Shown here: piece after piece, positions 1-64,000 of the stretch
Layout: each line of letters starts with the position of its first letter
Numbering within the stretch: position 1 is the first letter of the stretch
NCBI GenBank assembly: GCA_965223295.1
Contig: CBDCWC010000002.1
Coordinates: 224,001-288,000 of the forward strand
DNA from: Nitrospirales bacterium
GTDB taxonomy: Bacteria > Nitrospirota > Nitrospiria > Nitrospirales > UBA8639
Length of the DNA: 64,000 nt
Reading direction: 5' to 3'
The notes under the pieces: model-generated
The model's database searches: none
Seen by the model: only the letters and a program-made list of their open reading frames with translations
Told to the model about the DNA's origin: nothing
Program-made: the position numbers and the translations under genes

Positions 1-2
1 GA

Positions 3-158
3 AGTAAAATTCCACTCCTTGATCCGTATTCGGGTAAGCCCACATTCTTGGCTCCACTGGTAGTTGAAGAACGAACTTTCCGATTCAAACTTCGTGTCAC
101 CGACATGAAGCTTGCCGATAGTCTGCCTGCCTTCGTCGACGTGGTGGTCAGTCCCTAA
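3..158 (+). CDS. 3' end of a gene running in from the left edge; PKD/Ig-like beta-sandwich C-terminus
   Basis: Manual translation SKIPLLDPYSGKPTFLAPLVVEERTFRFKLRVTDMKLADSLPAFVDVVVSP*, resembling the 'P+F+AP...F+L+VTD' PKD-like pattern. Confidence 0.55.
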   Translation, partial: SKIPLLDPYSGKPTFLAPLVVEERTFRFKLRVTDMKLADSLPAFVDVVVSP

Positions 159-354
159 GCGTGCTGTCTCTCTATCCAGAGTTTTCATCAATTGACCTGA
201 CTTCTCTACTATCATCTACTCTTCTGGCGAAAGAGTAAAGAAAAGCGTAGATGCTGTGTCGGTAAGTTTCCCACTTGGCTAAGGTCACTGATAGTCTGAA
301 AGCCGATAAAACGTATCGGTGCACGACAGCTTCGCTTAGGCTATTCCGTCTTGT

Positions 355-951
355 TCATGGCTTCCGGGTGTATGTGATCTCCATCATCTTCATTTCCTTT
401 GCGCCATGGTGAGCGCCGTACATGTCAAATGTCTGCGTATTCTCATCCACAAGCTTCCACACCGCGCGATGCGACATCGATCCTCCGCCCGGTTCATCAT
501 GCTGACCCTCTAACGTGATCGTCTTACCATCTGGGCTCGCTGAACCTTCCATGAGGAAAATTCCCGTGCCCATAGTGTCAAACCAGGCCGTGACATATTT
601 TTGTCGAAGGTTGTCGTAACCATCGATTCCGATTCCAGAAAAGGGTTGACCCATCATCTCACTGGTGAATTCTTGGAGGAGAAATCGCCCACCCAAAACC
701 ATTTTCATTACAGCGGTACCGGTTGATTCCGTAGGCGGCTTGCCAGAGTCCATCCAGGATTTGGTTATGGTCGTCCAGTTGCCTGCCAGACTTGCCAACA
801 ACTTATGCGGTTCTCCAGGCGTGGCCAATTGTTTGTACATCTCCATCATGGCTTGCGAATCATCTGGGGCATTTTCTTTATCAGTGGCTGTGGCAACGGA
901 CCCCAATGCCACCAAACACAGACAACTGAACATCATGGTTATGGAACGCAT
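355..951 (-). CDS. DUF1579 family exported protein
   Basis: Signal peptide, then PGEPHKLLASLAGNW, LGGRFL, GIDGYDN and WFDTMGTG motifs. Confidence 0.85.
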   Translation of the reverse strand: MRSITMMFSCLCLVALGSVATATDKENAPDDSQAMMEMYKQLATPGEPHKLLASLAGNWTTITKSWMDSGKPPTESTGTAVMKMVLGGRFLLQEFTSEMMGQPFSGIGIDGYDNLRQKYVTAWFDTMGTGIFLMEGSASPDGKTITLEGQHDEPGGGSMSHRAVWKLVDENTQTFDMYGAHHGAKEMKMMEITYTRKP

Positions 952-1081
952 AACCGACCTCCTTGTTTAATGAGTGGTAGATGAATTAATAATTCCCTTA
1001 TTGATGTTCCCGGTTATTTTTTCCTCCAAGAATTATTCTATCTTTTTTAACCTCTGAAGCGTGCTTACAAGGATTGATTCA

Positions 1082-1202
1082 GGAGCTGTTTAATAATTCA
1101 ATTTCACGTTACGAAAAGGCCTTGCTGGGACTCGACGCTGTTGATCGTCAAGAACTTCCTGGCGAAATATGGCTGTTGATGTCTTCATTATTCAGTACTC
1201 CC
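1082..1202. mobile_element. Family A element derivative: two different leader modules head-to-head, no core
   Basis: 1082-1120 matches the left end of the 42662 copy (ctgtt.aataattcaatttca.gttacgaaaa); about 1130-1202 is the reverse complement of the leader of the 20332 copy. Confidence 0.75.
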
Positions 1203-1271
1203 ATAGGGACAAGATATCCCAAATTCAAAAATTGCTAAAAACTAGGTCCTGTCGCCATAATACCTATCCTC

Positions 1272-3587
1272 ATGACTCATCCATCAATGCCCGGTGATTC
1301 CCAACTTTCCGATTCCAATCAGGTTTCTGCTCAAGAGCCAGGTGCTCATGAACGCGAAGAGACGCGAGAGCACTTAAAACGAACTCTTCATCATTTAGGC
1401 GAGCGAGTCAAGGAGCTTACGGCGCTCCATACCACGGCACGTCTGTTTCAAGAGGAAGGGCCTGTCGATCAATTACTTGAAAAAATTGTGGCGTTGCTAC
1501 CTCCATCCTGGCAATACCCGGAAATTACAGTCGCACGAATCCAGTTTGATCAGTTCACCATTACCACGCCAAATTTTCAATTGACCCCTTGGGTCCAACG
1601 TGCGGAATTCGTTTGCCAAAATAAAGTGCCAGGGAGCATTGAAGTGGTGTACTTGGAAGAGAAACCCCAGGCTGACGATGGGCCGTTTTTGGCTGAAGAG
1701 CGCCATCTTATTCATTCTCTTGCCGAAATGCTCCGAGTTCATTTAGACGGCAAGCGGTCTCATGAAGAACTTCGCAAATTATCCAAAGTCTATCAGGACG
1801 CCACGGATCCTATTATCATCGAAGATCTTCATGGGATTATTTTGGCTGTGAACCCAGAAGCAGAACGGGCATATGGATGGACCGCGAACGAATTGATTGG
1901 GCAATCCTCGATGAAGTTGATTCCTCCCGAATGGCAAGCTTTGGCTCAAGAACTCAGAGCACAATGCCATCAGGGTCAAGTGGTCAGAAATATTTCTGCT
2001 TGTCGGCAATCAAAATCTGGAGTGGTGAGTCCCGTGTTGGTCTCGCTTTCTCTTTTGACTGGAGAAACTGAAGAACCAACAGGTCTTGCCAGCTTTACCA
2101 AAGATATTTCGGAATTAAAACAAGCAGAAGCTGCGTTGAAAAAGGCTCACGATGACTTGGAAGAAAGAGTTCAGGAACGTACCGCTGAACTCTCGAAAGC
2201 CAATCAGTCGTTACAACTTGAAATTGGCCAACGAAAAGAAACGGAACAACGCTTGGAACAGGTGCTTCAGCAACTTCAACGAAGTCACGACGATCTTCAG
2301 GCGATCATGAATCAACTCAATATTGGCATGGTCTTGATCAATCGTGAGGGCACGATCATTTTTTTGAGTCGTGGTATGGAACAGATTTCCCGCAAACCGC
2401 AGGAACGTTTTCTTGGACACTGCTGGGAAGAGCTCTTTGACGATCAGGAAAGCATCCGTCTTTTGAAAGACATCATCGATCGTCCGCTTCATAAACGTGA
2501 TAGCATAACGGTGAAGATGCCAACTGTCTCGGGGGGAAGGATTTGTTGGGTTAAGGTTGATGTGCGTGAAGACCCAAGAGATTCACAGCAAAAAATCTTG
2601 TATTTGTATGACACGTCGGAAGTGGAGGATCTTCGACGTCTACTGGGAGAAGCGGAAAAATTCGAAGACTTAATCGGGAAAAGCCCCGAAATGCAAGTTG
2701 TGTTTCAACAAATACAGGAACTGGGCCGAGTCGATTCTACGGTCTTAATCGAGGGAGAAACCGGAACGGGCAAGGAATTGGTCGCGCGGGCCATTCATCG
2801 CTCAAGCCATCGTCATCGCGGGCCATTTATCGGAGTAAATTGTGCTGGGTTGACGGAATCACTTGTTGGAAGTCAATTGTTTGGGCATAAGCGCGGGGCG
2901 TTTACGGGAGCCGTCTCCGATCAGGAAGGCTTGTTCGAAGCTGCAGAAGGTGGAACGCTCTTTTTAGACGAAATTGGTGATATTCCTCTTCCCATTCAAA
3001 CCAGTCTGCTTCGGGTTTTACAGGAACGCGAAGTGACGCGTTTAGGAGAATCGAAACTTCGAAAGGTCAATGTGCGTGTGATTGCCGCCACGCATCATAA
3101 TTTGGCAAATGATGTCAAAGCGGAGCGGTTTCGTGCGGATTTGCTCTATCGAATTCGAGTTGGGCGAATCCTCCTCCCCCCGTTGCGGCAACGGCGGGAA
3201 GATATTCCCCTTCTCTCAAGTGCCTTTTTGGGGCAGTGCCGCGCCACAACTGGTCGACCTGTTGACATGATCAGTCATCAAGCCATACGACTGTTGATGG
3301 GATATTCCTGGCCTGGGAATGTGCGAGAGCTTCAACATGCGATTGAATTTGCGGTGATTCGAAGTCGTGATAACACGTTACAGGTCTACGATTTCCCCCC
3401 TGAAATTTTAGAGCAAAAGGACGTGACGCTCCTTCCCACAGGAAAAAATGCTCCTGTTCGGCATCAGGATACTCAAATTCTTGAGACCTTGGAGAAAACT
3501 GGTGGAAATCGATCTGCTGCCGCAAAGCTGCTTGGTATCAGTCGTGTGACCTTGTATCGGCGCCTTCATCGTCTTGGAATTCAGTAA
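1272..3587 (+). CDS. Sigma-54-dependent enhancer-binding protein with PAS domains and Fis-type HTH
   Basis: GETGTGKE Walker A, GAFTGA, FLDEIG, WPGNVREL, C-terminal HTH; PAS repeats upstream. Confidence 0.95.
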   Translation: MTHPSMPGDSQLSDSNQVSAQEPGAHEREETREHLKRTLHHLGERVKELTALHTTARLFQEEGPVDQLLEKIVALLPPSWQYPEITVARIQFDQFTITTPNFQLTPWVQRAEFVCQNKVPGSIEVVYLEEKPQADDGPFLAEERHLIHSLAEMLRVHLDGKRSHEELRKLSKVYQDATDPIIIEDLHGIILAVNPEAERAYGWTANELIGQSSMKLIPPEWQALAQELRAQCHQGQVVRNISACRQSKSGVVSPVLVSLSLLTGETEEPTGLASFTKDISELKQAEAALKKAHDDLEERVQERTAELSKANQSLQLEIGQRKETEQRLEQVLQQLQRSHDDLQAIMNQLNIGMVLINREGTIIFLSRGMEQISRKPQERFLGHCWEELFDDQESIRLLKDIIDRPLHKRDSITVKMPTVSGGRICWVKVDVREDPRDSQQKILYLYDTSEVEDLRRLLGEAEKFEDLIGKSPEMQVVFQQIQELGRVDSTVLIEGETGTGKELVARAIHRSSHRHRGPFIGVNCAGLTESLVGSQLFGHKRGAFTGAVSDQEGLFEAAEGGTLFLDEIGDIPLPIQTSLLRVLQEREVTRLGESKLRKVNVRVIAATHHNLANDVKAERFRADLLYRIRVGRILLPPLRQRREDIPLLSSAFLGQCRATTGRPVDMISHQAIRLLMGYSWPGNVRELQHAIEFAVIRSRDNTLQVYDFPPEILEQKDVTLLPTGKNAPVRHQDTQILETLEKTGGNRSAAAKLLGISRVTLYRRLHRLGIQ

Positions 3588-3617
3588 GCACCACTCTATC
3601 CCGCAAAAATTCAATAA

Positions 3618-3757
3618 GGGCACCTCTAAAAACTGTCCTTTTTCCCGATGGCGGCGTCAGCGGCGTGCTCAAATCCTCCTGTATTTCCATATACACCGCG
3701 GTTTTCCGCGCGCCGCTTCCTTGCCTCAGAAAAAATCATCAGTTTTTAGAGGTTCCC
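3618..3757. mobile_element. Family B miniature inverted-repeat element, copy 1
   Basis: TIR gggcacctctaaaaact/agtttttagaggttccc; near-identical to 5906-6046; flanks ataa/gtaa (3 of 4 match). Confidence 0.9.
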
Positions 3758-3770
3758 GTAAGTTTGTGCC

Positions 3771-3907
3771 TGTAACAAATGATACACATTGTTAACATAT
3801 CTGTAGCATTGTAAAGGTGATGTATTTACATGTTTATAGCAATAGATTTATAGAAGATATTGTAAATATTGATATTTTTAGTGATTTGTTTTGGCATAGA
3901 CATTGAT
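3771..3907 (+). promoter_or_regulatory. Putative sigma-54 promoter with upstream activator site
   Basis: TGTaacaaatgatACA (TGT-N10-ACA) at 3771-3786, AT-rich spacer, TGGCAtagacaTTGAt at 3892-3907 (non-canonical -12 GA); adjacent to an enhancer-binding protein gene. Confidence 0.6.
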
Positions 3908-3990
3908 GTACCTTGTTGTATGGAAATTGATATCAAGATCGTCACTGTAAACCCGTCTGATATTTTGACGAGTTGAAAGGAGAGCAAAAT

Positions 3991-4554
3991 ATGTTGAAAT
4001 CACCATTTGTCTTAGCTGCCATGTTTGTCGTCCTTGGGAATTCAGGCGTCTGGGCGGAAAGTACCAACCCAAATCACAAGGAATCTCTCAGGATGGTCAC
4101 CTTTCAAGATTTGTCAGTAACCGAGCGGGATGGAGTAACGCATCAAGAAAAGTTAGACCTTCTTCAGTCAAAGTTGCAGGAATTGGAAGCCCAAATGAAA
4201 CAGTTGCTGCCAGAAGCATCGCTTCAAGGGCAAGCCTCAAAGAATATTCCTTACGATTCCCACACTGTCAAAGTGATGCAAGGTTGGTCTTCGACTGATC
4301 ATTTACGTGAAGCCAATGTCAGTGAGCAAAACATGGTCTCTGTGGAAGAGAAGTTACAAAAAATTCAAAGCCGGCTTGATCGATTGGCTGCGAAGCCATA
4401 TTTAGATACGAAAGGCTTCAAACGTTCCGGTTTGAAAACTTTAAAAGGCCGTCTCACTCAAAAGTTGCATGAGGCCAGACAAAAAATTGCCTGGCATCGT
4501 TCACAAGCTCAAACGATTATGAGCTCAAAATCTCACCAGCCACAATCTTCCTAA
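3991..4554 (+). CDS. Exported coiled-coil hypothetical protein
   Basis: AAGGAG RBS before ATG 3991, signal peptide, helical coiled-coil character. Confidence 0.8.
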   Translation: MLKSPFVLAAMFVVLGNSGVWAESTNPNHKESLRMVTFQDLSVTERDGVTHQEKLDLLQSKLQELEAQMKQLLPEASLQGQASKNIPYDSHTVKVMQGWSSTDHLREANVSEQNMVSVEEKLQKIQSRLDRLAAKPYLDTKGFKRSGLKTLKGRLTQKLHEARQKIAWHRSQAQTIMSSKSHQPQSS

Positions 4555-4662
4555 AGCCTATCGTAAGCCAGAGCCCCTGCCGTTACCGGCGGGGGTGAAG
4601 TTTTGAAAGTACTTCAGAGAAACTCTTGGGAAGCCTTCTCCCTTAAGGTTTTTCGGAGGAGT

Positions 4663-4701
4663 GCAAGAGCTGACGCCTTAGGCGTCAGCTCTTGCTTTTT
4701 T
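4663..4701 (+). terminator. Rho-independent terminator
   Basis: Perfect 15-bp stem gcaagagctgacgcc-tta-ggcgtcagctcttgc followed by a T-run. Confidence 0.85.
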
Positions 4702-4709
4702 CAAGGGTT

Positions 4710-4899
4710 GGGTCTGTTGAAAAAAGCCGCCAGCGGCGTTCTCGCCCTTTTCCCGTGCTCACGTACTGCCCGTACGCTCCGCGCGCAACAATGGCTGTGG
4801 CCTTGCTGGACGACATTTTTGAACAGTCCCGACACTGTTGATCGCCACAGGTTTCCGGGCGAAATATGGCCCTTGATCACTTCATTATTCAACACTCCA
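4710..4899 (-). mobile_element. Family A element, full length, reverse orientation
   Basis: Ends gggtctgttgaa / ttcaacactcca; core and leader match the other copies; no target duplication seen. Confidence 0.9.
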
Positions 4900-4902
4900 C
4901 CT

Positions 4903-5838
4903 ATGCGGATGTTGCTTATTCAGGTTGTAGCGTCTGTGTTTGCATGCATCAGTTTTTCTGCTTGTGTCGGCAAATTTGAAACGAAGGACACGTTAACGGC
5001 AGAGTGCCAACGTCACTGGCAGCAGGAAGCGGGCATGGATACAGATGCGCTTCGTCATTCCTTATCTCGTGAGGGATGGCATGTCTTAGTGTGGAATATT
5101 CATGATCGGTTGTTGCCGGGATCGCTTATTTTAGGAAAAGGGCACTCGGAAGAAGACGTGGTGTGTATAGGGGATCTGGCCTCAAAGTTTGACTTGGTGT
5201 TGTTCCAAGAAGCCTTTGTGCGTCCAGCTCAGATCGCTCGCTATACCAACCATCGTTGGGCTGATCATCCTGTCTTTGAGGAAGGTGGTGGCGGGGATTG
5301 GTGGCCGTTGAGGATGATGTGTGAGATTTGTCTTACTCCAGGGCTGCTCATGCTCGCGCAGGAGGAACCTCAGTTTGTGTATGCTGAACCTTATAAGGCC
5401 TACGCTGGTTGGAATACCGACCTGAATAAAGCAGACGATTTCTTCTCAAAGGGATTTCAGCTGGTGCAATTCCCAGCCTTTTGGGTATTGAATAGTCATA
5501 TGGATTCCGGAAGAGGACAAGCCAGCATCGAGGCTAGGGTGATGCAATTTCAGCAAATTACGGCAGCTCTCAAAAGACTCGTTCCCGAGGATGCGCCGCT
5601 CCTCATTGGCATGGATTCAAATTTACGACCAGATCAAGAAGAACAAGATGAAGAAATCCTACAGAGGTTTCTTCAAGACAATGATTTGTCTTTGATGCGT
5701 CATAATGGACCAGATCTTATTGCGGCCAGATATCTTGGGCTAGAGAATGTCCAAACACTTCCCTCAGAAAACATTCTCAGCGATCATAATGCTCTGTCAG
5801 TGACAGTTTCAGTTGCCAACGAAAAACTAATAGACTAA
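4903..5838 (+). CDS. Endonuclease/exonuclease/phosphatase (sphingomyelinase-like) family lipoprotein
   Basis: LVWNI, DLVLFQE, SKG, NSHMD, GMDSN, SDH motifs; lipobox-like FSAC; start moved to 4903 because the upstream ORF extension is the repeat. Confidence 0.8.
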   Translation: MRMLLIQVVASVFACISFSACVGKFETKDTLTAECQRHWQQEAGMDTDALRHSLSREGWHVLVWNIHDRLLPGSLILGKGHSEEDVVCIGDLASKFDLVLFQEAFVRPAQIARYTNHRWADHPVFEEGGGGDWWPLRMMCEICLTPGLLMLAQEEPQFVYAEPYKAYAGWNTDLNKADDFFSKGFQLVQFPAFWVLNSHMDSGRGQASIEARVMQFQQITAALKRLVPEDAPLLIGMDSNLRPDQEEQDEEILQRFLQDNDLSLMRHNGPDLIAARYLGLENVQTLPSENILSDHNALSVTVSVANEKLID

Positions 5839-5905
5839 CGATAAAGGCGTTTCATTCGACTCTTGTTTCGTGTAGGAAGACCGGAAATATTCGAGTCAGA
5901 CTTCT

Positions 5906-6046
5906 GGGCACCTCTAAAAACGGTCCTTTTTCCCGACGGCGGCGTCAGCGGCATGCTCAAATCCTCATGTATTTCCATCTACACTGAGGTTTTCCGCGCG
6001 CCGCTTCCTTGCCCTCAGAAAAAATCATCAGTTTTTAGAGGTGCCC
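5906..6046. mobile_element. Family B miniature inverted-repeat element, copy 2
   Basis: Perfect 16-bp TIR gggcacctctaaaaac/gtttttagaggtgccc; 4-bp direct repeat TTCT on both sides. Confidence 0.92.
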
Positions 6047-6064
6047 TTCTGTGAAATCAATGTT

Positions 6065-6238
6065 TGGGCTGTTGAAAAAAGCCGCTGCTTATTCCGCCGA
6101 AGTTACTCGATAAGCTACGAAGGCTGAAAGCGGATTCGTGCAGGCGAGCGGACTTTTTGGAGTCGCCCCGAGGCTGATGGTAGCCGATGTTATCTTAAGG
6201 AAACTTATTTATGGTGTATTATGTTATTCACCACTCCC
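6065..6238 (-). mobile_element. Family A element, degenerate, core replaced by a REP-like insert
   Basis: Ends tgggctgttgaa / ttcaccactccc; 5-bp duplication ATGTT; 6066-6125 matches the reverse complement of about 14178-14237. Confidence 0.8.
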
Positions 6239-6555
6239 ATGTTGAAAGTTCGAGATGTGCTTCAAATTGACACCCCTCATTGTAATCGACCTAAGAGAAA
6301 ATTCTCTCGGAAAATTCAAAGAAAGAAATCAGTAAAATTTGTAGTAAATTTTCTCTTGGCGAAAGTATGACTGAGCATCAAGCCCCAAAGTTTTTTCTAT
6401 GCTGAAAAACATTTGGTGAGAGTTGTAACCCATAAGGGGTATCTATATTTATACGTAAAGGGTTTGAAAATAAGAAGAAATCAGGTAAAATTTTTCTATA
6501 CAGACAAAAGGTTTCTGATATCTGAAGTCGCGTACTCTAGAGAAAGGAGAAAGGT

Positions 6556-6825
6556 GTGAGTTTCAAAATCGGTGATTTCGTCATCTTCAGAAAACCGAAA
6601 AACTCAATCCATCCGACCCTTCGAGCCATACATGTTAAACCTGCTCGTCATGGAGAGACTTATCATTATTTCGTCGACAAGTTATGGAAAGTCGTCAATG
6701 TGTTCGATAATACGATTGAAATTGAAACTCGTCGCGGAAAACGCCACTGTTTAAGTATTGATTCTCCACAGCTACGTAAGGTCGGGCTTCTGGACCGCCT
6801 GTCTTTCCGAAATCGATTTTTCTAA
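6556..6825 (+). CDS. Small basic hypothetical protein
   Basis: AAGGAG RBS, GTG start, SH3/KOW-like beta composition. Confidence 0.7.
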   Translation: MSFKIGDFVIFRKPKNSIHPTLRAIHVKPARHGETYHYFVDKLWKVVNVFDNTIEIETRRGKRHCLSIDSPQLRKVGLLDRLSFRNRFF

Positions 6826-6898
6826 ATCCGGAGTTTAGCTTAACCGTATTCATCTTCCCACCCGATTTACCGTCGGTGGATTGAATGTTTGAGATGAC

Positions 6899-7780
6899 TC
6901 AAGGTTTTTTCTGTTTAGGCCAGCGTTCTTGAATGAGCTGTTCGACCGCAGACTGCATCTCTCGACATGGTAAGTGGATGCGCTCACCATGTCCCGGTAG
7001 TAACCATTCAAAGGAATAGTGGAGTAATTTTCTGACAGATTGTTCCAGTTGAGCCTCATTCCACACGAGGTTTTCCGGTGTCCCCAGTTGCTGGAGATCC
7101 CGATCCCACCATAGATGATCGCCTGAAAATAAATACCGATTCTTATATAACAAAGACATGCTGCCTGGAGTATGGCCTGGAACAGGAATACACATACATT
7201 CTGATTCGACTGGTACCGTATCCTGGCCTTTGACGATCTGTTCCGCATCCGGCATGGCATCGGCATCTGCCTCGTGGATCATACGAGTGGCTCCAAACAC
7301 TTTGGCATAGCGAGCTGCTTCAGCGACATCGTCTCGATGACTAAGAAAGATATATTGAATGCCTCCCAGATCTTCAAAAGCTTGGATGAGTTGCTTGAGA
7401 TAGCGAGGGGAATCGATTAGCCAGTTTCCCTTAGGATGTTTGATGAAATAACTGTGGGCGCCAAATGATTTTTCTGAGTTAAATCCCACATAGTACACGT
7501 TGTCTTCTAGTTTTAGTGGAAAGGAAGTTTGGGCTTTTGAGAATAGGATAGGATCGTTTTTGACGGTGCCGATGGATCCCACTGGACAGGCAATCAGGGC
7601 TTGGTACGCAGCGAATATGCCTTTTGAAGATTTTGGCTGCTGGAAAACGGTAGAATAGTTGTCGTCTTCAATAAACGTTGTGGGCGCCAATTGCCTGCAG
7701 GTATCGCAGTCGATGCAGGTGGAATCAACGAAAAAGTTCCCTTTAGCGTTGGTATCTAATCGCTTTGCCAGGTTAGCCAT
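6899..7780 (-). CDS. MBL-fold metallo-hydrolase with N-terminal ferredoxin domain
   Basis: CIDCDTC...CP, then SHRDD, PGHTPGS, FSGDH, LPGHG. Confidence 0.92.
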   Translation of the reverse strand: MANLAKRLDTNAKGNFFVDSTCIDCDTCRQLAPTTFIEDDNYSTVFQQPKSSKGIFAAYQALIACPVGSIGTVKNDPILFSKAQTSFPLKLEDNVYYVGFNSEKSFGAHSYFIKHPKGNWLIDSPRYLKQLIQAFEDLGGIQYIFLSHRDDVAEAARYAKVFGATRMIHEADADAMPDAEQIVKGQDTVPVESECMCIPVPGHTPGSMSLLYKNRYLFSGDHLWWDRDLQQLGTPENLVWNEAQLEQSVRKLLHYSFEWLLPGHGERIHLPCREMQSAVEQLIQERWPKQKKP

Positions 7781-7860
7781 GATCAGAATTTCTCATTCTT
7801 GGGAGTATACCCGTGAGTTAGAGATTCATCCACACATTCACTTTAGCTATGGAGGCATGT

Positions 7861-8295
7861 ATGCACAAGCTCACGTCTATTTTGGCCGTAGTAGTTCTGA
7901 GCGTTAGTTTTAGCGGGTGTAGTTACCTCTTCTACCCTCGCGCAGATGACTATGCTGCGAAAGCGAAAGGGGCCACGAGCGTTGATACTGTGATCAATCT
8001 CACGACGATGATGGAGGCGAGTGCGGAAGCATCGAAAGGTGGCCAGGGGTATGATCAAGCGTTAGACGATCTGCACAATCAATTTCATGCTTTTGACGAT
8101 TCGCTATGTTGTGTGGATGAAGCGAAACGGGCCACTCCCGCTTACGATTTAGCGGTAACCCATAATAAGGAACTATGGGCTATTTTTAAACGGGTCTGGA
8201 AATTTAAGGATACCCAGCCTCAACGGGATGAACATCTGGCGCTATTTAAGACAGAGGTCCAAGAACTTCGTACGACCCTTGAGGCCTTGAAATAA
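7861..8295 (+). CDS. Hypothetical lipoprotein
   Basis: GGAGG RBS, lipobox FSGC, helical body. Confidence 0.8.
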   Translation: MHKLTSILAVVVLSVSFSGCSYLFYPRADDYAAKAKGATSVDTVINLTTMMEASAEASKGGQGYDQALDDLHNQFHAFDDSLCCVDEAKRATPAYDLAVTHNKELWAIFKRVWKFKDTQPQRDEHLALFKTEVQELRTTLEALK

Positions 8296-8474
8296 TCAAG
8301 ATGTACATAGTTATCCTCCGTAGGTGGTAAACCAGTGTACGTGAATACGCTTACATCAGGCATGAGGTTGGGATGTGGAAAGAATTTTCGGACTTTGCCG
8401 TAGCGATAGATCCGTCTTAACCTCTTGTCTCATTGTTGCAAGTAAACGTTGATGAATGAGTTTGTATCGTCCGA

Positions 8475-9224
8475 TCAGGTATAGCGAGTATAGGTGCTCC
8501 GTTTAGGCGGGCGTGATTTAATGACGACCCCAAGTAATAGCCCAAGAAGTACTAAGCCGCCACCGTATACAAGCCATTCGCGTTGAACGTTTTCCTCTAG
8601 TCGCCTGTTTTGATCAGATAGTTCGTCGACTTGAGCAACTAAACGCTGGTTCTGCTTTGTAAGCTCAACGTTGAGGGTATGTTCATGGATTGGATCGGCT
8701 GATACTCGCTTCAGTTCTGCAAGTTCTTTAGTCAGGGTTTGTACCTGCGAATTCAGTGTCCGGTTGTTTGTCTGAGTTTTTGTGTGTTCAGCTTGTAGGT
8801 TGGCAAGCGCTTCGCGTTCTTTGTCAAATTTGACTTTGAGATTTTGAAGACGTTTTTCGGAAGCCGCCAGTTTAACGCGGGCAATTGGTTCCTGGACGAG
8901 ATACTGAGAGGTGACCCAACCTTCCAGTCCACCAGCCGTCCGAATTTGGGTAAACCCGGCCTCTTCGTCGATTGCGAGAATGGTCAATTGCGTCCCGCTT
9001 GGTAGTCCACGATGTAGGATGCGATGTGAGGTGGAAGGCCCACTGCGTAACGGCACATTCAATACGTCAGAGATGTAATTGGTGTCTCCAATTGCGGCTA
9101 AAGATTGTGTGGCCAGCGACAGAAAAGAAAACAATAAGAAGACGAGAGAAATCAAAATTTTCAAAGTCGGTAACCTCCTTGTATTGTCGGGTATCTCGAA
9201 AAAGGAGTTCTTCCTGCGAATCAT
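8475..9224 (-). CDS. TIGR04211-type SH3 domain protein (YgiM-like)
   Basis: YISD...LRSGPS SH3b domain, coiled coil, C-terminal TM with GGG. Confidence 0.88.
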   Translation of the reverse strand: MIRRKNSFFEIPDNTRRLPTLKILISLVFLLFSFLSLATQSLAAIGDTNYISDVLNVPLRSGPSTSHRILHRGLPSGTQLTILAIDEEAGFTQIRTAGGLEGWVTSQYLVQEPIARVKLAASEKRLQNLKVKFDKEREALANLQAEHTKTQTNNRTLNSQVQTLTKELAELKRVSADPIHEHTLNVELTKQNQRLVAQVDELSDQNRRLEENVQREWLVYGGGLVLLGLLLGVVIKSRPPKRSTYTRYT

Positions 9225-9963
9225 TGTGTGGGGTGATCACCGTGAATATGAAAGATCAATGCCCTGAAGAACCACGCGATAAGTAGCAAAGGAGACGCGA
9301 GGTGTCAATGATATCAAGCAATCGGCTCGTAAAAATAAACGGGATGCAGCAAAAAATAGTCCCATTAATCATTTTATCTTATTTGTTGCCTTCACTTTTA
9401 CTACAATCTTGGAGATTTGAAAACGCACTTCCCACTGATCTTTATCAAAATACGTTGAAATATCATTCTTAAAGCCTGCCTTAGCGCCTCTCTATTGTAT
9501 TTATGCTTCGAATACCCTGCTAGGCCTCAAGCTTTTGAATTGATGAATCACTCTTGTTAGCGATTGGTCTCAAGCTGGCAAGATCTTAGTCGAATCCGCA
9601 CTTGTTTCCTGAGCGCTGGGACGAGGTCGTTTGTGAACTAAGGATTTCTTTTTAGCCACGTATTATTGTGTGGGCTAAGATGGGGAACCACACTGCGGGT
9701 TCAGGTTCACGTCCAAGAGATAGATGATTGTTAAATAGGATAGAGGTGTTCTGTCCCGATGCATTTTAGGAAAAACACAAAGACTGCAATTTTTTGATTG
9801 ATAGAAAATTATATAAATACAGAAATAATTCATTGAGAACGATTCACGCCAATTAATGGATAGATTTGTTCGGTGAAGGATGGGAGTAAGATTTAAGTTG
9901 AATCTGCCCAAGATTGCCCTTTCTATACTTTACTTGCATCGAGAGCTCTTATGTAGGCACATC

Positions 9964-10515
9964 TCATTCTTCTTCGTCTTTTCCTTGCATACGTGTGATG
10001 AACTCACGCACATCCGGCGGTGCATTGCTGAGAAGCTCTTCATCTGTTTGAAAAGGTTTTTCTTTGAGGAAATCAGGGCCTTGCTCTTCCTCGAAAGGTG
10101 CGCCTGAGTCTTTCCCTTCCAACTCAGTCAAGACAATTTGAGTTGGAACGGCCGTGATATTTGTCTCCTCAACGCCCATTCGACGTGAGACAACTATGAG
10201 GCTTTTGACTGTGCCAGTTATTGGGTCTTTGCTCAAGGCATAATTCCATCCATTTAAGAGACGGCCAAGCCCCAATTCAAGAGGTATTTCTTCAAAGACT
10301 GCAGAAATCGTCGCTTCCGTATATTTCGATGTAGTGAAAACGGTAACATTGATCCCCGCTTCCACCTCGATCTGATTCATTACATTTGCAAGAGACGTGT
10401 TTCTGAGATTTGCGGAAAGTTTTTGTCCGTTTACACGGACTTCCGCATGGCTATCGAATGCGAAGAGTACCCATATTGTGAGTGGTACTACCCATATGAG
10501 GACAAGTTTTTTCAT
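9964..10515 (-). CDS. Exported hypothetical protein with secretin/TonB short N-terminal (STN)-like domain
   Basis: Signal peptide; 'LSANLRNTSLANVMNQI...ISAVFEEIPLELGLGRLL' pattern; acidic tail. Confidence 0.65.
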   Translation of the reverse strand: MKKLVLIWVVPLTIWVLFAFDSHAEVRVNGQKLSANLRNTSLANVMNQIEVEAGINVTVFTTSKYTEATISAVFEEIPLELGLGRLLNGWNYALSKDPITGTVKSLIVVSRRMGVEETNITAVPTQIVLTELEGKDSGAPFEEEQGPDFLKEKPFQTDEELLSNAPPDVREFITRMQGKDEEE

Positions 10516-10629
10516 AAGATCGAATATTCCCTTAGTTTAAGGTGAGATAACCATGCAATAAAGTAAAAACAGAAAGCTCCGCCCCTTATGGACATCGTGA
10601 AGTTTTTGATGTTGTGCAGTAATCCTGGC

Positions 10630-10663
10630 ATCCTCTGGCCGGTGCTTACCACGGCCAGAGGAT
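10630..10663. terminator. Stable intergenic hairpin (terminator or mRNA stabiliser)
   Basis: 12-bp perfect stem atcctctggccg/cggccagaggat between two co-directional genes. Confidence 0.55.
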
Positions 10664-10674
10664 AATCAGTTTTT

Positions 10675-11205
10675 TTAGTTGTTGTTGTTCTCCCATGCTG
10701 AATAGGATACAACCGTGAATGCTCCTACGCCTCCAATTCTTTGGGGTAGCCTACATCTTACATTGTATACTCCTCCGCTTCCGTCATAATTCATATTCAT
10801 CAAAAACACATCGCTATTTCCGCCGAAAAATTCTTCACTATTTCCTGACTCAGAATGGACAAGGTCTCCATTGAGGCCTCGGACATACGCTGTACAGGAG
10901 ATCGTGGCTTCATCACTTTGGTCTTTGACATCAATAATGACAGAGCTGAGTTTCCCACCCGATAAGGTATATGGAATCGGACAATACACAGTCAGGGATT
11001 GCGTGGTACTCTGGTTGTAAGCGCCAGATGAGGTATACCTGATATCGTTTACGCTGGAGCCACCGAAGGGTTGACACATTGTTCCAGGGTACGTCGTGAC
11101 CGTACTTTCAGCCAAGGCTGTTGCACCTTCTACGATACTGACGATCATCATCATTCCTATTACTCCATAGAACAATTTGGACACTGGTTTGAGATATTTT
11201 CTCAT
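10675..11205 (-). CDS. Secreted beta-rich hypothetical protein with four Cys
   Basis: GGAG RBS, signal peptide ALA-E, beta-strand-rich mature part. Confidence 0.8.
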   Translation of the reverse strand: MRKYLKPVSKLFYGVIGMMMIVSIVEGATALAESTVTTYPGTMCQPFGGSSVNDIRYTSSGAYNQSTTQSLTVYCPIPYTLSGGKLSSVIIDVKDQSDEATISCTAYVRGLNGDLVHSESGNSEEFFGGNSDVFLMNMNYDGSGGVYNVRCRLPQRIGGVGAFTVVSYSAWENNNN

Positions 11206-11313
11206 GATAGCACTCCCTTTTTTCTCGATCCTTAGTCGATCGATCAGTTAGATAGTTGTTTAAAAGATCTTTTCCCTTCAGATCTGCTTTGTGTGCATGC
11301 AAAATTACCTTAG

Positions 11314-11329
11314 AGCACAGATCATGCCA
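11314..11329 (-). promoter_or_regulatory. Putative sigma-54 promoter
   Basis: TGGCAtgatctgTGCT on the minus strand (GG-N10-GC), about 110 bp upstream of 11205. Confidence 0.55.
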
Positions 11330-11938
11330 GTATTGGGCAGACGTTATAGGATGCAAATATTTTGTCTGTAAATAAGGATGTTTGTGACTTTTGCCTGATC
11401 GGAAATCCATCAATGCATGATAGCTGGCAACCTCAAGATGTATCTGAACGAACAGAATTTGTATAACAAAAGGTACAGATTGTTCAGGCCTGTCTTAGAA
11501 TTTTGGCCGTGGCCATCCCATTCGCTAGTGGAGAATGATTGTCATGGGCCCTGTGATTTCTGAGTCTGATGGAATCTAGATTGACCGCACCAATAAGATC
11601 TCAATAATTGCGAAAGCAGGACAGTCCAATATGTATAAGGAGATAGAGGTCCCGAAGCAATCCGGGGAAATATATTGATTAGAATCCAGATATGACCATT
11701 GATTTTTTGAGATGAGTCAAGAAGTCGAGGGAGTAAGGCCATGAAAAACATGATAAGTTTGTCTGTGTCTATGTGATGAGAGAAATTTACACTTACCGCT
11801 TTTGGCCTCCTTCTGGGTCTCTTTCCTCAATCATCTTCAATATATCCATAGAGAGGGCGGGTGTGTTAAGTAAATATTACAGTTCTTATTAGGATTGTCG
11901 TGAAAGTAAAATATCGAAAAATTGAGGAGGACATGTGA

Positions 11939-13183
11939 ATGGCAACGATTGCACCGTTTCGTGCTGTGAGACCGAAATCTGAGTTGGCCGCTCAAGTGGC
12001 AGCTCCACCCTATGACGTGGTGTCATTGAAAGAAGCGCGCGCTTTGGCAGAAGGAAATCCCCACTGCTTTCTTCGTATTGGGCGGGCCGAACTTGAGTTG
12101 AAGGATGACGTTGACTCGTATTCGGCCGAAGTCTATCAACGCGGTGCGGACAATTTACAAAAATTGATAAAGCAAGGGGTGTTGGTACAAGAACCCCAAC
12201 CTCTCTTGGGCGTTTACCGGCAGAGATGGGGACAGCATGAACAGACGGGTATTGTAGCTCTGGCTTCCGTAGACGAGTATGACAAAGGCATCATTAAAAA
12301 ACATGAATTTACCAGACCGGTCAAGGAAAACGATCGAGTAAAGATTATCGAAACCCATGAATCGCAATCTGGGCCAGTTCTTCTCTTTTTTCGACAAACG
12401 GCCCATATCGGTAAATGGCTCAAAGACGTAACAGATACGAACCCAGATGTGCAGTTTGTGGCGGATGATCAGGTTGAACACACGGTATGGAGCGTACGGA
12501 AGGATTCGGCGATTCAACAAGTCATCAAAGATTTTCAGGACATTCCAGCTCTCTATATTGCTGATGGCCATCATCGTTCGGCAGCAGCGTCCCGTGTGCG
12601 GGAGTCTCGCGGCCATTCAAGCGCGTTGCCTGCTGGGAGCCACGAAGAAGGATTTTTGGCGGTCATCTTTCCGCATGACCAATTGCAAATCCTTCCCTAC
12701 AATCGAGTGGTTCGAGATTTGAACGGACTCACGCCCAAAGGATTGATTGAAAAGTTAGCCACGCACTTTGAGTTACAAGCGACCACGCAACCAGGCGACG
12801 CGCCAGCCGCAGGTTTCGAGATGTATCTGGAAGGGCAGTGGCACCGCGCCACACCCAAACAGGATCCGTCTTTAAACAGTCAGCACGATCCGGTTCGTGC
12901 TTTAGCGGTCTCAGAATTAACGGAGCGCGTACTGGATCCGCTCTTAGGTATCAAAGATCAACGATCCGATCCACGCATAGATTTTGTTGGCGGCATTCGT
13001 GGCACACAGCAACTTGAGGCGTTGGTAGACAGTGGGGACTGGGCAGTGGCATTTTGGTTATATCCCACCACTGTGGATGAACTCATGGCTGTTGCCGATG
13101 CCGATCGTGTCATGCCTCCCAAAAGCACCTGGTTCGAACCCAAGCTCCGTGACGGCCTCTTTGTGCATATGCTAAGGGACTGA
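11939..13183 (+). CDS. DUF1015 family protein
   Basis: APPYDV, IKKHEFT, YIADGHHR, MPPKSTWFEPK. Confidence 0.95.
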   Translation: MATIAPFRAVRPKSELAAQVAAPPYDVVSLKEARALAEGNPHCFLRIGRAELELKDDVDSYSAEVYQRGADNLQKLIKQGVLVQEPQPLLGVYRQRWGQHEQTGIVALASVDEYDKGIIKKHEFTRPVKENDRVKIIETHESQSGPVLLFFRQTAHIGKWLKDVTDTNPDVQFVADDQVEHTVWSVRKDSAIQQVIKDFQDIPALYIADGHHRSAAASRVRESRGHSSALPAGSHEEGFLAVIFPHDQLQILPYNRVVRDLNGLTPKGLIEKLATHFELQATTQPGDAPAAGFEMYLEGQWHRATPKQDPSLNSQHDPVRALAVSELTERVLDPLLGIKDQRSDPRIDFVGGIRGTQQLEALVDSGDWAVAFWLYPTTVDELMAVADADRVMPPKSTWFEPKLRDGLFVHMLRD

Positions 13184-13268
13184 GCTGCGAGCGACTTTCC
13201 TGTCAATGAGGTTCTGGTGGTGACTAGTTAGTTGGTCAGACTAGACAAATATATTAGAACTCTTTCTC

Positions 13269-13512
13269 ATGAAAATCGTTAATGTCTATGAAGCGAAGAC
13301 TCGCCTATCGCAACTTCTGGACTTAGCGGCCTCAGGGGAAAAAGTTGTCATTATCCGTGCCGGTAGGTCAATGGCCAAACTTATTCGTTCCCAAGTATCA
13401 CCCAAATCGGGAAAGCCTGGCTGCTCGAAGGGAAAAGTCAAAATTTCTAAAGATTTTGATCAACTTCCTGAAAATTTTTCTCGAGGCTCGATTTAAAGAA
13501 GAGGCCGGGTGA
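13269..13512 (+). CDS. Phd/YefM-family antitoxin; probable +1 frameshift in the T-run near 13475-13479
   Basis: NVYEAKTRLSQLL...GEKVVI; removing one T gives ...PENFLEARFKEEAG* ending in a GTGA overlap with the next start. Confidence 0.8.
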
Positions 13513-13943
13513 CATTTTTGTTCGATACTCATGTCTTGCTATTAATGGTGGCTATGACTTGTGGCGCTTGTGCTGTAACTCAGAAAGAGCTCAGCGAGGA
13601 GTTGAGTTTTCCTCCTCTTGAGTTGATTGAGCGTAATATTCACCAAACGGATATAACGTTTGTCCTGGCAATAAGAGATGTGCACCGTATTGAAACAATT
13701 GGTTCCTACTCGAGCTGGGAAATCACTGCGAAAGTTCGAAATTCCTTGAAAGGCCATCTTGTTGAAGGAACAACCATTCAATACGATCGAACCATTGAAG
13801 GGAGTTCGCTTGCGCTTCCCATAGGAAGTCTTCATCTCGTCAGTTTTGTCTGGAAAGAAGAACGGTTTGTTATTCCGGACAGCGGGTATCACTTCCCGTA
13901 CTCTCAAAAATTGAGGAGACAGCTTGAGGCGAAATTTCCATAA
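13509..13943 (+). CDS. Chimeric ORF: VapC/PIN-like first strand fused to an unrelated, probably lipoprotein, domain
   Basis: MTFLFDTHVLL resembles the PIN start; the remainder has a lipobox-like CGAC and no PIN acidic motifs that I can recognise. Confidence 0.6.
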   Translation: MTFLFDTHVLLLMVAMTCGACAVTQKELSEELSFPPLELIERNIHQTDITFVLAIRDVHRIETIGSYSSWEITAKVRNSLKGHLVEGTTIQYDRTIEGSSLALPIGSLHLVSFVWKEERFVIPDSGYHFPYSQKLRRQLEAKFP

Positions 13944-14005
13944 TCACTACCAGTGGCTTTGGATAGGTTAGCATTTTCATAAAAATAGTAGCGCAGATCC
14001 GAAGA

Positions 14006-14237
14006 GAGTGGGTTGAATGCGACGACACATCAGAGGTAAATTTTCCCATGATGACGTCAGTTGCCAAGAGTCTCGGGGGCTGTTCAAAAAAATCATCCAG
14101 CAAGGCCACAGCCATTTTTGTGAGCGGAGCGTACTGCCTGTACGTGAGTACCGAAAAAGGCGAGAGCGCTGCTCACGGTCTTTGTAGACTATCGAGTTAC
14201 TTCGGCGGAGTAGGCGGTGGCTTTTTTCAACAGGCCC
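14006..14237 (+). mobile_element. Family A element with degenerate leader and REP-like insert in the core
   Basis: Inner end ggggctgttcaaaaaaa at about 14076, right end ttcaacaggccc; flanks gaaga/taaga. Confidence 0.8.
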
Positions 14238-14256
14238 TAAGAGATAAATTGGTTTA

Positions 14257-14721
14257 ATGGAGAACATACAATGGTCCGTTTTTACCTTTTCGGATTTCTC
14301 TCCGGAGCAACTATATGCGGTGCTGAAGTTGCGCGTGGATGTGTTTGTTGTGGAGCAACAATGCGCGTATCCAGAATTAGATGAATATGATCGGCATCCT
14401 GAGGCCAGGCATCTTTCGGGGCGAAATGATGTTGGGGAATTGCTTGCTTATGCACGCCTTCTTCCACCTGGACTTCGCTATCAGGAAGTAAATCTTGGGC
14501 GAGTTGTGGTGAGAGCGGATTTTCGTAAGCAGGGAGTTGGGCATCAACTGTTACAGAACGCACTAGAAGAGATCTCTGGTTGTTGGCGCAAGACGCCTGT
14601 GAAAATTTCTGCTCAGGAGTATCTTCAGAAATTATATGAACAGTATGGGTTTGTTCGTGTTTCTGATGTATTTTTAGAAGATGGGATTCCTCATGTTGAG
14701 ATGCTGAGGGAATCTGAATAA
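14257..14721 (+). CDS. elaA: ElaA-family GNAT acetyltransferase
   Basis: LRVDVFVVEQQCAYPELD, LGRVVV, ISAQEYL, EDGIPHVEM. Confidence 0.92.
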   Translation: MENIQWSVFTFSDFSPEQLYAVLKLRVDVFVVEQQCAYPELDEYDRHPEARHLSGRNDVGELLAYARLLPPGLRYQEVNLGRVVVRADFRKQGVGHQLLQNALEEISGCWRKTPVKISAQEYLQKLYEQYGFVRVSDVFLEDGIPHVEMLRESE

Positions 14722-14736
14722 ATACTGTTATAGTTT

Positions 14737-14763
14737 GTCATACCCGCGGAGGCGGGTATCCAG
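14737..14763. repeat. REP-like palindrome (GTCATNCCCGC..GGCGGGNATCCAG type)
   Basis: gtcatacccgcggaggcgggtatccag. Confidence 0.7.
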
Positions 14764-14851
14764 AAAACGATAGAGAAGGTTCATTGCCTGTTTTTTCGGA
14801 AAGGATACGCATGGTTTTCATCTGAAAGTTTATTGCTGTTTTCACGACTCT

Positions 14852-14885
14852 ACCCCACCTTAGTCCTCCCCTTACAAAGGGGAGA
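14852..14885. repeat. REP-like palindrome (CCCCACC..CCTCCCC..GGGGAG type)
   Basis: accccaccttagtcctccccttacaaaggggaga; related to the intragenic copies at 28449 and 29219. Confidence 0.65.
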
Positions 14886-14911
14886 AACTTGAATCAAAAT
14901 ACTTTAAACTG

Positions 14912-16060
14912 ATGAATAATTTATCTCTTGGTAAATTTTCGATTGAAACATTTTTGGCTGAGTATTGGCAGAAGAAGCCGTTGTTGATTCGGCAGGCGTT
15001 GCCTGGGATTCAGCCGGTAATTGCGGCTGACGAACTAGCCGGTCTTGCTTGTGAGGAGGAAGTCGAGTCACGGCTGATTATTCAGAATGCCGAGACTGAT
15101 GAGTGGACATTGACTCATGGGCCATTTGTGGAGGCCAATTTTTCTGAGTTGCCTAAAACTCATTGGACCCTACTAGTCCAGGCCGTCGATCATTGGGTGC
15201 CCGTTGCTGCGGATTTTCTTGCACAGTTTTATTTTATCCCCAGTTGGCGGGTCGATGACCTGATGGTCAGCTATTCTGGGGACAAAGGCGGCGTCGGGCC
15301 GCATTATGATAATTATGATGTCTTTTTGGTGCAGGTGAGCGGACGGCGGCAATGGGAAGTGGGCGGACTGTATGACGAAACCTCACCTTGTCGGCCTGAT
15401 GTGCCTCTGAAGATTTTGACTGAATGGGAGCGTCAAGAGTCTTGGGTGTTGGAGCCGGGTGACATGCTCTATGTGCCTCCCCGTGCCGGGCATAGTGGAG
15501 TTGCGGTGGGAGAGAATTGTATGACCTACTCAGTGGGATTCCGCGCCCCGTCTCACCGGGATCTTTTGCTCGATTTTCCTGAATATGTTGGGGAACAGCT
15601 CAGCGAAGATGTGCGCTATGCGGATCCTGACTTGGTTCCTCACGACAATCCCGGACACATGACTCCTGATGCCGTCACAAAAGTTCAGAGGATCTTATCT
15701 CACTACGTTGATGATTTTGAAAATGTCGCTCAATGGTTTGGCCGATATATGACAGCTCCGAAATATGCTGAGGATGATACACCTCAGGAGGAGTTGAGTT
15801 TAGAAGATGTTCGTGGACACGTAGCAACCGGAGGGATGCTGATTCGAAATGAAGGTTCCCGGTTTGCGTTTCAGGAGTATGGGACGAATGTGTGGTTGTT
15901 TGTTGAAGGCCGACAATATACCTGTCATGAATCAATGACTGGCTTTGTCAAGGCCTTATGCGCCGAACGAACATTCTCTGATGTTCTTGGCCGGTCGAAA
16001 GAACAAGATTCGTTAATTCTTGATTTGTTAAATCATGGCAGTCTTTATCTTTCTGACTGA
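14912..16060 (+). CDS. roxA: JmjC/cupin 2-oxoglutarate oxygenase, ribosomal protein uL16 hydroxylase-like
   Basis: YWQKKPLLIR, WTLLVQAVD, WRVDDLMVS, GPHYDNYDVFL, LEPGDMLYVPP. Confidence 0.9.
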   Translation: MNNLSLGKFSIETFLAEYWQKKPLLIRQALPGIQPVIAADELAGLACEEEVESRLIIQNAETDEWTLTHGPFVEANFSELPKTHWTLLVQAVDHWVPVAADFLAQFYFIPSWRVDDLMVSYSGDKGGVGPHYDNYDVFLVQVSGRRQWEVGGLYDETSPCRPDVPLKILTEWERQESWVLEPGDMLYVPPRAGHSGVAVGENCMTYSVGFRAPSHRDLLLDFPEYVGEQLSEDVRYADPDLVPHDNPGHMTPDAVTKVQRILSHYVDDFENVAQWFGRYMTAPKYAEDDTPQEELSLEDVRGHVATGGMLIRNEGSRFAFQEYGTNVWLFVEGRQYTCHESMTGFVKALCAERTFSDVLGRSKEQDSLILDLLNHGSLYLSD

Positions 16061-16069
16061 AAGCGCGTT

Positions 16070-16504
16070 CTAAAGTGGGATTTTTCGAGGTTGAGACAGG
16101 TCCTCATACGAGAGGATACGTCGATGGCCGACTTCATCAAGCTGGATCACCATTTCAATAGATGTCCCTTTTTCTATCGTTTCCAACTTTTTATATTGTT
16201 CGGGATCCAGCGGATAGACCAATAGCGTCGTCCCATCAGGCACCAATTTCCAACCAGTATTGAATAACGGACGATCATCTGACCGTTGTTCCTAATTGAG
16301 CCAGATATTCTGTTCGCCCTTGTCGATGTATCGGACAGTGCCTCGTATGCCGGTTGGTTCACGAAAATTCAGAATGTCGGTTAGAAATGTGTCCAGAGGG
16401 TGCGGTTCTGGCTCGAGAGCGGTTGCCGGGATAGAAGGTAGTAGGAGTCCCGGAAGACTGATATATATCAAAAATTGCAGGTAAGAGAATTTCCGACTTC
16501 TCAT
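16070..16504 (-). pseudogene. Exported hypothetical protein interrupted by an in-frame TAG at 16292-16294
   Basis: Frame continues for 73 sense codons after the TAG (EQRSDDRPLFNTGWKLVPDG...LSQPRKIPL*). Confidence 0.7.
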
Positions 16505-16523
16505 AGGGTGCGTTTTTCCTTGC

Positions 16524-17276
16524 TTATAATTGAGTCGCACCACCATCTACGGTCAGGTCAATTCCTGTAATATACGTTGAATCATCTGAACCTAGAAACA
16601 ATACGGCTTTGGCAATTTCTTCTGGTGTTCCCATTCGTTTCATGGGGTTTTGATTTGCAAAGCTGTCTTTCATTTCGGGAACGGCTTCTGCCGGCATCCC
16701 AATTTTGTCAAAGATGGGGGTTTCGATGGGACCCGGAGCAATGGCATTCACGCGTATTTTTTTCTCGAGAAGCTCGGTCGAAAGGGTTCTGGCCAAACTT
16801 CGAACAGCAGCTTTCGTGGCGGCATAAATATTGGTACTGGGAAACCCTTTCTGGTCAGCAATCGAAGAATTGAGGACGATGGAACTTCCTTCATTCATGA
16901 GCGGCACGGCTTTTTGAATATTAAAAAATAGGCCTTTGAAGTTCACATTCACCATGGTATCGAATGTAGCCTCGTCGATAGTGTCATAGGGACCAAAGAT
17001 CGCAATGCCAGCGTTGAGGAATAGTATATCGATCTTAAATCCTGACTGCTGAATTTTTTCATAAAGCTGAACAATGTCCTGAAGATTTCCCGTGTCCGAG
17101 ACGATTCCCTTGCAGGTTCCTCTGATTTCTTTAACTGCGGCATCTACGGCCTCTTGCCGTCTTCCCGTAATAATCACCCTTGCCCCTTCGGCCTGAAGCA
17201 ATTTAGCGGTGGCTAATCCAATTCCGCTATTCCCGCCAGTAATGACAGCGATTTTTTCTTTGAGTTTTAACGACAT
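16524..17276 (-). CDS. SDR family oxidoreductase
   Basis: TGGNSGIG, NAG, YAATK; AAGGA RBS before ATG 17276. Confidence 0.95.
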   Translation of the reverse strand: MSLKLKEKIAVITGGNSGIGLATAKLLQAEGARVIITGRRQEAVDAAVKEIRGTCKGIVSDTGNLQDIVQLYEKIQQSGFKIDILFLNAGIAIFGPYDTIDEATFDTMVNVNFKGLFFNIQKAVPLMNEGSSIVLNSSIADQKGFPSTNIYAATKAAVRSLARTLSTELLEKKIRVNAIAPGPIETPIFDKIGMPAEAVPEMKDSFANQNPMKRMGTPEEIAKAVLFLGSDDSTYITGIDLTVDGGATQL

Positions 17277-17354
17277 CAATTCTTTCCTTTCACATGATAA
17301 AGAAGCCTTAAAAGACCTAGTGTCATAGCAAATACGGTTGCCGAGGTGCAATTA

Positions 17355-18290
17355 TCATAGGTCCCACTCATCTTCTTGCCATCGTTTCTTAATAGCTGAA
17401 GTCCTTCTTCGCTGTTTCGTATAGGCCCATAAGGCCAGCAGTGTGATCGTGAGCCACACCACGCTAGGACTCGTCGCGACCGGGACCCACCGATTCCAGA
17501 TTGTCTGTCGACTCCAAAAACGTTCTTCGGCCTGTGTGAGGGACATAGCAGTCGTTTGGGCAAAGGCTTCAGAAAAGGACAATCCTAGTCTGACCTTTGC
17601 CAGAATACGTTTGGGGACTTGCTGGTGAGTGCGTTCCAAAAGATCTAGAATAAAGGCATAGGCCAAGACATAAGCGTACCGGACTGACGTATCGTCTTTA
17701 ATAAAGAGCTGATTCAATTCCGCCAGCGAAACCTGTGTGCCGGAGACCATAGCCCATATTAATCTTGCTCGATCTTCAAAATCCCATGTTCGGGCGGCCA
17801 GCATTGCCAATCCTTCGTCAAACCATCGGGGGAGTGGTTGGCCGCCTGCTGCCCGGTAGGCCAGGATATGTCCGACTTCATGCAAAAATACCTGGTTGAG
17901 TGAATCATTCGGATAACTCAAACTTCGGTCCGTAAGAAGGACGATAGTCGATGCATGACTTAGCGCGTAGCCGGACATCCAATCTGCCGCTTCCTGGGCT
18001 GCGGGAGAGTTGTCTGGCGTCAGAATGACTCGAATGGCAGGCCCAGGATGTTTGAGACCCATAAGACTCATCATTCTCTCAAATGTGAAAGGATTAGTTC
18101 TCCCTAAGCGAGCCGCTATTGGTTGTAATGCGTCTGATGCTTCAAAGATAAATTCTAGAGAGGGGGCTCCAAGGAGGATCCGAGGAAATATGGGCATTAA
18201 GATGATTGTGAACAGCCCTATCTGCAATAGACGATACGTTGTTAGGCCATACCATCCGTAACCATTCAATTGTTTGTGACAACAACCCAT
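17355..18290 (-). CDS. Peptidase MA-family metalloprotease, membrane-anchored; start uncertain
   Basis: HEVGH...PRWFDEGLA; C-terminal TM. Confidence 0.85.
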   Translation of the reverse strand: MGCCHKQLNGYGWYGLTTYRLLQIGLFTIILMPIFPRILLGAPSLEFIFEASDALQPIAARLGRTNPFTFERMMSLMGLKHPGPAIRVILTPDNSPAAQEAADWMSGYALSHASTIVLLTDRSLSYPNDSLNQVFLHEVGHILAYRAAGGQPLPRWFDEGLAMLAARTWDFEDRARLIWAMVSGTQVSLAELNQLFIKDDTSVRYAYVLAYAFILDLLERTHQQVPKRILAKVRLGLSFSEAFAQTTAMSLTQAEERFWSRQTIWNRWVPVATSPSVVWLTITLLALWAYTKQRRRTSAIKKRWQEDEWDL

Positions 18291-18378
18291 CCGTTTGTCT
18301 AGCAGAGTGATTTCATTGAGACCATTAGAAACATCATATTTCTGAACAACTCAGGTTGAGCAAGCGAAGGTGTGGAAG

Positions 18379-18569
18379 GGGACCGTTGAGTAATGAAGAT
18401 ATCAAAAGCCATATTTCGCTATGAAGCCCTTGGCGATCAACAACCTCGGGTCTGTTCAAAAAAGTTCGTCCAGCAAGGCCACAGCTATTTTTGCGCGCGG
18501 AGCGTCCTGGCACGACGTGAGCACGGAAAAATGGCGAGAACGCGGCTGGCGGCTTTTTTCAACAGACCC
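18379..18569 (+). mobile_element. Family A element, full length
   Basis: gggaccgttgag...ttcaacagaccc; 5-bp duplication GGAAG. Confidence 0.93.
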
Positions 18570-18597
18570 GGAAGTACGAAAATGAGGCAGAGACGGC

Positions 18598-20232
18598 TCA
18601 AAAGCTGCCAGCTTGGACGACATCGTCGAGATTGTTGATATCCAACCAGTGGCCGACAGTATAGAGGACGCGAATAGGCTGATGTTGTCTTAGTAACTCC
18701 TGAAACAAAGTTGCCATGCCGGCTTTCTGGTTCTCTGGCGCACTTAAGAGTCTAGGAAGCAGTTCTTGTAACTGTATGGTTCCCGATGCTGAAACCTTGA
18801 GAAAGCCCATCCAGACGCCATGGATATTATCAGGGTGGATGTGGGTACCGAGTTGCTTGAGGTGAATAGGAGTCTTGAATGCTTTGCGGGAATTGGGCGC
18901 GGTGCATTCAGCAAATCCTCCTAGACGGGTATAGCTAGTTTTTTCTTGCCAGTTGCTATCGACAAAAATGACGAAGTCGCCTTTAGCTTGCAAGAGTGCT
19001 TGTGGAATATATGAGTTAAACAATACATCGCCATAGGAGACGATGAGGTCTTGTGTGTGACATGTCTTGGCTTCGAGTGCCTTCAACAGGGAATCGAGTT
19101 CGCCTGTTGACGAAAAATCATCATTATCCACATAGGTTAAATGAGGCAGATTGACGGCTTCTTTTTTATATCCACGAACGACACAGATATCTTTTATCCC
19201 AACCGTATTATACGCATCCATAATGTGTCCCAGAATGGGGACTCCTCGAATGGGCACCATGGTTTTAGGTTTATCGTTCGTTAGTTCGCCCAACTCATCT
19301 CCACGGGAAGCGGCCAACACAATTGCAGAAGCACGCTCTGTACCCTTAGGAAGATAGCGTTGTTCGGCTTCTTGTAGATCTGCGGCGCCTTGCAAGCGAA
19401 AGACTTCGGCGACGGGAACGATCTTGTCTTCCACCGAGAGCAGGTTTTCCTGTTCTCGAAGAATACGGGCAGTGGATTGCATGGTCGCAATTGCCGCACG
19501 GAGGAGATGATTCGCCCAAATCACCATTGAGATGTTTTGCTGTCGAAAGACATCCATCGGTGTGGAGTAATATTTGGTTGGTACAATCACCACCGGGCAA
19601 CGGTCAGCCCATTCCCGTTTGAAGGCCAGTATCTCATCAGGTATGGTCAATGCACTATGTATCAAGATTCCGTCGGCTCCTGCTTGATGATAGGCTTCTG
19701 CCCGACGAATGGCTTCGGCTAGTCCCCAACCACAAATAAATGCTTCGATGCGCGCAATGAGACAGAAATCCGTGTCCGACTGCGCATCTTTTCCGGCTTT
19801 AATCTTTCCACAGAATTCTTCCATGTTGGCAAGAGGTTGTGCCTCGCCTTGAAGAAAGCTATTGGTTTTGGGAAATAACTTATCTTCAATGCAGACGGCT
19901 GCAATGTCCCGCTGCTCTAATTTCCGGATGAGACGCTGCATATTGTTGAAGTTGCCATAGCCGGTATCACCATCAAGTAAGATAGGAATACAAGTTGCGT
20001 CGGACATAAATTCCAGATTGTCCAAGACCTGGGTCCAGCTGGCTTCGTTGTTGTCCCGTACCCCAAACTGTGCAGAAATAGACAACCCGCTTGCCCAAAT
20101 CCCTTCAAATCCGGCCTCTTCCACAATTTTGGCACTGAGACCGTTGTGGGCTTCGCAAAGAAACTCGAGTTGTGGGGACAAAAGGAGTTGTTTGAATTGC
20201 TTAGACTTTGATGGTTGTCGTTCGCTTGGCAT
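18598..20232 (-). CDS. pepM: Phosphoenolpyruvate mutase fused to a C-terminal nucleotidyltransferase
   Basis: [23 protein letters not shown] (EDK-X5-NS signature); C-terminal LAASRG...KPKTM...GYK...YGD NTP-transferase motifs. Confidence 0.95.
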
Positions 20233-20331
20233 AAGTTAGAGAAGCAGAGTAAGCGTCAGATCGTGAGAAAACGTGCACAAGTCTACAGCAAGGCGAATCT
20301 TGCTGCCAAATTCTTTCACCGGATGAGAAAA

Positions 20332-20523
20332 TGGAGTGTTGAATAATGAAGATATCAAAGGCCATATTTCGCCAGGAAGCCCTTGGCGATCAACAACGTC
20401 GGGTCGGTTCCAAAAAGTCCATCCAGCAAGGCCGTAGTCATTTTTGCGCGCGGAGCGTACTGGCATTATGTGAGCACGGAATAAATGGCGAGAAGTCCGC
20501 TGGCGGGTTTTTTCAACAGACCC
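20332..20523 (+). mobile_element. Family A element, full length
   Basis: tggagtgttgaa...ttcaacagaccc; 5-bp duplication GAAAA. Confidence 0.93.
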
Positions 20524-20635
20524 GAAAATGGCATGGAGAAGTACGAGGTAGTCTTAGAGACGGGTCTGCGAAGAGAGACTTGGAAAGCAAGGACATCATT
20601 CTTAGGTGATGACCTTGCCCGCGACAACCAATGGG

Positions 20636-20917
20636 TTATGGCGTACGGCTGGTGATTTCAAGGAGGTGATAGCCGAACTGGGTTTTGACTGGTCCATGGA
20701 CTTTTCCGAGTTCGCCACTAAAGACTACTTCGTCAAATTCCTTCACCATTTGGCCTGGGCCGAACTCTCCCAGATCTCCACCTTGTTTGCCGGAAGGACA
20801 GGTCGAATGTTCTTTGGCTGCAGCGGCAAAATCTCCTCCGCCTTCAATTTCCGTTTTTAACTTGTTACAGGCTTCTTCGGTGGACACTAAAATGTGGCGT
20901 GCTCGTGCTTTGGACAT
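20636..20917 (-). CDS. ppiC: Parvulin-type peptidyl-prolyl isomerase
   Basis: ARHILV, HSTCPS, GGDLG, MVKEF, TQFGYH. Confidence 0.95.
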   Translation of the reverse strand: MSKARARHILVSTEEACNKLKTEIEGGGDFAAAAKEHSTCPSGKQGGDLGEFGPGQMVKEFDEVVFSGELGKVHGPVKTQFGYHLLEITSRTP

Positions 20918-21082
20918 GGATGTTCTCCTTTACGTCTCGAAAGATGGACCAGCGCCTTTTTCGCATGAATGGTCTCTTGAGGTCAAATTTTTCTCAAGCG
21001 CATTATTTTGTTTCAACTAAACGTTGGCTCTTCAGTCACGTTTGAGCTGGTTCGGGCTGAATGCTCTTGATGGGGTGACGGC

Positions 21083-21499
21083 CTAGTTCTTGGGATTCAT
21101 CGCCAAATAATCACAAATAAAATCAAAGACTAGTGCATCAACATTGTCGAAGATAGTTTTAACGCCGCCAGTTGTCACGACTCCTTGCTCCCATGTGCTA
21201 GCATGTCCTTTGGCGGAACGATGTACGAGGTTCACGAGTTGGTGGACTTCAAGGTCAATCCCGCAGGCATAACGTTTTGGTCCCAAGGGGATAGCCGCTA
21301 CATTAAGATAAAGATATGGCTCGCCGGGCAACTTCGCCGCTTCGAGCTTTTTGACTAGACGGATGCCTGCTGTCAACAGTTGCATCTCGATGCGTTTGCG
21401 TAAGGCCGTCCTTGTGATGACCCCCTTTAATTCCGGCCCGAGGTCTTCGATGACCACATAGATGCCGGGTATCCCGATGAGTGATTTTTTCCTCAGCAT
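21083..21499 (-). CDS. Hypothetical protein
   Basis: GGAG RBS, 138-aa ORF with protein-like composition. Confidence 0.7.
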   Translation of the reverse strand: MLRKKSLIGIPGIYVVIEDLGPELKGVITRTALRKRIEMQLLTAGIRLVKKLEAAKLPGEPYLYLNVAAIPLGPKRYACGIDLEVHQLVNLVHRSAKGHASTWEQGVVTTGGVKTIFDNVDALVFDFICDYLAMNPKN

Positions 21500-21685
21500 A
21501 CAATCATTGGTCTCCTTCTATTTGGTGAGTACTCACATCCAATTTTCTGTAGGGTCAGGAATTACTGTCAAATTCTCTAGCCGATGGCTTGAAAACTTGA
21601 TCCCAGATAATGGCGCAATTTTGGAAGGTTTACGGCTATTTGTCAATTTAAACCAGAGCTTGAAGGTGGCGCTTATCGTGGTGTG

Positions 21686-23050
21686 TCATGAGTTCGGAAA
21701 ACAGCGGGCAAAGGCCTGGAGAAATTTCAGTGAACCTTTGATTCGAATTTTCCCTGTGAACAAGGCCCATAGCAAATTGCGTTCTTTCGCTAAAAATTTT
21801 AGCCAGGTTTGGCTGTCGGCTGTCAGGCGGAGGTTGGCTTCTTTCTGGAGTCCTTTCAAAGCTGTTAAGGTCTGATTCTGAATGATAATGGTTGCTTCTT
21901 CCGTCTCTTGCCCAACAAAACAGAAATGATAAACCGCATCGAGTCCTTTGGATTTTTCTCGTTGAAATACCAAAGGTAAGCCATCAAGAAAACCTTGAAT
22001 GGAACGCGGCCGCAAGCTGTTGCTGACATGTTTGATAGGTTTGTGCGGATAGCGTTGTTTTCCATAAATCTCTGCATCCGAGCCAGGAAGGACGTACAAG
22101 ACTTCTTTCTTGCGCTGCAACGGTTTGACGAGGTCTCTCACAAACTTCTTTCGATTTATGGAAAATGGCTGAATGACATCATCGCCAGCCGGACAAACGG
22201 CCATACAGTAGGCAGCCTTGTAATTAGCCCCAAACGAAAGACTTTGCCACATCGAGGCTGATTCTGCGTCGGGCACCTTCTGGCGATATTTTTTCGCTGA
22301 TCGGCTGTCGGCAATATTCCCCACCCAGTCGGTAAACCCACCCATAAATTCTCGATAATTATGGGTGTAGCAGGCTGAAAAATTAAAATATCCGCTAGAA
22401 CTTATCGCGCCCACAGGGCAGGCGGCCACACACAACTTACATTCCATGCAAGGGTTATAGTTAATGGGCGTGCTCGTGCTGGACACTTCGGTATCTATTA
22501 AAACGGTCCCCAGTAAAATAAAATTTCCAAATTTGGGATGAATGACATTACGATGAATACCCATCTGTCCTAGTCCAGCAGCCACAGCCACGGTTTTATG
22601 TGAGACCACCCAAATCTTTCCTGGAAAACGATCTATCTCCATCGGAAAGCCCATTGCGGGATTGAGTGCACGAATGCCTCGGATTTCAAGCTGCTGCACA
22701 ATACTTCGAGCCACTTCATTGACGTACTCTCCGGTATGATGAAATTCAAGGTTCGCGACTGAACGTTGAGGGCTTCGGATGGGCTCACGATTCATGCGAA
22801 CGACAAAACTAATGAGAGTTTTTGTGTGAGGAAAAGTTGCAAGAACATCCTCTCGGTCGTTCTCGAGAGCAGGTTGATTAATTGTGACGAATCCTACATC
22901 GTCAGCTCCACTTGCGACGCACAACTGGCGAAGCCAGTTTGAATCGAGCTTTGAAGGTATTTCATCTGTGAGATGCACCTGTGCAGGATCTGTCTGAGAA
23001 ACAATAGAAACATTTGTAGCAATTGGAAGTTCGTTGGTGCGTGGCATCAT
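21686..23050 (-). CDS. QueG/reductive-dehalogenase-like 4Fe-4S protein with C-terminal SCP2 domain
   Basis: GADDVGF, SHKTVAVAAGLG, CMECKLCVAACP, CMAVCP; SCP2-like C-terminus. Confidence 0.85.
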   Translation of the reverse strand: MMPRTNELPIATNVSIVSQTDPAQVHLTDEIPSKLDSNWLRQLCVASGADDVGFVTINQPALENDREDVLATFPHTKTLISFVVRMNREPIRSPQRSVANLEFHHTGEYVNEVARSIVQQLEIRGIRALNPAMGFPMEIDRFPGKIWVVSHKTVAVAAGLGQMGIHRNVIHPKFGNFILLGTVLIDTEVSSTSTPINYNPCMECKLCVAACPVGAISSSGYFNFSACYTHNYREFMGGFTDWVGNIADSRSAKKYRQKVPDAESASMWQSLSFGANYKAAYCMAVCPAGDDVIQPFSINRKKFVRDLVKPLQRKKEVLYVLPGSDAEIYGKQRYPHKPIKHVSNSLRPRSIQGFLDGLPLVFQREKSKGLDAVYHFCFVGQETEEATIIIQNQTLTALKGLQKEANLRLTADSQTWLKFLAKERNLLWALFTGKIRIKGSLKFLQAFARCFPNS

Positions 23051-23061
23051 GCCCTCATTTA

Positions 23062-23077
23062 AAGTGTATATACACTT
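23062..23077. promoter_or_regulatory. Perfect palindrome, probable MarR operator
   Basis: aagtgtatatacactt just upstream of the 23050 start; related site agagcatatacacat at 23553-23567 upstream of marR. Confidence 0.7.
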
Positions 23078-23089
23078 AATTAGAAAAAA

Positions 23090-23548
23090 CTATTCAACTA
23101 GCGTTAGTTCCTGAGTGTAAGAAAGGTCCTTCATAAGCCTCTCGACGCGATGGTGCCCAAGATCGTTCATGACATATTGTTGAACGGCTTTCCACAGGGG
23201 GAGTGCTTCAGAAAGGACCTTCTGGCCTGCCAAAGTTAACGTCACTTCCCGCTCTCGTCGATCTTCTTTCCCCGGGATAATTCGTATAAATCCTTGCTTT
23301 TCCAATGGTTTTATATTCCTTGAAAGAGTTGTTCGGTCCATAACCAAGCTTTTGGCCAAACTGTTGATTGTAGCGGTTCCCATGATGCGGGTGGCGACTA
23401 ACAGGCTGAATTGTGTGGCGCGAAGTCTGGTTGGTCGGAGCGCCTCTTCATAAAGTTGGGTAATCACTCGTGCGGACTTGCGAATATTGAAACAGATGCA
23501 CTCTTGAGCCGGTTCAAGATATTGAGTGAATTGTGTCCGTTTAGACAT
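23090..23548 (-). CDS. MarR-family transcriptional regulator
   Basis: CICFNIRKSARVITQLY...QFSLL...MDRTTLSRN...DRR. Confidence 0.95.
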   Translation of the reverse strand: MSKRTQFTQYLEPAQECICFNIRKSARVITQLYEEALRPTRLRATQFSLLVATRIMGTATINSLAKSLVMDRTTLSRNIKPLEKQGFIRIIPGKEDRREREVTLTLAGQKVLSEALPLWKAVQQYVMNDLGHHRVERLMKDLSYTQELTLVE

Positions 23549-23654
23549 AATAAGAGCATATACACATAAATTTTCTCTGTCAAGATTTCTCTGAAAAGAA
23601 AATGTGAAGAAGCTATCTTGTATGAAGATGGAAGTCTGTAACGTCGAATGTTTT

Positions 23655-24467
23655 TTACAGAATTAGATCTTTCGTTTTCTTTTCAGGAAAGCCAAGTTCT
23701 TGAGCGAGTTGGTGGAGATCGTTGATGCGTTGTTGGAGTTGGGGATGGCTGTCAAAATAGTGTGCGAGTTCAAAGTCAGAATTTCCTTCCTGAGATTTAA
23801 GGCTTTCAAATAATTCTGTGGCGCCGCCGACATGTCCAAAGTGGCATTGGAGAGCCTGCAGGGCCGTCCGGTCAGCTTGGCTTTCGCGGGTTTGAGAATA
23901 TTTAGCGGTTCGTAGGTTAATTGTCGAGGCCAGGATATCGGAAAATCCTGAATCTCCTCCAAATGCCAACATGGCGAGGATACTGAGGACAATGCCTCTT
24001 CCCAATAATCGCAAGTGGTCACGGTTTTGAAAATGGCCTAACTCATGGGCCAAAACAAACATCAGGCCATTGGTGGACGAGACGGCATCTAGAAGGCCGG
24101 AAAAGATGAGCATTTTTCCACCTGGGACGGCCATAGCATTGACCAGATCTGATTTCACGAGGCTGACGGTAATGGGGTAGGGAAGGGACAGACAAGGGTG
24201 AAAGGCATCGACAAAGCCTTGAAGTTGAGCCTGCTCTTTGGGCATCGACTCATCCCCAAAGTCCCAATCAATGTTGATTTTCGAATGGAGTTGAGCTTCT
24301 TGCTCTGGGGAGAGATAATTCACCGCGATATCGACCGCGAACCCTAGAGCCCAGTATCCGAGGAGGACGACAAGCACCCCGCCAGCTATGAGCAAGAAAA
24401 ACTCTCGCACGGGTTGTTGGTGCGAGACATTGTCGTTGTGTTCAGGAAGAGAGGGTTGGTATTTCAC
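23655..24467 (-). CDS. M48 family metallopeptidase
   Basis: NAMAVPGG, HELGH, ESQAD, SHP. Confidence 0.92.
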   Translation of the reverse strand: MKYQPSLPEHNDNVSHQQPVREFFLLIAGGVLVVLLGYWALGFAVDIAVNYLSPEQEAQLHSKINIDWDFGDESMPKEQAQLQGFVDAFHPCLSLPYPITVSLVKSDLVNAMAVPGGKMLIFSGLLDAVSSTNGLMFVLAHELGHFQNRDHLRLLGRGIVLSILAMLAFGGDSGFSDILASTINLRTAKYSQTRESQADRTALQALQCHFGHVGGATELFESLKSQEGNSDFELAHYFDSHPQLQQRINDLHQLAQELGFPEKKTKDLIL

Positions 24468-24931
24468 AAAGAAGGATTGTGGGGCGATCGTTGAAAAGAA
24501 ATCGCAGTGCCGTAGGCCAAGACTTCGACCGAGCCAATCCGGTCACCACTCCCTTTATAAATGGACGACGTTTCAATACGGAGATTGAGGATTTGATCGG
24601 CAGTGGGGCAACTTTCTTTCATACGGAGAATCGCTTCGCGTCGGGCTCGATCAAGCAGAGTTTCGTAGGCTTGAACGGTTCCGCCAAACAAATTTCGTAA
24701 TCCGGCCAGAATTTGCTTGAAGTAATCTACCGAAATCACGACGTGGCCGTGAACTAATTCGGCATGGTGAATAGGAGAATCATTCCCGACGGGTTTTTTG
24801 CTTGAGACGGTGGGTAATCTGACCAGAGCCTGCTCTCTGGCCCGAATGGATCGGTAATGGCGGCTCTCGGCCATTTTTCCAAACACATAGCCCAGCGAGA
24901 GTAGGATGAGAAAAAAGATCAGGTTTTCCAT
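24464..24931 (-). CDS. YbjQ-family protein with N-terminal TM
   Basis: GLRNLFGG...LLDRARREA...AYGTA. Confidence 0.88.
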   Translation of the reverse strand: MENLIFFLILLSLGYVFGKMAESRHYRSIRAREQALVRLPTVSSKKPVGNDSPIHHAELVHGHVVISVDYFKQILAGLRNLFGGTVQAYETLLDRARREAILRMKESCPTADQILNLRIETSSIYKGSGDRIGSVEVLAYGTAISFQRSPHNPSL

Positions 24932-24936
24932 GTTTC

Positions 24937-25251
24937 TTATTCCACGGTTACGGCGGTGCCGTAGACATAAATTTCAGCGGCTCCTGCTGCCACAGATGAG
25001 GTTGAAAAACGGACATTGACAATAGCATTGGCGCCTAATTGTTGAGCTTGGGCTTTCATCCGATCCAAGGCCTCATCTCGAGATTCACCGAGCAGTTCGG
25101 TATAGCCTTTCAGTTCTCCCCCAAATATATTTTTAATGCTAGCGAAAATATCACGGCCAACATGTTTGGCTCGAACCGTACTGCCTGACACAATGCCATA
25201 GCAGGTGGTAATCGTTTTGCCTGGTATTTCTTCAATATTGCTGACGAACAT
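24937..25251 (-). CDS. YbjQ (UPF0145) family protein
   Basis: GRDIFASIKNIFGGELKGY...GANA...YGTAV. Confidence 0.93.
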   Translation of the reverse strand: MFVSNIEEIPGKTITTCYGIVSGSTVRAKHVGRDIFASIKNIFGGELKGYTELLGESRDEALDRMKAQAQQLGANAIVNVRFSTSSVAAGAAEIYVYGTAVTVE

Positions 25252-25546
25252 GGCTCCTCCTTACCTGATAGCCCAGCACCAAGAAAAAGACTGAGAATCC
25301 AATGCCTACTAGTATATCAGTCTTTGAAAAATGTTTCCCCATACCGACATATATCGGAAAACACAATGTCAGACTAGAGTGATCGGGTTTTGAAAATATA
25401 TGTTCAAGAGGCAGCAGTGGATAAATCGACTTTCAGGATGTTGGACTCTGGCCCCAGAGAATCCATACTATAGCGGTAACATTATGAAAAAGAGAGGCCT
25501 ATTTCATCGCGATGGGCAAGAGAGGTAACCGCTTTCCTAGGAGGTT

Positions 25547-25942
25547 GTGATGTTTGGACCTATTACGATTCCTTTTGGAACGAAAATGTTGTTCAACACG
25601 GTGAAACTAAAGCCCGGTGTCGAGTTTGATCAGTTAGAAATGGCGGTGGGAGAAATGTGTATGGTGGTCAAGCAGACGTACGGCGGAGACAAAGGCGGGT
25701 TTATCGCTGGACAAGTGTTTAAATTCTCGGGATTTGTCTCCCTTGAAGGCTCAATGAATCCCGCACAGACTGCGGACGAACATTACGTCATTGTTACCTA
25801 TTGGAAATCATTCAAGGATCACGAACGCTCTCATGCCGACGAGGTATTTCATAAGACGTTTTCCGCAGTCGCTGAAATGTGCACGGATACGATGGAATTG
25901 GGCTATGACATGCTCTGGCAAGGCGAGGCCAAGGCTTCTTAA
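25547..25942 (+). CDS. Conserved hypothetical protein, probable dimeric alpha/beta-barrel (ABM-like)
   Basis: GGAGG RBS; VIVTYWKSFKDHERSH resembles the ABM W-x-S motif. Confidence 0.7.
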   Translation: MMFGPITIPFGTKMLFNTVKLKPGVEFDQLEMAVGEMCMVVKQTYGGDKGGFIAGQVFKFSGFVSLEGSMNPAQTADEHYVIVTYWKSFKDHERSHADEVFHKTFSAVAEMCTDTMELGYDMLWQGEAKAS

Positions 25943-25970
25943 GCCGTAGGTTGAAAAAAGCGTATCTTTT

Positions 25971-26459
25971 TTATTTGTTGCCACAGCATTTTTTATATTT
26001 TTTGCCGCTGCCGCAGGGGCAGGGGGCATTGCGGCCCACTTTAGGTTGGCTGCGCACGACGGGTGTCTTTGTCGGATCACTCGCATCTACGAAGTACCAT
26101 TTCCCGTTTTCTTTGCGAAAGAGGCTTCGTTCATGGTGCTCTTGAATCCCCTCGTCGGTTTCAAATTTGGCTGTAAAGGTGACGCTGCCAACTTCATCTT
26201 CCGCACCACCTTGTTGGGTTTCTAAAATTTCCAAGCCTGTCCACTTGGTAGATTCGGCCCATTTTCGATTGGCCTCCATGTCGGTTTGGTCACGCGTTTT
26301 GGGATCGTGGGTCTTTTCAATATAGTCCATTTCCACTTGGGTATAGGCCGTGTATCTGGAACGCATCAGTTGCTCGGCCGTCTCCGCTTCTTTCGCGCCA
26401 CTGATAAATGGTTCGCAGCATTTACTATAGGTTTCCCCACTTTCACACGGACATCGCAT
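25971..26459 (-). CDS. ychJ: YchJ-family protein with SEC-C motifs
   Basis: CPCESG...[36 protein letters not shown]. Confidence 0.93.
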
Positions 26460-26540
26460 GTTGACTCCTCTGAGGTAATTGGGATGATGTTGTGTTTTTT
26501 TACGTTGTCTGTGCTGAAAAAGTCAAAACCCTTGTGAATA

Positions 26541-26612
26541 GGGGTCAGACTCGAATTAAATTTTCGCGTAGTCAATGATCGCCCATGTTAAATTTAATTC
26601 GAGTCTGACTCC
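26541..26612. repeat. REP doublet / long inverted repeat
   Basis: 23-bp arms ggggtcagactcgaattaaattt / aaatttaattcgagtctgactcc with one mismatch and a 26-bp spacer. Confidence 0.8.
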
Positions 26613-26685
26613 TTATTGCAGGGTTGTTGTATCTCCTCAAATTGCCATGGGCTGTCTTTACAGCCAGAGAGGAGAAGAGGAAACA

Positions 26686-27042
26686 CTAATTGTCGCCTGT
26701 GTATACTTTTGAAGGATTATGTGGTCCAGATTCTGTTTCTGCATAAAATTTTCTACCCGTTGCATCAATTATTAGCAACCCATCACCCAAGCCCATGTGT
26801 TTTTCAGCTAGTGCCCAGGTTGTTTCTTCAAGTTTATTCCCTGATAGCCTCAAGCATTGGTCTTCAGGTTGGTAGGTTATAGATCCTCCGGTATATTTTG
26901 AACTGAAGATTTTCTCGATTTCGTGACAAATTCGAGCATGGAGATCTCCGGGTTTCTTTTTCGCTTCATGCATGAATCTTTCTCGAAAGTGTTTTTCTAC
27001 GAATTGTTTTGTGAAATCTCTTATTATCTGGTTTTTATCCAT
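26686..27042 (-). CDS. Hypothetical protein, AT-rich
   Basis: 118-aa ORF with protein-like composition. Confidence 0.7.
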   Translation of the reverse strand: MDKNQIIRDFTKQFVEKHFRERFMHEAKKKPGDLHARICHEIEKIFSSKYTGGSITYQPEDQCLRLSGNKLEETTWALAEKHMGLGDGLLIIDATGRKFYAETESGPHNPSKVYTGDN

Positions 27043-27289
27043 AACGCTTAACCATACTTAAGCTATTTATGAAGTTTTAAGGATTTTCTCAATCGAAAAA
27101 TACCATGTTTTAAACCAGATTCTGGGCAGAGTATAAGCCAACGGAGGCCACCAGTGAGAGCAGTGGCAGCGGAGAGGCTGAGGGTGACGGGCCAACCGTG
27201 ACGGGTCATGATAAGGGACGCGTTTGGGGGAGGATAGAGTATCCCCATTCATGAGAATTTCTCTTTGCCTTACGGTTGCTAAAAAAATG

Positions 27290-27559
27290 TTACGTATTGT
27301 TTTTTGCTTTGAGGGGAAATTGGGTAGGGTGTTTGATGCTCTCAATTCCCAAGTCTATGTCCAAGTCTGGCCAATAGTAATGGCCTGGTGTAGGTTCTTC
27401 TACATTTAAAATTTTCCCGACTGGGGCTTCTTTAAACCATGGGAAATCCTGGTATGAAAGGAAGAGTTCTTCTTCATTCGTGAATAACCATAATCCATGA
27501 GAGGAAATATTTGTGACTTCAAGTTCTGAAGTGGTTTTTCCAGGCGTTGACGAACTCAT
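27290..27559 (-). CDS. DUF2442 family protein (toxin-antitoxin partner)
   Basis: EVTNISSHGLWL...FPWF...YYWPDLDIDL. Confidence 0.9.
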   Translation of the reverse strand: MSSSTPGKTTSELEVTNISSHGLWLFTNEEELFLSYQDFPWFKEAPVGKILNVEEPTPGHYYWPDLDIDLGIESIKHPTQFPLKAKNNT

Positions 27560-27757
27560 GGTGGTGCTCCTTTATCAGTTGCTCAATTTCTCGAAGATGC
27601 GAACCTGATAATGAATAATTGTGGGCCAATTGAATTTCAGGTTCAAGCCAAAACTTTGCTTCCCCATCTCCGCAATGTACGTGAATGTCATTCGTTCTTC
27701 TTCGCGAGAAAAGAAGAAAAAGCGAAACCCTCGAATTTTGAGTACTGTTGGACTCAT
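27519..27757 (-). pseudogene. DUF4160 family protein, frameshifted by a 1-bp deletion near 27688
   Basis: MSPTVLKIRGFRFFFFSREEERM; one added base restores HIHVHCGDGEAKFWLEPEIQLAHNY...AWKNHF. Confidence 0.88.
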
Positions 27758-27827
27758 CAAGTTAGTGTAGCATGGGTTATCGGAATTTTCTTTTGGATCT
27801 GAAGGAAATAAGCTTCAAGTTTCTGTC

Positions 27828-29177
27828 TCAGGTTTTTATTCCCTGACCTGGGCGGATCATGAACCAGCAGAGGCTGCCGATAAGAGCGATGCCTGCGGCG
27901 AGGCCGAGAGCGACGGGCCAGCCATAGGTGTCGGCGATCCAGGGCGTTAACGTTGGGGAAAGTGTTCCACCTAAATTGGCTCCGGTGTTCATGAGACCGG
28001 AGAGTGTGCCGGCGTGGGGTTTCGAAAGATCAGTCGTTGAGGACCAAAAGGGGCCGACGGTGAAGTAGAGCCACCCTGCTCCTAGGGATAAGAACCCGAT
28101 GGCGACATAAGGCGACTCCACGTTTGCGCCAATGATAATGAATAATGCGGCTAGGATCATACCCGTTCCGCCAACGCTGGCTCGTCCCCAATTGATGCCG
28201 TATTTTTCCGTGAGCCGGTCAGTGACCCAGCCGCCCACTGGGCAAAAAATCGTCATGGCGATAAATGGAGCGGAAGCAAAGAAGGCGCCTTGCAGGATGG
28301 CGAATCCTCTGATGTTAACTAGATACAAGTAGAACCAGGACATGTAGATGTAGGCGACGTAGCCCAGGCAGGTATAGCTGAGGACGAGCCACCAGACAGT
28401 TGGTGTAGTGAGAATGGCTTTCCAGTGGACGGCAATTTCATGAGGCTTCCCCCCTTCATCCTGGCCCTCCCCCCTCTGGGGGAGAGGGGATATTGGGGGA
28501 TCACAAGACTTTCCTTCAATGATCGCGGCTTCGGCGTCATTAACGTGTCGATGTTGTCGCGGAAAGTCCGTGGCATACCAGTACCATAGAAGTGCGATGC
28601 CGATGCCCAGAAGACCGGCAGCATAAAATGCTGTTTGCCAGCCATAATTCACCATGATCCATGCGGTGACGGGTGGTGTGAGCGCAGAGCCAATGCCGAT
28701 GCCGCCGATGGTGATGCCGATACCTAGTCCACGCTCTTGCGGTGGATGCCAGTTGGCGACTGATCGATTGAAGTTGGGGAGGGCGGCGGCTTCACCAACC
28801 CCAATGAGGAATCGTATGACGATGAGCGACCCCATGACGCCAATGAAATTGACAAGAGGGAGAGTTGGTGCAAGAGCTGTCAGTGCAGTGAAAACAGACC
28901 ACCAGATAATCGCGAAGGTCAAAATCCGGTGTGGTCCCCAGCGGTCACCCATCCACCCGCCGGGTACTTGAAAAAGCGCATAACCAAAAACAAATGCCGA
29001 AAAAATCCATCCCATTTGAAGATCGCTGAGTTCTAACGCCGGCATCATGTGGCGGGCCGTGATGGAAATGTTGACGCGATCAATATAGGTGACGATGCTG
29101 ATGAGGAGCAGGAGAAAGAGAATTCTCCACCGAACGCGGGTTGGTTGCGGCGAAAGAATTGATGGAGGTACGTACAT
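27828..29177 (-). CDS. MFS transporter (ACS / glucarate-type)
   Basis: YIDRVNIS, GWMGDRWGPH motif A, RFLIGVGEA, multiple TM helices. Confidence 0.93.
   Translation of the reverse strand: MYVPPSILSPQPTRVRWRILFLLLLISIVTYIDRVNISITARHMMPALELSDLQMGWIFSAFVFGYALFQVPGGWMGDRWGPHRILTFAIIWWSVFTALTALAPTLPLVNFIGVMGSLIVIRFLIGVGEAAALPNFNRSVANWHPPQERGLGIGITIGGIGIGSALTPPVTAWIMVNYGWQTAFYAAGLLGIGIALLWYWYATDFPRQHRHVNDAEAAIIEGKSCDPPISPLPQRGEGQDEGGKPHEIAVHWKAILTTPTVWWLVLSYTCLGYVAYIYMSWFYLYLVNIRGFAILQGAFFASAPFIAMTIFCPVGGWVTDRLTEKYGINWGRASVGGTGMILAALFIIIGANVESPYVAIGFLSLGAGWLYFTVGPFWSSTTDLSKPHAGTLSGLMNTGANLGGTLSPTLTPWIADTYGWPVALGLAAGIALIGSLCWFMIRPGQGIKT
28449..28500. repeat. REP-like palindrome in frame within the MFS central loop
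   Basis: ccccttcatcctggccctcccccctctgggggagaggg encodes SPLPQRGEGQDEGG on the minus strand. Confidence 0.75.
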
Positions 29178-29218
29178 GGATAAAGGAAGGAAGATAAGGT
29201 TTTGAACTCCGGGGAACT

Positions 29219-31957
29219 CTATCTCCCCTTGGCCCTCCTGACAAAGGAGGGGGAGGTGCGACGGCTCGCTGAAGAGATTTCTTTTTCAATGAGGGTTTTT
29301 ACGAGGCGGTATTCGTCTTCCTCCGTGACCACCATGCCGTCGAGTTTGGCTTTGAATGTGGCATCCAAGACACGGTGATATGCTGGTCCTTTCGGGAGAC
29401 CTAAGTCTTCAAGATCGTGGCCAGTCAGGGAAATTGAAACGTGTTGCCATGTGGTGAAGTATTCACGAACCCTTTCCATGGCTCTCAGAGTGGTTGGTTT
29501 GAGTTGAGCTTTAGCCATCAAGAACAAGAGGATTTCGTTTGGCCAAGATGATAGTAGGGCGTATGCCTCCGATGGGGCCAGGTTTTGTCTATTTAAGGTT
29601 CGGATGAGTGTCGATTGCGCGACCACATAATTTCCCACCATTTTAATGTGTCCTAGTGGGAAGCCTAGGCGTTTCCATGTTTTTGAGAGTTCAGTGTTTC
29701 CTAACGATTCAAACCACGCCAATCCATATAGTAGCCATTGCTTCACTGGAGAGTTCGGGTGTTCGACGGTGAACCAGACCAATATTGTTTCGACTGATTT
29801 GAACGTTTTTTGCACATGTGACTTCGTGTGTAACTGCGGATGAATGAACGGCACGAGCTGAAATTCTTCGAGTCGTCGAATTCCTTTGAGCGGGGAGGGT
29901 TCTTCTAGCATATGAATCAGTTCATTGCCTAATCGAGAACTGGACAATCGCTGAAAGAGCTCCATCGTTTGGGCTTGGTGAATGAATGATTCGGTTTCTT
30001 TGCTGATACGAAATCCGAATCGCTGTTCAAAGCGAATGGCGCGAAACACTCGCGTGGGATCTTCCACGAAACTTAAACTGTGCAGTACGCGAATAACCTT
30101 GTTTTTGATGTCTCGCCGTCCCCCAAAGTAATCTAAGAGTTCCCCTGGGGAGCGATTGATGCGGATGGCCAGTGCGTTGATCGTAAAGTCTCGACGATAG
30201 AGGTCTTTTTTAATAGAGCTTCGTTCAACGGTGGGCAGGGCCGTGGGATATTCGTAATATTCCGTGCGGGCGGTAGCCACATCCAGATGATGCATGTGTG
30301 GAAGACGGAGTGCTTGAGGGAGTTTAATCGAAACCGTGCCGAAGCGTTCGTGGGCAGTCCATTCTGTGGCTAATTCCTTGGCGAGCAATTGTCCGAATTG
30401 TATCCCGTCTCCTTCGACGACGAAGTCTAAGTCAATGTTACTGATATCTAGTAACAGGTCACGAACGAACCCACCAACCAGAAATACTGAGATATTCACC
30501 TTGTCAGCTATTTGTTCAACGGTTTCCAGCAAAGAAAGGAGCGGAGGCGGAAGGTGTTTAGTGAGTAGGTGACGGACGTTCCAGGTATGTAACGGAGTGG
30601 AAGACGAGGGAGTAGGAATGGTGGGAGCAACCCCTAAGGGTTGTGACGGTGTTAATCGCTGCCCGGGTTCTTGGTGAAGGGCACGTAAGAGGTCCGTTCG
30701 GCTAAAAATGCCGATGACCGTTTCATGATCGAGAACGGGGACAATCCGTTGATTCCGTTCCACCATTTGCAGTTGAACATCTTCAAATGGAGTCTTGGAG
30801 TTAGCCACGAAAATGTCCCGCAACATGATATGCTCGACCGGTTGGCTAGCTAATTTATGATAGAGAGCTTTTTGAATAGCTTCTCGCGTGGCCAGTCCGA
30901 TGAATTGTCCGCGAGGGCTCACAACCGGTAGCGCATTGACCTCATGTTGAGTCATGAGACGTTCGGTCTGTTTAATTGTGGTGCCTTCCTCGACTGTTCG
31001 CACCGGAAACGTCATCAATTGGCGAATGGGGAGCCAGGTTTTAGCCTGTTCTTGAAGCAATTCGTGTAAGTGTTGCTCCACTTCAGCCAAGGTTTGTCCT
31101 TTGATGCTGGCGGCGGCAGCCATGACATGCCCCGCACCACCAAAGTGCTGAGCAATGCGGTTCATGTCCATCTCCATATGGCGGCTGCGTCCGATAAATT
31201 GAACCTTTCCTTCCATGGCGATAGCGATGAGAACCGCATCAGCATTATAGAGTTGACCCAGCTGGTGGGTGACGGGTGCGAGGTCGGAGACATATTCTGA
31301 CCAGGCCAATGTCGCGAAAGCGACGCGGCGTCTTCCCAACATCAGAAGTTGTGTTGCTTGTAACAGTGCATGAAAGAGGACAGCTTGCGGCTCGGTCCAT
31401 TTGCGTTGTATGAAATCGTTTATGATGGTGAGATTTGCGCCTGTTTCAAGTAATCGTGCGCCAACCGCAAGGTCACGAGGTGTGGTATGCAAGTAGGTGA
31501 AGTGGCCAGTTTCTTCATACAGAGCGAGGGCAAAGAGCGTGGCTTCTTCTGGTGACCAACTCAGTGATTGTTCTTGAAGCGCTTCGACTAACAGAGTGAT
31601 GCAGGCTCCTACAGGCTCTAGTTTTAGCCACTCGGCTCTTTTGGCTAACGGATTTGTGGTTTCTAGTGGATGATGGTCCCAAATATGTAAAGAAAGAAGT
31701 TGATTTTTAAATATTGTTTCTATATGACCTAAACGATCCTGGTGGTCCGCATCGACCAGAATGATTCTCGAGATTTCCGCCAGGGAAAGATCTGAAAGTG
31801 GTGTTAATGTAATCGGATAATGAGCCAGGTAGGCCCGTTCTCGGGTTTGTGCTCCTCCCGGAAGCACCAAATGCGCATCTGGATAAAGCTTGTGGGCGGC
31901 CACCATGGAAGCAATTCCGTCAAAATCTGCTTCCAAATGTGTGGTAATAACCTCCAT
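29219..31957 (-). CDS. cca: tRNA nucleotidyltransferase (CCA/A-adding) with DHH, DHHA1 and CBS domains
   Basis: THLEADFD, DHH, GGAGH, two CBS domains, VGGFVRD, DLD, RRDFTINA, EDPTR. Confidence 0.9.
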   Translation of the reverse strand: MEVITTHLEADFDGIASMVAAHKLYPDAHLVLPGGAQTRERAYLAHYPITLTPLSDLSLAEISRIILVDADHQDRLGHIETIFKNQLLSLHIWDHHPLETTNPLAKRAEWLKLEPVGACITLLVEALQEQSLSWSPEEATLFALALYEETGHFTYLHTTPRDLAVGARLLETGANLTIINDFIQRKWTEPQAVLFHALLQATQLLMLGRRRVAFATLAWSEYVSDLAPVTHQLGQLYNADAVLIAIAMEGKVQFIGRSRHMEMDMNRIAQHFGGAGHVMAAAASIKGQTLAEVEQHLHELLQEQAKTWLPIRQLMTFPVRTVEEGTTIKQTERLMTQHEVNALPVVSPRGQFIGLATREAIQKALYHKLASQPVEHIMLRDIFVANSKTPFEDVQLQMVERNQRIVPVLDHETVIGIFSRTDLLRALHQEPGQRLTPSQPLGVAPTIPTPSSSTPLHTWNVRHLLTKHLPPPLLSLLETVEQIADKVNISVFLVGGFVRDLLLDISNIDLDFVVEGDGIQFGQLLAKELATEWTAHERFGTVSIKLPQALRLPHMHHLDVATARTEYYEYPTALPTVERSSIKKDLYRRDFTINALAIRINRSPGELLDYFGGRRDIKNKVIRVLHSLSFVEDPTRVFRAIRFEQRFGFRISKETESFIHQAQTMELFQRLSSSRLGNELIHMLEEPSPLKGIRRLEEFQLVPFIHPQLHTKSHVQKTFKSVETILVWFTVEHPNSPVKQWLLYGLAWFESLGNTELSKTWKRLGFPLGHIKMVGNYVVAQSTLIRTLNRQNLAPSEAYALLSSWPNEILLFLMAKAQLKPTTLRAMERVREYFTTWQHVSISLTGHDLEDLGLPKGPAYHRVLDATFKAKLDGMVVTEEDEYRLVKTLIEKEISSASRRTSPSFVRRAKGR

Positions 31958-32135
31958 GAGAGAAACATCTTAGCAGGGATCATGAAGGGCCGGAAGGTCT
32001 CAAACTATCTCCAGCTATCCATTCTGTAAATCTTTTGTTGATTGCAAGGCCCTCTCCATGGTAGATGGGGGCAACTCAAGAGGCGATCCGTTTCAATCGG
32101 ATCCGTAGTCGATTATTCTATCAGGAGGGTGACAC

Positions 32136-33116
32136 ATGGCTGCTAAGGCTAAGCCCAGGTCCAAGTCAAAGGCCAAGCCTCGACCGACGTCCAAGAAAAA
32201 GGTGACGACGAAATCTAAAGCCGTGCCAAAGAAAGCCGTGAAATCTCAACGTTCATCGTCCACTAAGGCGAAACCGAAAAAAGCCAAGGCTGGGCCAAAA
32301 TCTCAATCAAAGTCCAAGCGAGTCGTGAACGTTCGTTCACGCTCAAAAGTAGCATCAAAAAAGGCGGCGAAAGGTAAGAAAGGTAAAGCAAAGACATTGA
32401 AAAAAGTCACGAAAACGACCAAATCGAAAACAGCGACCAAGAAAGCCAAGCTGGTTTCTAAAAAGACCAAAACAAAAGTGAAGAAGCCAAAAGCCACAAC
32501 CAAGCTCTCCACGACAAAAAAATCCACTCCTACCCGCAGTCGTTCTCTCTTGAAATCGACCTCCAAGTCTCAGGGGACTCGAGTCGCCGGAAAGTCAAAA
32601 GTGACCAAAAGCGGCAAGCCAACAAAGACCTCAAAAGCGGCAGCTCCGAGTCCAAAATCCTTACGTACAAGAAAAAAAGTTGTGACGTCCTCGAACAAGA
32701 AGCCGGTCGCAAAAAAATCGAGTAAGACAGAGATTTCAAGTCCTGAGACCGGATCTTCTGTGCTTGATGTCTCTGAGGCAAAAAAAACACCTACATCTGG
32801 AACAGGAGCCAAGGCGTTAGATCCGGTATTGCCAGACGATATTGATGCGGAGTTAGACATTGAAGTCGAGGCTGATGGAGAGATCTCACTTGATTCCCTC
32901 ACATCTGATCTGGCCGATGATTCTGATGATATAGATGTCGATGATCTCGATGATGATTTTGCGGATGATGATTTTGTCGAAGATTTGGCCGACGAATCTG
33001 ATGAAGACTTAGATTTGACGGAAGACTTATCCGAAGAGCTGGGTCCCGAAAAGTTCTTTCGAGAGACCGAAGTCAACACTGGAGATGATGAAGAGGAGAT
33101 CCCCCGGTCCTGGTAA
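32136..33116 (+). CDS. Charge-segregated low-complexity protein (Lys-rich H1-like N-terminus, Asp/Glu-rich C-terminus)
   Basis: GGAGG RBS; about 200 aa K/S/T/A-rich, then about 90 aa D/E-rich ending EEEIPRSW. Confidence 0.8.
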   Translation: MAAKAKPRSKSKAKPRPTSKKKVTTKSKAVPKKAVKSQRSSSTKAKPKKAKAGPKSQSKSKRVVNVRSRSKVASKKAAKGKKGKAKTLKKVTKTTKSKTATKKAKLVSKKTKTKVKKPKATTKLSTTKKSTPTRSRSLLKSTSKSQGTRVAGKSKVTKSGKPTKTSKAAAPSPKSLRTRKKVVTSSNKKPVAKKSSKTEISSPETGSSVLDVSEAKKTPTSGTGAKALDPVLPDDIDAELDIEVEADGEISLDSLTSDLADDSDDIDVDDLDDDFADDDFVEDLADESDEDLDLTEDLSEELGPEKFFRETEVNTGDDEEEIPRSW

Positions 33117-33274
33117 AATGCCCCGTCAGATCCCAATCACCTTTCGAAATCCAGAGTTACGTTATCGTTGTACGCTATGGGTTATCGGGGCGGTTCTTGT
33201 TCCATGACACGTCTTCCTGGTACAAATAAGATAGAACATATCTATTGTTTCCCGAGTCACTAGAAGGAGGATGC

Positions 33275-34078
33275 ATGTCAGAAGAACGCGGGCTGCCTCG
33301 CATCGGAGACCACGCGCCAGATTTTTCTGCCGTGACGACGCAACACACCGATTTTAATTTCAGTGCGTGGCAAGAGCAAGATTGGATTGTCTTCTTTTCT
33401 CATCCGGCAGATTTTACGCCGGTCTGCACAACGGAGTTAGTCGCGTTTGCTCGTCAGCACGATCGGTTTCGTCAGCGAAATGTGAAGCTGATTGGGCTCA
33501 GCGTGGATAGTGTTCATGCGCATTTAGCGTGGGTTCGAAATATTCAAGAAAAGATGAATGTGGAAATTCCGTTTCCCATGATCGCTGATTCCGATACAAA
33601 GGTTGCCCAACTCTATGGTATGATTCACCCCAATGCCAGTTCAACAGCCACGGTACGTGCCGTCTTTGTCATTGATCCAAAGCGCGTCATTCGGGCTTTG
33701 GTCTACTACCCTTTGAACGCTGGACGAAATGTTGATGAAATTTTTCGATTAGTGACGGCCTTACAGACAACCCAACGGTTTGCCTGTGCGACACCGGCTA
33801 ATTGGCAGGAGGGGGATAAAGTTGTCGTGCCTCCTCCGCAAACTCTTCAAGAAGTTGAAACAAGTCTTTCCCAATCCGATTATGAACGCCAGGATTTTTA
33901 TTTAGCTTTGAAAGACATTTCCAAGCCTACTGAGGCAGCCAGTCTGGTGCCAACAGATGCAGAAGCTTCTAAACCTCCTGTCGACGGAACGGCTCCATCG
34001 ACCGAGACAACTGAATCTGCATCACCGCCTACTGATGGAAACATGTCTCCACCTGCGGAAACAGCATCTCCTGCCTGA
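33275..34078 (+). CDS. Peroxiredoxin, Prx6 type, with P/S/T/A-rich tail
   Basis: FSHPADFTPVCTTE, TVRAVF, GRNVDEI, TPANW. Confidence 0.93.
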   Translation: MSEERGLPRIGDHAPDFSAVTTQHTDFNFSAWQEQDWIVFFSHPADFTPVCTTELVAFARQHDRFRQRNVKLIGLSVDSVHAHLAWVRNIQEKMNVEIPFPMIADSDTKVAQLYGMIHPNASSTATVRAVFVIDPKRVIRALVYYPLNAGRNVDEIFRLVTALQTTQRFACATPANWQEGDKVVVPPPQTLQEVETSLSQSDYERQDFYLALKDISKPTEAASLVPTDAEASKPPVDGTAPSTETTESASPPTDGNMSPPAETASPA

Positions 34079-34239
34079 ATTTTACGGTTCTTTTTTGTCT
34101 TTGAAGGCCATGAGCCGTCCTTGGTTTTTTCATCAGGTGGTTGCTTCTCTCATTATATATTCCAACAGAACCTTTCATTCAAATGTCTTCCTTTGTCGGC
34201 CGGTCTTTTCCTAGGCCTTATTCAGCCGAAGTTTCATGA

Positions 34240-34430
34240 GTGAGTGTTGAATAATGCAGATATCAAAGGCCATATTTCGCCAGGCAGTCCTTGACGATCA
34301 ACAACCTCGGGTCGGTTCAAAAAAGTCCGTCCAGCAAGGTCGCAGCCCTTTATGCGCGCGGAGCATACTGACACTACGTAAGTATGGAAAAAGGGCGAGA
34401 ACGCCGCTGGCGGATTTTTTCAACAGACTC
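34240..34430 (+). mobile_element. Family A element, full length
   Basis: gtgagtgttgaa...ttcaacagactc; flanking ATGA(G) duplication. Confidence 0.92.
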
Positions 34431-34442
34431 ATGAGATAAATT

Positions 34443-35555
34443 GTGACCAGACAAGGCCAACATTGTCTCCTTGTCTTTTGGGGCGCCGTTCTTTTGTTGG
34501 TGACTGCTCTGCCTTTAGATGTTCGAGCTTGCCGTGTCTCCGAACCTCCTCGGGATAATTCTGAAGTACTATGGGTCCATCTTGAAGGGTTTTGTCTTTC
34601 CAAGGATCGGCGTCGCTTGGCGGTTAAAGGAGCTGATGTGCTTCAAGCATTACAGGAGGGGAAGAGTCTTGATGTTCAGGGGGCTTTCATCGATGGAGAT
34701 ATTATGCTGGATCGCTTGCCATTGCAGGCTATTGAGGAAATTTCCACTATTCCTCCGCATATTCAAGAGCGGCTTCTGCAACGAGGCTTGACAGCGGTTC
34801 GAGTGATTCCAGGTTCTGTCCATGTTCGTGATAGCCAATTTGAAAAAGTGTTAGCAACGAATTTGGTCAACGACATTCTGATTATCTTAGGGGTTGTCGA
34901 AATCTCTGGGACAACATTTCTACAATCTGTGGATTTTTCTCAAATCATTTTTGTAAAGGAAATGGTTTTTACGAATGTTGAGGTGGGGTTTGAGGGGTTT
35001 TTTATTGGGACCGACTTTGAGCAATCGGCAGACTTCTCGCAGACGGTATTTGGTACACATTCCCGGTTTCACAAGGCGGTATTTCGAGCGCCCGTCGTTT
35101 TTTCCGGTGTACAGTTCAAAGGTGTGGCTGAGTTTCTTGAAGTACAATTTCACCAGGCGGCGAATTTTTCGGAAGTGTACTTTCTGAGCGGAACGGGATT
35201 TTCCGGATCGGTCTTTCACGGCCCAGTAGATTTTTCAGGAGTGGAGACGCATCAGGAAATATATTTTCGCTTTAGTGAATTCAAACAGCATGTGTCTTTT
35301 CAACAGGCGCAGTTCCAAGCAGTGGTGGATTTTTCCAATTCTCGTTTTGGCAGTCTTGAAGACTCCCCAGATTTTTCTGATACCGAGTTTGCCATCCAGC
35401 CGAACTTTTCGGATAGTAATATTTCAGTTCGAGTCCCTGTCATAGGTAGACGGGTCAATCAACAAGCTCAGTGGATGATCTTTGGAGGGTTGGTTATTTT
35501 AGCAGGAATCTATCTGTGGATATCTAGAAAGAAATCACCGAGCAATTCAGCCTGA
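34443..35555 (+). CDS. Exported pentapeptide-repeat protein with C-terminal membrane anchor
   Basis: Signal peptide, repeated (A/V)xFxxxxF units, TM plus basic tail. Confidence 0.85.
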   Translation: MTRQGQHCLLVFWGAVLLLVTALPLDVRACRVSEPPRDNSEVLWVHLEGFCLSKDRRRLAVKGADVLQALQEGKSLDVQGAFIDGDIMLDRLPLQAIEEISTIPPHIQERLLQRGLTAVRVIPGSVHVRDSQFEKVLATNLVNDILIILGVVEISGTTFLQSVDFSQIIFVKEMVFTNVEVGFEGFFIGTDFEQSADFSQTVFGTHSRFHKAVFRAPVVFSGVQFKGVAEFLEVQFHQAANFSEVYFLSGTGFSGSVFHGPVDFSGVETHQEIYFRFSEFKQHVSFQQAQFQAVVDFSNSRFGSLEDSPDFSDTEFAIQPNFSDSNISVRVPVIGRRVNQQAQWMIFGGLVILAGIYLWISRKKSPSNSA

Positions 35556-35650
35556 CCCACTATATTTTGACAGGGTATTGCGGCTTCCTACAAAAGATGG
35601 TATACCAGATTAATACTCTCCGTTTTCAGTTTTTGCAGAAAGGCTTGTGA

Positions 35651-36475
35651 TTGGATTCTGCCCCTTCCCTGGATTTTTCTCATCTTTCCGATTTAGAAGA
35701 TGATCAGGCGTATGAAGTTAAGCTTGAGGCCTTTACGGGGCCTATGGATCTTCTCTTGCATCTGATTCGTAAACAAAAAATTAATATCTATGATATCCCA
35801 ATTGCCTTGATTGCTCGGCAATACTTGGAATATCTCTCAGTCATGAAGACCTTGAATCTGTCGTTAGCTGGCGAATTTTTGGTGATGGCGGCGACTCTAC
35901 TCTATATCAAATCTCGCATGCTGCTCCCAAAAGAAGAATCGAGTGATGCCGAGGATGAAGAAACGCTTGACCCTCGAAGCGAATTAGTGCGCCAACTTAT
36001 CGAATATGAGCGGTTTAAAGAGGCGGCGGGGAGCTTGGTCACCCGTGAACGTCTTTGGCAGGACTCATTTGGACGGGACCCACTTCCCATACCCAAAACC
36101 TCTGAAGAAGAGGATGATGTCTGGACGGAAGATTTACAGATTTTTGACTTGATTAGCGCTCTGCAAGAGGTGCTTGAGCGTGCTCCGTCTGAGACTTTTA
36201 TTGAAGTTTCTCGAGAAAACTGGACCGTCGAAGAACGGATTCAAGTGATTATGGAGCGGCTAGAAATTGACGCCACGCTTCCCTTTGAAGGGTTATTTGA
36301 CCAACAATGGTCATGCCCCTTAATCATTGTGACATTTCTGGGGTTATTGGAGTTGGTGCGGATGAATTTGGTACGGTTGTTTCAGGACGAAGGGTTTGGA
36401 CCAATACATGTCACTCGTCGGTTTGTGCCTGCCGGAGAAACGACGACTCCAGAAACCATGTTGCCTGATGAATAG
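35651..36475 (+). CDS. scpA: Segregation/condensation protein A
   Basis: FTGPMDLLLHLI, EFLVMAATLLYIKSRMLLP, VTFLGLLEL. Confidence 0.95.
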   Translation: MDSAPSLDFSHLSDLEDDQAYEVKLEAFTGPMDLLLHLIRKQKINIYDIPIALIARQYLEYLSVMKTLNLSLAGEFLVMAATLLYIKSRMLLPKEESSDAEDEETLDPRSELVRQLIEYERFKEAAGSLVTRERLWQDSFGRDPLPIPKTSEEEDDVWTEDLQIFDLISALQEVLERAPSETFIEVSRENWTVEERIQVIMERLEIDATLPFEGLFDQQWSCPLIIVTFLGLLELVRMNLVRLFQDEGFGPIHVTRRFVPAGETTTPETMLPDE

Positions 36476-36538
36476 GGCGAATGAGGTATACTGTCTGTGT
36501 TTTCCAACGAATCGGTTGAGTTCACAGAAGGAGGGATC

Positions 36539-37300
36539 ATGATGACAGATGCAGTGACGAATGGTGATTGTTCCTCAGAGACCAGAGATGTGGACACGAC
36601 TGAAGAAGCAAAAGATGCGCTTGGCCTTACCGCCAATGGAAATGGAGCCCATGAGCAGACCATTGTTGATGAACCGAAACCGGAAGTGGAATGGGATATT
36701 GAAGATATTAAAGCCACGTTTGAAGCCTTACTTTTTGTTTCGCATGATCCGCTGACCATGGAAAAATTGGCGTCTGTCTTAGAGGGAGTCCCTAAATCTA
36801 CTCTCAGAACGACCATGCAGATTCTTCAAGCTGACTATGACCAGGTTGGACGCGGCTTGCAAATTACGGAAGTGGCAGGTGGATTCGTAATGGTGACACG
36901 GCCCGAACAGCATGCGTCAATTAAGCGGCTTTCTAAAGCTAAAGTTTCATCTAAGCTTTCGCGTTCCGCCTTAGAGACTTTGGCAATCATTGGGTATAAA
37001 CAGCCAATTACCCGAGGTGGTATTGAAAAAATCCGTGGCGTGGAAACGTCTGGTGTGTTGCGTACTCTCTTAGATCAAAAACTGATTCGAATCGTTGGTC
37101 GACAAGAGATTCCAGGGCGCCCGATTTTGTATGGAACGGGAAAGCGATTTCTGCAACGGTTTGGATTGCGTGATCTTCGAGACCTTCCGCCCTTGAAGGA
37201 ACTCAAAGCTCTCGGGTCCTCTGAAGCGCTTTCATTAGAGCTTCCCTTTGATTCTGAAAATAGCCAAGAAGAGTCTCCGGTAGCGGACCTTTCTGCCTAA
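36539..37300 (+). CDS. scpB: Segregation/condensation protein B
   Basis: EALLF, LSRSALETLAIIGYKQPITR, IRGV, GRPILYGT. Confidence 0.95.
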   Translation: MMTDAVTNGDCSSETRDVDTTEEAKDALGLTANGNGAHEQTIVDEPKPEVEWDIEDIKATFEALLFVSHDPLTMEKLASVLEGVPKSTLRTTMQILQADYDQVGRGLQITEVAGGFVMVTRPEQHASIKRLSKAKVSSKLSRSALETLAIIGYKQPITRGGIEKIRGVETSGVLRTLLDQKLIRIVGRQEIPGRPILYGTGKRFLQRFGLRDLRDLPPLKELKALGSSEALSLELPFDSENSQEESPVADLSA

Positions 37301-37398
37301 AATACCGTGCACGTATTTTTCTAAACTCTACCTGTCAGACTGCGCATTTTTCCTTTCGATTGTTTCCCATGGTTTTAAACGATCCATTCATGTAATGA

Positions 37399-40218
37399 AT
37401 GTGTATGGCACTTATCCTTCCTGAAAAACAATCATCTCTTGGGTTGGATTTAGCCAAACTGTTGCGCCCCGAACAAGTCAAATGGGACTGGGCTACTCTT
37501 AAGGCCTACTCGGTTGATGCCAGTATCTATAAAATTCCTCCTCAAGTTGTCGTTCTCCCTCATACCGAAGACGATATTGATTTGGTGGTTGATTATGCTT
37601 GTCAAGTGGGTGTGTCGCTAACACCAAGGGCTGCGGGCACGAATCTAACCGGCTCGGCTATTGGATCCGGAATTATCCTCGATATTTCCAGAATGAATAG
37701 AATTTTGGAAATCAATCAGGATGAACAATGGGCTCGCGTGCAGCCTGGGCTTGTACTGGCTGAATTCAATAAGCAATTAGCTCCGTTGGGCTTAATGTAC
37801 GGTCCCGATCCTTCGAGTGGAGAGATGTGCAAGTTAGGAGGGATGTTGGCCAACAATTCCTCAGGCCCCCATACCCTGCGTTATGGAGCAGTGAAGGATA
37901 CGATACAGAGCTTGCGGGTTCGCCTTCTTTCGGAGGGCTGGTTGCACGCACAGATTGTTGACATTGGGGGGCCTGAGCATGATTCCTTGTTGAGGGAATA
38001 TGAGACACTGCGGGCTGTATGGAATATGGTGCAGCAAGATCAAGCGATGATTCGTGCGAAACGTCCCAAGGTCAGCAAGAACAGCTCTGGATATAACCTC
38101 TTTGATATTGTAGAAGGATTAGCTCGTGGAGTGTTTGATATTCCGAAGCTGTTTATTGGCAGCGAAGGAACATTGGGGGTGATGAGTGAAGCGACGGTGG
38201 CCTTAGTGGAACGTCCGTGTTCCACGGTGACAGGCCTGATCCATTTTCAGAGCTTGGAGGGAATGGGAGAAGCGGTTCCCCATTTGCTGGAGTTAGAGCC
38301 CAACGCGTTAGAGGTCATGGATGGAAATACCCTCGATTTGATTGGACGATCTGACTATGGAATTCCGTCAAAGGCGGCAGCAACGCTCTTGATTGAATTC
38401 GATGAGAACGAAGAGACGAGCCGGCGTGAACGGTTAGAAGGCATGTGTCGACAATTTTCTTTAGCTGACCAGCTGACGGTTGCTTCAGATCCTATCCATC
38501 AAGCGCAACTTTGGAGGGCTCGTAAGGCCTTGTATCCCACCCTGTATCGATTTGATCCACGAAAAAAGCCCATTAATTTTGTCGATGATGTGGTGGTGCC
38601 AGCTCCTCGAACTGCCGAACTCATTCGCTACTTGGAAGAGTATTTTGGTCAGGAGTCAGTGCCTGTGGCAGTCTTTGGGCATGTGGGAAATGGCAATGCT
38701 CATATTTTGCCGTTGCTGGATCTACAAAACCAATTGGATTTTCAACGAATGGTCGACGCTCATCGAGAGATTCATCATACGGTCTTAGACCAATTTGATG
38801 GATCCATTTGCGGTGAGCATGGGGATGGACGTATTCGTGCTGAAACCGTTCGCCTCATGTATGGGGAGGATGTCTATCAGCTTTTTGTCAAGGTGAAGCA
38901 AGCGTTTGATCCGCAAGGAGTGATGAATCCCGGTGTCAAAATCAGTCAAACTTCATTTACCGAACAGATTGATTTAGAGCGGATGGGAAAGCCCTGCGCG
39001 ACTTGTGCGAAATGTAATTCTGTCTGTCCGGTATATGATGTGTTTCAGTCAGAAGATATGAGTGCCCGGGGTTGGTTTGAAATTGTGACAGCCTCGGATT
39101 ACCAGTATCTGAACTCTCAGCGAGTTGTCGACTCCTGCTTAAATTGCAAATCTTGCCGCACAATTTGTCCGGCGGGTGTGGATGTTTCAGACTTAATTTT
39201 ACAACGGCGTGCGGAACATCCCAATTCAGTGGCTGCCAAAATTTTTTGGCTCCATGCGCGAACGATGTTGTTTCACCCTTTATTGAAAATAGTTGCATGG
39301 ACGCAGGTTCTTTGGGATCGTCCCGCCATTCGCCGTCTCCTTGAAGAAATATCCCGTCCTTTGTTGAAAGGACTTGCCTCCACAGCCAAACTTCCCAAAG
39401 AGATGCAGCTTCCCAGGTTAGCCAAACAGCACCTGCGAGATCGCTATGATCATCTGAGTCATCCAAGCCATATACAAAAATCTGAAGTGGCCTATTTTCA
39501 TGGTTGTGCGGCTAATTACTTTGATGATGGGGTGGGAGATGCTGTTATAGGGCTGTTGGAGGAGCGTGGTGTAAAAGTAGCCCTTCCGACACAACGCTGT
39601 TCTGGTACGCCTATTGAAACGTATGGGTTACGAACTCTGGCGAAAGAGGGGGCCAGGGAAAACTTAAAACATTTACGAACATTTAAAACGGTGGTGACAA
39701 GTTGTGCCTCTTGTACCTTAAGCCTGAAAGACTATACACGTTTGTTTCAGGGCGAGCCGGAAGAAACAGAGGCAATCGCATTGCAGTCTAAAGTCCAGCA
39801 CATTTCAGAATTTCTCTCTAGGTCTGGCCAGAAGAGAGAAATCCACTCAGAACGCTCTTCTCACATCAGTAAGAATGCACCAAAGGTGACGTATCACTCA
39901 TCCTGCCATCTTCGGGCTGCCGGTGTCACTCAAGCCCCGCGAGATGTATTGGCGGCTTTGCCCAATTGGGAATTTGTGGAAATGCCTGATGCTGATCGTT
40001 GTGCTGGAGGGGCAGGAACGTATATGGTAAAAAACTACGAAACTTCCCAAGAAATTTTTCAGAGAAAGAGACGAGCGATTGAACGAAGTGGTGCTCAATT
40101 AGTGGCGACGAGTTGTCCGGCCTGTTTGATTCAGTTAAAAAATGGGCTTGATGAAAAAATTCAGGTAAAGCATATTGCAGAAGTAATGCGAGAGAATGCT
40201 GTAATACCAAAAGAGTAA
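37399..40218 (+). CDS. FAD-linked oxidase fused to 4Fe-4S and CCG domains (GlcD/GlcF-like)
   Basis: RAAGTNLTG, GSEGTLG, GEHGDG, two CxxCxxCxxxCP clusters, CCG-like domains. Confidence 0.92.
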   Translation: MCMALILPEKQSSLGLDLAKLLRPEQVKWDWATLKAYSVDASIYKIPPQVVVLPHTEDDIDLVVDYACQVGVSLTPRAAGTNLTGSAIGSGIILDISRMNRILEINQDEQWARVQPGLVLAEFNKQLAPLGLMYGPDPSSGEMCKLGGMLANNSSGPHTLRYGAVKDTIQSLRVRLLSEGWLHAQIVDIGGPEHDSLLREYETLRAVWNMVQQDQAMIRAKRPKVSKNSSGYNLFDIVEGLARGVFDIPKLFIGSEGTLGVMSEATVALVERPCSTVTGLIHFQSLEGMGEAVPHLLELEPNALEVMDGNTLDLIGRSDYGIPSKAAATLLIEFDENEETSRRERLEGMCRQFSLADQLTVASDPIHQAQLWRARKALYPTLYRFDPRKKPINFVDDVVVPAPRTAELIRYLEEYFGQESVPVAVFGHVGNGNAHILPLLDLQNQLDFQRMVDAHREIHHTVLDQFDGSICGEHGDGRIRAETVRLMYGEDVYQLFVKVKQAFDPQGVMNPGVKISQTSFTEQIDLERMGKPCATCAKCNSVCPVYDVFQSEDMSARGWFEIVTASDYQYLNSQRVVDSCLNCKSCRTICPAGVDVSDLILQRRAEHPNSVAAKIFWLHARTMLFHPLLKIVAWTQVLWDRPAIRRLLEEISRPLLKGLASTAKLPKEMQLPRLAKQHLRDRYDHLSHPSHIQKSEVAYFHGCAANYFDDGVGDAVIGLLEERGVKVALPTQRCSGTPIETYGLRTLAKEGARENLKHLRTFKTVVTSCASCTLSLKDYTRLFQGEPEETEAIALQSKVQHISEFLSRSGQKREIHSERSSHISKNAPKVTYHSSCHLRAAGVTQAPRDVLAALPNWEFVEMPDADRCAGGAGTYMVKNYETSQEIFQRKRRAIERSGAQLVATSCPACLIQLKNGLDEKIQVKHIAEVMRENAVIPKE

Positions 40219-40288
40219 AACGGGTTTTCGCTCTTGTTTGTAGGTCTCAAGAGATCATGATCATGATGTGAAGAAAAAGGAATATTCG

Positions 40289-40570
40289 ATGGTAAAAGTC
40301 TTAATGTTTGGCCATGCTTTGCGTGAAGCTGTTGAGGATCCTGAAGTAGAAATTTCGTTGACGCAATCAATGTCGCTTCGCCAAATCCTAGAGGGCCATC
40401 CTGATCATTTTCTCGAAGTTCTCCCGTTTCTTCGCTCGCATGAACTCATGCTCACCATTAATCAAAAGATTTCCACATTGGATGCGATGGTGAAGGATGG
40501 CGATACCATCAAGATTACACATCAGGGAAGTGATCAGTCCGCAGATGGAGCCATGTGGCATAATCCATAG
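40289..40570 (+). CDS. MoaD/ThiS-like ubiquitin-fold protein without a C-terminal GG
   Basis: VKVLMFGHALRE...INQK...VKDGDTI; ends GAMWHNP. Confidence 0.75.
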   Translation: MVKVLMFGHALREAVEDPEVEISLTQSMSLRQILEGHPDHFLEVLPFLRSHELMLTINQKISTLDAMVKDGDTIKITHQGSDQSADGAMWHNP

Positions 40571-40605
40571 AACAGGCAGGAATGGTCATTTGATCAAGCG
40601 CAGGG

Positions 40606-40803
40606 TTAAGAGTTCTGTTCCTCGTCACATTTTTTGCAATTTAACAGTGTTCCTACGTAGTGCTGGCGACCTTCAACCGTTTGAACCCATGGCCGGTTAC
40701 TGAGTGGAGGGTTATGACGCACATGCTGGCCATGTCCACACTGCAGGTCAGCCACCCAATCCTCATGTTCATCTTGGTGGTATCCGATGATAGACTGATT
40801 CAC
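40606..40803 (-). CDS. DUF3565 family protein
   Basis: IIGYHQDEHEDWVADLQCGHGQHVRHNPP...RPWV...CKKC. Confidence 0.9.
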   Translation of the reverse strand: MNQSIIGYHQDEHEDWVADLQCGHGQHVRHNPPLSNRPWVQTVEGRQHYVGTLLNCKKCDEEQNS

Positions 40804-41234
40804 AAGTTTTTCCCCATGTATCGTCCGTTAGGGTGGTATGTACACCCAATTATCGTTGAGGAATAAGGTTAGAACATTGTTCCGACCTCTTGAAGGCCTT
40901 CGTTGATTTCCATGTGGGCAGCAATCGCAAGATAGCTAGAGCCAGCGATACTATTTTTGTCTTTTCTCCTCGTAAGAATGCTCCGGTTTCGCCAATGAGA
41001 AAAAGCGAGAGAACGAATAGTGAAGGACAGACAGGCACCGAAGTAATTTGGGGAGAGGGAACAACAAAAGGGACCCACAAGAAGGAGGGGAGAGTACAGC
41101 CTGAGATTATCCTGGGGAGGATAGACTAGAATAATGTAACAGTCTGTGTATCCTCAGGGTGCAAATTCCGGCTCATCCTTGTGGGTGGTCCCTAAAGGAC
41201 CGTTTCGCTACGAAGACGATGAATATTAGTAGCG

Positions 41235-41606
41235 TTACGCAACAGGGCTACAACTGAGGCCTGCGCTTTTACTTTTGGATGAGGCCAGGGGCCTGGATAA
41301 CAAGGGACGGGTCTTTTTCTTCATGGCTTCCCGTTCCGGGTGTTGACGATTTTCTAAAATGACAGGGTCGATGACCTCTCCACATTGCAAGCATCGTTTC
41401 GTGAGGATTTCCATTCCACCCGCATCATAATTCACATTCATGCACCAATGAGAAACGAGTAGGCCTCCGCAGCGAGTGCAGGAGTCAGTACTTGCTGGTT
41501 GTTCCAGTTTAACAAGAGAGGCATTTTTTATGGTTGGAACCGGCGCCAAACTTGCGGCTCGTTTCCCCGAAGTGACAGTTTTCTTTTGTATGCCGTGCTG
41601 TGCCAT
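41235..41606 (-). CDS. Small putative zinc-binding protein of a Nitrospira-type family
   Basis: AGGAG RBS; CTRCGGLL...RCLQCGEVIDPVILENR. Confidence 0.8.
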   Translation of the reverse strand: MAQHGIQKKTVTSGKRAASLAPVPTIKNASLVKLEQPASTDSCTRCGGLLVSHWCMNVNYDAGGMEILTKRCLQCGEVIDPVILENRQHPEREAMKKKTRPLLSRPLASSKSKSAGLSCSPVA

Positions 41607-41934
41607 GTTTTTCTCCTACAAGTAGTTCAAATTTCAAAAAAATCATTATAACTGATCTTTAATAGATATAGCTTGTTGTTCTTAAGTCAAGATTAACAGA
41701 ATATTAAAAAATCCTCATAATTCATACCTATAATTGAACAGAACATCAAATAACTGAATGAAATCAGTAGAAAGAGCGTAGAAAACGCAGCAACTTTTCA
41801 CAGAAAAAATATTATTATTTAAGTATTTTAATTTAAGTATATATAGCTGGTTTTATAGGCTTTTCAGATCATTCTCATTGTATCGAGTGAGTTTATTAGG
41901 GACCTAGGTCCATATTTGTATACTGGAAAATGTA

Positions 41935-42495
41935 TTAGGGCCATTGAAAATGTGTGACTGTCGGTGAGTCGGCTTGAACAATAACTGTTTTCTCAATACT
42001 CCTGCCACGTGAATCTGTTCCCCGAACGACATATGTTCCTGTCGGAATATTCATAAATAGCCAAGGCCCCTGGACCTGATCACCTGGAATGCTGAGTACG
42101 GTTTTGCCATCCTTAGTCTCCACATCAACGGAAACTCCAGCTAAATAGGCTCCTTTCCCTTGGATAAACACTAATTTCAAGGGGTATGGCGGGTATTTTA
42201 AACTCCGTTCTTCTTTGCCCAACCCTGCGCTAAAATATTGGATATTCTGCTGTTCATGCAATGGGAATTTCAGGGTTTTGGGATAATTCCCTTCAGGGAG
42301 TGGGATCTCCAGAATGTTCTTTATGGGTAAACCCGGCTCATCTGTTGCCGCCCAAGAGGGACTCCCACATAATCCGGATAGGAGGATCAGTTGAGCAAAA
42401 ACGGTTGTCCCAATAATAGAAGCATGTCTTTTATTGGGCCAGAAATCTTGTTGAGCAGGTCGTAACAAAGCAGCCAGGCTGGCTAATGTGTTCAT
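41935..42495 (-). CDS. Exported protein with carboxypeptidase-regulatory-like beta domain
   Basis: SAGLGKEER, YPLKLVF, GAYLAGV, GPWLF...P.GTY. Confidence 0.75.
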   Translation of the reverse strand: MNTLASLAALLRPAQQDFWPNKRHASIIGTTVFAQLILLSGLCGSPSWAATDEPGLPIKNILEIPLPEGNYPKTLKFPLHEQQNIQYFSAGLGKEERSLKYPPYPLKLVFIQGKGAYLAGVSVDVETKDGKTVLSIPGDQVQGPWLFMNIPTGTYVVRGTDSRGRSIEKTVIVQADSPTVTHFQWP

Positions 42496-42661
42496 CAGAG
42501 TTTCCCTCCTTTCTGAGACTTCATCGAATGCATGTCAAAGATTTTGTGATGGCCGTATGATAGCCAGTTAAAGAATAACGCAATTATTTAAATGGTCAAG
42601 ATCTCAAACGGGCAAAAATATTGAACACAATGAGTGGCGGAGGAGAAAAAAGCTTGTGAGG

Positions 42662-42850
42662 GGGACTGTTGAATAATTCAATTTCAAGTTACGAAAACGC
42701 TTTCAGTGTAGTGGAGACTTCGATGCGACGGGAATGGTCAAAAAGTCCATCCAGCAAGGCCGCAGCCATTGTTGCGCGCGGAGCGTAATGGTATGACGTG
42801 AACACGGAACAATGGCGAGAACGCTGCTGGCGGCTTTTTTCAACATTCCC
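42662..42850 (+). mobile_element. Family A element with alternative leader
   Basis: gggactgttgaa...ttcaacattccc; 5-bp duplication TGAGG. Confidence 0.92.
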
Positions 42851-42900
42851 TGAGGAGTACAAAGTGCGCCGCCAGCAATTCGGTTTAAGCGAGATGATGG

Positions 42901-44307
42901 TCAGTCCTCGTTGGAAAGAGTGGCCTTCGATAGTACTCTAGTGCTGTGTTCAATTGGTTCGAGGTCTGGAATATCTTTTCGAGGATTCACCCCAAGCTGT
43001 TTGAATTTTCTGGCAGAGGGTAAAATGCGATTTTCTAAAGACGCGACGGTCGCATTGTAGGATTCGACGGCGCGGCTGAGGGTATGACCGACTCTGGAGA
43101 AATGCTCTGCCATGGTGCCCATGCGTTCTGCTAATTCCTGGCCTAATAGACTAATGCGTTGGGAACTTTCTGCTACTTGCTCTTGTCTCCATCCAAAGGC
43201 GATGGCTCGAAGTAAGGCAATAAACGTGGTTGGTGTGGCAATGACTACTTTCTGGGTTAAGGCCGATTCGATGAGCGTTGGATCTTGTTCTGCAGCCGCT
43301 GCCAAAAAGGAATCATTAGGAATGAACAGGACTACAAATTCTGGTGCCGAGGGGAATTGCTCCCAATAGTCTTTGGATGCTAACTGACGAACATGGGATT
43401 TGACTTGGTCGGCATGTCGCTTGAGGGCTGTGGTGCGAGCTTCTTCAGTATGTGATTCCAAACTTTCTAAAAACGCGTGAAGCGGTACTTTCGAATCGAC
43501 GATGATTTCTCGTCCCGCTGGAAGCCTGACCACCATGTCAGGACGGAGTCGGCCGGTGTCGCTGGTGACGTGTTCCTGCTCATGAAAATCACAATAGGCT
43601 GACATGCCTGCGAGTTCTGCCGTCTTTCGTAATGCAATTTCACCCCATCGGCCTCGAACTTGGGGTGACCGCAAGGCATTGACGAGCTTGGAGGTCTCGG
43701 TTTGAAGTGACGACTGAGCGGCAGCCAAGTGCTTGAGTTGTTCACTCACTGAACCCAATTCACGAAGCCGTTTGTCTTCCAATGCCTTAGCTTCCTGTTG
43801 ATAGGTACGAAGAGATTCTGTGAGCGGGCTCACTAAAGCTTCAAGAGAAGTTTGGCGATGAGTGAGTTCGATGGCGGTTTCCTCTTTCAGTGCTTTGAAT
43901 TTCTCTTCGGCTAATGCTAAGAAACCCTGATTGTTTCCAGCTAAGGCTTCCGAGGCCAACGAGCGAAAAGTGTCTGAAAGGCTCTGCTTTGCCTCTTCTA
44001 ACAGTGTTCGTTGAGAGTCGAGGTGTTCTTGGGTGTTAGTTAATTTGGTTTCTGCTGAAACTTTTGCGTTTTCCATCAGACGAAATTCTTTGCAAAGCTT
44101 GTCATGCGTTTGATGCAGATCGTCCATCTGCGTTCGAAGGGCATCCAATTGAGTCTGTCTAGTGGCGAGTTGAGTTTCGAGGGCTTTCAGGGTTTCGAGC
44201 CTACGGTTTCGACAATACAAGAAGCATATGACCCAGGATAAGCCGCCAGCCGTGATAGCGCCCGCGAAGAGCCACCAAATGTGTTGGGGATCTTGAAACA
44301 CATTCAT
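42901..44307 (-). CDS. rmuC: DNA recombination protein RmuC
   Basis: N-terminal TM, coiled coil, RGRWGE, RPD, VDSKVP, ATPTT. Confidence 0.95.
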   Translation of the reverse strand: MNVFQDPQHIWWLFAGAITAGGLSWVICFLYCRNRRLETLKALETQLATRQTQLDALRTQMDDLHQTHDKLCKEFRLMENAKVSAETKLTNTQEHLDSQRTLLEEAKQSLSDTFRSLASEALAGNNQGFLALAEEKFKALKEETAIELTHRQTSLEALVSPLTESLRTYQQEAKALEDKRLRELGSVSEQLKHLAAAQSSLQTETSKLVNALRSPQVRGRWGEIALRKTAELAGMSAYCDFHEQEHVTSDTGRLRPDMVVRLPAGREIIVDSKVPLHAFLESLESHTEEARTTALKRHADQVKSHVRQLASKDYWEQFPSAPEFVVLFIPNDSFLAAAAEQDPTLIESALTQKVVIATPTTFIALLRAIAFGWRQEQVAESSQRISLLGQELAERMGTMAEHFSRVGHTLSRAVESYNATVASLENRILPSARKFKQLGVNPRKDIPDLEPIEHSTRVLSKATLSNED

Positions 44308-44458
44308 ATGAAGTCAATGAAGAGAACCAGGAAAGATGAATCAGAGTTCGGGGTTACCCACTTGTTTTCGAGAGCTGTTGCTTGGTTGAGTACCATTTCT
44401 GAAATTGTAAAGAGTATTTGGTCTCATGGGAACCCCATCACTGCAAGGACGCGATAAT

Positions 44459-44649
44459 GGGAGTGTTGAATCATGAAGATATCAAGGGCCATATTTTGGC
44501 AGGAAGCTGTTCGCTATCAATAGCATCGAGTCTGTTCAAAAAAGTCCGTTCAACAAGGCCGCAGCCATTGTTGCGCGCGGAGCATCCTGGTATTACGTGA
44601 GCACGGAAAAAGGGCGAGAACGCCGCTGGCAGCTTTTTTCAACAGACCC
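44459..44649 (+). mobile_element. Family A element, full length
   Basis: gggagtgttgaa...ttcaacagaccc; 5-bp duplication ATAAT. Confidence 0.93.
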
Positions 44650-44743
44650 ATAATTGTCGTATGCATAGACGAGTCTAGTTTTCTTGGGTACAGTAATACT
44701 AGTTGTCCCGAGTTTTGGGGGCTATGAACATTGGAGAATCATT

Positions 44744-46570
44744 ATGGAGAAAAAACATCGCGTTTCTCTGTGGTACTTCATTATCGCATTTTGGGCGCTC
44801 ATTATTCTTCAAGAAATTTATGTGGCTTCTCAACATATGGATGAGGTGCCCTATAGTCAATTTAAAGCATGGGTCCTAGACGATAACGTTGCGGAAGTTT
44901 CCATTACGGACACCATCATCCATGGAAAATTGAAAGAAGGCCGAGATGGAGACGGCTCTCAATGGTTTCAAACTGTCCGTGTGGATGATCCAGACCTCGT
45001 TCGACTGCTAGAGGAAAAGCATGTGGAATTTGCTGGGGTGGTGATCAGTACACTCTGGAAAGATGTAGCGTCTTGGGTTGTGCCGATCTTAATTTTTGCC
45101 GCGATCTGGTTCTGGATTTTACGAAAGGTTGGACAGGGTGCTGGTGGCGGGTTTATGCGAATAGGAAAATCCAAAGCCAAGGTCTATATGGAAAAAGATA
45201 TTCCGACGCGCATGAAGGATGTGGCTGGTGTGGATGAAGCAAGGGAAGAACTGTTGGAGGTCGTGGAATTTTTACGTACACCCGAAAAATATACAAAAAT
45301 TGGCGGGAAGATTCCCAAGGGAGTGCTTCTCGTCGGTCCACCCGGCACTGGAAAAACCTTGCTAGCCAAGGCGATTGCCGGAGAAGCTGGGGTGCCATTT
45401 TTTTCTATTAGCGGATCGGAATTTGTGGAAATGTTTGTGGGGGTGGGTGCAGCGCGTGTGAGGGACTTGTTCGAACAAGCTCAGGCGAAGGCGCCTTGTA
45501 TTATTTTTGTTGATGAATTGGATGCGTTGGGAAAGGCCCGGGGAACCGGTCCCATGATGCATGAGGAGCGGGAGCAGACTTTGAACCAACTGTTGGTGGA
45601 AATGGATGGGTTTGACCCTCGGGTCGGCGTGATTCTCTTAGCAGCTACGAATCGTCCAGAAATTTTGGACCAAGCCTTACTCCGTGCTGGGCGGTTTGAC
45701 CGGCAAGTGGTTGTTGATCGTCCTGATCGCGCTGGCCGGGAGGCCATTTTGGCCATTCATACCCAATCTATCAAGGTCGACTCTGAGGTGGACTTGGAAA
45801 AGATTGCGGCGATGACGCCAGGAATGGTTGGAGCCGACTTAGCGAACGTGGTGAATGAAGCCGCATTATTGGCCATTCGGCGTGGTCGAGAGACTGCGCA
45901 AGAAGAGGATTTTCAGGAAGCGGTTGAGCGAGTGATTGCTGGACTGGAAAAGAAGAACCGTGTTCTAAATGAAGAGGAACGTCGGAGAGTGGCCCATCAT
46001 GAAGTAGGGCATGCATTAGTGGCGTTGTCGTTGCCTGGTTCAGATCCCGTGCATAAAATTTCTATCATTCCTCGAGGTATTGCGGCTCTAGGGTATACGC
46101 TGCAATTGCCGACTGAAGATCGGTACCTCTTAACAAGAACAGAGCTAGAAAATCGTATAGCTGTACTGTTAGGGGGGCGTATTGCGGAGGAGTTAGTGTT
46201 TGGAGAAGCTTCCACGGGGGCCGCGGATGATTTACAGAAAGCCACGAGTATCGCGAAGCGAATGGTTAAAGATTATGGCATGAGTGAAAAGCTAGGGACG
46301 GTGAGTTTGGATGAATCAATACAACCGACATTTTTAAAAACAGCCGAACCTCATGCTGTCCCGACCTATTCCGAACATACGGCTCAGGAAATTGATTCAG
46401 AAGTGCGGCGGCTCATTGATGAACAAGGGCATCGTGTCCGAACGATGCTGACAAACCTTCAGTCTGTCTTGTTGTCGGCTGCCGAGCAACTTTTAAAGGC
46501 GGAAGTGATGACCGGTGATGAATTGCAGGCGCTTCTCTCGCCTAATAAAAAAGAACCCACTCTTCAATGA
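44744..46570 (+). CDS. ftsH: ATP-dependent zinc metalloprotease FtsH
   Basis: Two TMs, [33 protein letters not shown]. Confidence 0.97.
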
Positions 46571-46587
46571 ATCAGGCTGTCTAGTCT

Positions 46588-47520
46588 TTAGTGGTTACCT
46601 TTCCCTTGATCTTCGTGGGTTACTTGAATATCAATGACGGCGCCCTCTCGCTCTAAGGCGCGAGTGCCAAATCGATAGGTTGGCGACATGGTATTGTGGG
46701 CCATGCGCCGGTCTCGCGGTTCTGGAAATTCCATGCGAACCTTCATGTCTTCATTGCCAAGCACGACGACTTTCATATCCAAAAAGCCTGCCATGCCTGG
46801 ATGCCAGGCGACCAATTTATATACCCCTTCAGGAATGTCGGGGAGTGTGAAGTTTCCATGTTCATCTGTCACCGCGTAATACGGATTGTAAACGGCCAGT
46901 CCCCAAGCTTGCATGTACGGATGAAAGCCACATTCTATAAAAAATGTTCTGCGGCCCTGGGTAAAGTGAATGGTGTCGATCATGGCTTCGCCTGGTTTGT
47001 GTTGATGATCTTTAAGAAGATCTTTAGGATGAAAAGGGTTGAGTCGAAGTGGCCGGTGAAGCATGACTTTGGCTCCAAAGGGAGCGGTTTCATAGATCTG
47101 GACATCATGGATGATTGGGTCCATGTTTTTGATATGAATGGGTTGATGATCGCGAACCACCAGGAGCCAGGGATCGAACACACAATCTTCGACCACCACT
47201 TGGGAGGGTGGGATTTCAGAAAAAGGTTTGCCTTGATGGATGCCTTCCAAGAACACTACCGTATTTTTTAATCCGCCATCGGAGGCAACATGAAATTCAT
47301 CGATTAAGCGCCAGCCGTCGCCGGTTGAAATGCGCCCGCAAAATTCGGTGTTATTGTTGGTGATGAGTGAGAAGGCCAAGGGAGGCGGTTCTTTACCAGC
47401 GAGCACGATTTTACCGGAAATTGAGCCTCCATTTGAGACAGAAGTTTCCTTATAGGCCAAAGTTGGGGAAGAAAGGCTAATCGTCAATGCGATGGTGAAA
47501 AATCCTAACGCGATTTTCAT
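46588..47520 (-). CDS. Exported carboxypeptidase-regulatory-like / cupredoxin-like protein
   Basis: Signal peptide; GGSISGKI, C.F.P, N.DPIIH, CGFHPYMQAW, NPYYAVTD. Confidence 0.8.
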   Translation of the reverse strand: MKIALGFFTIALTISLSSPTLAYKETSVSNGGSISGKIVLAGKEPPPLAFSLITNNNTEFCGRISTGDGWRLIDEFHVASDGGLKNTVVFLEGIHQGKPFSEIPPSQVVVEDCVFDPWLLVVRDHQPIHIKNMDPIIHDVQIYETAPFGAKVMLHRPLRLNPFHPKDLLKDHQHKPGEAMIDTIHFTQGRRTFFIECGFHPYMQAWGLAVYNPYYAVTDEHGNFTLPDIPEGVYKLVAWHPGMAGFLDMKVVVLGNEDMKVRMEFPEPRDRRMAHNTMSPTYRFGTRALEREGAVIDIQVTHEDQGKGNH

Positions 47521-47798
47521 GGATCAATCCTTTGGTAAATCAGATAAAAAAGCTCTTACACACAAGCTGCTATTCTAAGGAATTCCTAAACCTCTTTTCC
47601 AGTCTTCTGTGCTGTCCCAAACATACAGAATGGATTCCTCAGTTTTAGGGCAACCCAGAACGTCTAGGCTCTAAGTCGTGAGTTTGACGCTTTCAGCGAC
47701 ATCTCTAGCAATTAGAGCTGTCGCGCTTTTCCCCATATTCCAATCACGTTTTCCATAATGGACTTGTATTATAAGACGTTTTGGCCACTTCCCTGTAG

Positions 47799-47989
47799 GG
47801 AACTGTTGAATAATGAAGATATCAAAGGTCGTATTTCATCACGAAGGCCTAGACAATCAGAAGCTTCGGGTCGGTTCAAAAAAGTCCGTCCAGCAGGGCC
47901 ACAGCCATTTTTGGGCGCGGAGCGTACCGGCAATACGTGAGTACGGAGCAATGGCGAGAACCTCGCTGGTGGCTTTTTTCAACCGACCC
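47799..47989 (+). mobile_element. Family A element, full length
   Basis: ggaactgttgaa...ttcaaccgaccc; no target duplication seen. Confidence 0.9.
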
Positions 47990-48080
47990 CTCTTGTACTT
48001 GTTCGACTGAATGTAAATATAAGCATATCTCTTGCCAAATCTTTAACAGAGCTAGATGTACCCTATGTTTTCTTGATTCA

Positions 48081-48267
48081 GCGAAACGGTAAGAAATCAA
48101 TCTCGACTATGAAAAGGCCTACAGAGCCATGATGACTTCAATTCGACGGGAATGGTCAGAAAAGTCCGTCTAGCCAGGCCGCAGCCACTTTGGTGCGCGG
48201 AGCGCTAGGACTACGTGAGCACGGAAAAATGGCGAGAACGTCGCTGGTGGCTTTTTTCAGCATTCCC
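48081..48267 (+). mobile_element. Family A element with degenerate alternative leader; left boundary approximate
   Basis: Core gggaatggtcag...ttcagcattccc at 48148-48267; upstream resembles the 42662 leader. Confidence 0.82.
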
Positions 48268-48314
48268 GAAGGCAAAAGTGAAACGAAGAAAGCCATGAAG
48301 AAAGGAGACAAACC

Positions 48315-49186
48315 ATGAAATATTTATTGGCTGTTGACGGATCCGATCAATCGGTGGATGCCATCCGGGTGTTTGAAGCCTTAGCTCCTGCTGAAAGCTT
48401 GAAGGTTCTGCATGTTGTACATGTTCCAGGTGTTCCCTATCCGGCCGTTGGTGCAAATGTAGCCCAAGACCTAGCGATGACTGTGGAAAGCATGATAGGG
48501 AAGAAGGAGAACGTGTGTTGGATCAAGCGGTGTCTCTTCTGCCTCTGCACCCAGGCGCCGTTTCCAAACAACTTGAAATAGGCAAGCCTGCTGAATCTAT
48601 CCTCAGTGTGGCTGAAGAAGAACCCCCCGATTTGATTGTCATGGGTGCCCGTGGGCTAGGACGTCTCCAAGAACAGATCTTTGGAAGTGTCTCGCATCGG
48701 GTTATGACGCATGCCAATTGTTCGAATTTTCTTGTTAAACAGCCCGTTCGGACCATTAAGAATTTGTTGGTTCCCATTGATGGGCAGGAGGACGCCGATG
48801 CCATACTGAGCTTTTTCAAGAAAAATCCATTTAGAGAGGCCTGCTCGGTCATGGTTCTCCACGTGATTCCTGTGATGGACCCAATATGGCCGGTGGGGGC
48901 TATGATCCCACAAGATTTCCGCAAAGAAATGAAGAGCTATGCGGAAAAGTTTACACAGGTGTTGTGTGGGGAGTTGGAACGATTGGGGCATCAAGCCAAC
49001 GGAGTCGCTGTTGAGGGAGCTCCCTCGGTTACGATTGTCGAGGAAGTCAAAAAAACCATGCCCGATCTTCTTGTGATGCGACCCCACCGTCACTCAACAG
49101 TCGGTCGATTTTTCCTGGGAAGTGTCTCACATTCTGTCGTTCATCATACTGACTGCTCGATTGTATTGGTCCGTGATAGTGATTAA
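48315..49186 (+). pseudogene. Tandem-domain universal stress protein, frameshifted near 48497
   Basis: MKYLLAVDGS... switches frame to REEGERVLDQA..., matching paralog 51114-51977 (LREEGERIL). Confidence 0.85.
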
Positions 49187-49483
49187 TTTGAAGGGAAATC
49201 TCTGAAGCAACGTTCAGAAATAGTAGGTGAGTATGGGAAAACTACAAGTGTATGTTAAAGGCAGAAAGTTTGATGAATATCGGACGGTATCTCCTGGTTA
49301 CGTAGGTTTCGGAATGTTGGTCTTTTTCTATCTTGGTATGGGAGCCACTGTCATGACATGGTCATTCCCAAAACATGATATGTGTTCTGAAATGCTGATG
49401 TTTGTAGGTCAGTGGCCCTTCGCGTCTGAATACAAAAAAACTTTCGCAGAAGGTTTTCCCCTTATTAAGAACACACTGTTCTG

Positions 49484-50467
49484 TCATAAGCTCGAATCTT
49501 GAGGTGATGTGGTTGTAGACGAAGCCTGTTCATCTTCTTTGGCTGAATGATGCCCTCCCTCAAATTTTTGGCTTTTGACTGTAAGGGTTGGGTAAGGGCT
49601 GTGCTGAAGCACCTTGGCTGTAGTGCTGCCAATGATGAGTCGCGGTAGACCTTTTCGTGCATGTGTCCCCATGATAAGCAAATGGGCTTCTTGTGAGGCG
49701 CAGACTTTTAGAATGCTCTCGAGCGCTGGTCTCTCGACTAGCTCAAATCGCGCGGACAATCCTTCCTTGATGAGCACCTCAGTTAAATTTTGTAGCCGTA
49801 GTTCAATTTTTTTTCTATTGGCTTTGTCCTCCAACGGATGTGTCAGCGAAAAGTCTAAGCTATAAGACAAAGGCTCAATGGCATACATGAGAGTCAGGGA
49901 AGCATCAAACCATTTTGCTATTTGTACCCCATATTCGTATGCATCGATGGAGCAATCGGAGAAATCTATAGGTAACACGATCTGTTTTGGTTTTATCGCA
50001 AGAGTATGTAGCCCAGCTGTTTCCTCTGGACTTCGTTCTGGAATTGTTAATACGGGGCATGGTGCTTGTTGAACCGTCCGTTCAGCCACGCTACCAAATA
50101 TGACACGACTAAGGCCGGCCCATCCGTGTGTGCCGGTAATAATTAAATCGGTCTTGCGGTCTCGAGCAAGGGAGCAAATTTGTGCTGAGGCCAGGCCGGT
50201 TCGAATTTCTGTTGCAGCTTGGGGAACATGTTTGGTCGCTGCTCTCAGTAGTTCATTTAGGTGATCTTCGGCCACCTTACGTTGCTCATCTACATAGCGT
50301 TGGGCGATACCAGTGTCGATGTCCAATCCTGGTTGAAGAGCTAATCCATGAAACAGGGTCAGTTCTGCTCCCAAAAAATTGGCCCATTCTATTGCATATT
50401 GAAAGGCCGAAGCCGAGCAAGGTGAAAAATCTGTGGCGAAGAGGATATGGGTTACGATCTTAACCAT
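49484..50467 (-). CDS. Tandem-domain universal stress protein
   Basis: ILFATDFS, GTHG...GSVAE; PIDFS, GTH...GSTT. Confidence 0.93.
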   Translation of the reverse strand: MVKIVTHILFATDFSPCSASAFQYAIEWANFLGAELTLFHGLALQPGLDIDTGIAQRYVDEQRKVAEDHLNELLRAATKHVPQAATEIRTGLASAQICSLARDRKTDLIITGTHGWAGLSRVIFGSVAERTVQQAPCPVLTIPERSPEETAGLHTLAIKPKQIVLPIDFSDCSIDAYEYGVQIAKWFDASLTLMYAIEPLSYSLDFSLTHPLEDKANRKKIELRLQNLTEVLIKEGLSARFELVERPALESILKVCASQEAHLLIMGTHARKGLPRLIIGSTTAKVLQHSPYPTLTVKSQKFEGGHHSAKEDEQASSTTTSPQDSSL

Positions 50468-50618
50468 TGAATCTCTCCGGGCTTCAGTGTGGAAAGTAGA
50501 AAGTGAGAAGTACAATGTTAGAACTTAGGAGTACACACAGGTCCTAACTGGAAATTAAATTCTTATCTCCTAATCCCTTGCTCTTCTTCCTTTTTTCTTC
50601 TCAATTTTCACGCACTGG

Positions 50619-51044
50619 CTATACGGCGTCCACCACTAAGAGCAAGATCTCGCCTTTCATATCCTGATGAATAGAGCAATGGAATTCAAAGCGGCCAGGT
50701 TGATCAAGCACTAGTCGGAAAGAGACCTCTTGCCCAGGGTCTATGTACGCACCTTCGACCCCTTTGCCATAAGTGACTACCCCTTGACTCTCTACATGCG
50801 TGAGTATGTTAAAAAACATTAACGATCCGAAGTCATGCCGTACATTATCCAAGTTTTTTACTCGGATGATGGTATCTGTATGAAGTTGAAGCGGCATTTG
50901 AGAAGTCTGAAATGTATAGTCTTTAATCGTCACGCTGACTTCTTGTTGTGACGGGGTATCTGAAAGTCCAATGCCTCCCATCAGAACCGTTCCCAAAACT
51001 ACGAGGGCCAATCCGAGGGCCGTTTGATTCCAATAGTGTTTCAT
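50619..51044 (-). CDS. Cupredoxin-domain exported protein
   Basis: N.D...H, PGRFEFHCSIHQDMKG type-1 copper ligands. Confidence 0.88.
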   Translation of the reverse strand: MKHYWNQTALGLALVVLGTVLMGGIGLSDTPSQQEVSVTIKDYTFQTSQMPLQLHTDTIIRVKNLDNVRHDFGSLMFFNILTHVESQGVVTYGKGVEGAYIDPGQEVSFRLVLDQPGRFEFHCSIHQDMKGEILLLVVDAV

Positions 51045-51113
51045 GCGCGGAATCTCCTATTGATTCATATGTGTAAATGAGAAGCGAACATTATGTGAGC
51101 TTTCAATCTTTTA

Positions 51114-51977
51114 TTATCGAACAATAAGGACAGGACAAGGAGCTTGATGCAGTACAGTATGTGAGACGCTCCCCATAAAAAATCTGGCCAGGCCCCCTCG
51201 TCCATGAGTCCCCATCACGATCATGTCAGCTTGAGAGGCTTTGGTTTGTTCGAGAACGGCAAAAGCTGGATCTCCCATTCCCACTTTGGTCTCGGCTGCA
51301 TAGCCCATTTGGGCCAGTTTATCTGTGACGGATTTCATGCGTTCTTGCGCCTCTTCAATCGCGTGAGTTTCAAGAAGCTTTGATTGCCCTAAGGTGACTG
51401 GCCAGGCGAGTTGAGGTTGAGGCCAGACGGCGAAGACATCAATAGCGACGGCTTTACGAAACGGTTGGAGTGCTAAAAATTGCAAGGCGGCGTTCGTGTC
51501 TTCTTCTCCTTCAATGGGCAAGAGAATTTTTGTTAATTGAGTGAGAGGTTCTTTGAGAATCATGGTCGAGCAGGGAGCATGCATCAAGACTCGATGTGAT
51601 GTGCTTCCCAGGATCAGTTCTTTGACTTGGCCGAGGCCTCTCGCTCCCAGAATAATCAAATCAGATTTGGCCGACTGTGTTGTTTCGAGAATCACATTCA
51701 CGGGATGGCCTTCTTGATGAATTTTTTGGACATGAGAAATATCATGTGGAAGTTGTTCCTGAGCCTCTGTCAGAATTCGTTCTCCTTCTTCCCGTAATTT
51801 TTTTTTCATATTTGACTGAAATTCATCGCGGAGTTCAGGGGTTACCATCGCGAAGTTAATGTCAGGAACGTTCAGAGCGTGAACAAGAACTAGTTCTTCG
51901 GGGGGCGTCAGAAGTCCAAGGGCTTGTACTGCATATCTTGAATTGGTCGAGCCATCAACTGCAGCAATGATCTTCAA
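51114..51977 (-). CDS. Tandem-domain universal stress protein
   Basis: AVDGS, GARGLG...GSTS; GTHGRG...GSVS. Confidence 0.93.
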   Translation of the reverse strand: MKIIAAVDGSTNSRYAVQALGLLTPPEELVLVHALNVPDINFAMVTPELRDEFQSNMKKKLREEGERILTEAQEQLPHDISHVQKIHQEGHPVNVILETTQSAKSDLIILGARGLGQVKELILGSTSHRVLMHAPCSTMILKEPLTQLTKILLPIEGEEDTNAALQFLALQPFRKAVAIDVFAVWPQPQLAWPVTLGQSKLLETHAIEEAQERMKSVTDKLAQMGYAAETKVGMGDPAFAVLEQTKASQADMIVMGTHGRGGLARFFMGSVSHTVLHQAPCPVLIVR

Positions 51978-52040
51978 AATAATATCCTTTCCTTTGAATC
52001 GGAGGAACTCCGCCCATGTCTAACCCTAGCCTAAAAGATT

Positions 52041-52056
52041 AGCAAGAGGAGTGCCA
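52041..52056 (-). promoter_or_regulatory. Sigma-54 promoter for the usp-cupredoxin-usp genes
   Basis: Consensus TGGCACtcctcTTGCT on the minus strand, divergent from an NtrC-type regulator. Confidence 0.85.
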
Positions 52057-52329
52057 GAAAAAGGTAATCCAATGGGAGGCCGCGACCTTAAGAAAAAGGG
52101 TGAAAAGCTCCAACCGACCCATCATAGAAATTCATTTTTTCTCGAATTGATCGGAGCACCGTTCGAGTTGGTTGCTATCAGCGATGTATATTGCTACAGA
52201 AGGTAACATCGCCCTGACGCAAAATGCTACAATGGCGAATTCTTAAACGAATGTTTTCTATCCTTCATTGGTCTACTTTGGGTGGATCAATGATGGGTAA
52301 ATGACTACTTTCAGATAGAGAATCTTTTC

Positions 52330-53706
52330 ATGACGCATGATCCTCCTTCAATTTTAGTAGTTGATGATGAACGGGAAATGCGGCAACTGTTACAGGATAT
52401 TTTGGAAGAGGATCAGTATCGTGTTGTGGCCGCTTCAGATGGAGAAGAGGCTCTGGCGCGATTGAAATTGGAACAATTTCCAGTTGTGGTCACCGATATC
52501 CGGATGAAAGGAATGGATGGTTTTGGCCTCTTGGAACATGTTGTTCAAAGGTACCCTGAATCCAATTTGATCATGATGACGGCGTTTGGTTCAGTCGAGT
52601 CAGCCGTTGAGGCGATGAAGCATGGAGCATTCGATTACCTCACCAAACCGGTGAAGGCCGATGAATTATTGGTGACAGTGAAAAAAGCGCTCCGAGAGGC
52701 TCTGCTTCGTCAAGAGGTTCAGCAATTACGCCAACAGGTCAGTCGGGAATTTGCCTTTGATCAAATTCTTGGCAAAAGCAAGCCCATGCGAGAAATTTTT
52801 GATCTTATTCGTCGCGTTGCGGATTCGCAGACGAATATCCTCATCACAGGAGAGAGTGGAACGGGGAAAGAACTTGTGGCGAAAGCTCTTCACTTTAATA
52901 GCCAACGAAAATCAAAGCCCTTTGTACCCGTCAATTGTGCAGCTATTCCTGAGCAGTTATTAGAAAGTGAACTGTTTGGTCATGTGCGGGGTGCTTTTAC
53001 AGACGCGAAATTGGACAAGCGTGGGTTATTTGAGGAAGCGCATGAAGGGACCCTATTCCTGGATGAGGTCAGTGAATTACCTATGATGTTACAAGCCAAG
53101 TTGTTGCGTGCTGTGCAGGAACGGGAAATCCGACGGGTTGGCGCAACGAAACCGACGGCAATCAATGTTCGTCTCATTGCAGCCACAAATGTCATGTTGG
53201 CCGAGGAAGTCATGGCCAAGCGGTTTCGAGAGGATTTGTACTATCGATTGAATGTGATTGAACTGTGTCTTCCGCCGCTTCGCGAGCGTAAGGAAGATAT
53301 TCCGTTGCTTGTTCACGGCCTTTTGCATAAAAGCGTAACGGCTCAGCATAAACACGTTGAGGGGATTGCTGATTCGGCCCTGGCCAGATTGATTGATTAT
53401 CAATGGCCTGGGAATGTTCGAGAATTAGAAAATATAGTGGAGCGTGCTGCAACGTTAACCCAGGGACCGAAAATATCATTAGAGGATTTGCCGCCAAATA
53501 TTCAGGCGATTCAAGGTGAAGGGCCATTTGTTGAAGATGCGGTTGAGCGAACCCTGCCTCTCGCACAAGTGGAAACGCATTATATTCGACGGGTGCTGGA
53601 GAAAATGGGCGGGAATAAATATCAAACAGCCAAAGTCTTAGGCATTGATCGCAAAACCCTTTATCGTAAGCTGGCAGAAATGGAAGAAGAAAAAAGTGAG
53701 AAGTAA
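52330..53706 (+). CDS. NtrC-family sigma-54 response regulator
   Basis: Receiver domain (VDD, TDIRM, KP), GESGTGKE, GAFTDA, HTH. Confidence 0.95.
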   Translation: MTHDPPSILVVDDEREMRQLLQDILEEDQYRVVAASDGEEALARLKLEQFPVVVTDIRMKGMDGFGLLEHVVQRYPESNLIMMTAFGSVESAVEAMKHGAFDYLTKPVKADELLVTVKKALREALLRQEVQQLRQQVSREFAFDQILGKSKPMREIFDLIRRVADSQTNILITGESGTGKELVAKALHFNSQRKSKPFVPVNCAAIPEQLLESELFGHVRGAFTDAKLDKRGLFEEAHEGTLFLDEVSELPMMLQAKLLRAVQEREIRRVGATKPTAINVRLIAATNVMLAEEVMAKRFREDLYYRLNVIELCLPPLRERKEDIPLLVHGLLHKSVTAQHKHVEGIADSALARLIDYQWPGNVRELENIVERAATLTQGPKISLEDLPPNIQAIQGEGPFVEDAVERTLPLAQVETHYIRRVLEKMGGNKYQTAKVLGIDRKTLYRKLAEMEEEKSEK

Positions 53707-53785
53707 GCCGAAAAGAAGTCAAAAACTCCATTCTTGACTCCTTGCTATTCGCACCTGACTCATTTCTCTGGCCAGACTTTCTGAA

Positions 53786-55012
53786 ATGAGTATGAAAAAC
53801 AAATCTTCTACGACAAACAAAACTCTCGAGCATGAACTTCAATTGCTTCGCAGAGAGAATGCCCGGCTGCGTGCTGTTCACACAATGCATCAAGGCACAC
53901 AAGAAAATGTTGAAGCATTAGAGCAGCAATTAGCCAGTATCATTGATTCCGCTATGGATGGGATCATTACCCTTGACCAGGATTTCAATATTGTCCTGTT
54001 TAATGCAGCGGCCGAGGAGATTTTTCAATGTTCTGTGTCTGAGGTGCTCGGAAAGCCGTTGGATCGCTTAATTCCTGAGCCCATGCGAGAGGTGCATCGA
54101 GTGCATCTTACTCGTTTTGCAGAAAGCGGAGAGACCTATCGTCGCATGGGAAGGTATGGAGAAATATCCGGGTTGCGGTATACCGGGGAAGTGTTTCCGT
54201 TGGAAGCTTCCATTTCTAAAGTTGATCGGCTAGGCAAAAGATGGATGACTGTCATTCTGCGAGATATCTCTCAGCGTGTTAGCGATATGACCAAGCAGCG
54301 TGGCTTAGAAGTTCAACTTCGAAAAACCGAGCGATTGGCTGAACTAGGGACTCTCGCTTCTGGTATGGCACATGAAATTGGGACTCCTATGAATGTCATT
54401 TTAGGACGAGCCGAATTGTTAATGCGCAAAGCCAAAGATGAATCGACGAGGCGAGGGTTAGAAACCATCGTAATGCAGGTAGAGCGTATTACAAAAATCA
54501 TGAATCAATTGTTAAGCTTTGCTCGTAAGCGTCCTTCAGAACAACGGCCGGTGGATTTAGGAAAGATTGTGGGTGAAGTGCTGGATATGCTGCCCGAAAA
54601 TTTCCAGAAGAATGATATTCAGGTTATCAAAGACTATTCCTCTGGTCTTCCTTACGTGTTAGCTGATCCAGATCATATGAGCCAAGTACTCTTAAATTTA
54701 ATGCTGAATGCCTGTCAGGTCATGCCTGAAGGTGGAACCCTCACCCTTACGCTTGGCCGCCGAGACAATGCAGTTGAACTTGGTGTGAAAGATACGGGCC
54801 CCGGGATTTCTGACGAACATATTTCAAAAGTGTTCGACCCATTTTTTACCACTAAGGCTGTGGGGGAGGGAACGGGGCTTGGGTTAACCGTGGTCCATGG
54901 CATCATCCAAGAACACAATGGAACCATTCGCGTAGAGAATGTTCCCGGACAAGGTGCTGCGTTTACGATTTCCCTTCCTATCTATTCCCCAGAAGATTGT
55001 CCGAGATCATGA
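53786..55012 (+). CDS. Cytoplasmic PAS histidine kinase (FixL-like PAS)
   Basis: LIPE..R..H..H PAS segment, AHEIGTP H-box, N/G1/F/G2 boxes. Confidence 0.93.
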   Translation: MSMKNKSSTTNKTLEHELQLLRRENARLRAVHTMHQGTQENVEALEQQLASIIDSAMDGIITLDQDFNIVLFNAAAEEIFQCSVSEVLGKPLDRLIPEPMREVHRVHLTRFAESGETYRRMGRYGEISGLRYTGEVFPLEASISKVDRLGKRWMTVILRDISQRVSDMTKQRGLEVQLRKTERLAELGTLASGMAHEIGTPMNVILGRAELLMRKAKDESTRRGLETIVMQVERITKIMNQLLSFARKRPSEQRPVDLGKIVGEVLDMLPENFQKNDIQVIKDYSSGLPYVLADPDHMSQVLLNLMLNACQVMPEGGTLTLTLGRRDNAVELGVKDTGPGISDEHISKVFDPFFTTKAVGEGTGLGLTVVHGIIQEHNGTIRVENVPGQGAAFTISLPIYSPEDCPRS

Positions 55013-55121
55013 GAAGTGAAGAGTGAGATATCAGGAATGGGATGGGAAAAAAGCTATGAACGATAAACAAAAAGATAGTCCAAGAACAATAATTGGTTTT
55101 TTCCCTCACTTTTCATGTTTC

Positions 55122-56066
55122 TCATGCTTCTGGTTCGTGTCCTTCTGGTTCGACATGAACCACCACGTCTTCCACTGAATCAAAATGATCGATAAGCATG
55201 GTCTCAACTGTTGTTGCAAGCTTATGGGCTTGTTCCACAGACCAGGTGGGCTCCACATGAATGGAGAGATCCACGAACACATGATTGGCCAGCCCGCGTG
55301 TTCGGATGTTGTGGCAATCCAAAATGCCAGGTAGGGAGATAACGGCGGAGTGAATATCTTGTGGATCTATTCGGATCTGGTCCGTCAAAGATGACAAAAC
55401 GTCTCTTAGCACAATCATCGCGGTCCAGGCGATGATCCCGGCGATGATAATGGCCACCAATGGATCAATAGACGGATAGCCAGCTTGAATGGCAATGAGT
55501 CCCGCAACGACTGACAACGATGTCAGCACATCACTTGCCGTGTGATACGAGTCAGCCATCAGAATATCACTTTTGAATTCCTTCCCTTTTTGGCGTTCCC
55601 ATTTCGTCACAAAAATATTCATGCTCATGGTGATGAACATGATGGTAAAACTGATTGTGGTGACCTGGGGATGTATGTCCATCGTCCAGGATCGGTAGGC
55701 TTTCCAAATAAGATAGAGACACGTCATGGCCAGAAGCCCACCGATGGCTCCAGTTGCCAAGGTCTCAAACTTTTTATGACCATAGGGATGATCAGCATCA
55801 GGCTTGGGAGAGGCTAACCAAAGGCCCAACAATCCCACAATATTTGAGAGGCCATCAAAAAATGAGTGCAGTCCATCAGCTTGCATGCCTAGGGATTGGG
55901 TGATAACTCCATAGATCCATTTTGCAGATGCCACAAGGACATTCAGCAAAAGGACCCACAACAATATCCGGCGAATGTTTTGGAGACGTGTCATGAATGA
56001 TGTAGGAAAGATGCGTGCGATTCTTAACAGGATTGTTCTGAAGAATAGATTGTGGATTGTGTTCAA
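55122..56066 (-). CDS. Cation diffusion facilitator transporter; start may be about 55994
   Basis: ADGLHSFFD, HPYGH, ADSYHTASD, VVVHVEP. Confidence 0.93.
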   Translation of the reverse strand: MNTIHNLFFRTILLRIARIFPTSFMTRLQNIRRILLWVLLLNVLVASAKWIYGVITQSLGMQADGLHSFFDGLSNIVGLLGLWLASPKPDADHPYGHKKFETLATGAIGGLLAMTCLYLIWKAYRSWTMDIHPQVTTISFTIMFITMSMNIFVTKWERQKGKEFKSDILMADSYHTASDVLTSLSVVAGLIAIQAGYPSIDPLVAIIIAGIIAWTAMIVLRDVLSSLTDQIRIDPQDIHSAVISLPGILDCHNIRTRGLANHVFVDLSIHVEPTWSVEQAHKLATTVETMLIDHFDSVEDVVVHVEPEGHEPEA

Positions 56067-56108
56067 TTCATTGAACGTGCGAAACTCAGCCGACTTCCAA
56101 CTTGAAAA

Positions 56109-57296
56109 CTACCTCGTCCGACCTGGACCTTTGGCCGCCTGTGTGAGAGCTATTCGAGTCATCAACGGTCCGATCAATTCAAAAACAATCGTGGAGCCAA
56201 TGGCAATTGGCAAAATTACGTCCTTGAGCGCTGGGAAATGTTGACTGGCGAGAAGAGCCATACCCAATGCTACTCCAGCTTGAGGCCATAGTGCTGCTCC
56301 CATCCATCGTTGTAAAAGAGGGTGAGCACAACAGATGGCTCCTCCGCCCCAGGCCCCAATCGTACGCCCCAGGAGGCGTAACAGGATGTAGGCGAGACCA
56401 AGGAGAGTAACAGTTTGCAATGCATAGATATCGAGTGATGCTCCAGCCAAGATGAAAAAAAGAATCATGAATGGCCATTCAATTCCTTCAATGGCACTGA
56501 AAGGACGACGGTGATGCTTGGCTAAATTGGCAACCGTGGCACCTAGGATCATCCCGGCTAAAATAAAAGAGACATGCAACCATTCAGCAAGTCCGCCACA
56601 AAGCAGGACGATGCCTAGGGCTTCAGCTTGAGTCGGTTCCCCTGGCCTGAGTTGTCCCGTGAGATAAGCCATGGGAATACCCAAAATCAAGCCCAAGAGA
56701 ATGGCTCCTCCAATTTCATAGGTTCCTAGTAAGAGCGTCTGCATGCCTTCTCCATTGCCAGAGATGGCCTGGGCAAAAGCCAACAAAAAGCTAAAGATGA
56801 TGAGTCCCCATGCGTCGTCGATCGCTACGATACTTTCCAGAATTTCTGAAAATTCACCCTTCGAACGAGTTTGGCGAATGACGTCTATGGTTGCGGCGGG
56901 ATCTGTCGCCAGGGCAATGCCAGCAAGTATGAGTGCGACTTCGGGTTGGATGCCCAGTATAATGAGCCCAAGGAAGACGGTCAGAGCTGTTCCGACCACT
57001 GAACCAATCGATATCCATAAGACACACTTCCCACGTTTTTTCAGAGACGTGATAGTCAGAGCATGACCCAATAAAAATCCCACCATAGATAGAGCGATGT
57101 CCGTGACGACTGGAAACCAGTCTTCTTGAAAGTCTGGGAGAATATTTAGTCCTGATGGACCAATGGCAAAACCAGAGAAAAGTAATAGGGTAACTCTGGG
57201 TAACGGAGTGCGGCGTCCGAGCAGATCTGTTAAAAGGCCAAGAAGAAAAAGGAGCCCCAGCGTGATTAATATTTTGGGAACAATTTCCATTAGCAC
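56109..57296 (-). CDS. Cation:proton antiporter
   Basis: ATDPAAT, AIDD, PQAGVALG; multiple TMs. Confidence 0.9.
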   Translation of the reverse strand: MLMEIVPKILITLGLLFLLGLLTDLLGRRTPLPRVTLLLFSGFAIGPSGLNILPDFQEDWFPVVTDIALSMVGFLLGHALTITSLKKRGKCVLWISIGSVVGTALTVFLGLIILGIQPEVALILAGIALATDPAATIDVIRQTRSKGEFSEILESIVAIDDAWGLIIFSFLLAFAQAISGNGEGMQTLLLGTYEIGGAILLGLILGIPMAYLTGQLRPGEPTQAEALGIVLLCGGLAEWLHVSFILAGMILGATVANLAKHHRRPFSAIEGIEWPFMILFFILAGASLDIYALQTVTLLGLAYILLRLLGRTIGAWGGGAICCAHPLLQRWMGAALWPQAGVALGMALLASQHFPALKDVILPIAIGSTIVFELIGPLMTRIALTQAAKGPGRTR

Positions 57297-57568
57297 CCAA
57301 AAATGTTATGTGAAGGCATAGGATAGAAAACGTGAACTCTTCATGAAGAATATGGATGACATATAAAGATGAGAACGTTACAAATGAATGGAAACCTCAT
57401 GCACTTTTGAGAAATATTTTTGGTGATAAGTGGAAAAACGCTACATTGTCCGAAAGCCTATGAATCCAGCAAAGAGGGACAGAATGAATGTTTTCTTGCA
57501 TATGCAGAATAATAAAAGACTATTTTAGTCTATTATATGGGAACGAAAAGATACATAAAGCCCAAACT

Positions 57569-57584
57569 TGGCAAGATTTGTGCG
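57569..57584 (+). promoter_or_regulatory. Putative sigma-54 promoter
   Basis: TGGCAagatttgTGCG (GG-N10-GC), about 75 bp upstream of usp 57659. Confidence 0.55.
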
Positions 57585-57658
57585 TAAATCAGAAAGAAGA
57601 TCAGATAGGACTAGGGTATTAGAGTGATTGTTTATAATTAATTTGGAGTCTTACGCAC

Positions 57659-58564
57659 ATGAAAATTTTATGTTCTGTTGATGGATCAGATTTTTCTTGT
57701 CTGTTAATGCAGAGTGTGGGAACTGTGTTTCGGAGTAGGGTCAAAGAGATCGTCCTCTTGCATGTGTTGCCTGTGGGGCAAGTTAAGAAACGTCGAATCC
57801 CTAATACAGGACAAGTGGGTTCGTGGTTCGATCTCTCTGAAAAAATGAACCAAGCCAGTAAAAAACTGTTATATGAGCATGCCGAAAGAATCAAATTGGT
57901 ACTGAACCAAGCAGGAACGACTAGACAGACGTCTCTGAAAACTCTAGTCATGAAGGGGAATGTTTCAGATTCTATTCTGCGAGCAAGTGAAAAGATGAAC
58001 GCTGATTGTATTGCAGTTGGTTCCAGAGGAATGACCGATGTTCCAGGATATTTGTTGGGGAGTGTATCAAGAAAAGTGGTGACGCATGCTTCATGTTCTG
58101 TCTTTATGGCCAAAGGGGAGGTCACGGTTCCCCTTTCAGCATTATGTGCGGTGGATGGATCAAAAGCCACCACACGAGCCATCAAAAAAATGACAGATTG
58201 GTTGGACCCCGATGAAATTGCCTTGCATGTGGTTTCGGTAGTTCCTGAAAAATTGACTGACTTGGGTTTAGAGATATTAGGAAAAAGGCAAGCCAAGGCT
58301 CTGATGGCACCGGTTCGAAAGCAAGTTCGAGTGTTATTGGCTGATGTTCAGAAGAAATTTCTTAAGGCAGGTTTTCAGGTGGATACGGAATATTTGGAGG
58401 GGAATCCTCCTAGAGAAATTGTCGAGGCTGCCAAATGTTTGAAGACGTCATTGATCTGTGTTGGATCAAAGGGCCTTTCCGGGATTGACCGATTCATGTT
58501 GGGGAGTGTCTCTGAGTGGGTTAGTACTCATTCGCCGGAGTCAGTGTTGGTGATACGCCAATAA
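57659..58564 (+). CDS. Tandem-domain universal stress protein
   Basis: SVDGS, GSRG...GSVS; AVDGS, GSKG...GSVS. Confidence 0.92.
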   Translation: MKILCSVDGSDFSCLLMQSVGTVFRSRVKEIVLLHVLPVGQVKKRRIPNTGQVGSWFDLSEKMNQASKKLLYEHAERIKLVLNQAGTTRQTSLKTLVMKGNVSDSILRASEKMNADCIAVGSRGMTDVPGYLLGSVSRKVVTHASCSVFMAKGEVTVPLSALCAVDGSKATTRAIKKMTDWLDPDEIALHVVSVVPEKLTDLGLEILGKRQAKALMAPVRKQVRVLLADVQKKFLKAGFQVDTEYLEGNPPREIVEAAKCLKTSLICVGSKGLSGIDRFMLGSVSEWVSTHSPESVLVIRQ

Positions 58565-58567
58565 CCT

Positions 58568-59908
58568 ATGGGAGAAAAGAAAGTGAGGTTGAAATTGATA
58601 GAAAATCGGCGTGGTAAGCAAAGACCTGCAATCGCACAATATGTGGTCTGTTTGGCCTTCTTGATGTTGGCGTTGGATATGTTTTATCTCGTTCCTCTCA
58701 CGTTTGCCGATCATGTTCCCGGGGAACCATCTTCAACTCCAGAGGTACAAAGTTGTGCTGGGGAGCATGCCGGCCGTTTCGTGAGCGACGACGTCCTACA
58801 GATAATTTTGGTGGAACATGCCAAATGGGTACAACATCATCCTAGTTCCAATGGGAAACGGGCTAATTTGTGTGGTGCGGAATTATCGGGAGCTGACTTT
58901 CGCGAGCAAGATCTGAGTGGAGTAAATTTTCAGGGAGCCAACCTTTCTCGTGCCGACTTTACGGCTGCTATTTTAGTCCATGCGAACTTTCGCAAAGCGA
59001 ATGCGAATGAAGCCTCATTCTATGCCGCAGATTTACGAGGAGCCAATGGGTCTGGGGCACTCTTTCGTCGTGCCAATTTCCGAAAAGCGAATTTGAGTCA
59101 AGCCAATTTTTCACGAGCCGATTTGCGGGAGGCGAATTTGGCAGAGGCTCAATTACGTTTTAGTACCTTGCGGGGGGGCAACTTGGAAGAAGCGTACTTG
59201 GTCGGCGCTGATTTAGAAATGGCCAATGGTGAAGAGGCTAACTTGGTTCGTGCGGATTTGCGAGAGGCGAATCTGCACCGGGCGTTGTTGGCTCATGCCA
59301 AACTAGTAGAAGCGGACCTGAACAGCAGTCATTTACAGGAAGCTGATTTTCGTTCGGCTGATTTATCTGCGGCCGACCTGGGTGCCGCCAATATGAATGA
59401 GGCCATTTTTGAAGAAGCAGAACTCCGTGAGGCCACGTTGGAGCGAGCGGTGCTCTATCATGCCAATCTTCACAAAGCCAAATGTGCCGGAGCTAACTTT
59501 CAAGAAGCGGATTTGTTAGGGGCCAATTTGAGCGAAAGTAATCTCGTGAGAGCGGAGATGGACGAAGCCTTTTTGTCAAAGGCCAATTTACAGAAGGCTA
59601 ATTTAGAAGGTGTAGATTTGTCATGGGCTAACCTGGTTGAAGCCGATCTTTCGGAAAGTAATCTAGAATTCTCTGTCATGTTCCGAACAAACTTACAAGA
59701 CGCGATTCTGGATCGGGCCAAATTTTATGGAGCAGATCTGCGAGGGGCGAATGTGAAAGGAGCTTCGTTTCATCGAACAGGGTTGCATGGAGTCGCGATG
59801 CGATATGCGAATGGATTTTCTCAGGACCAAGTCAATGAAGCCTGTGCCGATGTTCGAACGCGCCTGCCAGAAGGAATGAAGAGGCCTCTAGCTTGCCAGA
59901 AAAAGTAG
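58568..59908 (+). CDS. Pentapeptide-repeat protein (A[D/N]Lxx), exported or membrane-anchored
   Basis: Long run of ANLxx/ADLxx repeats after an N-terminal hydrophobic segment. Confidence 0.93.
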   Translation: MGEKKVRLKLIENRRGKQRPAIAQYVVCLAFLMLALDMFYLVPLTFADHVPGEPSSTPEVQSCAGEHAGRFVSDDVLQIILVEHAKWVQHHPSSNGKRANLCGAELSGADFREQDLSGVNFQGANLSRADFTAAILVHANFRKANANEASFYAADLRGANGSGALFRRANFRKANLSQANFSRADLREANLAEAQLRFSTLRGGNLEEAYLVGADLEMANGEEANLVRADLREANLHRALLAHAKLVEADLNSSHLQEADFRSADLSAADLGAANMNEAIFEEAELREATLERAVLYHANLHKAKCAGANFQEADLLGANLSESNLVRAEMDEAFLSKANLQKANLEGVDLSWANLVEADLSESNLEFSVMFRTNLQDAILDRAKFYGADLRGANVKGASFHRTGLHGVAMRYANGFSQDQVNEACADVRTRLPEGMKRPLACQKK

Positions 59909-59920
59909 GCAGTGTGGTTT

Positions 59921-60157
59921 ATGAAACGTTCTTTTCTTATTATTCTTTTCCTAGGTTTGATGGTCTTTCTCTCTCTTTAGGGGTACTACTAGCAGAACAG
60001 GGTGATGCTCACTGGGGAAGGACGCTCTACCTAAAACATTACAGAGTAGGTCACGGTCCAGAGGGGAAGGGCGATGGGGATGTGGAGATTTGTGTTGTCG
60101 GATGAAGAGATGGCTTCTGTTTTGAAATATGTTCGATCTTTCTCTTCGGGATCGTAG
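59921..60157 (+). pseudogene. Decayed class I cytochrome c
   Basis: Signal peptide, frameshift in a ct repeat, GRTLYLKHYRVGHGPEGKGDG (CxxCH position reads YRVGH), then LSDEEMASVLKYVRSF in another frame. Confidence 0.75.
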
Positions 60158-60176
60158 TTTTTACGAAAAAGCATTG

Positions 60177-61700
60177 TTATTTGAGGGACTCTTGACGAAG
60201 CACTTTCACTAACCCCACACCCCCGAAAATCAGAAGCACACTTTGAGGTAAGCCAGCCGATATTGAGGCGGCTTGAAGAGCCTTGAGTCCACCGGCAAGT
60301 AGCAAGACCGCTGCCGCTGCCCCTTCGGACACTCCCCAATACACACGATTGGCCACAGGTGGATTGGGGTTGCCTCTTGAAGTGATCATATCTGCTACAA
60401 AGGAGCCAGAATCTGAAGAAGTGATAAAGAACATGACCATGAGAATCAGTCCAATCCACTGCATGAGTTCTGTCCAGGGAAGTTGTTCGAGTAAGAGAGG
60501 GAGTGACATAGCGACATTCTTCAAGATGGGTTCTGTGAGCCCCCCATCTCCGAAACGTTCCACATACAATGCCGTTCCTCCAAAGACGGCGAACCAGACG
60601 AAGGTCACAAATGTTGGTGCCAACAAGACGCATACCACAAACTCTCGAATTGTTCGCCCACGTGAGATTCGTGCAATAAATATCCCGACAAAAGGACACC
60701 AGGATATCCACCATCCCCAATAAAATAATGTCCAATTCGTTTGCCACTTCGATGACGATCCCCAGTCGACCCATACACTGGTCTGTGCTAGAAAGAGCCC
60801 ATAGTCAAGTAGGCCGAGGGCAAAAGTCTGAATTTGGTACAGAGTGGGCCCTGTCAGGAACACGAAACCTAAAACCAAACACATGATGGCCACGTTTGTG
60901 ATACTTAAATATTTAATCCCACGTGACACCCCACTCACCGTGGAAGTCGTCGCTACGAGAGTAATGAACGTCACAATCCATATTTGGTTTGAGGTGATAT
61001 ATCCAATGTTGGTCAATTGGCTTAAGGCTGCATTTATTTGCATGGCCCCCAATCCGAGGGACGTGGCTACGCCTAACAACGTTCCCACAGTACAAAAGGC
61101 ATCGGTTCCATGGCCTAACCAGCCATATATTCGATTTCCAAACACGGGATGTAAGAGTGAGCGAGGAGCTAACGGCAGGCCCTGACGAAAATGAAGGAGA
61201 GCAATGCCCAGACCGAAAATGACGTACATGGCCCAGGGATGGAGGCCCCAATGAAAATAGCTGAAAAAGATGGCCTCACGTGCGGCTTCGTTTGTCATAG
61301 GCTTTGCGGTGGGTGGGGCTTGGAAATGATTCAGGGGCTCAGCGACACCCCAGAAAACTAAGCCCATTCCCATTCCTGCCGCAAACAACATAGCTAGCCA
61401 TGCCATTCTACTATATTGTGGACTTTCATCTTGCGGCCCCAGTCTGATTCTTCCATAACGGCTGCTCAGCAACCACAACACAAAAACGAGCAAACCTGCA
61501 GTTGCGAAGATGTAGTACCAACCGAAGGTCTGCGTGATAAACGTCAATGTGGCTTGAAACGTTATTTTCGCCAGATCAGTCCAGAAACCAGCAAACAGGA
61601 TAAGTGCAACATTGAGGGTTGCAGCAAGAAAGAAGACTGGAGGACTGATCCCATCGCGCCATTCAAGGAAGAGAGCTTTGGTAGTATGGAACACCTTCAT
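60177..61700 (-). CDS. BCCT-family betaine/carnitine/choline transporter
   Basis: MLFAAGMGMGLVFWGVAEP, HWGLHPW, WTLFYWGWWISWCPFVGIFIARISRGRT. Confidence 0.95.
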   Translation of the reverse strand: MKVFHTTKALFLEWRDGISPPVFFLAATLNVALILFAGFWTDLAKITFQATLTFITQTFGWYYIFATAGLLVFVLWLLSSRYGRIRLGPQDESPQYSRMAWLAMLFAAGMGMGLVFWGVAEPLNHFQAPPTAKPMTNEAAREAIFFSYFHWGLHPWAMYVIFGLGIALLHFRQGLPLAPRSLLHPVFGNRIYGWLGHGTDAFCTVGTLLGVATSLGLGAMQINAALSQLTNIGYITSNQIWIVTFITLVATTSTVSGVSRGIKYLSITNVAIMCLVLGFVFLTGPTLYQIQTFALGLLDYGLFLAQTSVWVDWGSSSKWQTNWTLFYWGWWISWCPFVGIFIARISRGRTIREFVVCVLLAPTFVTFVWFAVFGGTALYVERFGDGGLTEPILKNVAMSLPLLLEQLPWTELMQWIGLILMVMFFITSSDSGSFVADMITSRGNPNPPVANRVYWGVSEGAAAAVLLLAGGLKALQAASISAGLPQSVLLIFGGVGLVKVLRQESLK

Positions 61701-62128
61701 CGGTGTTATTCAACCAGCATTGTGGCATCCTTGCCAGCTAGGTTTTTTCATTTCCATTGCGACACTCTGGTATTCCTGGAAGGAATCTGTCCTGTCAACG
61801 TACAGTTAAGACGCTGGCTATTCTAAAGAAATCGCCTCACGTTCTCTTCATATTGTTTAGGAGCAATCGTATCTCACTCACCGCAACTTCGGAAGCCTAT
61901 TTCATCGTCCAGAAAAATCGAATGTCTGTCAGTTGCTTTTTACTCATTCACAAGTCGTGTCAGGTGGGTTGGCCCAAATGATTTCCATGAGCGACTATGA
62001 TTTTAATGGTAACGCTGCATTGATACTGTACAACTAGTTCGGCGACCGCCGACTCAAAAATTTTTCAGGAGCCTGACTCCGTGGGAAAGAAACCCTTCTG
62101 GTGTCATAGCGAGTTAAACCCGCCCATT

Positions 62129-62188
62129 GTGATAAGGTTGGGTGATGTAGTAAAGCTAACGTCGATGTGGGCACACCAAGCCTTTCGC
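62129..62188 (+). promoter_or_regulatory. Candidate structured 5' leader (riboswitch-like) upstream of a cation:proton antiporter
   Basis: aaggttgggtg/caccaagcctt stem enclosing atgtagtaaa and a small inner hairpin, 44 nt before the GTG start. Confidence 0.4.
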
Positions 62189-62232
62189 TTGAGACCGTTT
62201 GAAAAGGTCTAGAGGGAAATCATAGGTATCCA

Positions 62233-63465
62233 GTGGACCATCATACTTTTTTTCTCCACCTGCTCATCATTCTGTTATCCGCAAGAATTTTTGCGGAAAT
62301 TGCTACACGCCTTCACATGCCACGAGTAATGGGGGAACTCTTTGCCGGTGTTCTTCTTGGGCCAAGCCTTCTGGGTTGGATTGAACCACAGGCTGTTATT
62401 AAATTGTTAGCGGAAATTGGCATTATCCTACTACTATTCGAGGTGGGACTTGGTACCGACGTCAAGCGATTGGTTCGAACCGGGAAAGAAGCCATAATCG
62501 TTGCCATGACTGGGTTTGTTTTACCGTTCACTTTAGGCTTTGCTCTTGCTTACGGGATGTTCAGGCTACCTATTTTAGAGTCTCTTTTCATTGGAGGGAC
62601 TCTCACGGCCACAAGTATTGGCATTACGATGCGAATCCTAATGGATCTCACCAGGCATAATGAGCGAGAAGGCCAAATTATTTTAGGGGCTGCTGTGCTG
62701 GATGATGTGCTGGGTATTGTTTTGTTAGCTCTCCTCTATGAGTTTTCCATCGGGGGAGGCATTAATCTTATCAATGCCAGTAAAGTGTTGTTGTTTGTGG
62801 TGACATTTTTTGTTCTGGCACCCATAGCTGCCAAGTTCATCTCAATTCTCATTAAACATTTTGACCAAACCACAAAGGTTTCCGGTCTCATACCGACGTC
62901 GGTTGTGTCACTAGTACTGTTCTTTGCCTGGCTAGCTCATGCGGTTGGTGCACCGGAACTCTTGGGAGGATTTGCAGCAGGCCTTGCTCTTTCCAGGCGA
63001 TTTTTCCTTCCTTTTGGAATTGCCTTTCATGGTGAGCCGGCTTTTGCCCATCGCATTGAAGAGCAGATGAAGCCGATCATTTTCCTCTTCACTCCAATTT
63101 TCTTTGTCATGGTTGGTCTTTCCCTCAACCTTCGGGTAATTGACTGGCATTCACCTTTTATCTGGACATTTTCTTCATGCCTGTTCGTGGTAGCCATAGT
63201 GGGGAAACTTGGAGGAGCCCTCGTTATTCAGGAACCTTGGCGTGATCGAGTGATCGTGGGTCTGGCCATGATCCCCCGAGGAGAAGTGGGCTTAATTTTC
63301 GCAGAATTAGGTCGAGTGAGTGAGATTTTTAGTAATGAAACTTATGCCGGCATGGTGATCGTCATTGCCCTGACCACTGTGTTCCCACCACTGATTATTA
63401 AGTGGATGTACCAATCCTTCGGCCATCCCCTCCCAATAAGTACAAGTACTAAGGGTGAGAAATAG
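62233..63465 (+). CDS. CPA2-type cation:proton antiporter
   Basis: GELFAG, ATSIGIT, GAAVLDD, MIPRGEVGLIFA. Confidence 0.93.
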   Translation: MDHHTFFLHLLIILLSARIFAEIATRLHMPRVMGELFAGVLLGPSLLGWIEPQAVIKLLAEIGIILLLFEVGLGTDVKRLVRTGKEAIIVAMTGFVLPFTLGFALAYGMFRLPILESLFIGGTLTATSIGITMRILMDLTRHNEREGQIILGAAVLDDVLGIVLLALLYEFSIGGGINLINASKVLLFVVTFFVLAPIAAKFISILIKHFDQTTKVSGLIPTSVVSLVLFFAWLAHAVGAPELLGGFAAGLALSRRFFLPFGIAFHGEPAFAHRIEEQMKPIIFLFTPIFFVMVGLSLNLRVIDWHSPFIWTFSSCLFVVAIVGKLGGALVIQEPWRDRVIVGLAMIPRGEVGLIFAELGRVSEIFSNETYAGMVIVIALTTVFPPLIIKWMYQSFGHPLPISTSTKGEK

Positions 63466-63637
63466 CAGGGTATACAGGAATCCCGTCGTGTAGATATCCT
63501 TGTACTTTTTCGTTCATTGTATTCTGCAGAAATCTTTGTTGTGGCGCATCCGATTTTTTCAAAGAATCCGAACCCTGTCCTTTACCTCAATATATGGGCT
63601 TGAGGGACTCATTGAAAGACTTTAAAGGCACTGGTTG

Positions 63638-64000
63638 TTATTTCTGTCCCTGCTTCCGCCGTTGTTCTCGGAGTCGCTGTATTTCTTCTTCTCCCAAGGG
63701 TGCGTGATGCTTGATTTGTAGGCTTCGTGCCCATTCGCGGGCAAAGTCACGCTGGAGGTTCATATTCACCATTGCAGTGACGAACATTGTCAATAACGCT
63801 CCCAAACTCGCTAAGGCCATATCCTTGTGGGCATCCCACACATCGCCTTGGGTCCCTAAATAGGCAATCCCTAAGTCTCCCCCAACGACTGTTGCCGCCC
63901 CCCATTCCATAAGTTCGAAAATCATAGATGTGGCCATGATGAAACTCATGGGCAAAGCATAGCCCCAAAATCCTCGTACGCCGGCGATTCGCAAATACAC
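63638..64000 (-). CDS. DUF2238 family membrane protein, 3' part
   Basis: FELMEW...YLGTQGDVWDAHKDM; runs off the right edge. Confidence 0.88.
   Translation of the reverse strand: MYLRIAGVRGFWGYALPMSFIMATSMIFELMEWGAATVVGGDLGIAYLGTQGDVWDAHKDMALASLGALLTMFVTAMVNMNLQRDFAREWARSLQIKHHAPLGEEEIQRLREQRRKQGQK

Follow-up and report, generated by a model that had tools for sequence, protein, structure and literature searches.

The window, by which we mean the whole 64,000-nt stretch of Nitrospirales DNA analysed here, carries intergenic miniature elements of two families, A and B, together with an element of a third family, C (Table 1). The earlier note had recognized the same internal motif, at the same spacing, in families A and B, and this was confirmed on re-reading the minus strand at 4710-4830, 5906-6046 and 3618-3757. 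The motif is GCAAGG-N23-GCGTA-N7-TACGTGAG-N18-ACGCCGC in family A and GCAAGG-N22-GTGTA-N8-TACATGAG-N18-ACGCCGC in family B, with a one-base variant, TACAGGAG, in 3618-3757. The pattern GCAAGG-N(20-26)-GYGTA-N(5-10)-TACRTGAG matches the window three times (4758-4806 and 5964-6012 on the minus strand, 14100-14148 on the plus strand), with no match in 100 dinucleotide-preserving shuffles. B ends match the window four times, accounting for the two B elements, and A-like ends 26 times vs 3.3 expected. The motif common to both families is a structured module of about 83 nt (the core). Seven of the nine A hairpins in the window carry a further module, X, and five of those seven have an exact 5-bp duplication. 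Contigs of public runs end at 3617/8, 4709/10, 4898 and 6047/8, which are unit boundaries; the element accounts for the breaks in assemblies of Nitrospira-type genomes at these repeats. No RNA run was found to contain the stretch.

Table 1. Miniature elements in the window. R1 is a covariance model trained on family A cores only, with the ends excluded.
Position	Strand	Element	Core	Other features	R1 score	Predicted fold (kcal/mol)
3618-3757	-	Family B MITE, copy 1, 140 nt	3646-3728	Hairpin over whole length; B profile 132.9 bits	29.5 bits (E 7.2e-5)	-67.4 (z -8.0)
4710-4898	-	Family A unit	4728-4810	Hairpin 4710-4830; module X 4831-4898; copy named in the earlier note, without clean duplication	97 bits	-52.4
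5906-6046	-	Family B MITE, copy 2, 141 nt	5934-6016	Flanking 4-bp duplication TTCT	24.6 bits (E 1.1e-3)	-75.4 (z -9.86)
6066-6168	.	Family C element		A-like ends; unrelated interior without core	no match at E up to 10	
14076-14237	+	A-core hairpin fused to end region of family C	14096-14177	Without X; 3' part matches reverse complement of start of 6066-6168	72.5 bits	
18379-18569	+	Family A unit (X + hairpin)	18469-18551	5-bp duplication GGAAG	91.5 bits	
20332-20523	+	Family A unit	20422-20505	Duplication GAAAA	80.5 bits	
34240-34430	+	Family A unit	34330-34412	Duplication ATGAG, boundary shifted one base	83 bits	
42662-42850	+	Family A unit	42750-42832	Duplication TGAGG	90.3 bits	
44459-44649	+	Family A unit	44549-44631	Duplication ATAAT	73.2 bits	
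47799-47989	+	Family A unit	47889-47971	Without exact duplication	75.1 bits	
48148-48267	+	Family A hairpin	48169-48249	Without standard X module	70 bits	

Genome-wide, family A has about 278 non-redundant matches (207 full-length) and family B has 48 (42 full-length), dispersed singly along both large contigs, and the tip motif is found 98 times in A, 35 times in B and twice elsewhere. The 121-nt boundary first assigned to family A needs revision. The hairpin by itself lacks a duplication in 196 of the 207 copies, a 69-nt module X lies ahead of it in 181, and the 5-bp duplication flanks the X+hairpin unit of about 190 nt, which is thus the mobile unit. When a one-base boundary wobble is allowed, at least 5 nt are duplicated in 113 of the 181 units, 4 nt in 19, 3 nt in 8 and none in 41. 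The terminal inverted repeats of this unit (GGG..TGTTGAA-type) are found where X begins and where the hairpin ends. Family B has 16-nt terminal inverted repeats, and its 42 full-length copies show exact duplications of 4 bp (28 copies), 5 bp (2) or 2 bp (2), or none (10). The mobility of B is shown by an empty orthologous site in the close relative G016, with ATAA present once there and ATAA-element-GTAA here; this evidence covers the B copy at 3618-3757 and no A unit. A-type elements of the Nitrospiraceae type have CAGG.TGC..AAAAA ends and, in 25 of 36 cases, lie between identical YTAR-like sequences of 4 bp.

Full-length insertion sequences (IS) matching both kinds of ends were identified. 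L244 (1253 bp, duplication GTTA) has B-type ends, and L241 (1316 bp, duplication TTAG) has the X-left end of the Nitrospiraceae type. Each encodes an IS5-family transposase (NF033581, 283.9 and 278.9 bits respectively, with a cut-off of 140 bits), and the earlier proposal that the ends come from different IS families is not supported. The two transposases are only 24% identical and thus represent distinct lineages of one family, and the format GGG-N7-AAAAA is common to both kinds of ends. No parent IS was found for the A-type ends of the window's own genus, and the window genome contains a single DDE_Tnp_1 match. The core is absent from L244 and L241 (R1 at most 8.5 bits inside either), and is not subterminal sequence of either parent IS identified. 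The elements display the terminal repeats, target duplications, empty site and transposase-bearing full-length relatives (L244 for B, L241 for Nitrospiraceae-type A) of IS5-derived MITEs.

The covariance model R1 finds both B copies in the window at full length and on the right strand, the best background match scoring 11.2 bits, and outside this genome it gives B copies scores of 14-38.5 bits. Even at E 10 a sequence-only profile of A misses B, and the A/B similarity is thus small. GCGCGCGGA and TGAGCACG occur as blocks in both families, and the shared GCGCGCGGA is also the junction of a B/A chimera found in nature. These blocks and the chimera establish that family B derived its core from an A-type core, whether by descent or through recombination, and they rule out a convergent motif. 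Elsewhere in the genus, genomes have this B chassis around an unrelated AT-rich interior (five loci with B-type ends, no R1 match at E up to 1), the two forms having their first 27 nt in common. B with the core numbers 48 copies in the window genome and is matched 13 times in G016, compared with single matches per genome for the core-less AT-rich form, and all 43 B-ended elements shorter than 400 nt in the window genome contain the core or a damaged version. We infer that recombination within the window's genus brought the module into a second IS5-derived chassis, giving family B, which would then have transposed in the window's lineage.

These copy numbers also fit a selfish role, in which the hairpin aids transposition of the element, its conservation results from mobile master copies being selected again and again, and the module was gained by B because it increases mobility. 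Either cruciform or fold-back extrusion could join the two ends of the short element for an IS5-type transposase, or a host factor could be brought into the transposition complex by the fold. Both arms of the A hairpin start with end-like sequence, which is in keeping with such a role, and the lack of orientation bias in family A (see below) fits an absence of host function. We consider a selfish role unlikely on the evidence of strand asymmetry, range and constraint that follows.

The outer helix of the fold pairs GC-AA-GG with CCGC around a conserved two-A bulge, rather than forming the GCAAGG/CCGC internal loop first supposed. Next comes an asymmetric internal loop whose two sides, CCGCAG and GAGAAC, are conserved in sequence. 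Beyond it lie a middle helix in which the sequence varies and pairing is kept, a short motif of G.A/A.G and G.U pairs, and a tip helix (GCGTAC/GTACGT) that is itself conserved and ends in a variable loop. Among 43 sequences from four genera, 85.9% of cells are paired, compared with 27.9-43.1% when partners are slid, and the covariation score is 0.244 vs 0.118 for shuffled alignments, reached by none of 500 shuffles; 10 of the 13 middle-helix pairs vary on both sides. Among 104 distinct class-wide sequences, 84.1% are paired vs 27-46% when slid, and 12 of the 13 middle-helix pairs covary (e.g. CG 46/UA 46, GC 55/CG 33). Such cell counts exaggerate independent events, since copies within a genome are related, and the fitting of alignment A2 to the structure of the model is a possible bias. 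At paired sites in the 207 A copies, G.T variants outnumber A.C variants (359 vs 199), G.T being the commoner in 27 pairs and A.C in 10 by row count. The excess is also seen class-wide (63 vs 33, p 0.003), and is not significant in B alone (60 vs 45, p 0.17). A cruciform involves both strands, and so does not predict the asymmetry of G.T over A.C, which counts against that form of the selfish role.

The core model matches 110 of 151 class genomes, in 11 of 18 families, the named members of the class being Nitrospira/Nitrospirales; outside the class, only 3 genomes were matched in a phylum sample of 151. The module belongs natively to a single lineage of IS5-derived miniature elements that occurs across most of the class Nitrospiria, and in the window's genus it lies within the X+hairpin unit of family A. 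The L241-type transposase was found in 18 of the 151 class genomes, and the core is counted as persisting without it. The earlier note recognised no named Rfam family in the motif, and the core matches none: Rfam 15 gave no match at gathering scores in the whole window, and at E up to 10 the region 3550-6250 gave only noise and one terminator-like match (4629-4734), which covers an intrinsic terminator at 4663-4695 and extends about 25 nt into the terminal repeat of the A unit.

The ends vary more than the core between genera, and the motif blocks are nearly invariant class-wide, with the helix between them replaced by compensating pairs. A copy between rplW and rplB is conserved in place in six species, with a mean identity of 0.89 over the hairpin and 0.92 over its core, compared with 0.50 for the adjacent spacer and 0.73-0.75 for synonymous third positions, although conversion by copies elsewhere in the genome could give the same appearance of purifying selection. 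The operon mRNA has the strand opposite to the one favoured by G.T, which counts against the account preferred below. The 83-base module appears to be kept by selection. Selection of master copies leaves the conservation in place of the rplW-rplB copy unexplained, and the greater variability of the ends, as well as the presence of the core in so many more genomes than the one candidate transposase tested, likewise tell against a selfish role. The same constraint bears on a neutral reading, already disfavoured, in which the motif is shared only as the B interior descends from an A copy, and the blocks are positions not yet mutated. In its favour are the shared GCGCGCGGA and TGAGCACG and the chimera, which show common descent or recombination, and the small A/B similarity. 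The near-invariant blocks with a helix swapped by compensating pairs between them, the variable loop and helix adjoining these blocks in the 207 copies, and an orthologous copy more conserved than synonymous sites make such a relic barely credible.

Family A shows no orientation bias relative to genes in tandem contexts (83 in the same orientation vs 70 opposed), or relative to replication (129 to 121), unlike what would be expected of a strand-specific host function in mRNAs or on the lagging-strand template; family B has a replication-related bias (34 of 45, p 0.0008). A host site acting at the DNA level, with the palindrome recognised, in duplex or cruciform form, by a protein of the nucleoid or of replication/repair, akin to the chromosomal role proposed for REP/BIME elements, would suit intergenic elements without gene-orientation bias, hundreds of copies along both large contigs, and the bias of B. 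It would not require a covarying helix for duplex binding or predict a G.T excess on one strand, and family A lacks the replication bias, which makes a DNA-level site quite improbable.

Our preferred account, to which we assign a probability of about 0.5, is that of a class-wide IS5-MITE module, recombined into family B, with a putative protein-binding fold in one strand. We infer that purifying selection acts on the fold of the GCAAGG-first strand. The folded strand would be a binding platform for a putative conserved trans-acting factor, contacted by the bulge, loop and tip, with the middle helix as spacer, and the effect near the element would probably be on RNA ends, stability or processing. 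We think action as RNA more likely than action as transient single-stranded DNA. The original proposal of a selected RNA or single-stranded DNA structure on two chassis is retained, on the strength of detection of B by the A model, covariation, G.T excess, rplW-rplB constraint and the lack of an Rfam counterpart, and its attribution of the ends to different IS families is dropped. A tentative extension, possible though less likely than not, is that the core works as a functional nucleic-acid module in its own right (either a structured RNA specific to the class or a folded single-stranded DNA site) with its own conserved Nitrospiria protein partner, using mini-transposons as vehicles, hopping between chassis by recombination, and with copies such as that in rplW-rplB domesticated by the host. 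If true, nitrite-oxidising bacteria would possess a new family of bacterial structured RNA, spread through each genome in hundreds of copies.

In soils, in oceans and in wastewater plants, Nitrospira and related bacteria oxidize nitrite and also perform complete ammonia oxidation, and to our knowledge very little is known of their non-coding RNA and genome architecture. The element described here is class-wide, has strong covariation and is absent from Rfam, and some genomes contain hundreds of copies of it. The bulge, loop and tip, all conserved, offer a ready bait for a binding partner, and its natural variants (the core on two chassis, the core-less chassis and tip-deleted copies) provide a controlled test of a MITE interior, bearing on whether the interior serves mobility of the element or the host.

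Several known systems invite comparison. Integron attC sites have R''/R' boxes (RYYYAAC / GTTRRRY) in cassette arrays next to an integrase; the ends of the present elements, by reading, do not fit this consensus, and the copies are dispersed singly. An intrinsic (bidirectional) terminator would have a GC-rich stem running straight into a U run, with an A run ahead of it for the other strand; by reading, runs of A and of T adjoin the base of the hairpin, and a simple terminator scan flagged no element, because the stems are long and interrupted. The REP/REPIN repeats with RAYT transposases are likewise abundant and hairpin-forming, with long vertical persistence and candidate single-strand recognition (PMC3116915, PMC3337134). 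By contrast, the present elements have target-site duplications and DDE-type parents. A REPIN/RAYT system was rejected, given these duplications and the finding that neither of the two RAYT-like genes among the genome's six Y1_Tnp matches has elements on its flanks, the closest A copy lying about 2 kb away.

Correia elements of Neisseria and ERIC/IRU elements of enterobacteria are palindromic miniature elements proposed to act as RNA hairpins once transcribed. They resemble the present elements in being imperfect palindromes over their whole 100-200 nt, lying between genes in many copies, with a hairpin on either transcribed strand. Their sequences are unrelated, and they are not known to include an internal module that has passed from one chassis to another or is conserved class-wide. 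IS5-family MITEs share terminal inverted repeats, 4-bp duplication at AT-rich or YTAR targets, the lack of coding capacity, and full-length IS5-family elements matching the ends of B (L244) and of Nitrospiraceae-type A (L241). They differ in that the interior here is a conserved structured module missing from both parents, present on two chassis and better conserved class-wide than the ends, and in that the A unit of the window's genus duplicates 5 bp instead of 4, with no parent found. The BOX elements of Streptococcus pneumoniae are modular repeats with modules in varying combinations, to which X, the hairpin core and the A, B and C ends, with their chimeras, can be likened; the sequences are unrelated, and the module described here is distinguished by strong covariation and a class-wide range.

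The motif and spacing shared by two miniature-element families (MITEs), A and B, are present as the earlier note stated at all three sites, on the minus strand of an A and a B element and in a near copy of the latter (table). An exact search for the left-plus-tip pattern gave 3 matches across the window and 0 in 100 shuffles; the shared-motif observation is real and statistically solid. In the window genome (3.78 Mb, 3 contigs, 47% G+C), profile searches count 278 non-redundant matches of family A, 207 of them full-length (121 nt), and 48 of family B, 42 of them full-length (141 nt). The tip motif occurs 98 times in family A, 35 times in family B and twice elsewhere, so that exactly two chassis carry it in this genome. 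This census rests on motif counts instead of on R1, a covariance model made from family A cores without their ends, as the R1 search of its own genome scored 150 candidates, all of family A. The core-less family C has ends like those of A, through which its iterated profile merged with family A (123 of 145 matches overlap A). Two B copies of ~95 nt that lack the tip and middle of the core, while retaining the ends and outer helix, are natural deletion variants.

Coordinates of the elements and neighbouring features, in window positions unless prefixed by G000 (the whole genome of the window) or by a locus number
Feature	Location	Strand	Description
Family A hairpin	4710-4830	minus	GCAAGG-23 nt-GCGTA-7 nt-TACGTGAG-18 nt-ACGCCGC
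Family B element	5906-6046	minus	GCAAGG-22 nt-GTGTA-8 nt-TACATGAG-18 nt-ACGCCGC
Family B element	3618-3757		near copy of the element at 5906-6046
Module X	4830-4898		69 nt
X-like stretch	1133-1201		69 nt, 80% identical to the module X at 4830-4898; no hairpin reported alongside
Intrinsic terminator	4663-4695		strong; 15-bp stem and T run, ~14 nt before the A unit; ends the upstream gene
Family C element	6066-6168		third miniature family; A-like ends, unrelated interior
A-C chimera	14076-14237		A core joined to a family C end
B-A chimera (L225)	G000:C2:925764-925944		left half B, right half A
Short B copy	G000:C3:760030-760124		~95 nt
Short B copy	G000:C2:38281-38374		~95 nt
Helix-turn-helix gene	L224 551-985 (G000:C3:1233250-1233684)		~145-aa protein
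RAYT-like gene	G000:C3:407710-408477		Y1 transposase
RAYT-like gene	G000:C3:1175465-1176142		Y1 transposase

The kinship of the two cores is carried by their structure. An alignment of 43 A cores stripped of their ends (9 window copies plus 34 from loci in four genera) was given a structure hand-drawn from predicted folds and then tested with controls; this superseded the weak consensus (13 pairs, -0.44 kcal/mol) of RNAalifold on a plain MAFFT alignment. In these cores 85.9% of cells form pairs, a share that falls to 27.9-43.1% on sliding the 3' partners by 1-3 columns, and the covariation score of 0.244 (0.118 in shuffles) was reached by 0 of 500 shuffles. The earlier note had held that its proposal would fall if a core model trained on A did not match B above background. 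With all filters off, R1 recovers all nine A copies of the window, with scores of 70-97 bits. Both B copies of the window are also matched full-length and in the correct orientation, one at 29.5 bits (E 7.2e-5) and the other at 24.6 bits (E 1.1e-3), and no other match in the 64 kb exceeds 11.2 bits (E 2). B copies of other genomes score 14.1-38.5 bits, and five loci with B-type ends but a different interior give no match at E up to 1. A sequence-only A profile misses the B cores even at E 10; the A-B link is found by the structure-aware model only.

The core, of ~83 nt, opens with an outer helix in which CCAGC pairs with GCTGG, followed by two unpaired A and then by GG paired with CC, as judged from predicted folds and pair counts. 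What had been described as a GCAAGG/ACGCCGC internal loop is thus more precisely a predicted helix with an AA bulge. The internal loop proper is asymmetric and nearly invariant in sequence (5' CCGCAG, 3' GAGAAC). The middle helix is free in sequence, with 12 of 13 pairs changing on both sides in the class-wide alignment (for example CG 46/UA 46, GC 55/CG 33 and AU 47/GC 36), and the junction reads as tandem G.A/A.G beside a conserved G.U (GU in 81 of 104 class-wide). At the tip, a conserved helix (GCGTAC/GTACGT) carries a variable loop. Both this helix and the outer one keep their sequence and show minimal covariation. The B core shares with A the outer helix, the bulge, the GCGCGC/GCACG segment and the GGA/GA junction; its distal middle helix is replaced by a shorter one, and an additional helical segment precedes the tip. 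A further hairpin lies 3' of the tip in longer B variants. A hammerhead ribozyme, suggested by CTGATGA in B, was rejected on the ground that the helical layout does not fit, that B variants do not keep the heptamer and that Rfam is silent.

Substitutions within the pairs are asymmetric between strands. At pairs with a Watson-Crick consensus, the 207 A copies contain 359 G.T and 199 A.C, and by our own count of the table G.T is the commoner in 27 pairs and A.C in 10. Transitions yield G.T and A.C in equal measure and copies occur in either orientation, so this excess speaks for selection acting on how the GCAAGG-first strand folds. Class-wide the counts are 63 and 33 (p 0.003), in an alignment fitted by a model of that same strand, and in family B alone 60 and 45, which is not significant. 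Constraint is also seen on copies in place. In six species of a sister genus with small genomes (1-7 scored matches each), a copy occupies one shared position between rplW, whose stop codon it follows directly, and rplB. Mean pairwise identity among the six is 0.89 for the hairpin and 0.92 for its core, with 0.50 in the adjoining spacer and 0.75 and 0.73 at third positions of same-amino-acid codons in rplB and rplW, respectively. Master-copy selection cannot explain this in-place conservation, for which gene conversion is a formal alternative. Persistence of the core without a transposase also counts as evidence for selection: the transposase type of L241, a full-length IS5-family insertion sequence with the ends of the Nitrospiraceae-type A element, was found (E 1e-20 or better) in 18 of the 151 class genomes and in none of the 25 from the window's family. 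A single DDE_Tnp_1 match is present in the whole window genome; G179, a genome of the same family, has 70, a great difference in transposase load, and both have many core copies. Covariation, strand asymmetry and in-place constraint together support the earlier note's proposal of a selected single-strand structure carried by two kinds of miniature element.

Family A shows no orientation preference, either relative to genes (83 copies with and 70 against in tandem contexts, 26 versus 24 in convergent ones) or relative to replication direction as read from GC skew (129 versus 121), and the operon mRNA across rplW-rplB contains the complement of the wobble-favoured strand. These facts argue against a simple host RNA function. 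They would be reconciled by a promoter in X, the module that precedes the A hairpin, yet the one candidate there, TTGAAT-N18-CATATT, is a weak one that the scan passed over; the X of the Nitrospiraceae type holds no conserved equivalent. For these reasons, a putative function of the core as RNA or as transient single-stranded DNA is held with moderate confidence. Family B, over the whole genome, has its GCAAGG-first strand on the strand of negative GC skew in 34 of 45 copies (p 0.0008); this may reflect selection that disfavours the more stable of the two hairpins on the lagging-strand template.

The mobile units were delimited by their target duplications. Family B is flanked by an exact 4-bp AT-rich duplication in 28 of 42 full copies, and its copy at 3618-3757 is absent at the orthologous site of G016, the closest relative searched, where the target ATAA is single. 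The 121-nt boundaries originally assigned to family A were imprecise: the hairpin has its own ends without a duplication in 196 of 207 copies, and is preceded in 181 of 207 by the 69-nt module X, which begins with the end-like sequence GGG..TGTTGAATAA. The duplication, of 5 bp, flanks the whole unit of X and hairpin (~190 nt), reaching at least 5 nt in 113 of 181 units; in the window, X is present at 7 of 9 A hairpins, with an exact 5-bp duplication at 5 of those 7. Public-run contigs holding other copies diverge from the window at 3617/8, 4709/10, 4898 and 6047/8, which are unit boundaries; an empty site was not seen among them. By its sequence, the X-like stretch at 1133-1201 may be a solo X.

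B and the A type found in the window's family have blocks GCGCGCGGA and TGAGCACG in common; at these positions the Nitrospiraceae type has a different, compensating sequence. Family B was found in 9 of 24 genomes of the genus and in 0 of 16 in three other families, and in another three genomes from this genus the B ends and first 27 nt enclose an unrelated AT-rich interior of 99 nt. The natural chimera of B and A is joined exactly at the GCGCGCGGA block, and an A core is joined to a family C end in the window. The element families are modular, and comparison of these sequences suggests that B acquired its core from an A-type element by recombination.

The element is widespread in the class. 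BLAST with the A hairpin found it in 35 of 41 genomes of relatives, including 24 of 24 within the genus, and R1 found it in 110 of 151 genomes of a class sample, in 11 of 18 families (19 of 25 and 51 of 53 genomes in the large families f1 and f2), and in 26 of 151 genomes of a phylum sample, 3 of these outside the class. Exact A-type blocks, searched in one genome per species, gave at least 116 stretches; among the 80 matches listed, all but 3 were labelled Nitrospira, Nitrospiraceae, Nitrospirales, Nitrospirae or Nitrospirota (Ca. N. defluvii included), and the remainder were two short Nitrospinota contigs and one 'uncultured bacterium'. The public contigs L145 and L172 (~2.5 kb, labelled Nitrospinota) hold a typical element with GGGAATGTTC-type ends as in the window's family, and such short contigs were more probably mis-binned than derived from a second phylum. 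Viral contigs gave 0 exact matches to the element and plasmids no match to the A unit. Rfam gave 0 matches at the gathering threshold and, over the elements, nothing relevant with the limit relaxed to E 10, in line with the earlier note, which did not recognise the structure as a named Rfam family; the sole near-hit is explained by the terminator before the A unit. The literature searched contained no paper on these elements in Nitrospira, and PMC12542641 and PMC12306157 are, in the parts retrieved, unrelated to them. This is a class-wide element absent from Rfam and from the literature searched.

Several known transposon types were considered. An origin from RAYT was rejected, as the two RAYT-like genes of the window genome (54 bits on PF01797) are unflanked by A or B, and none of the IS200-like copies also present is flanked by them. 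A decayed IS630 transposase was likewise rejected: the helix-turn-helix fragment between two A units is a gene present in single copy and conserved within the genus, with 79-89% identity in 18 of 24 genomes. Its product resembles IS630 transposases in the N-terminal helix-turn-helix alone (90.6 bits, cut-off 100) and looks like a domesticated DNA-binding domain. A Tn3-like reading, prompted by GGG ends and the 5-bp duplication, was dropped on the finding of IS5-family parents. The insertion sequence L244 (1253 bp, duplication GTTA), from a genome of the window's genus, has B-type ends, and L241 (1316 bp, duplication TTAG), from a Nitrospiraceae-type genome, has ends equal to the left end of X in that type; a parent for the A-type ends of the window's own genus was not found. 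Their transposases score 283.9 and 278.9 bits, respectively, on NCBIfam NF033581 (IS5 family, cut-off 140) and are 24% identical, hence distinct lineages of one family, so that the ends do not come from different IS families as had been proposed. R1 scores at most 8.5 bits within either element; the core is thus absent from both parents found, and is not subterminal IS sequence. The classic target of IS5 is YTAR, and the Nitrospiraceae-type units have identical 4-bp flanks in 25 of 36 cases, these being CTAG (14), TTAG (5), CTAA (3) and ATAG, CTAT and TTAA (1 each).
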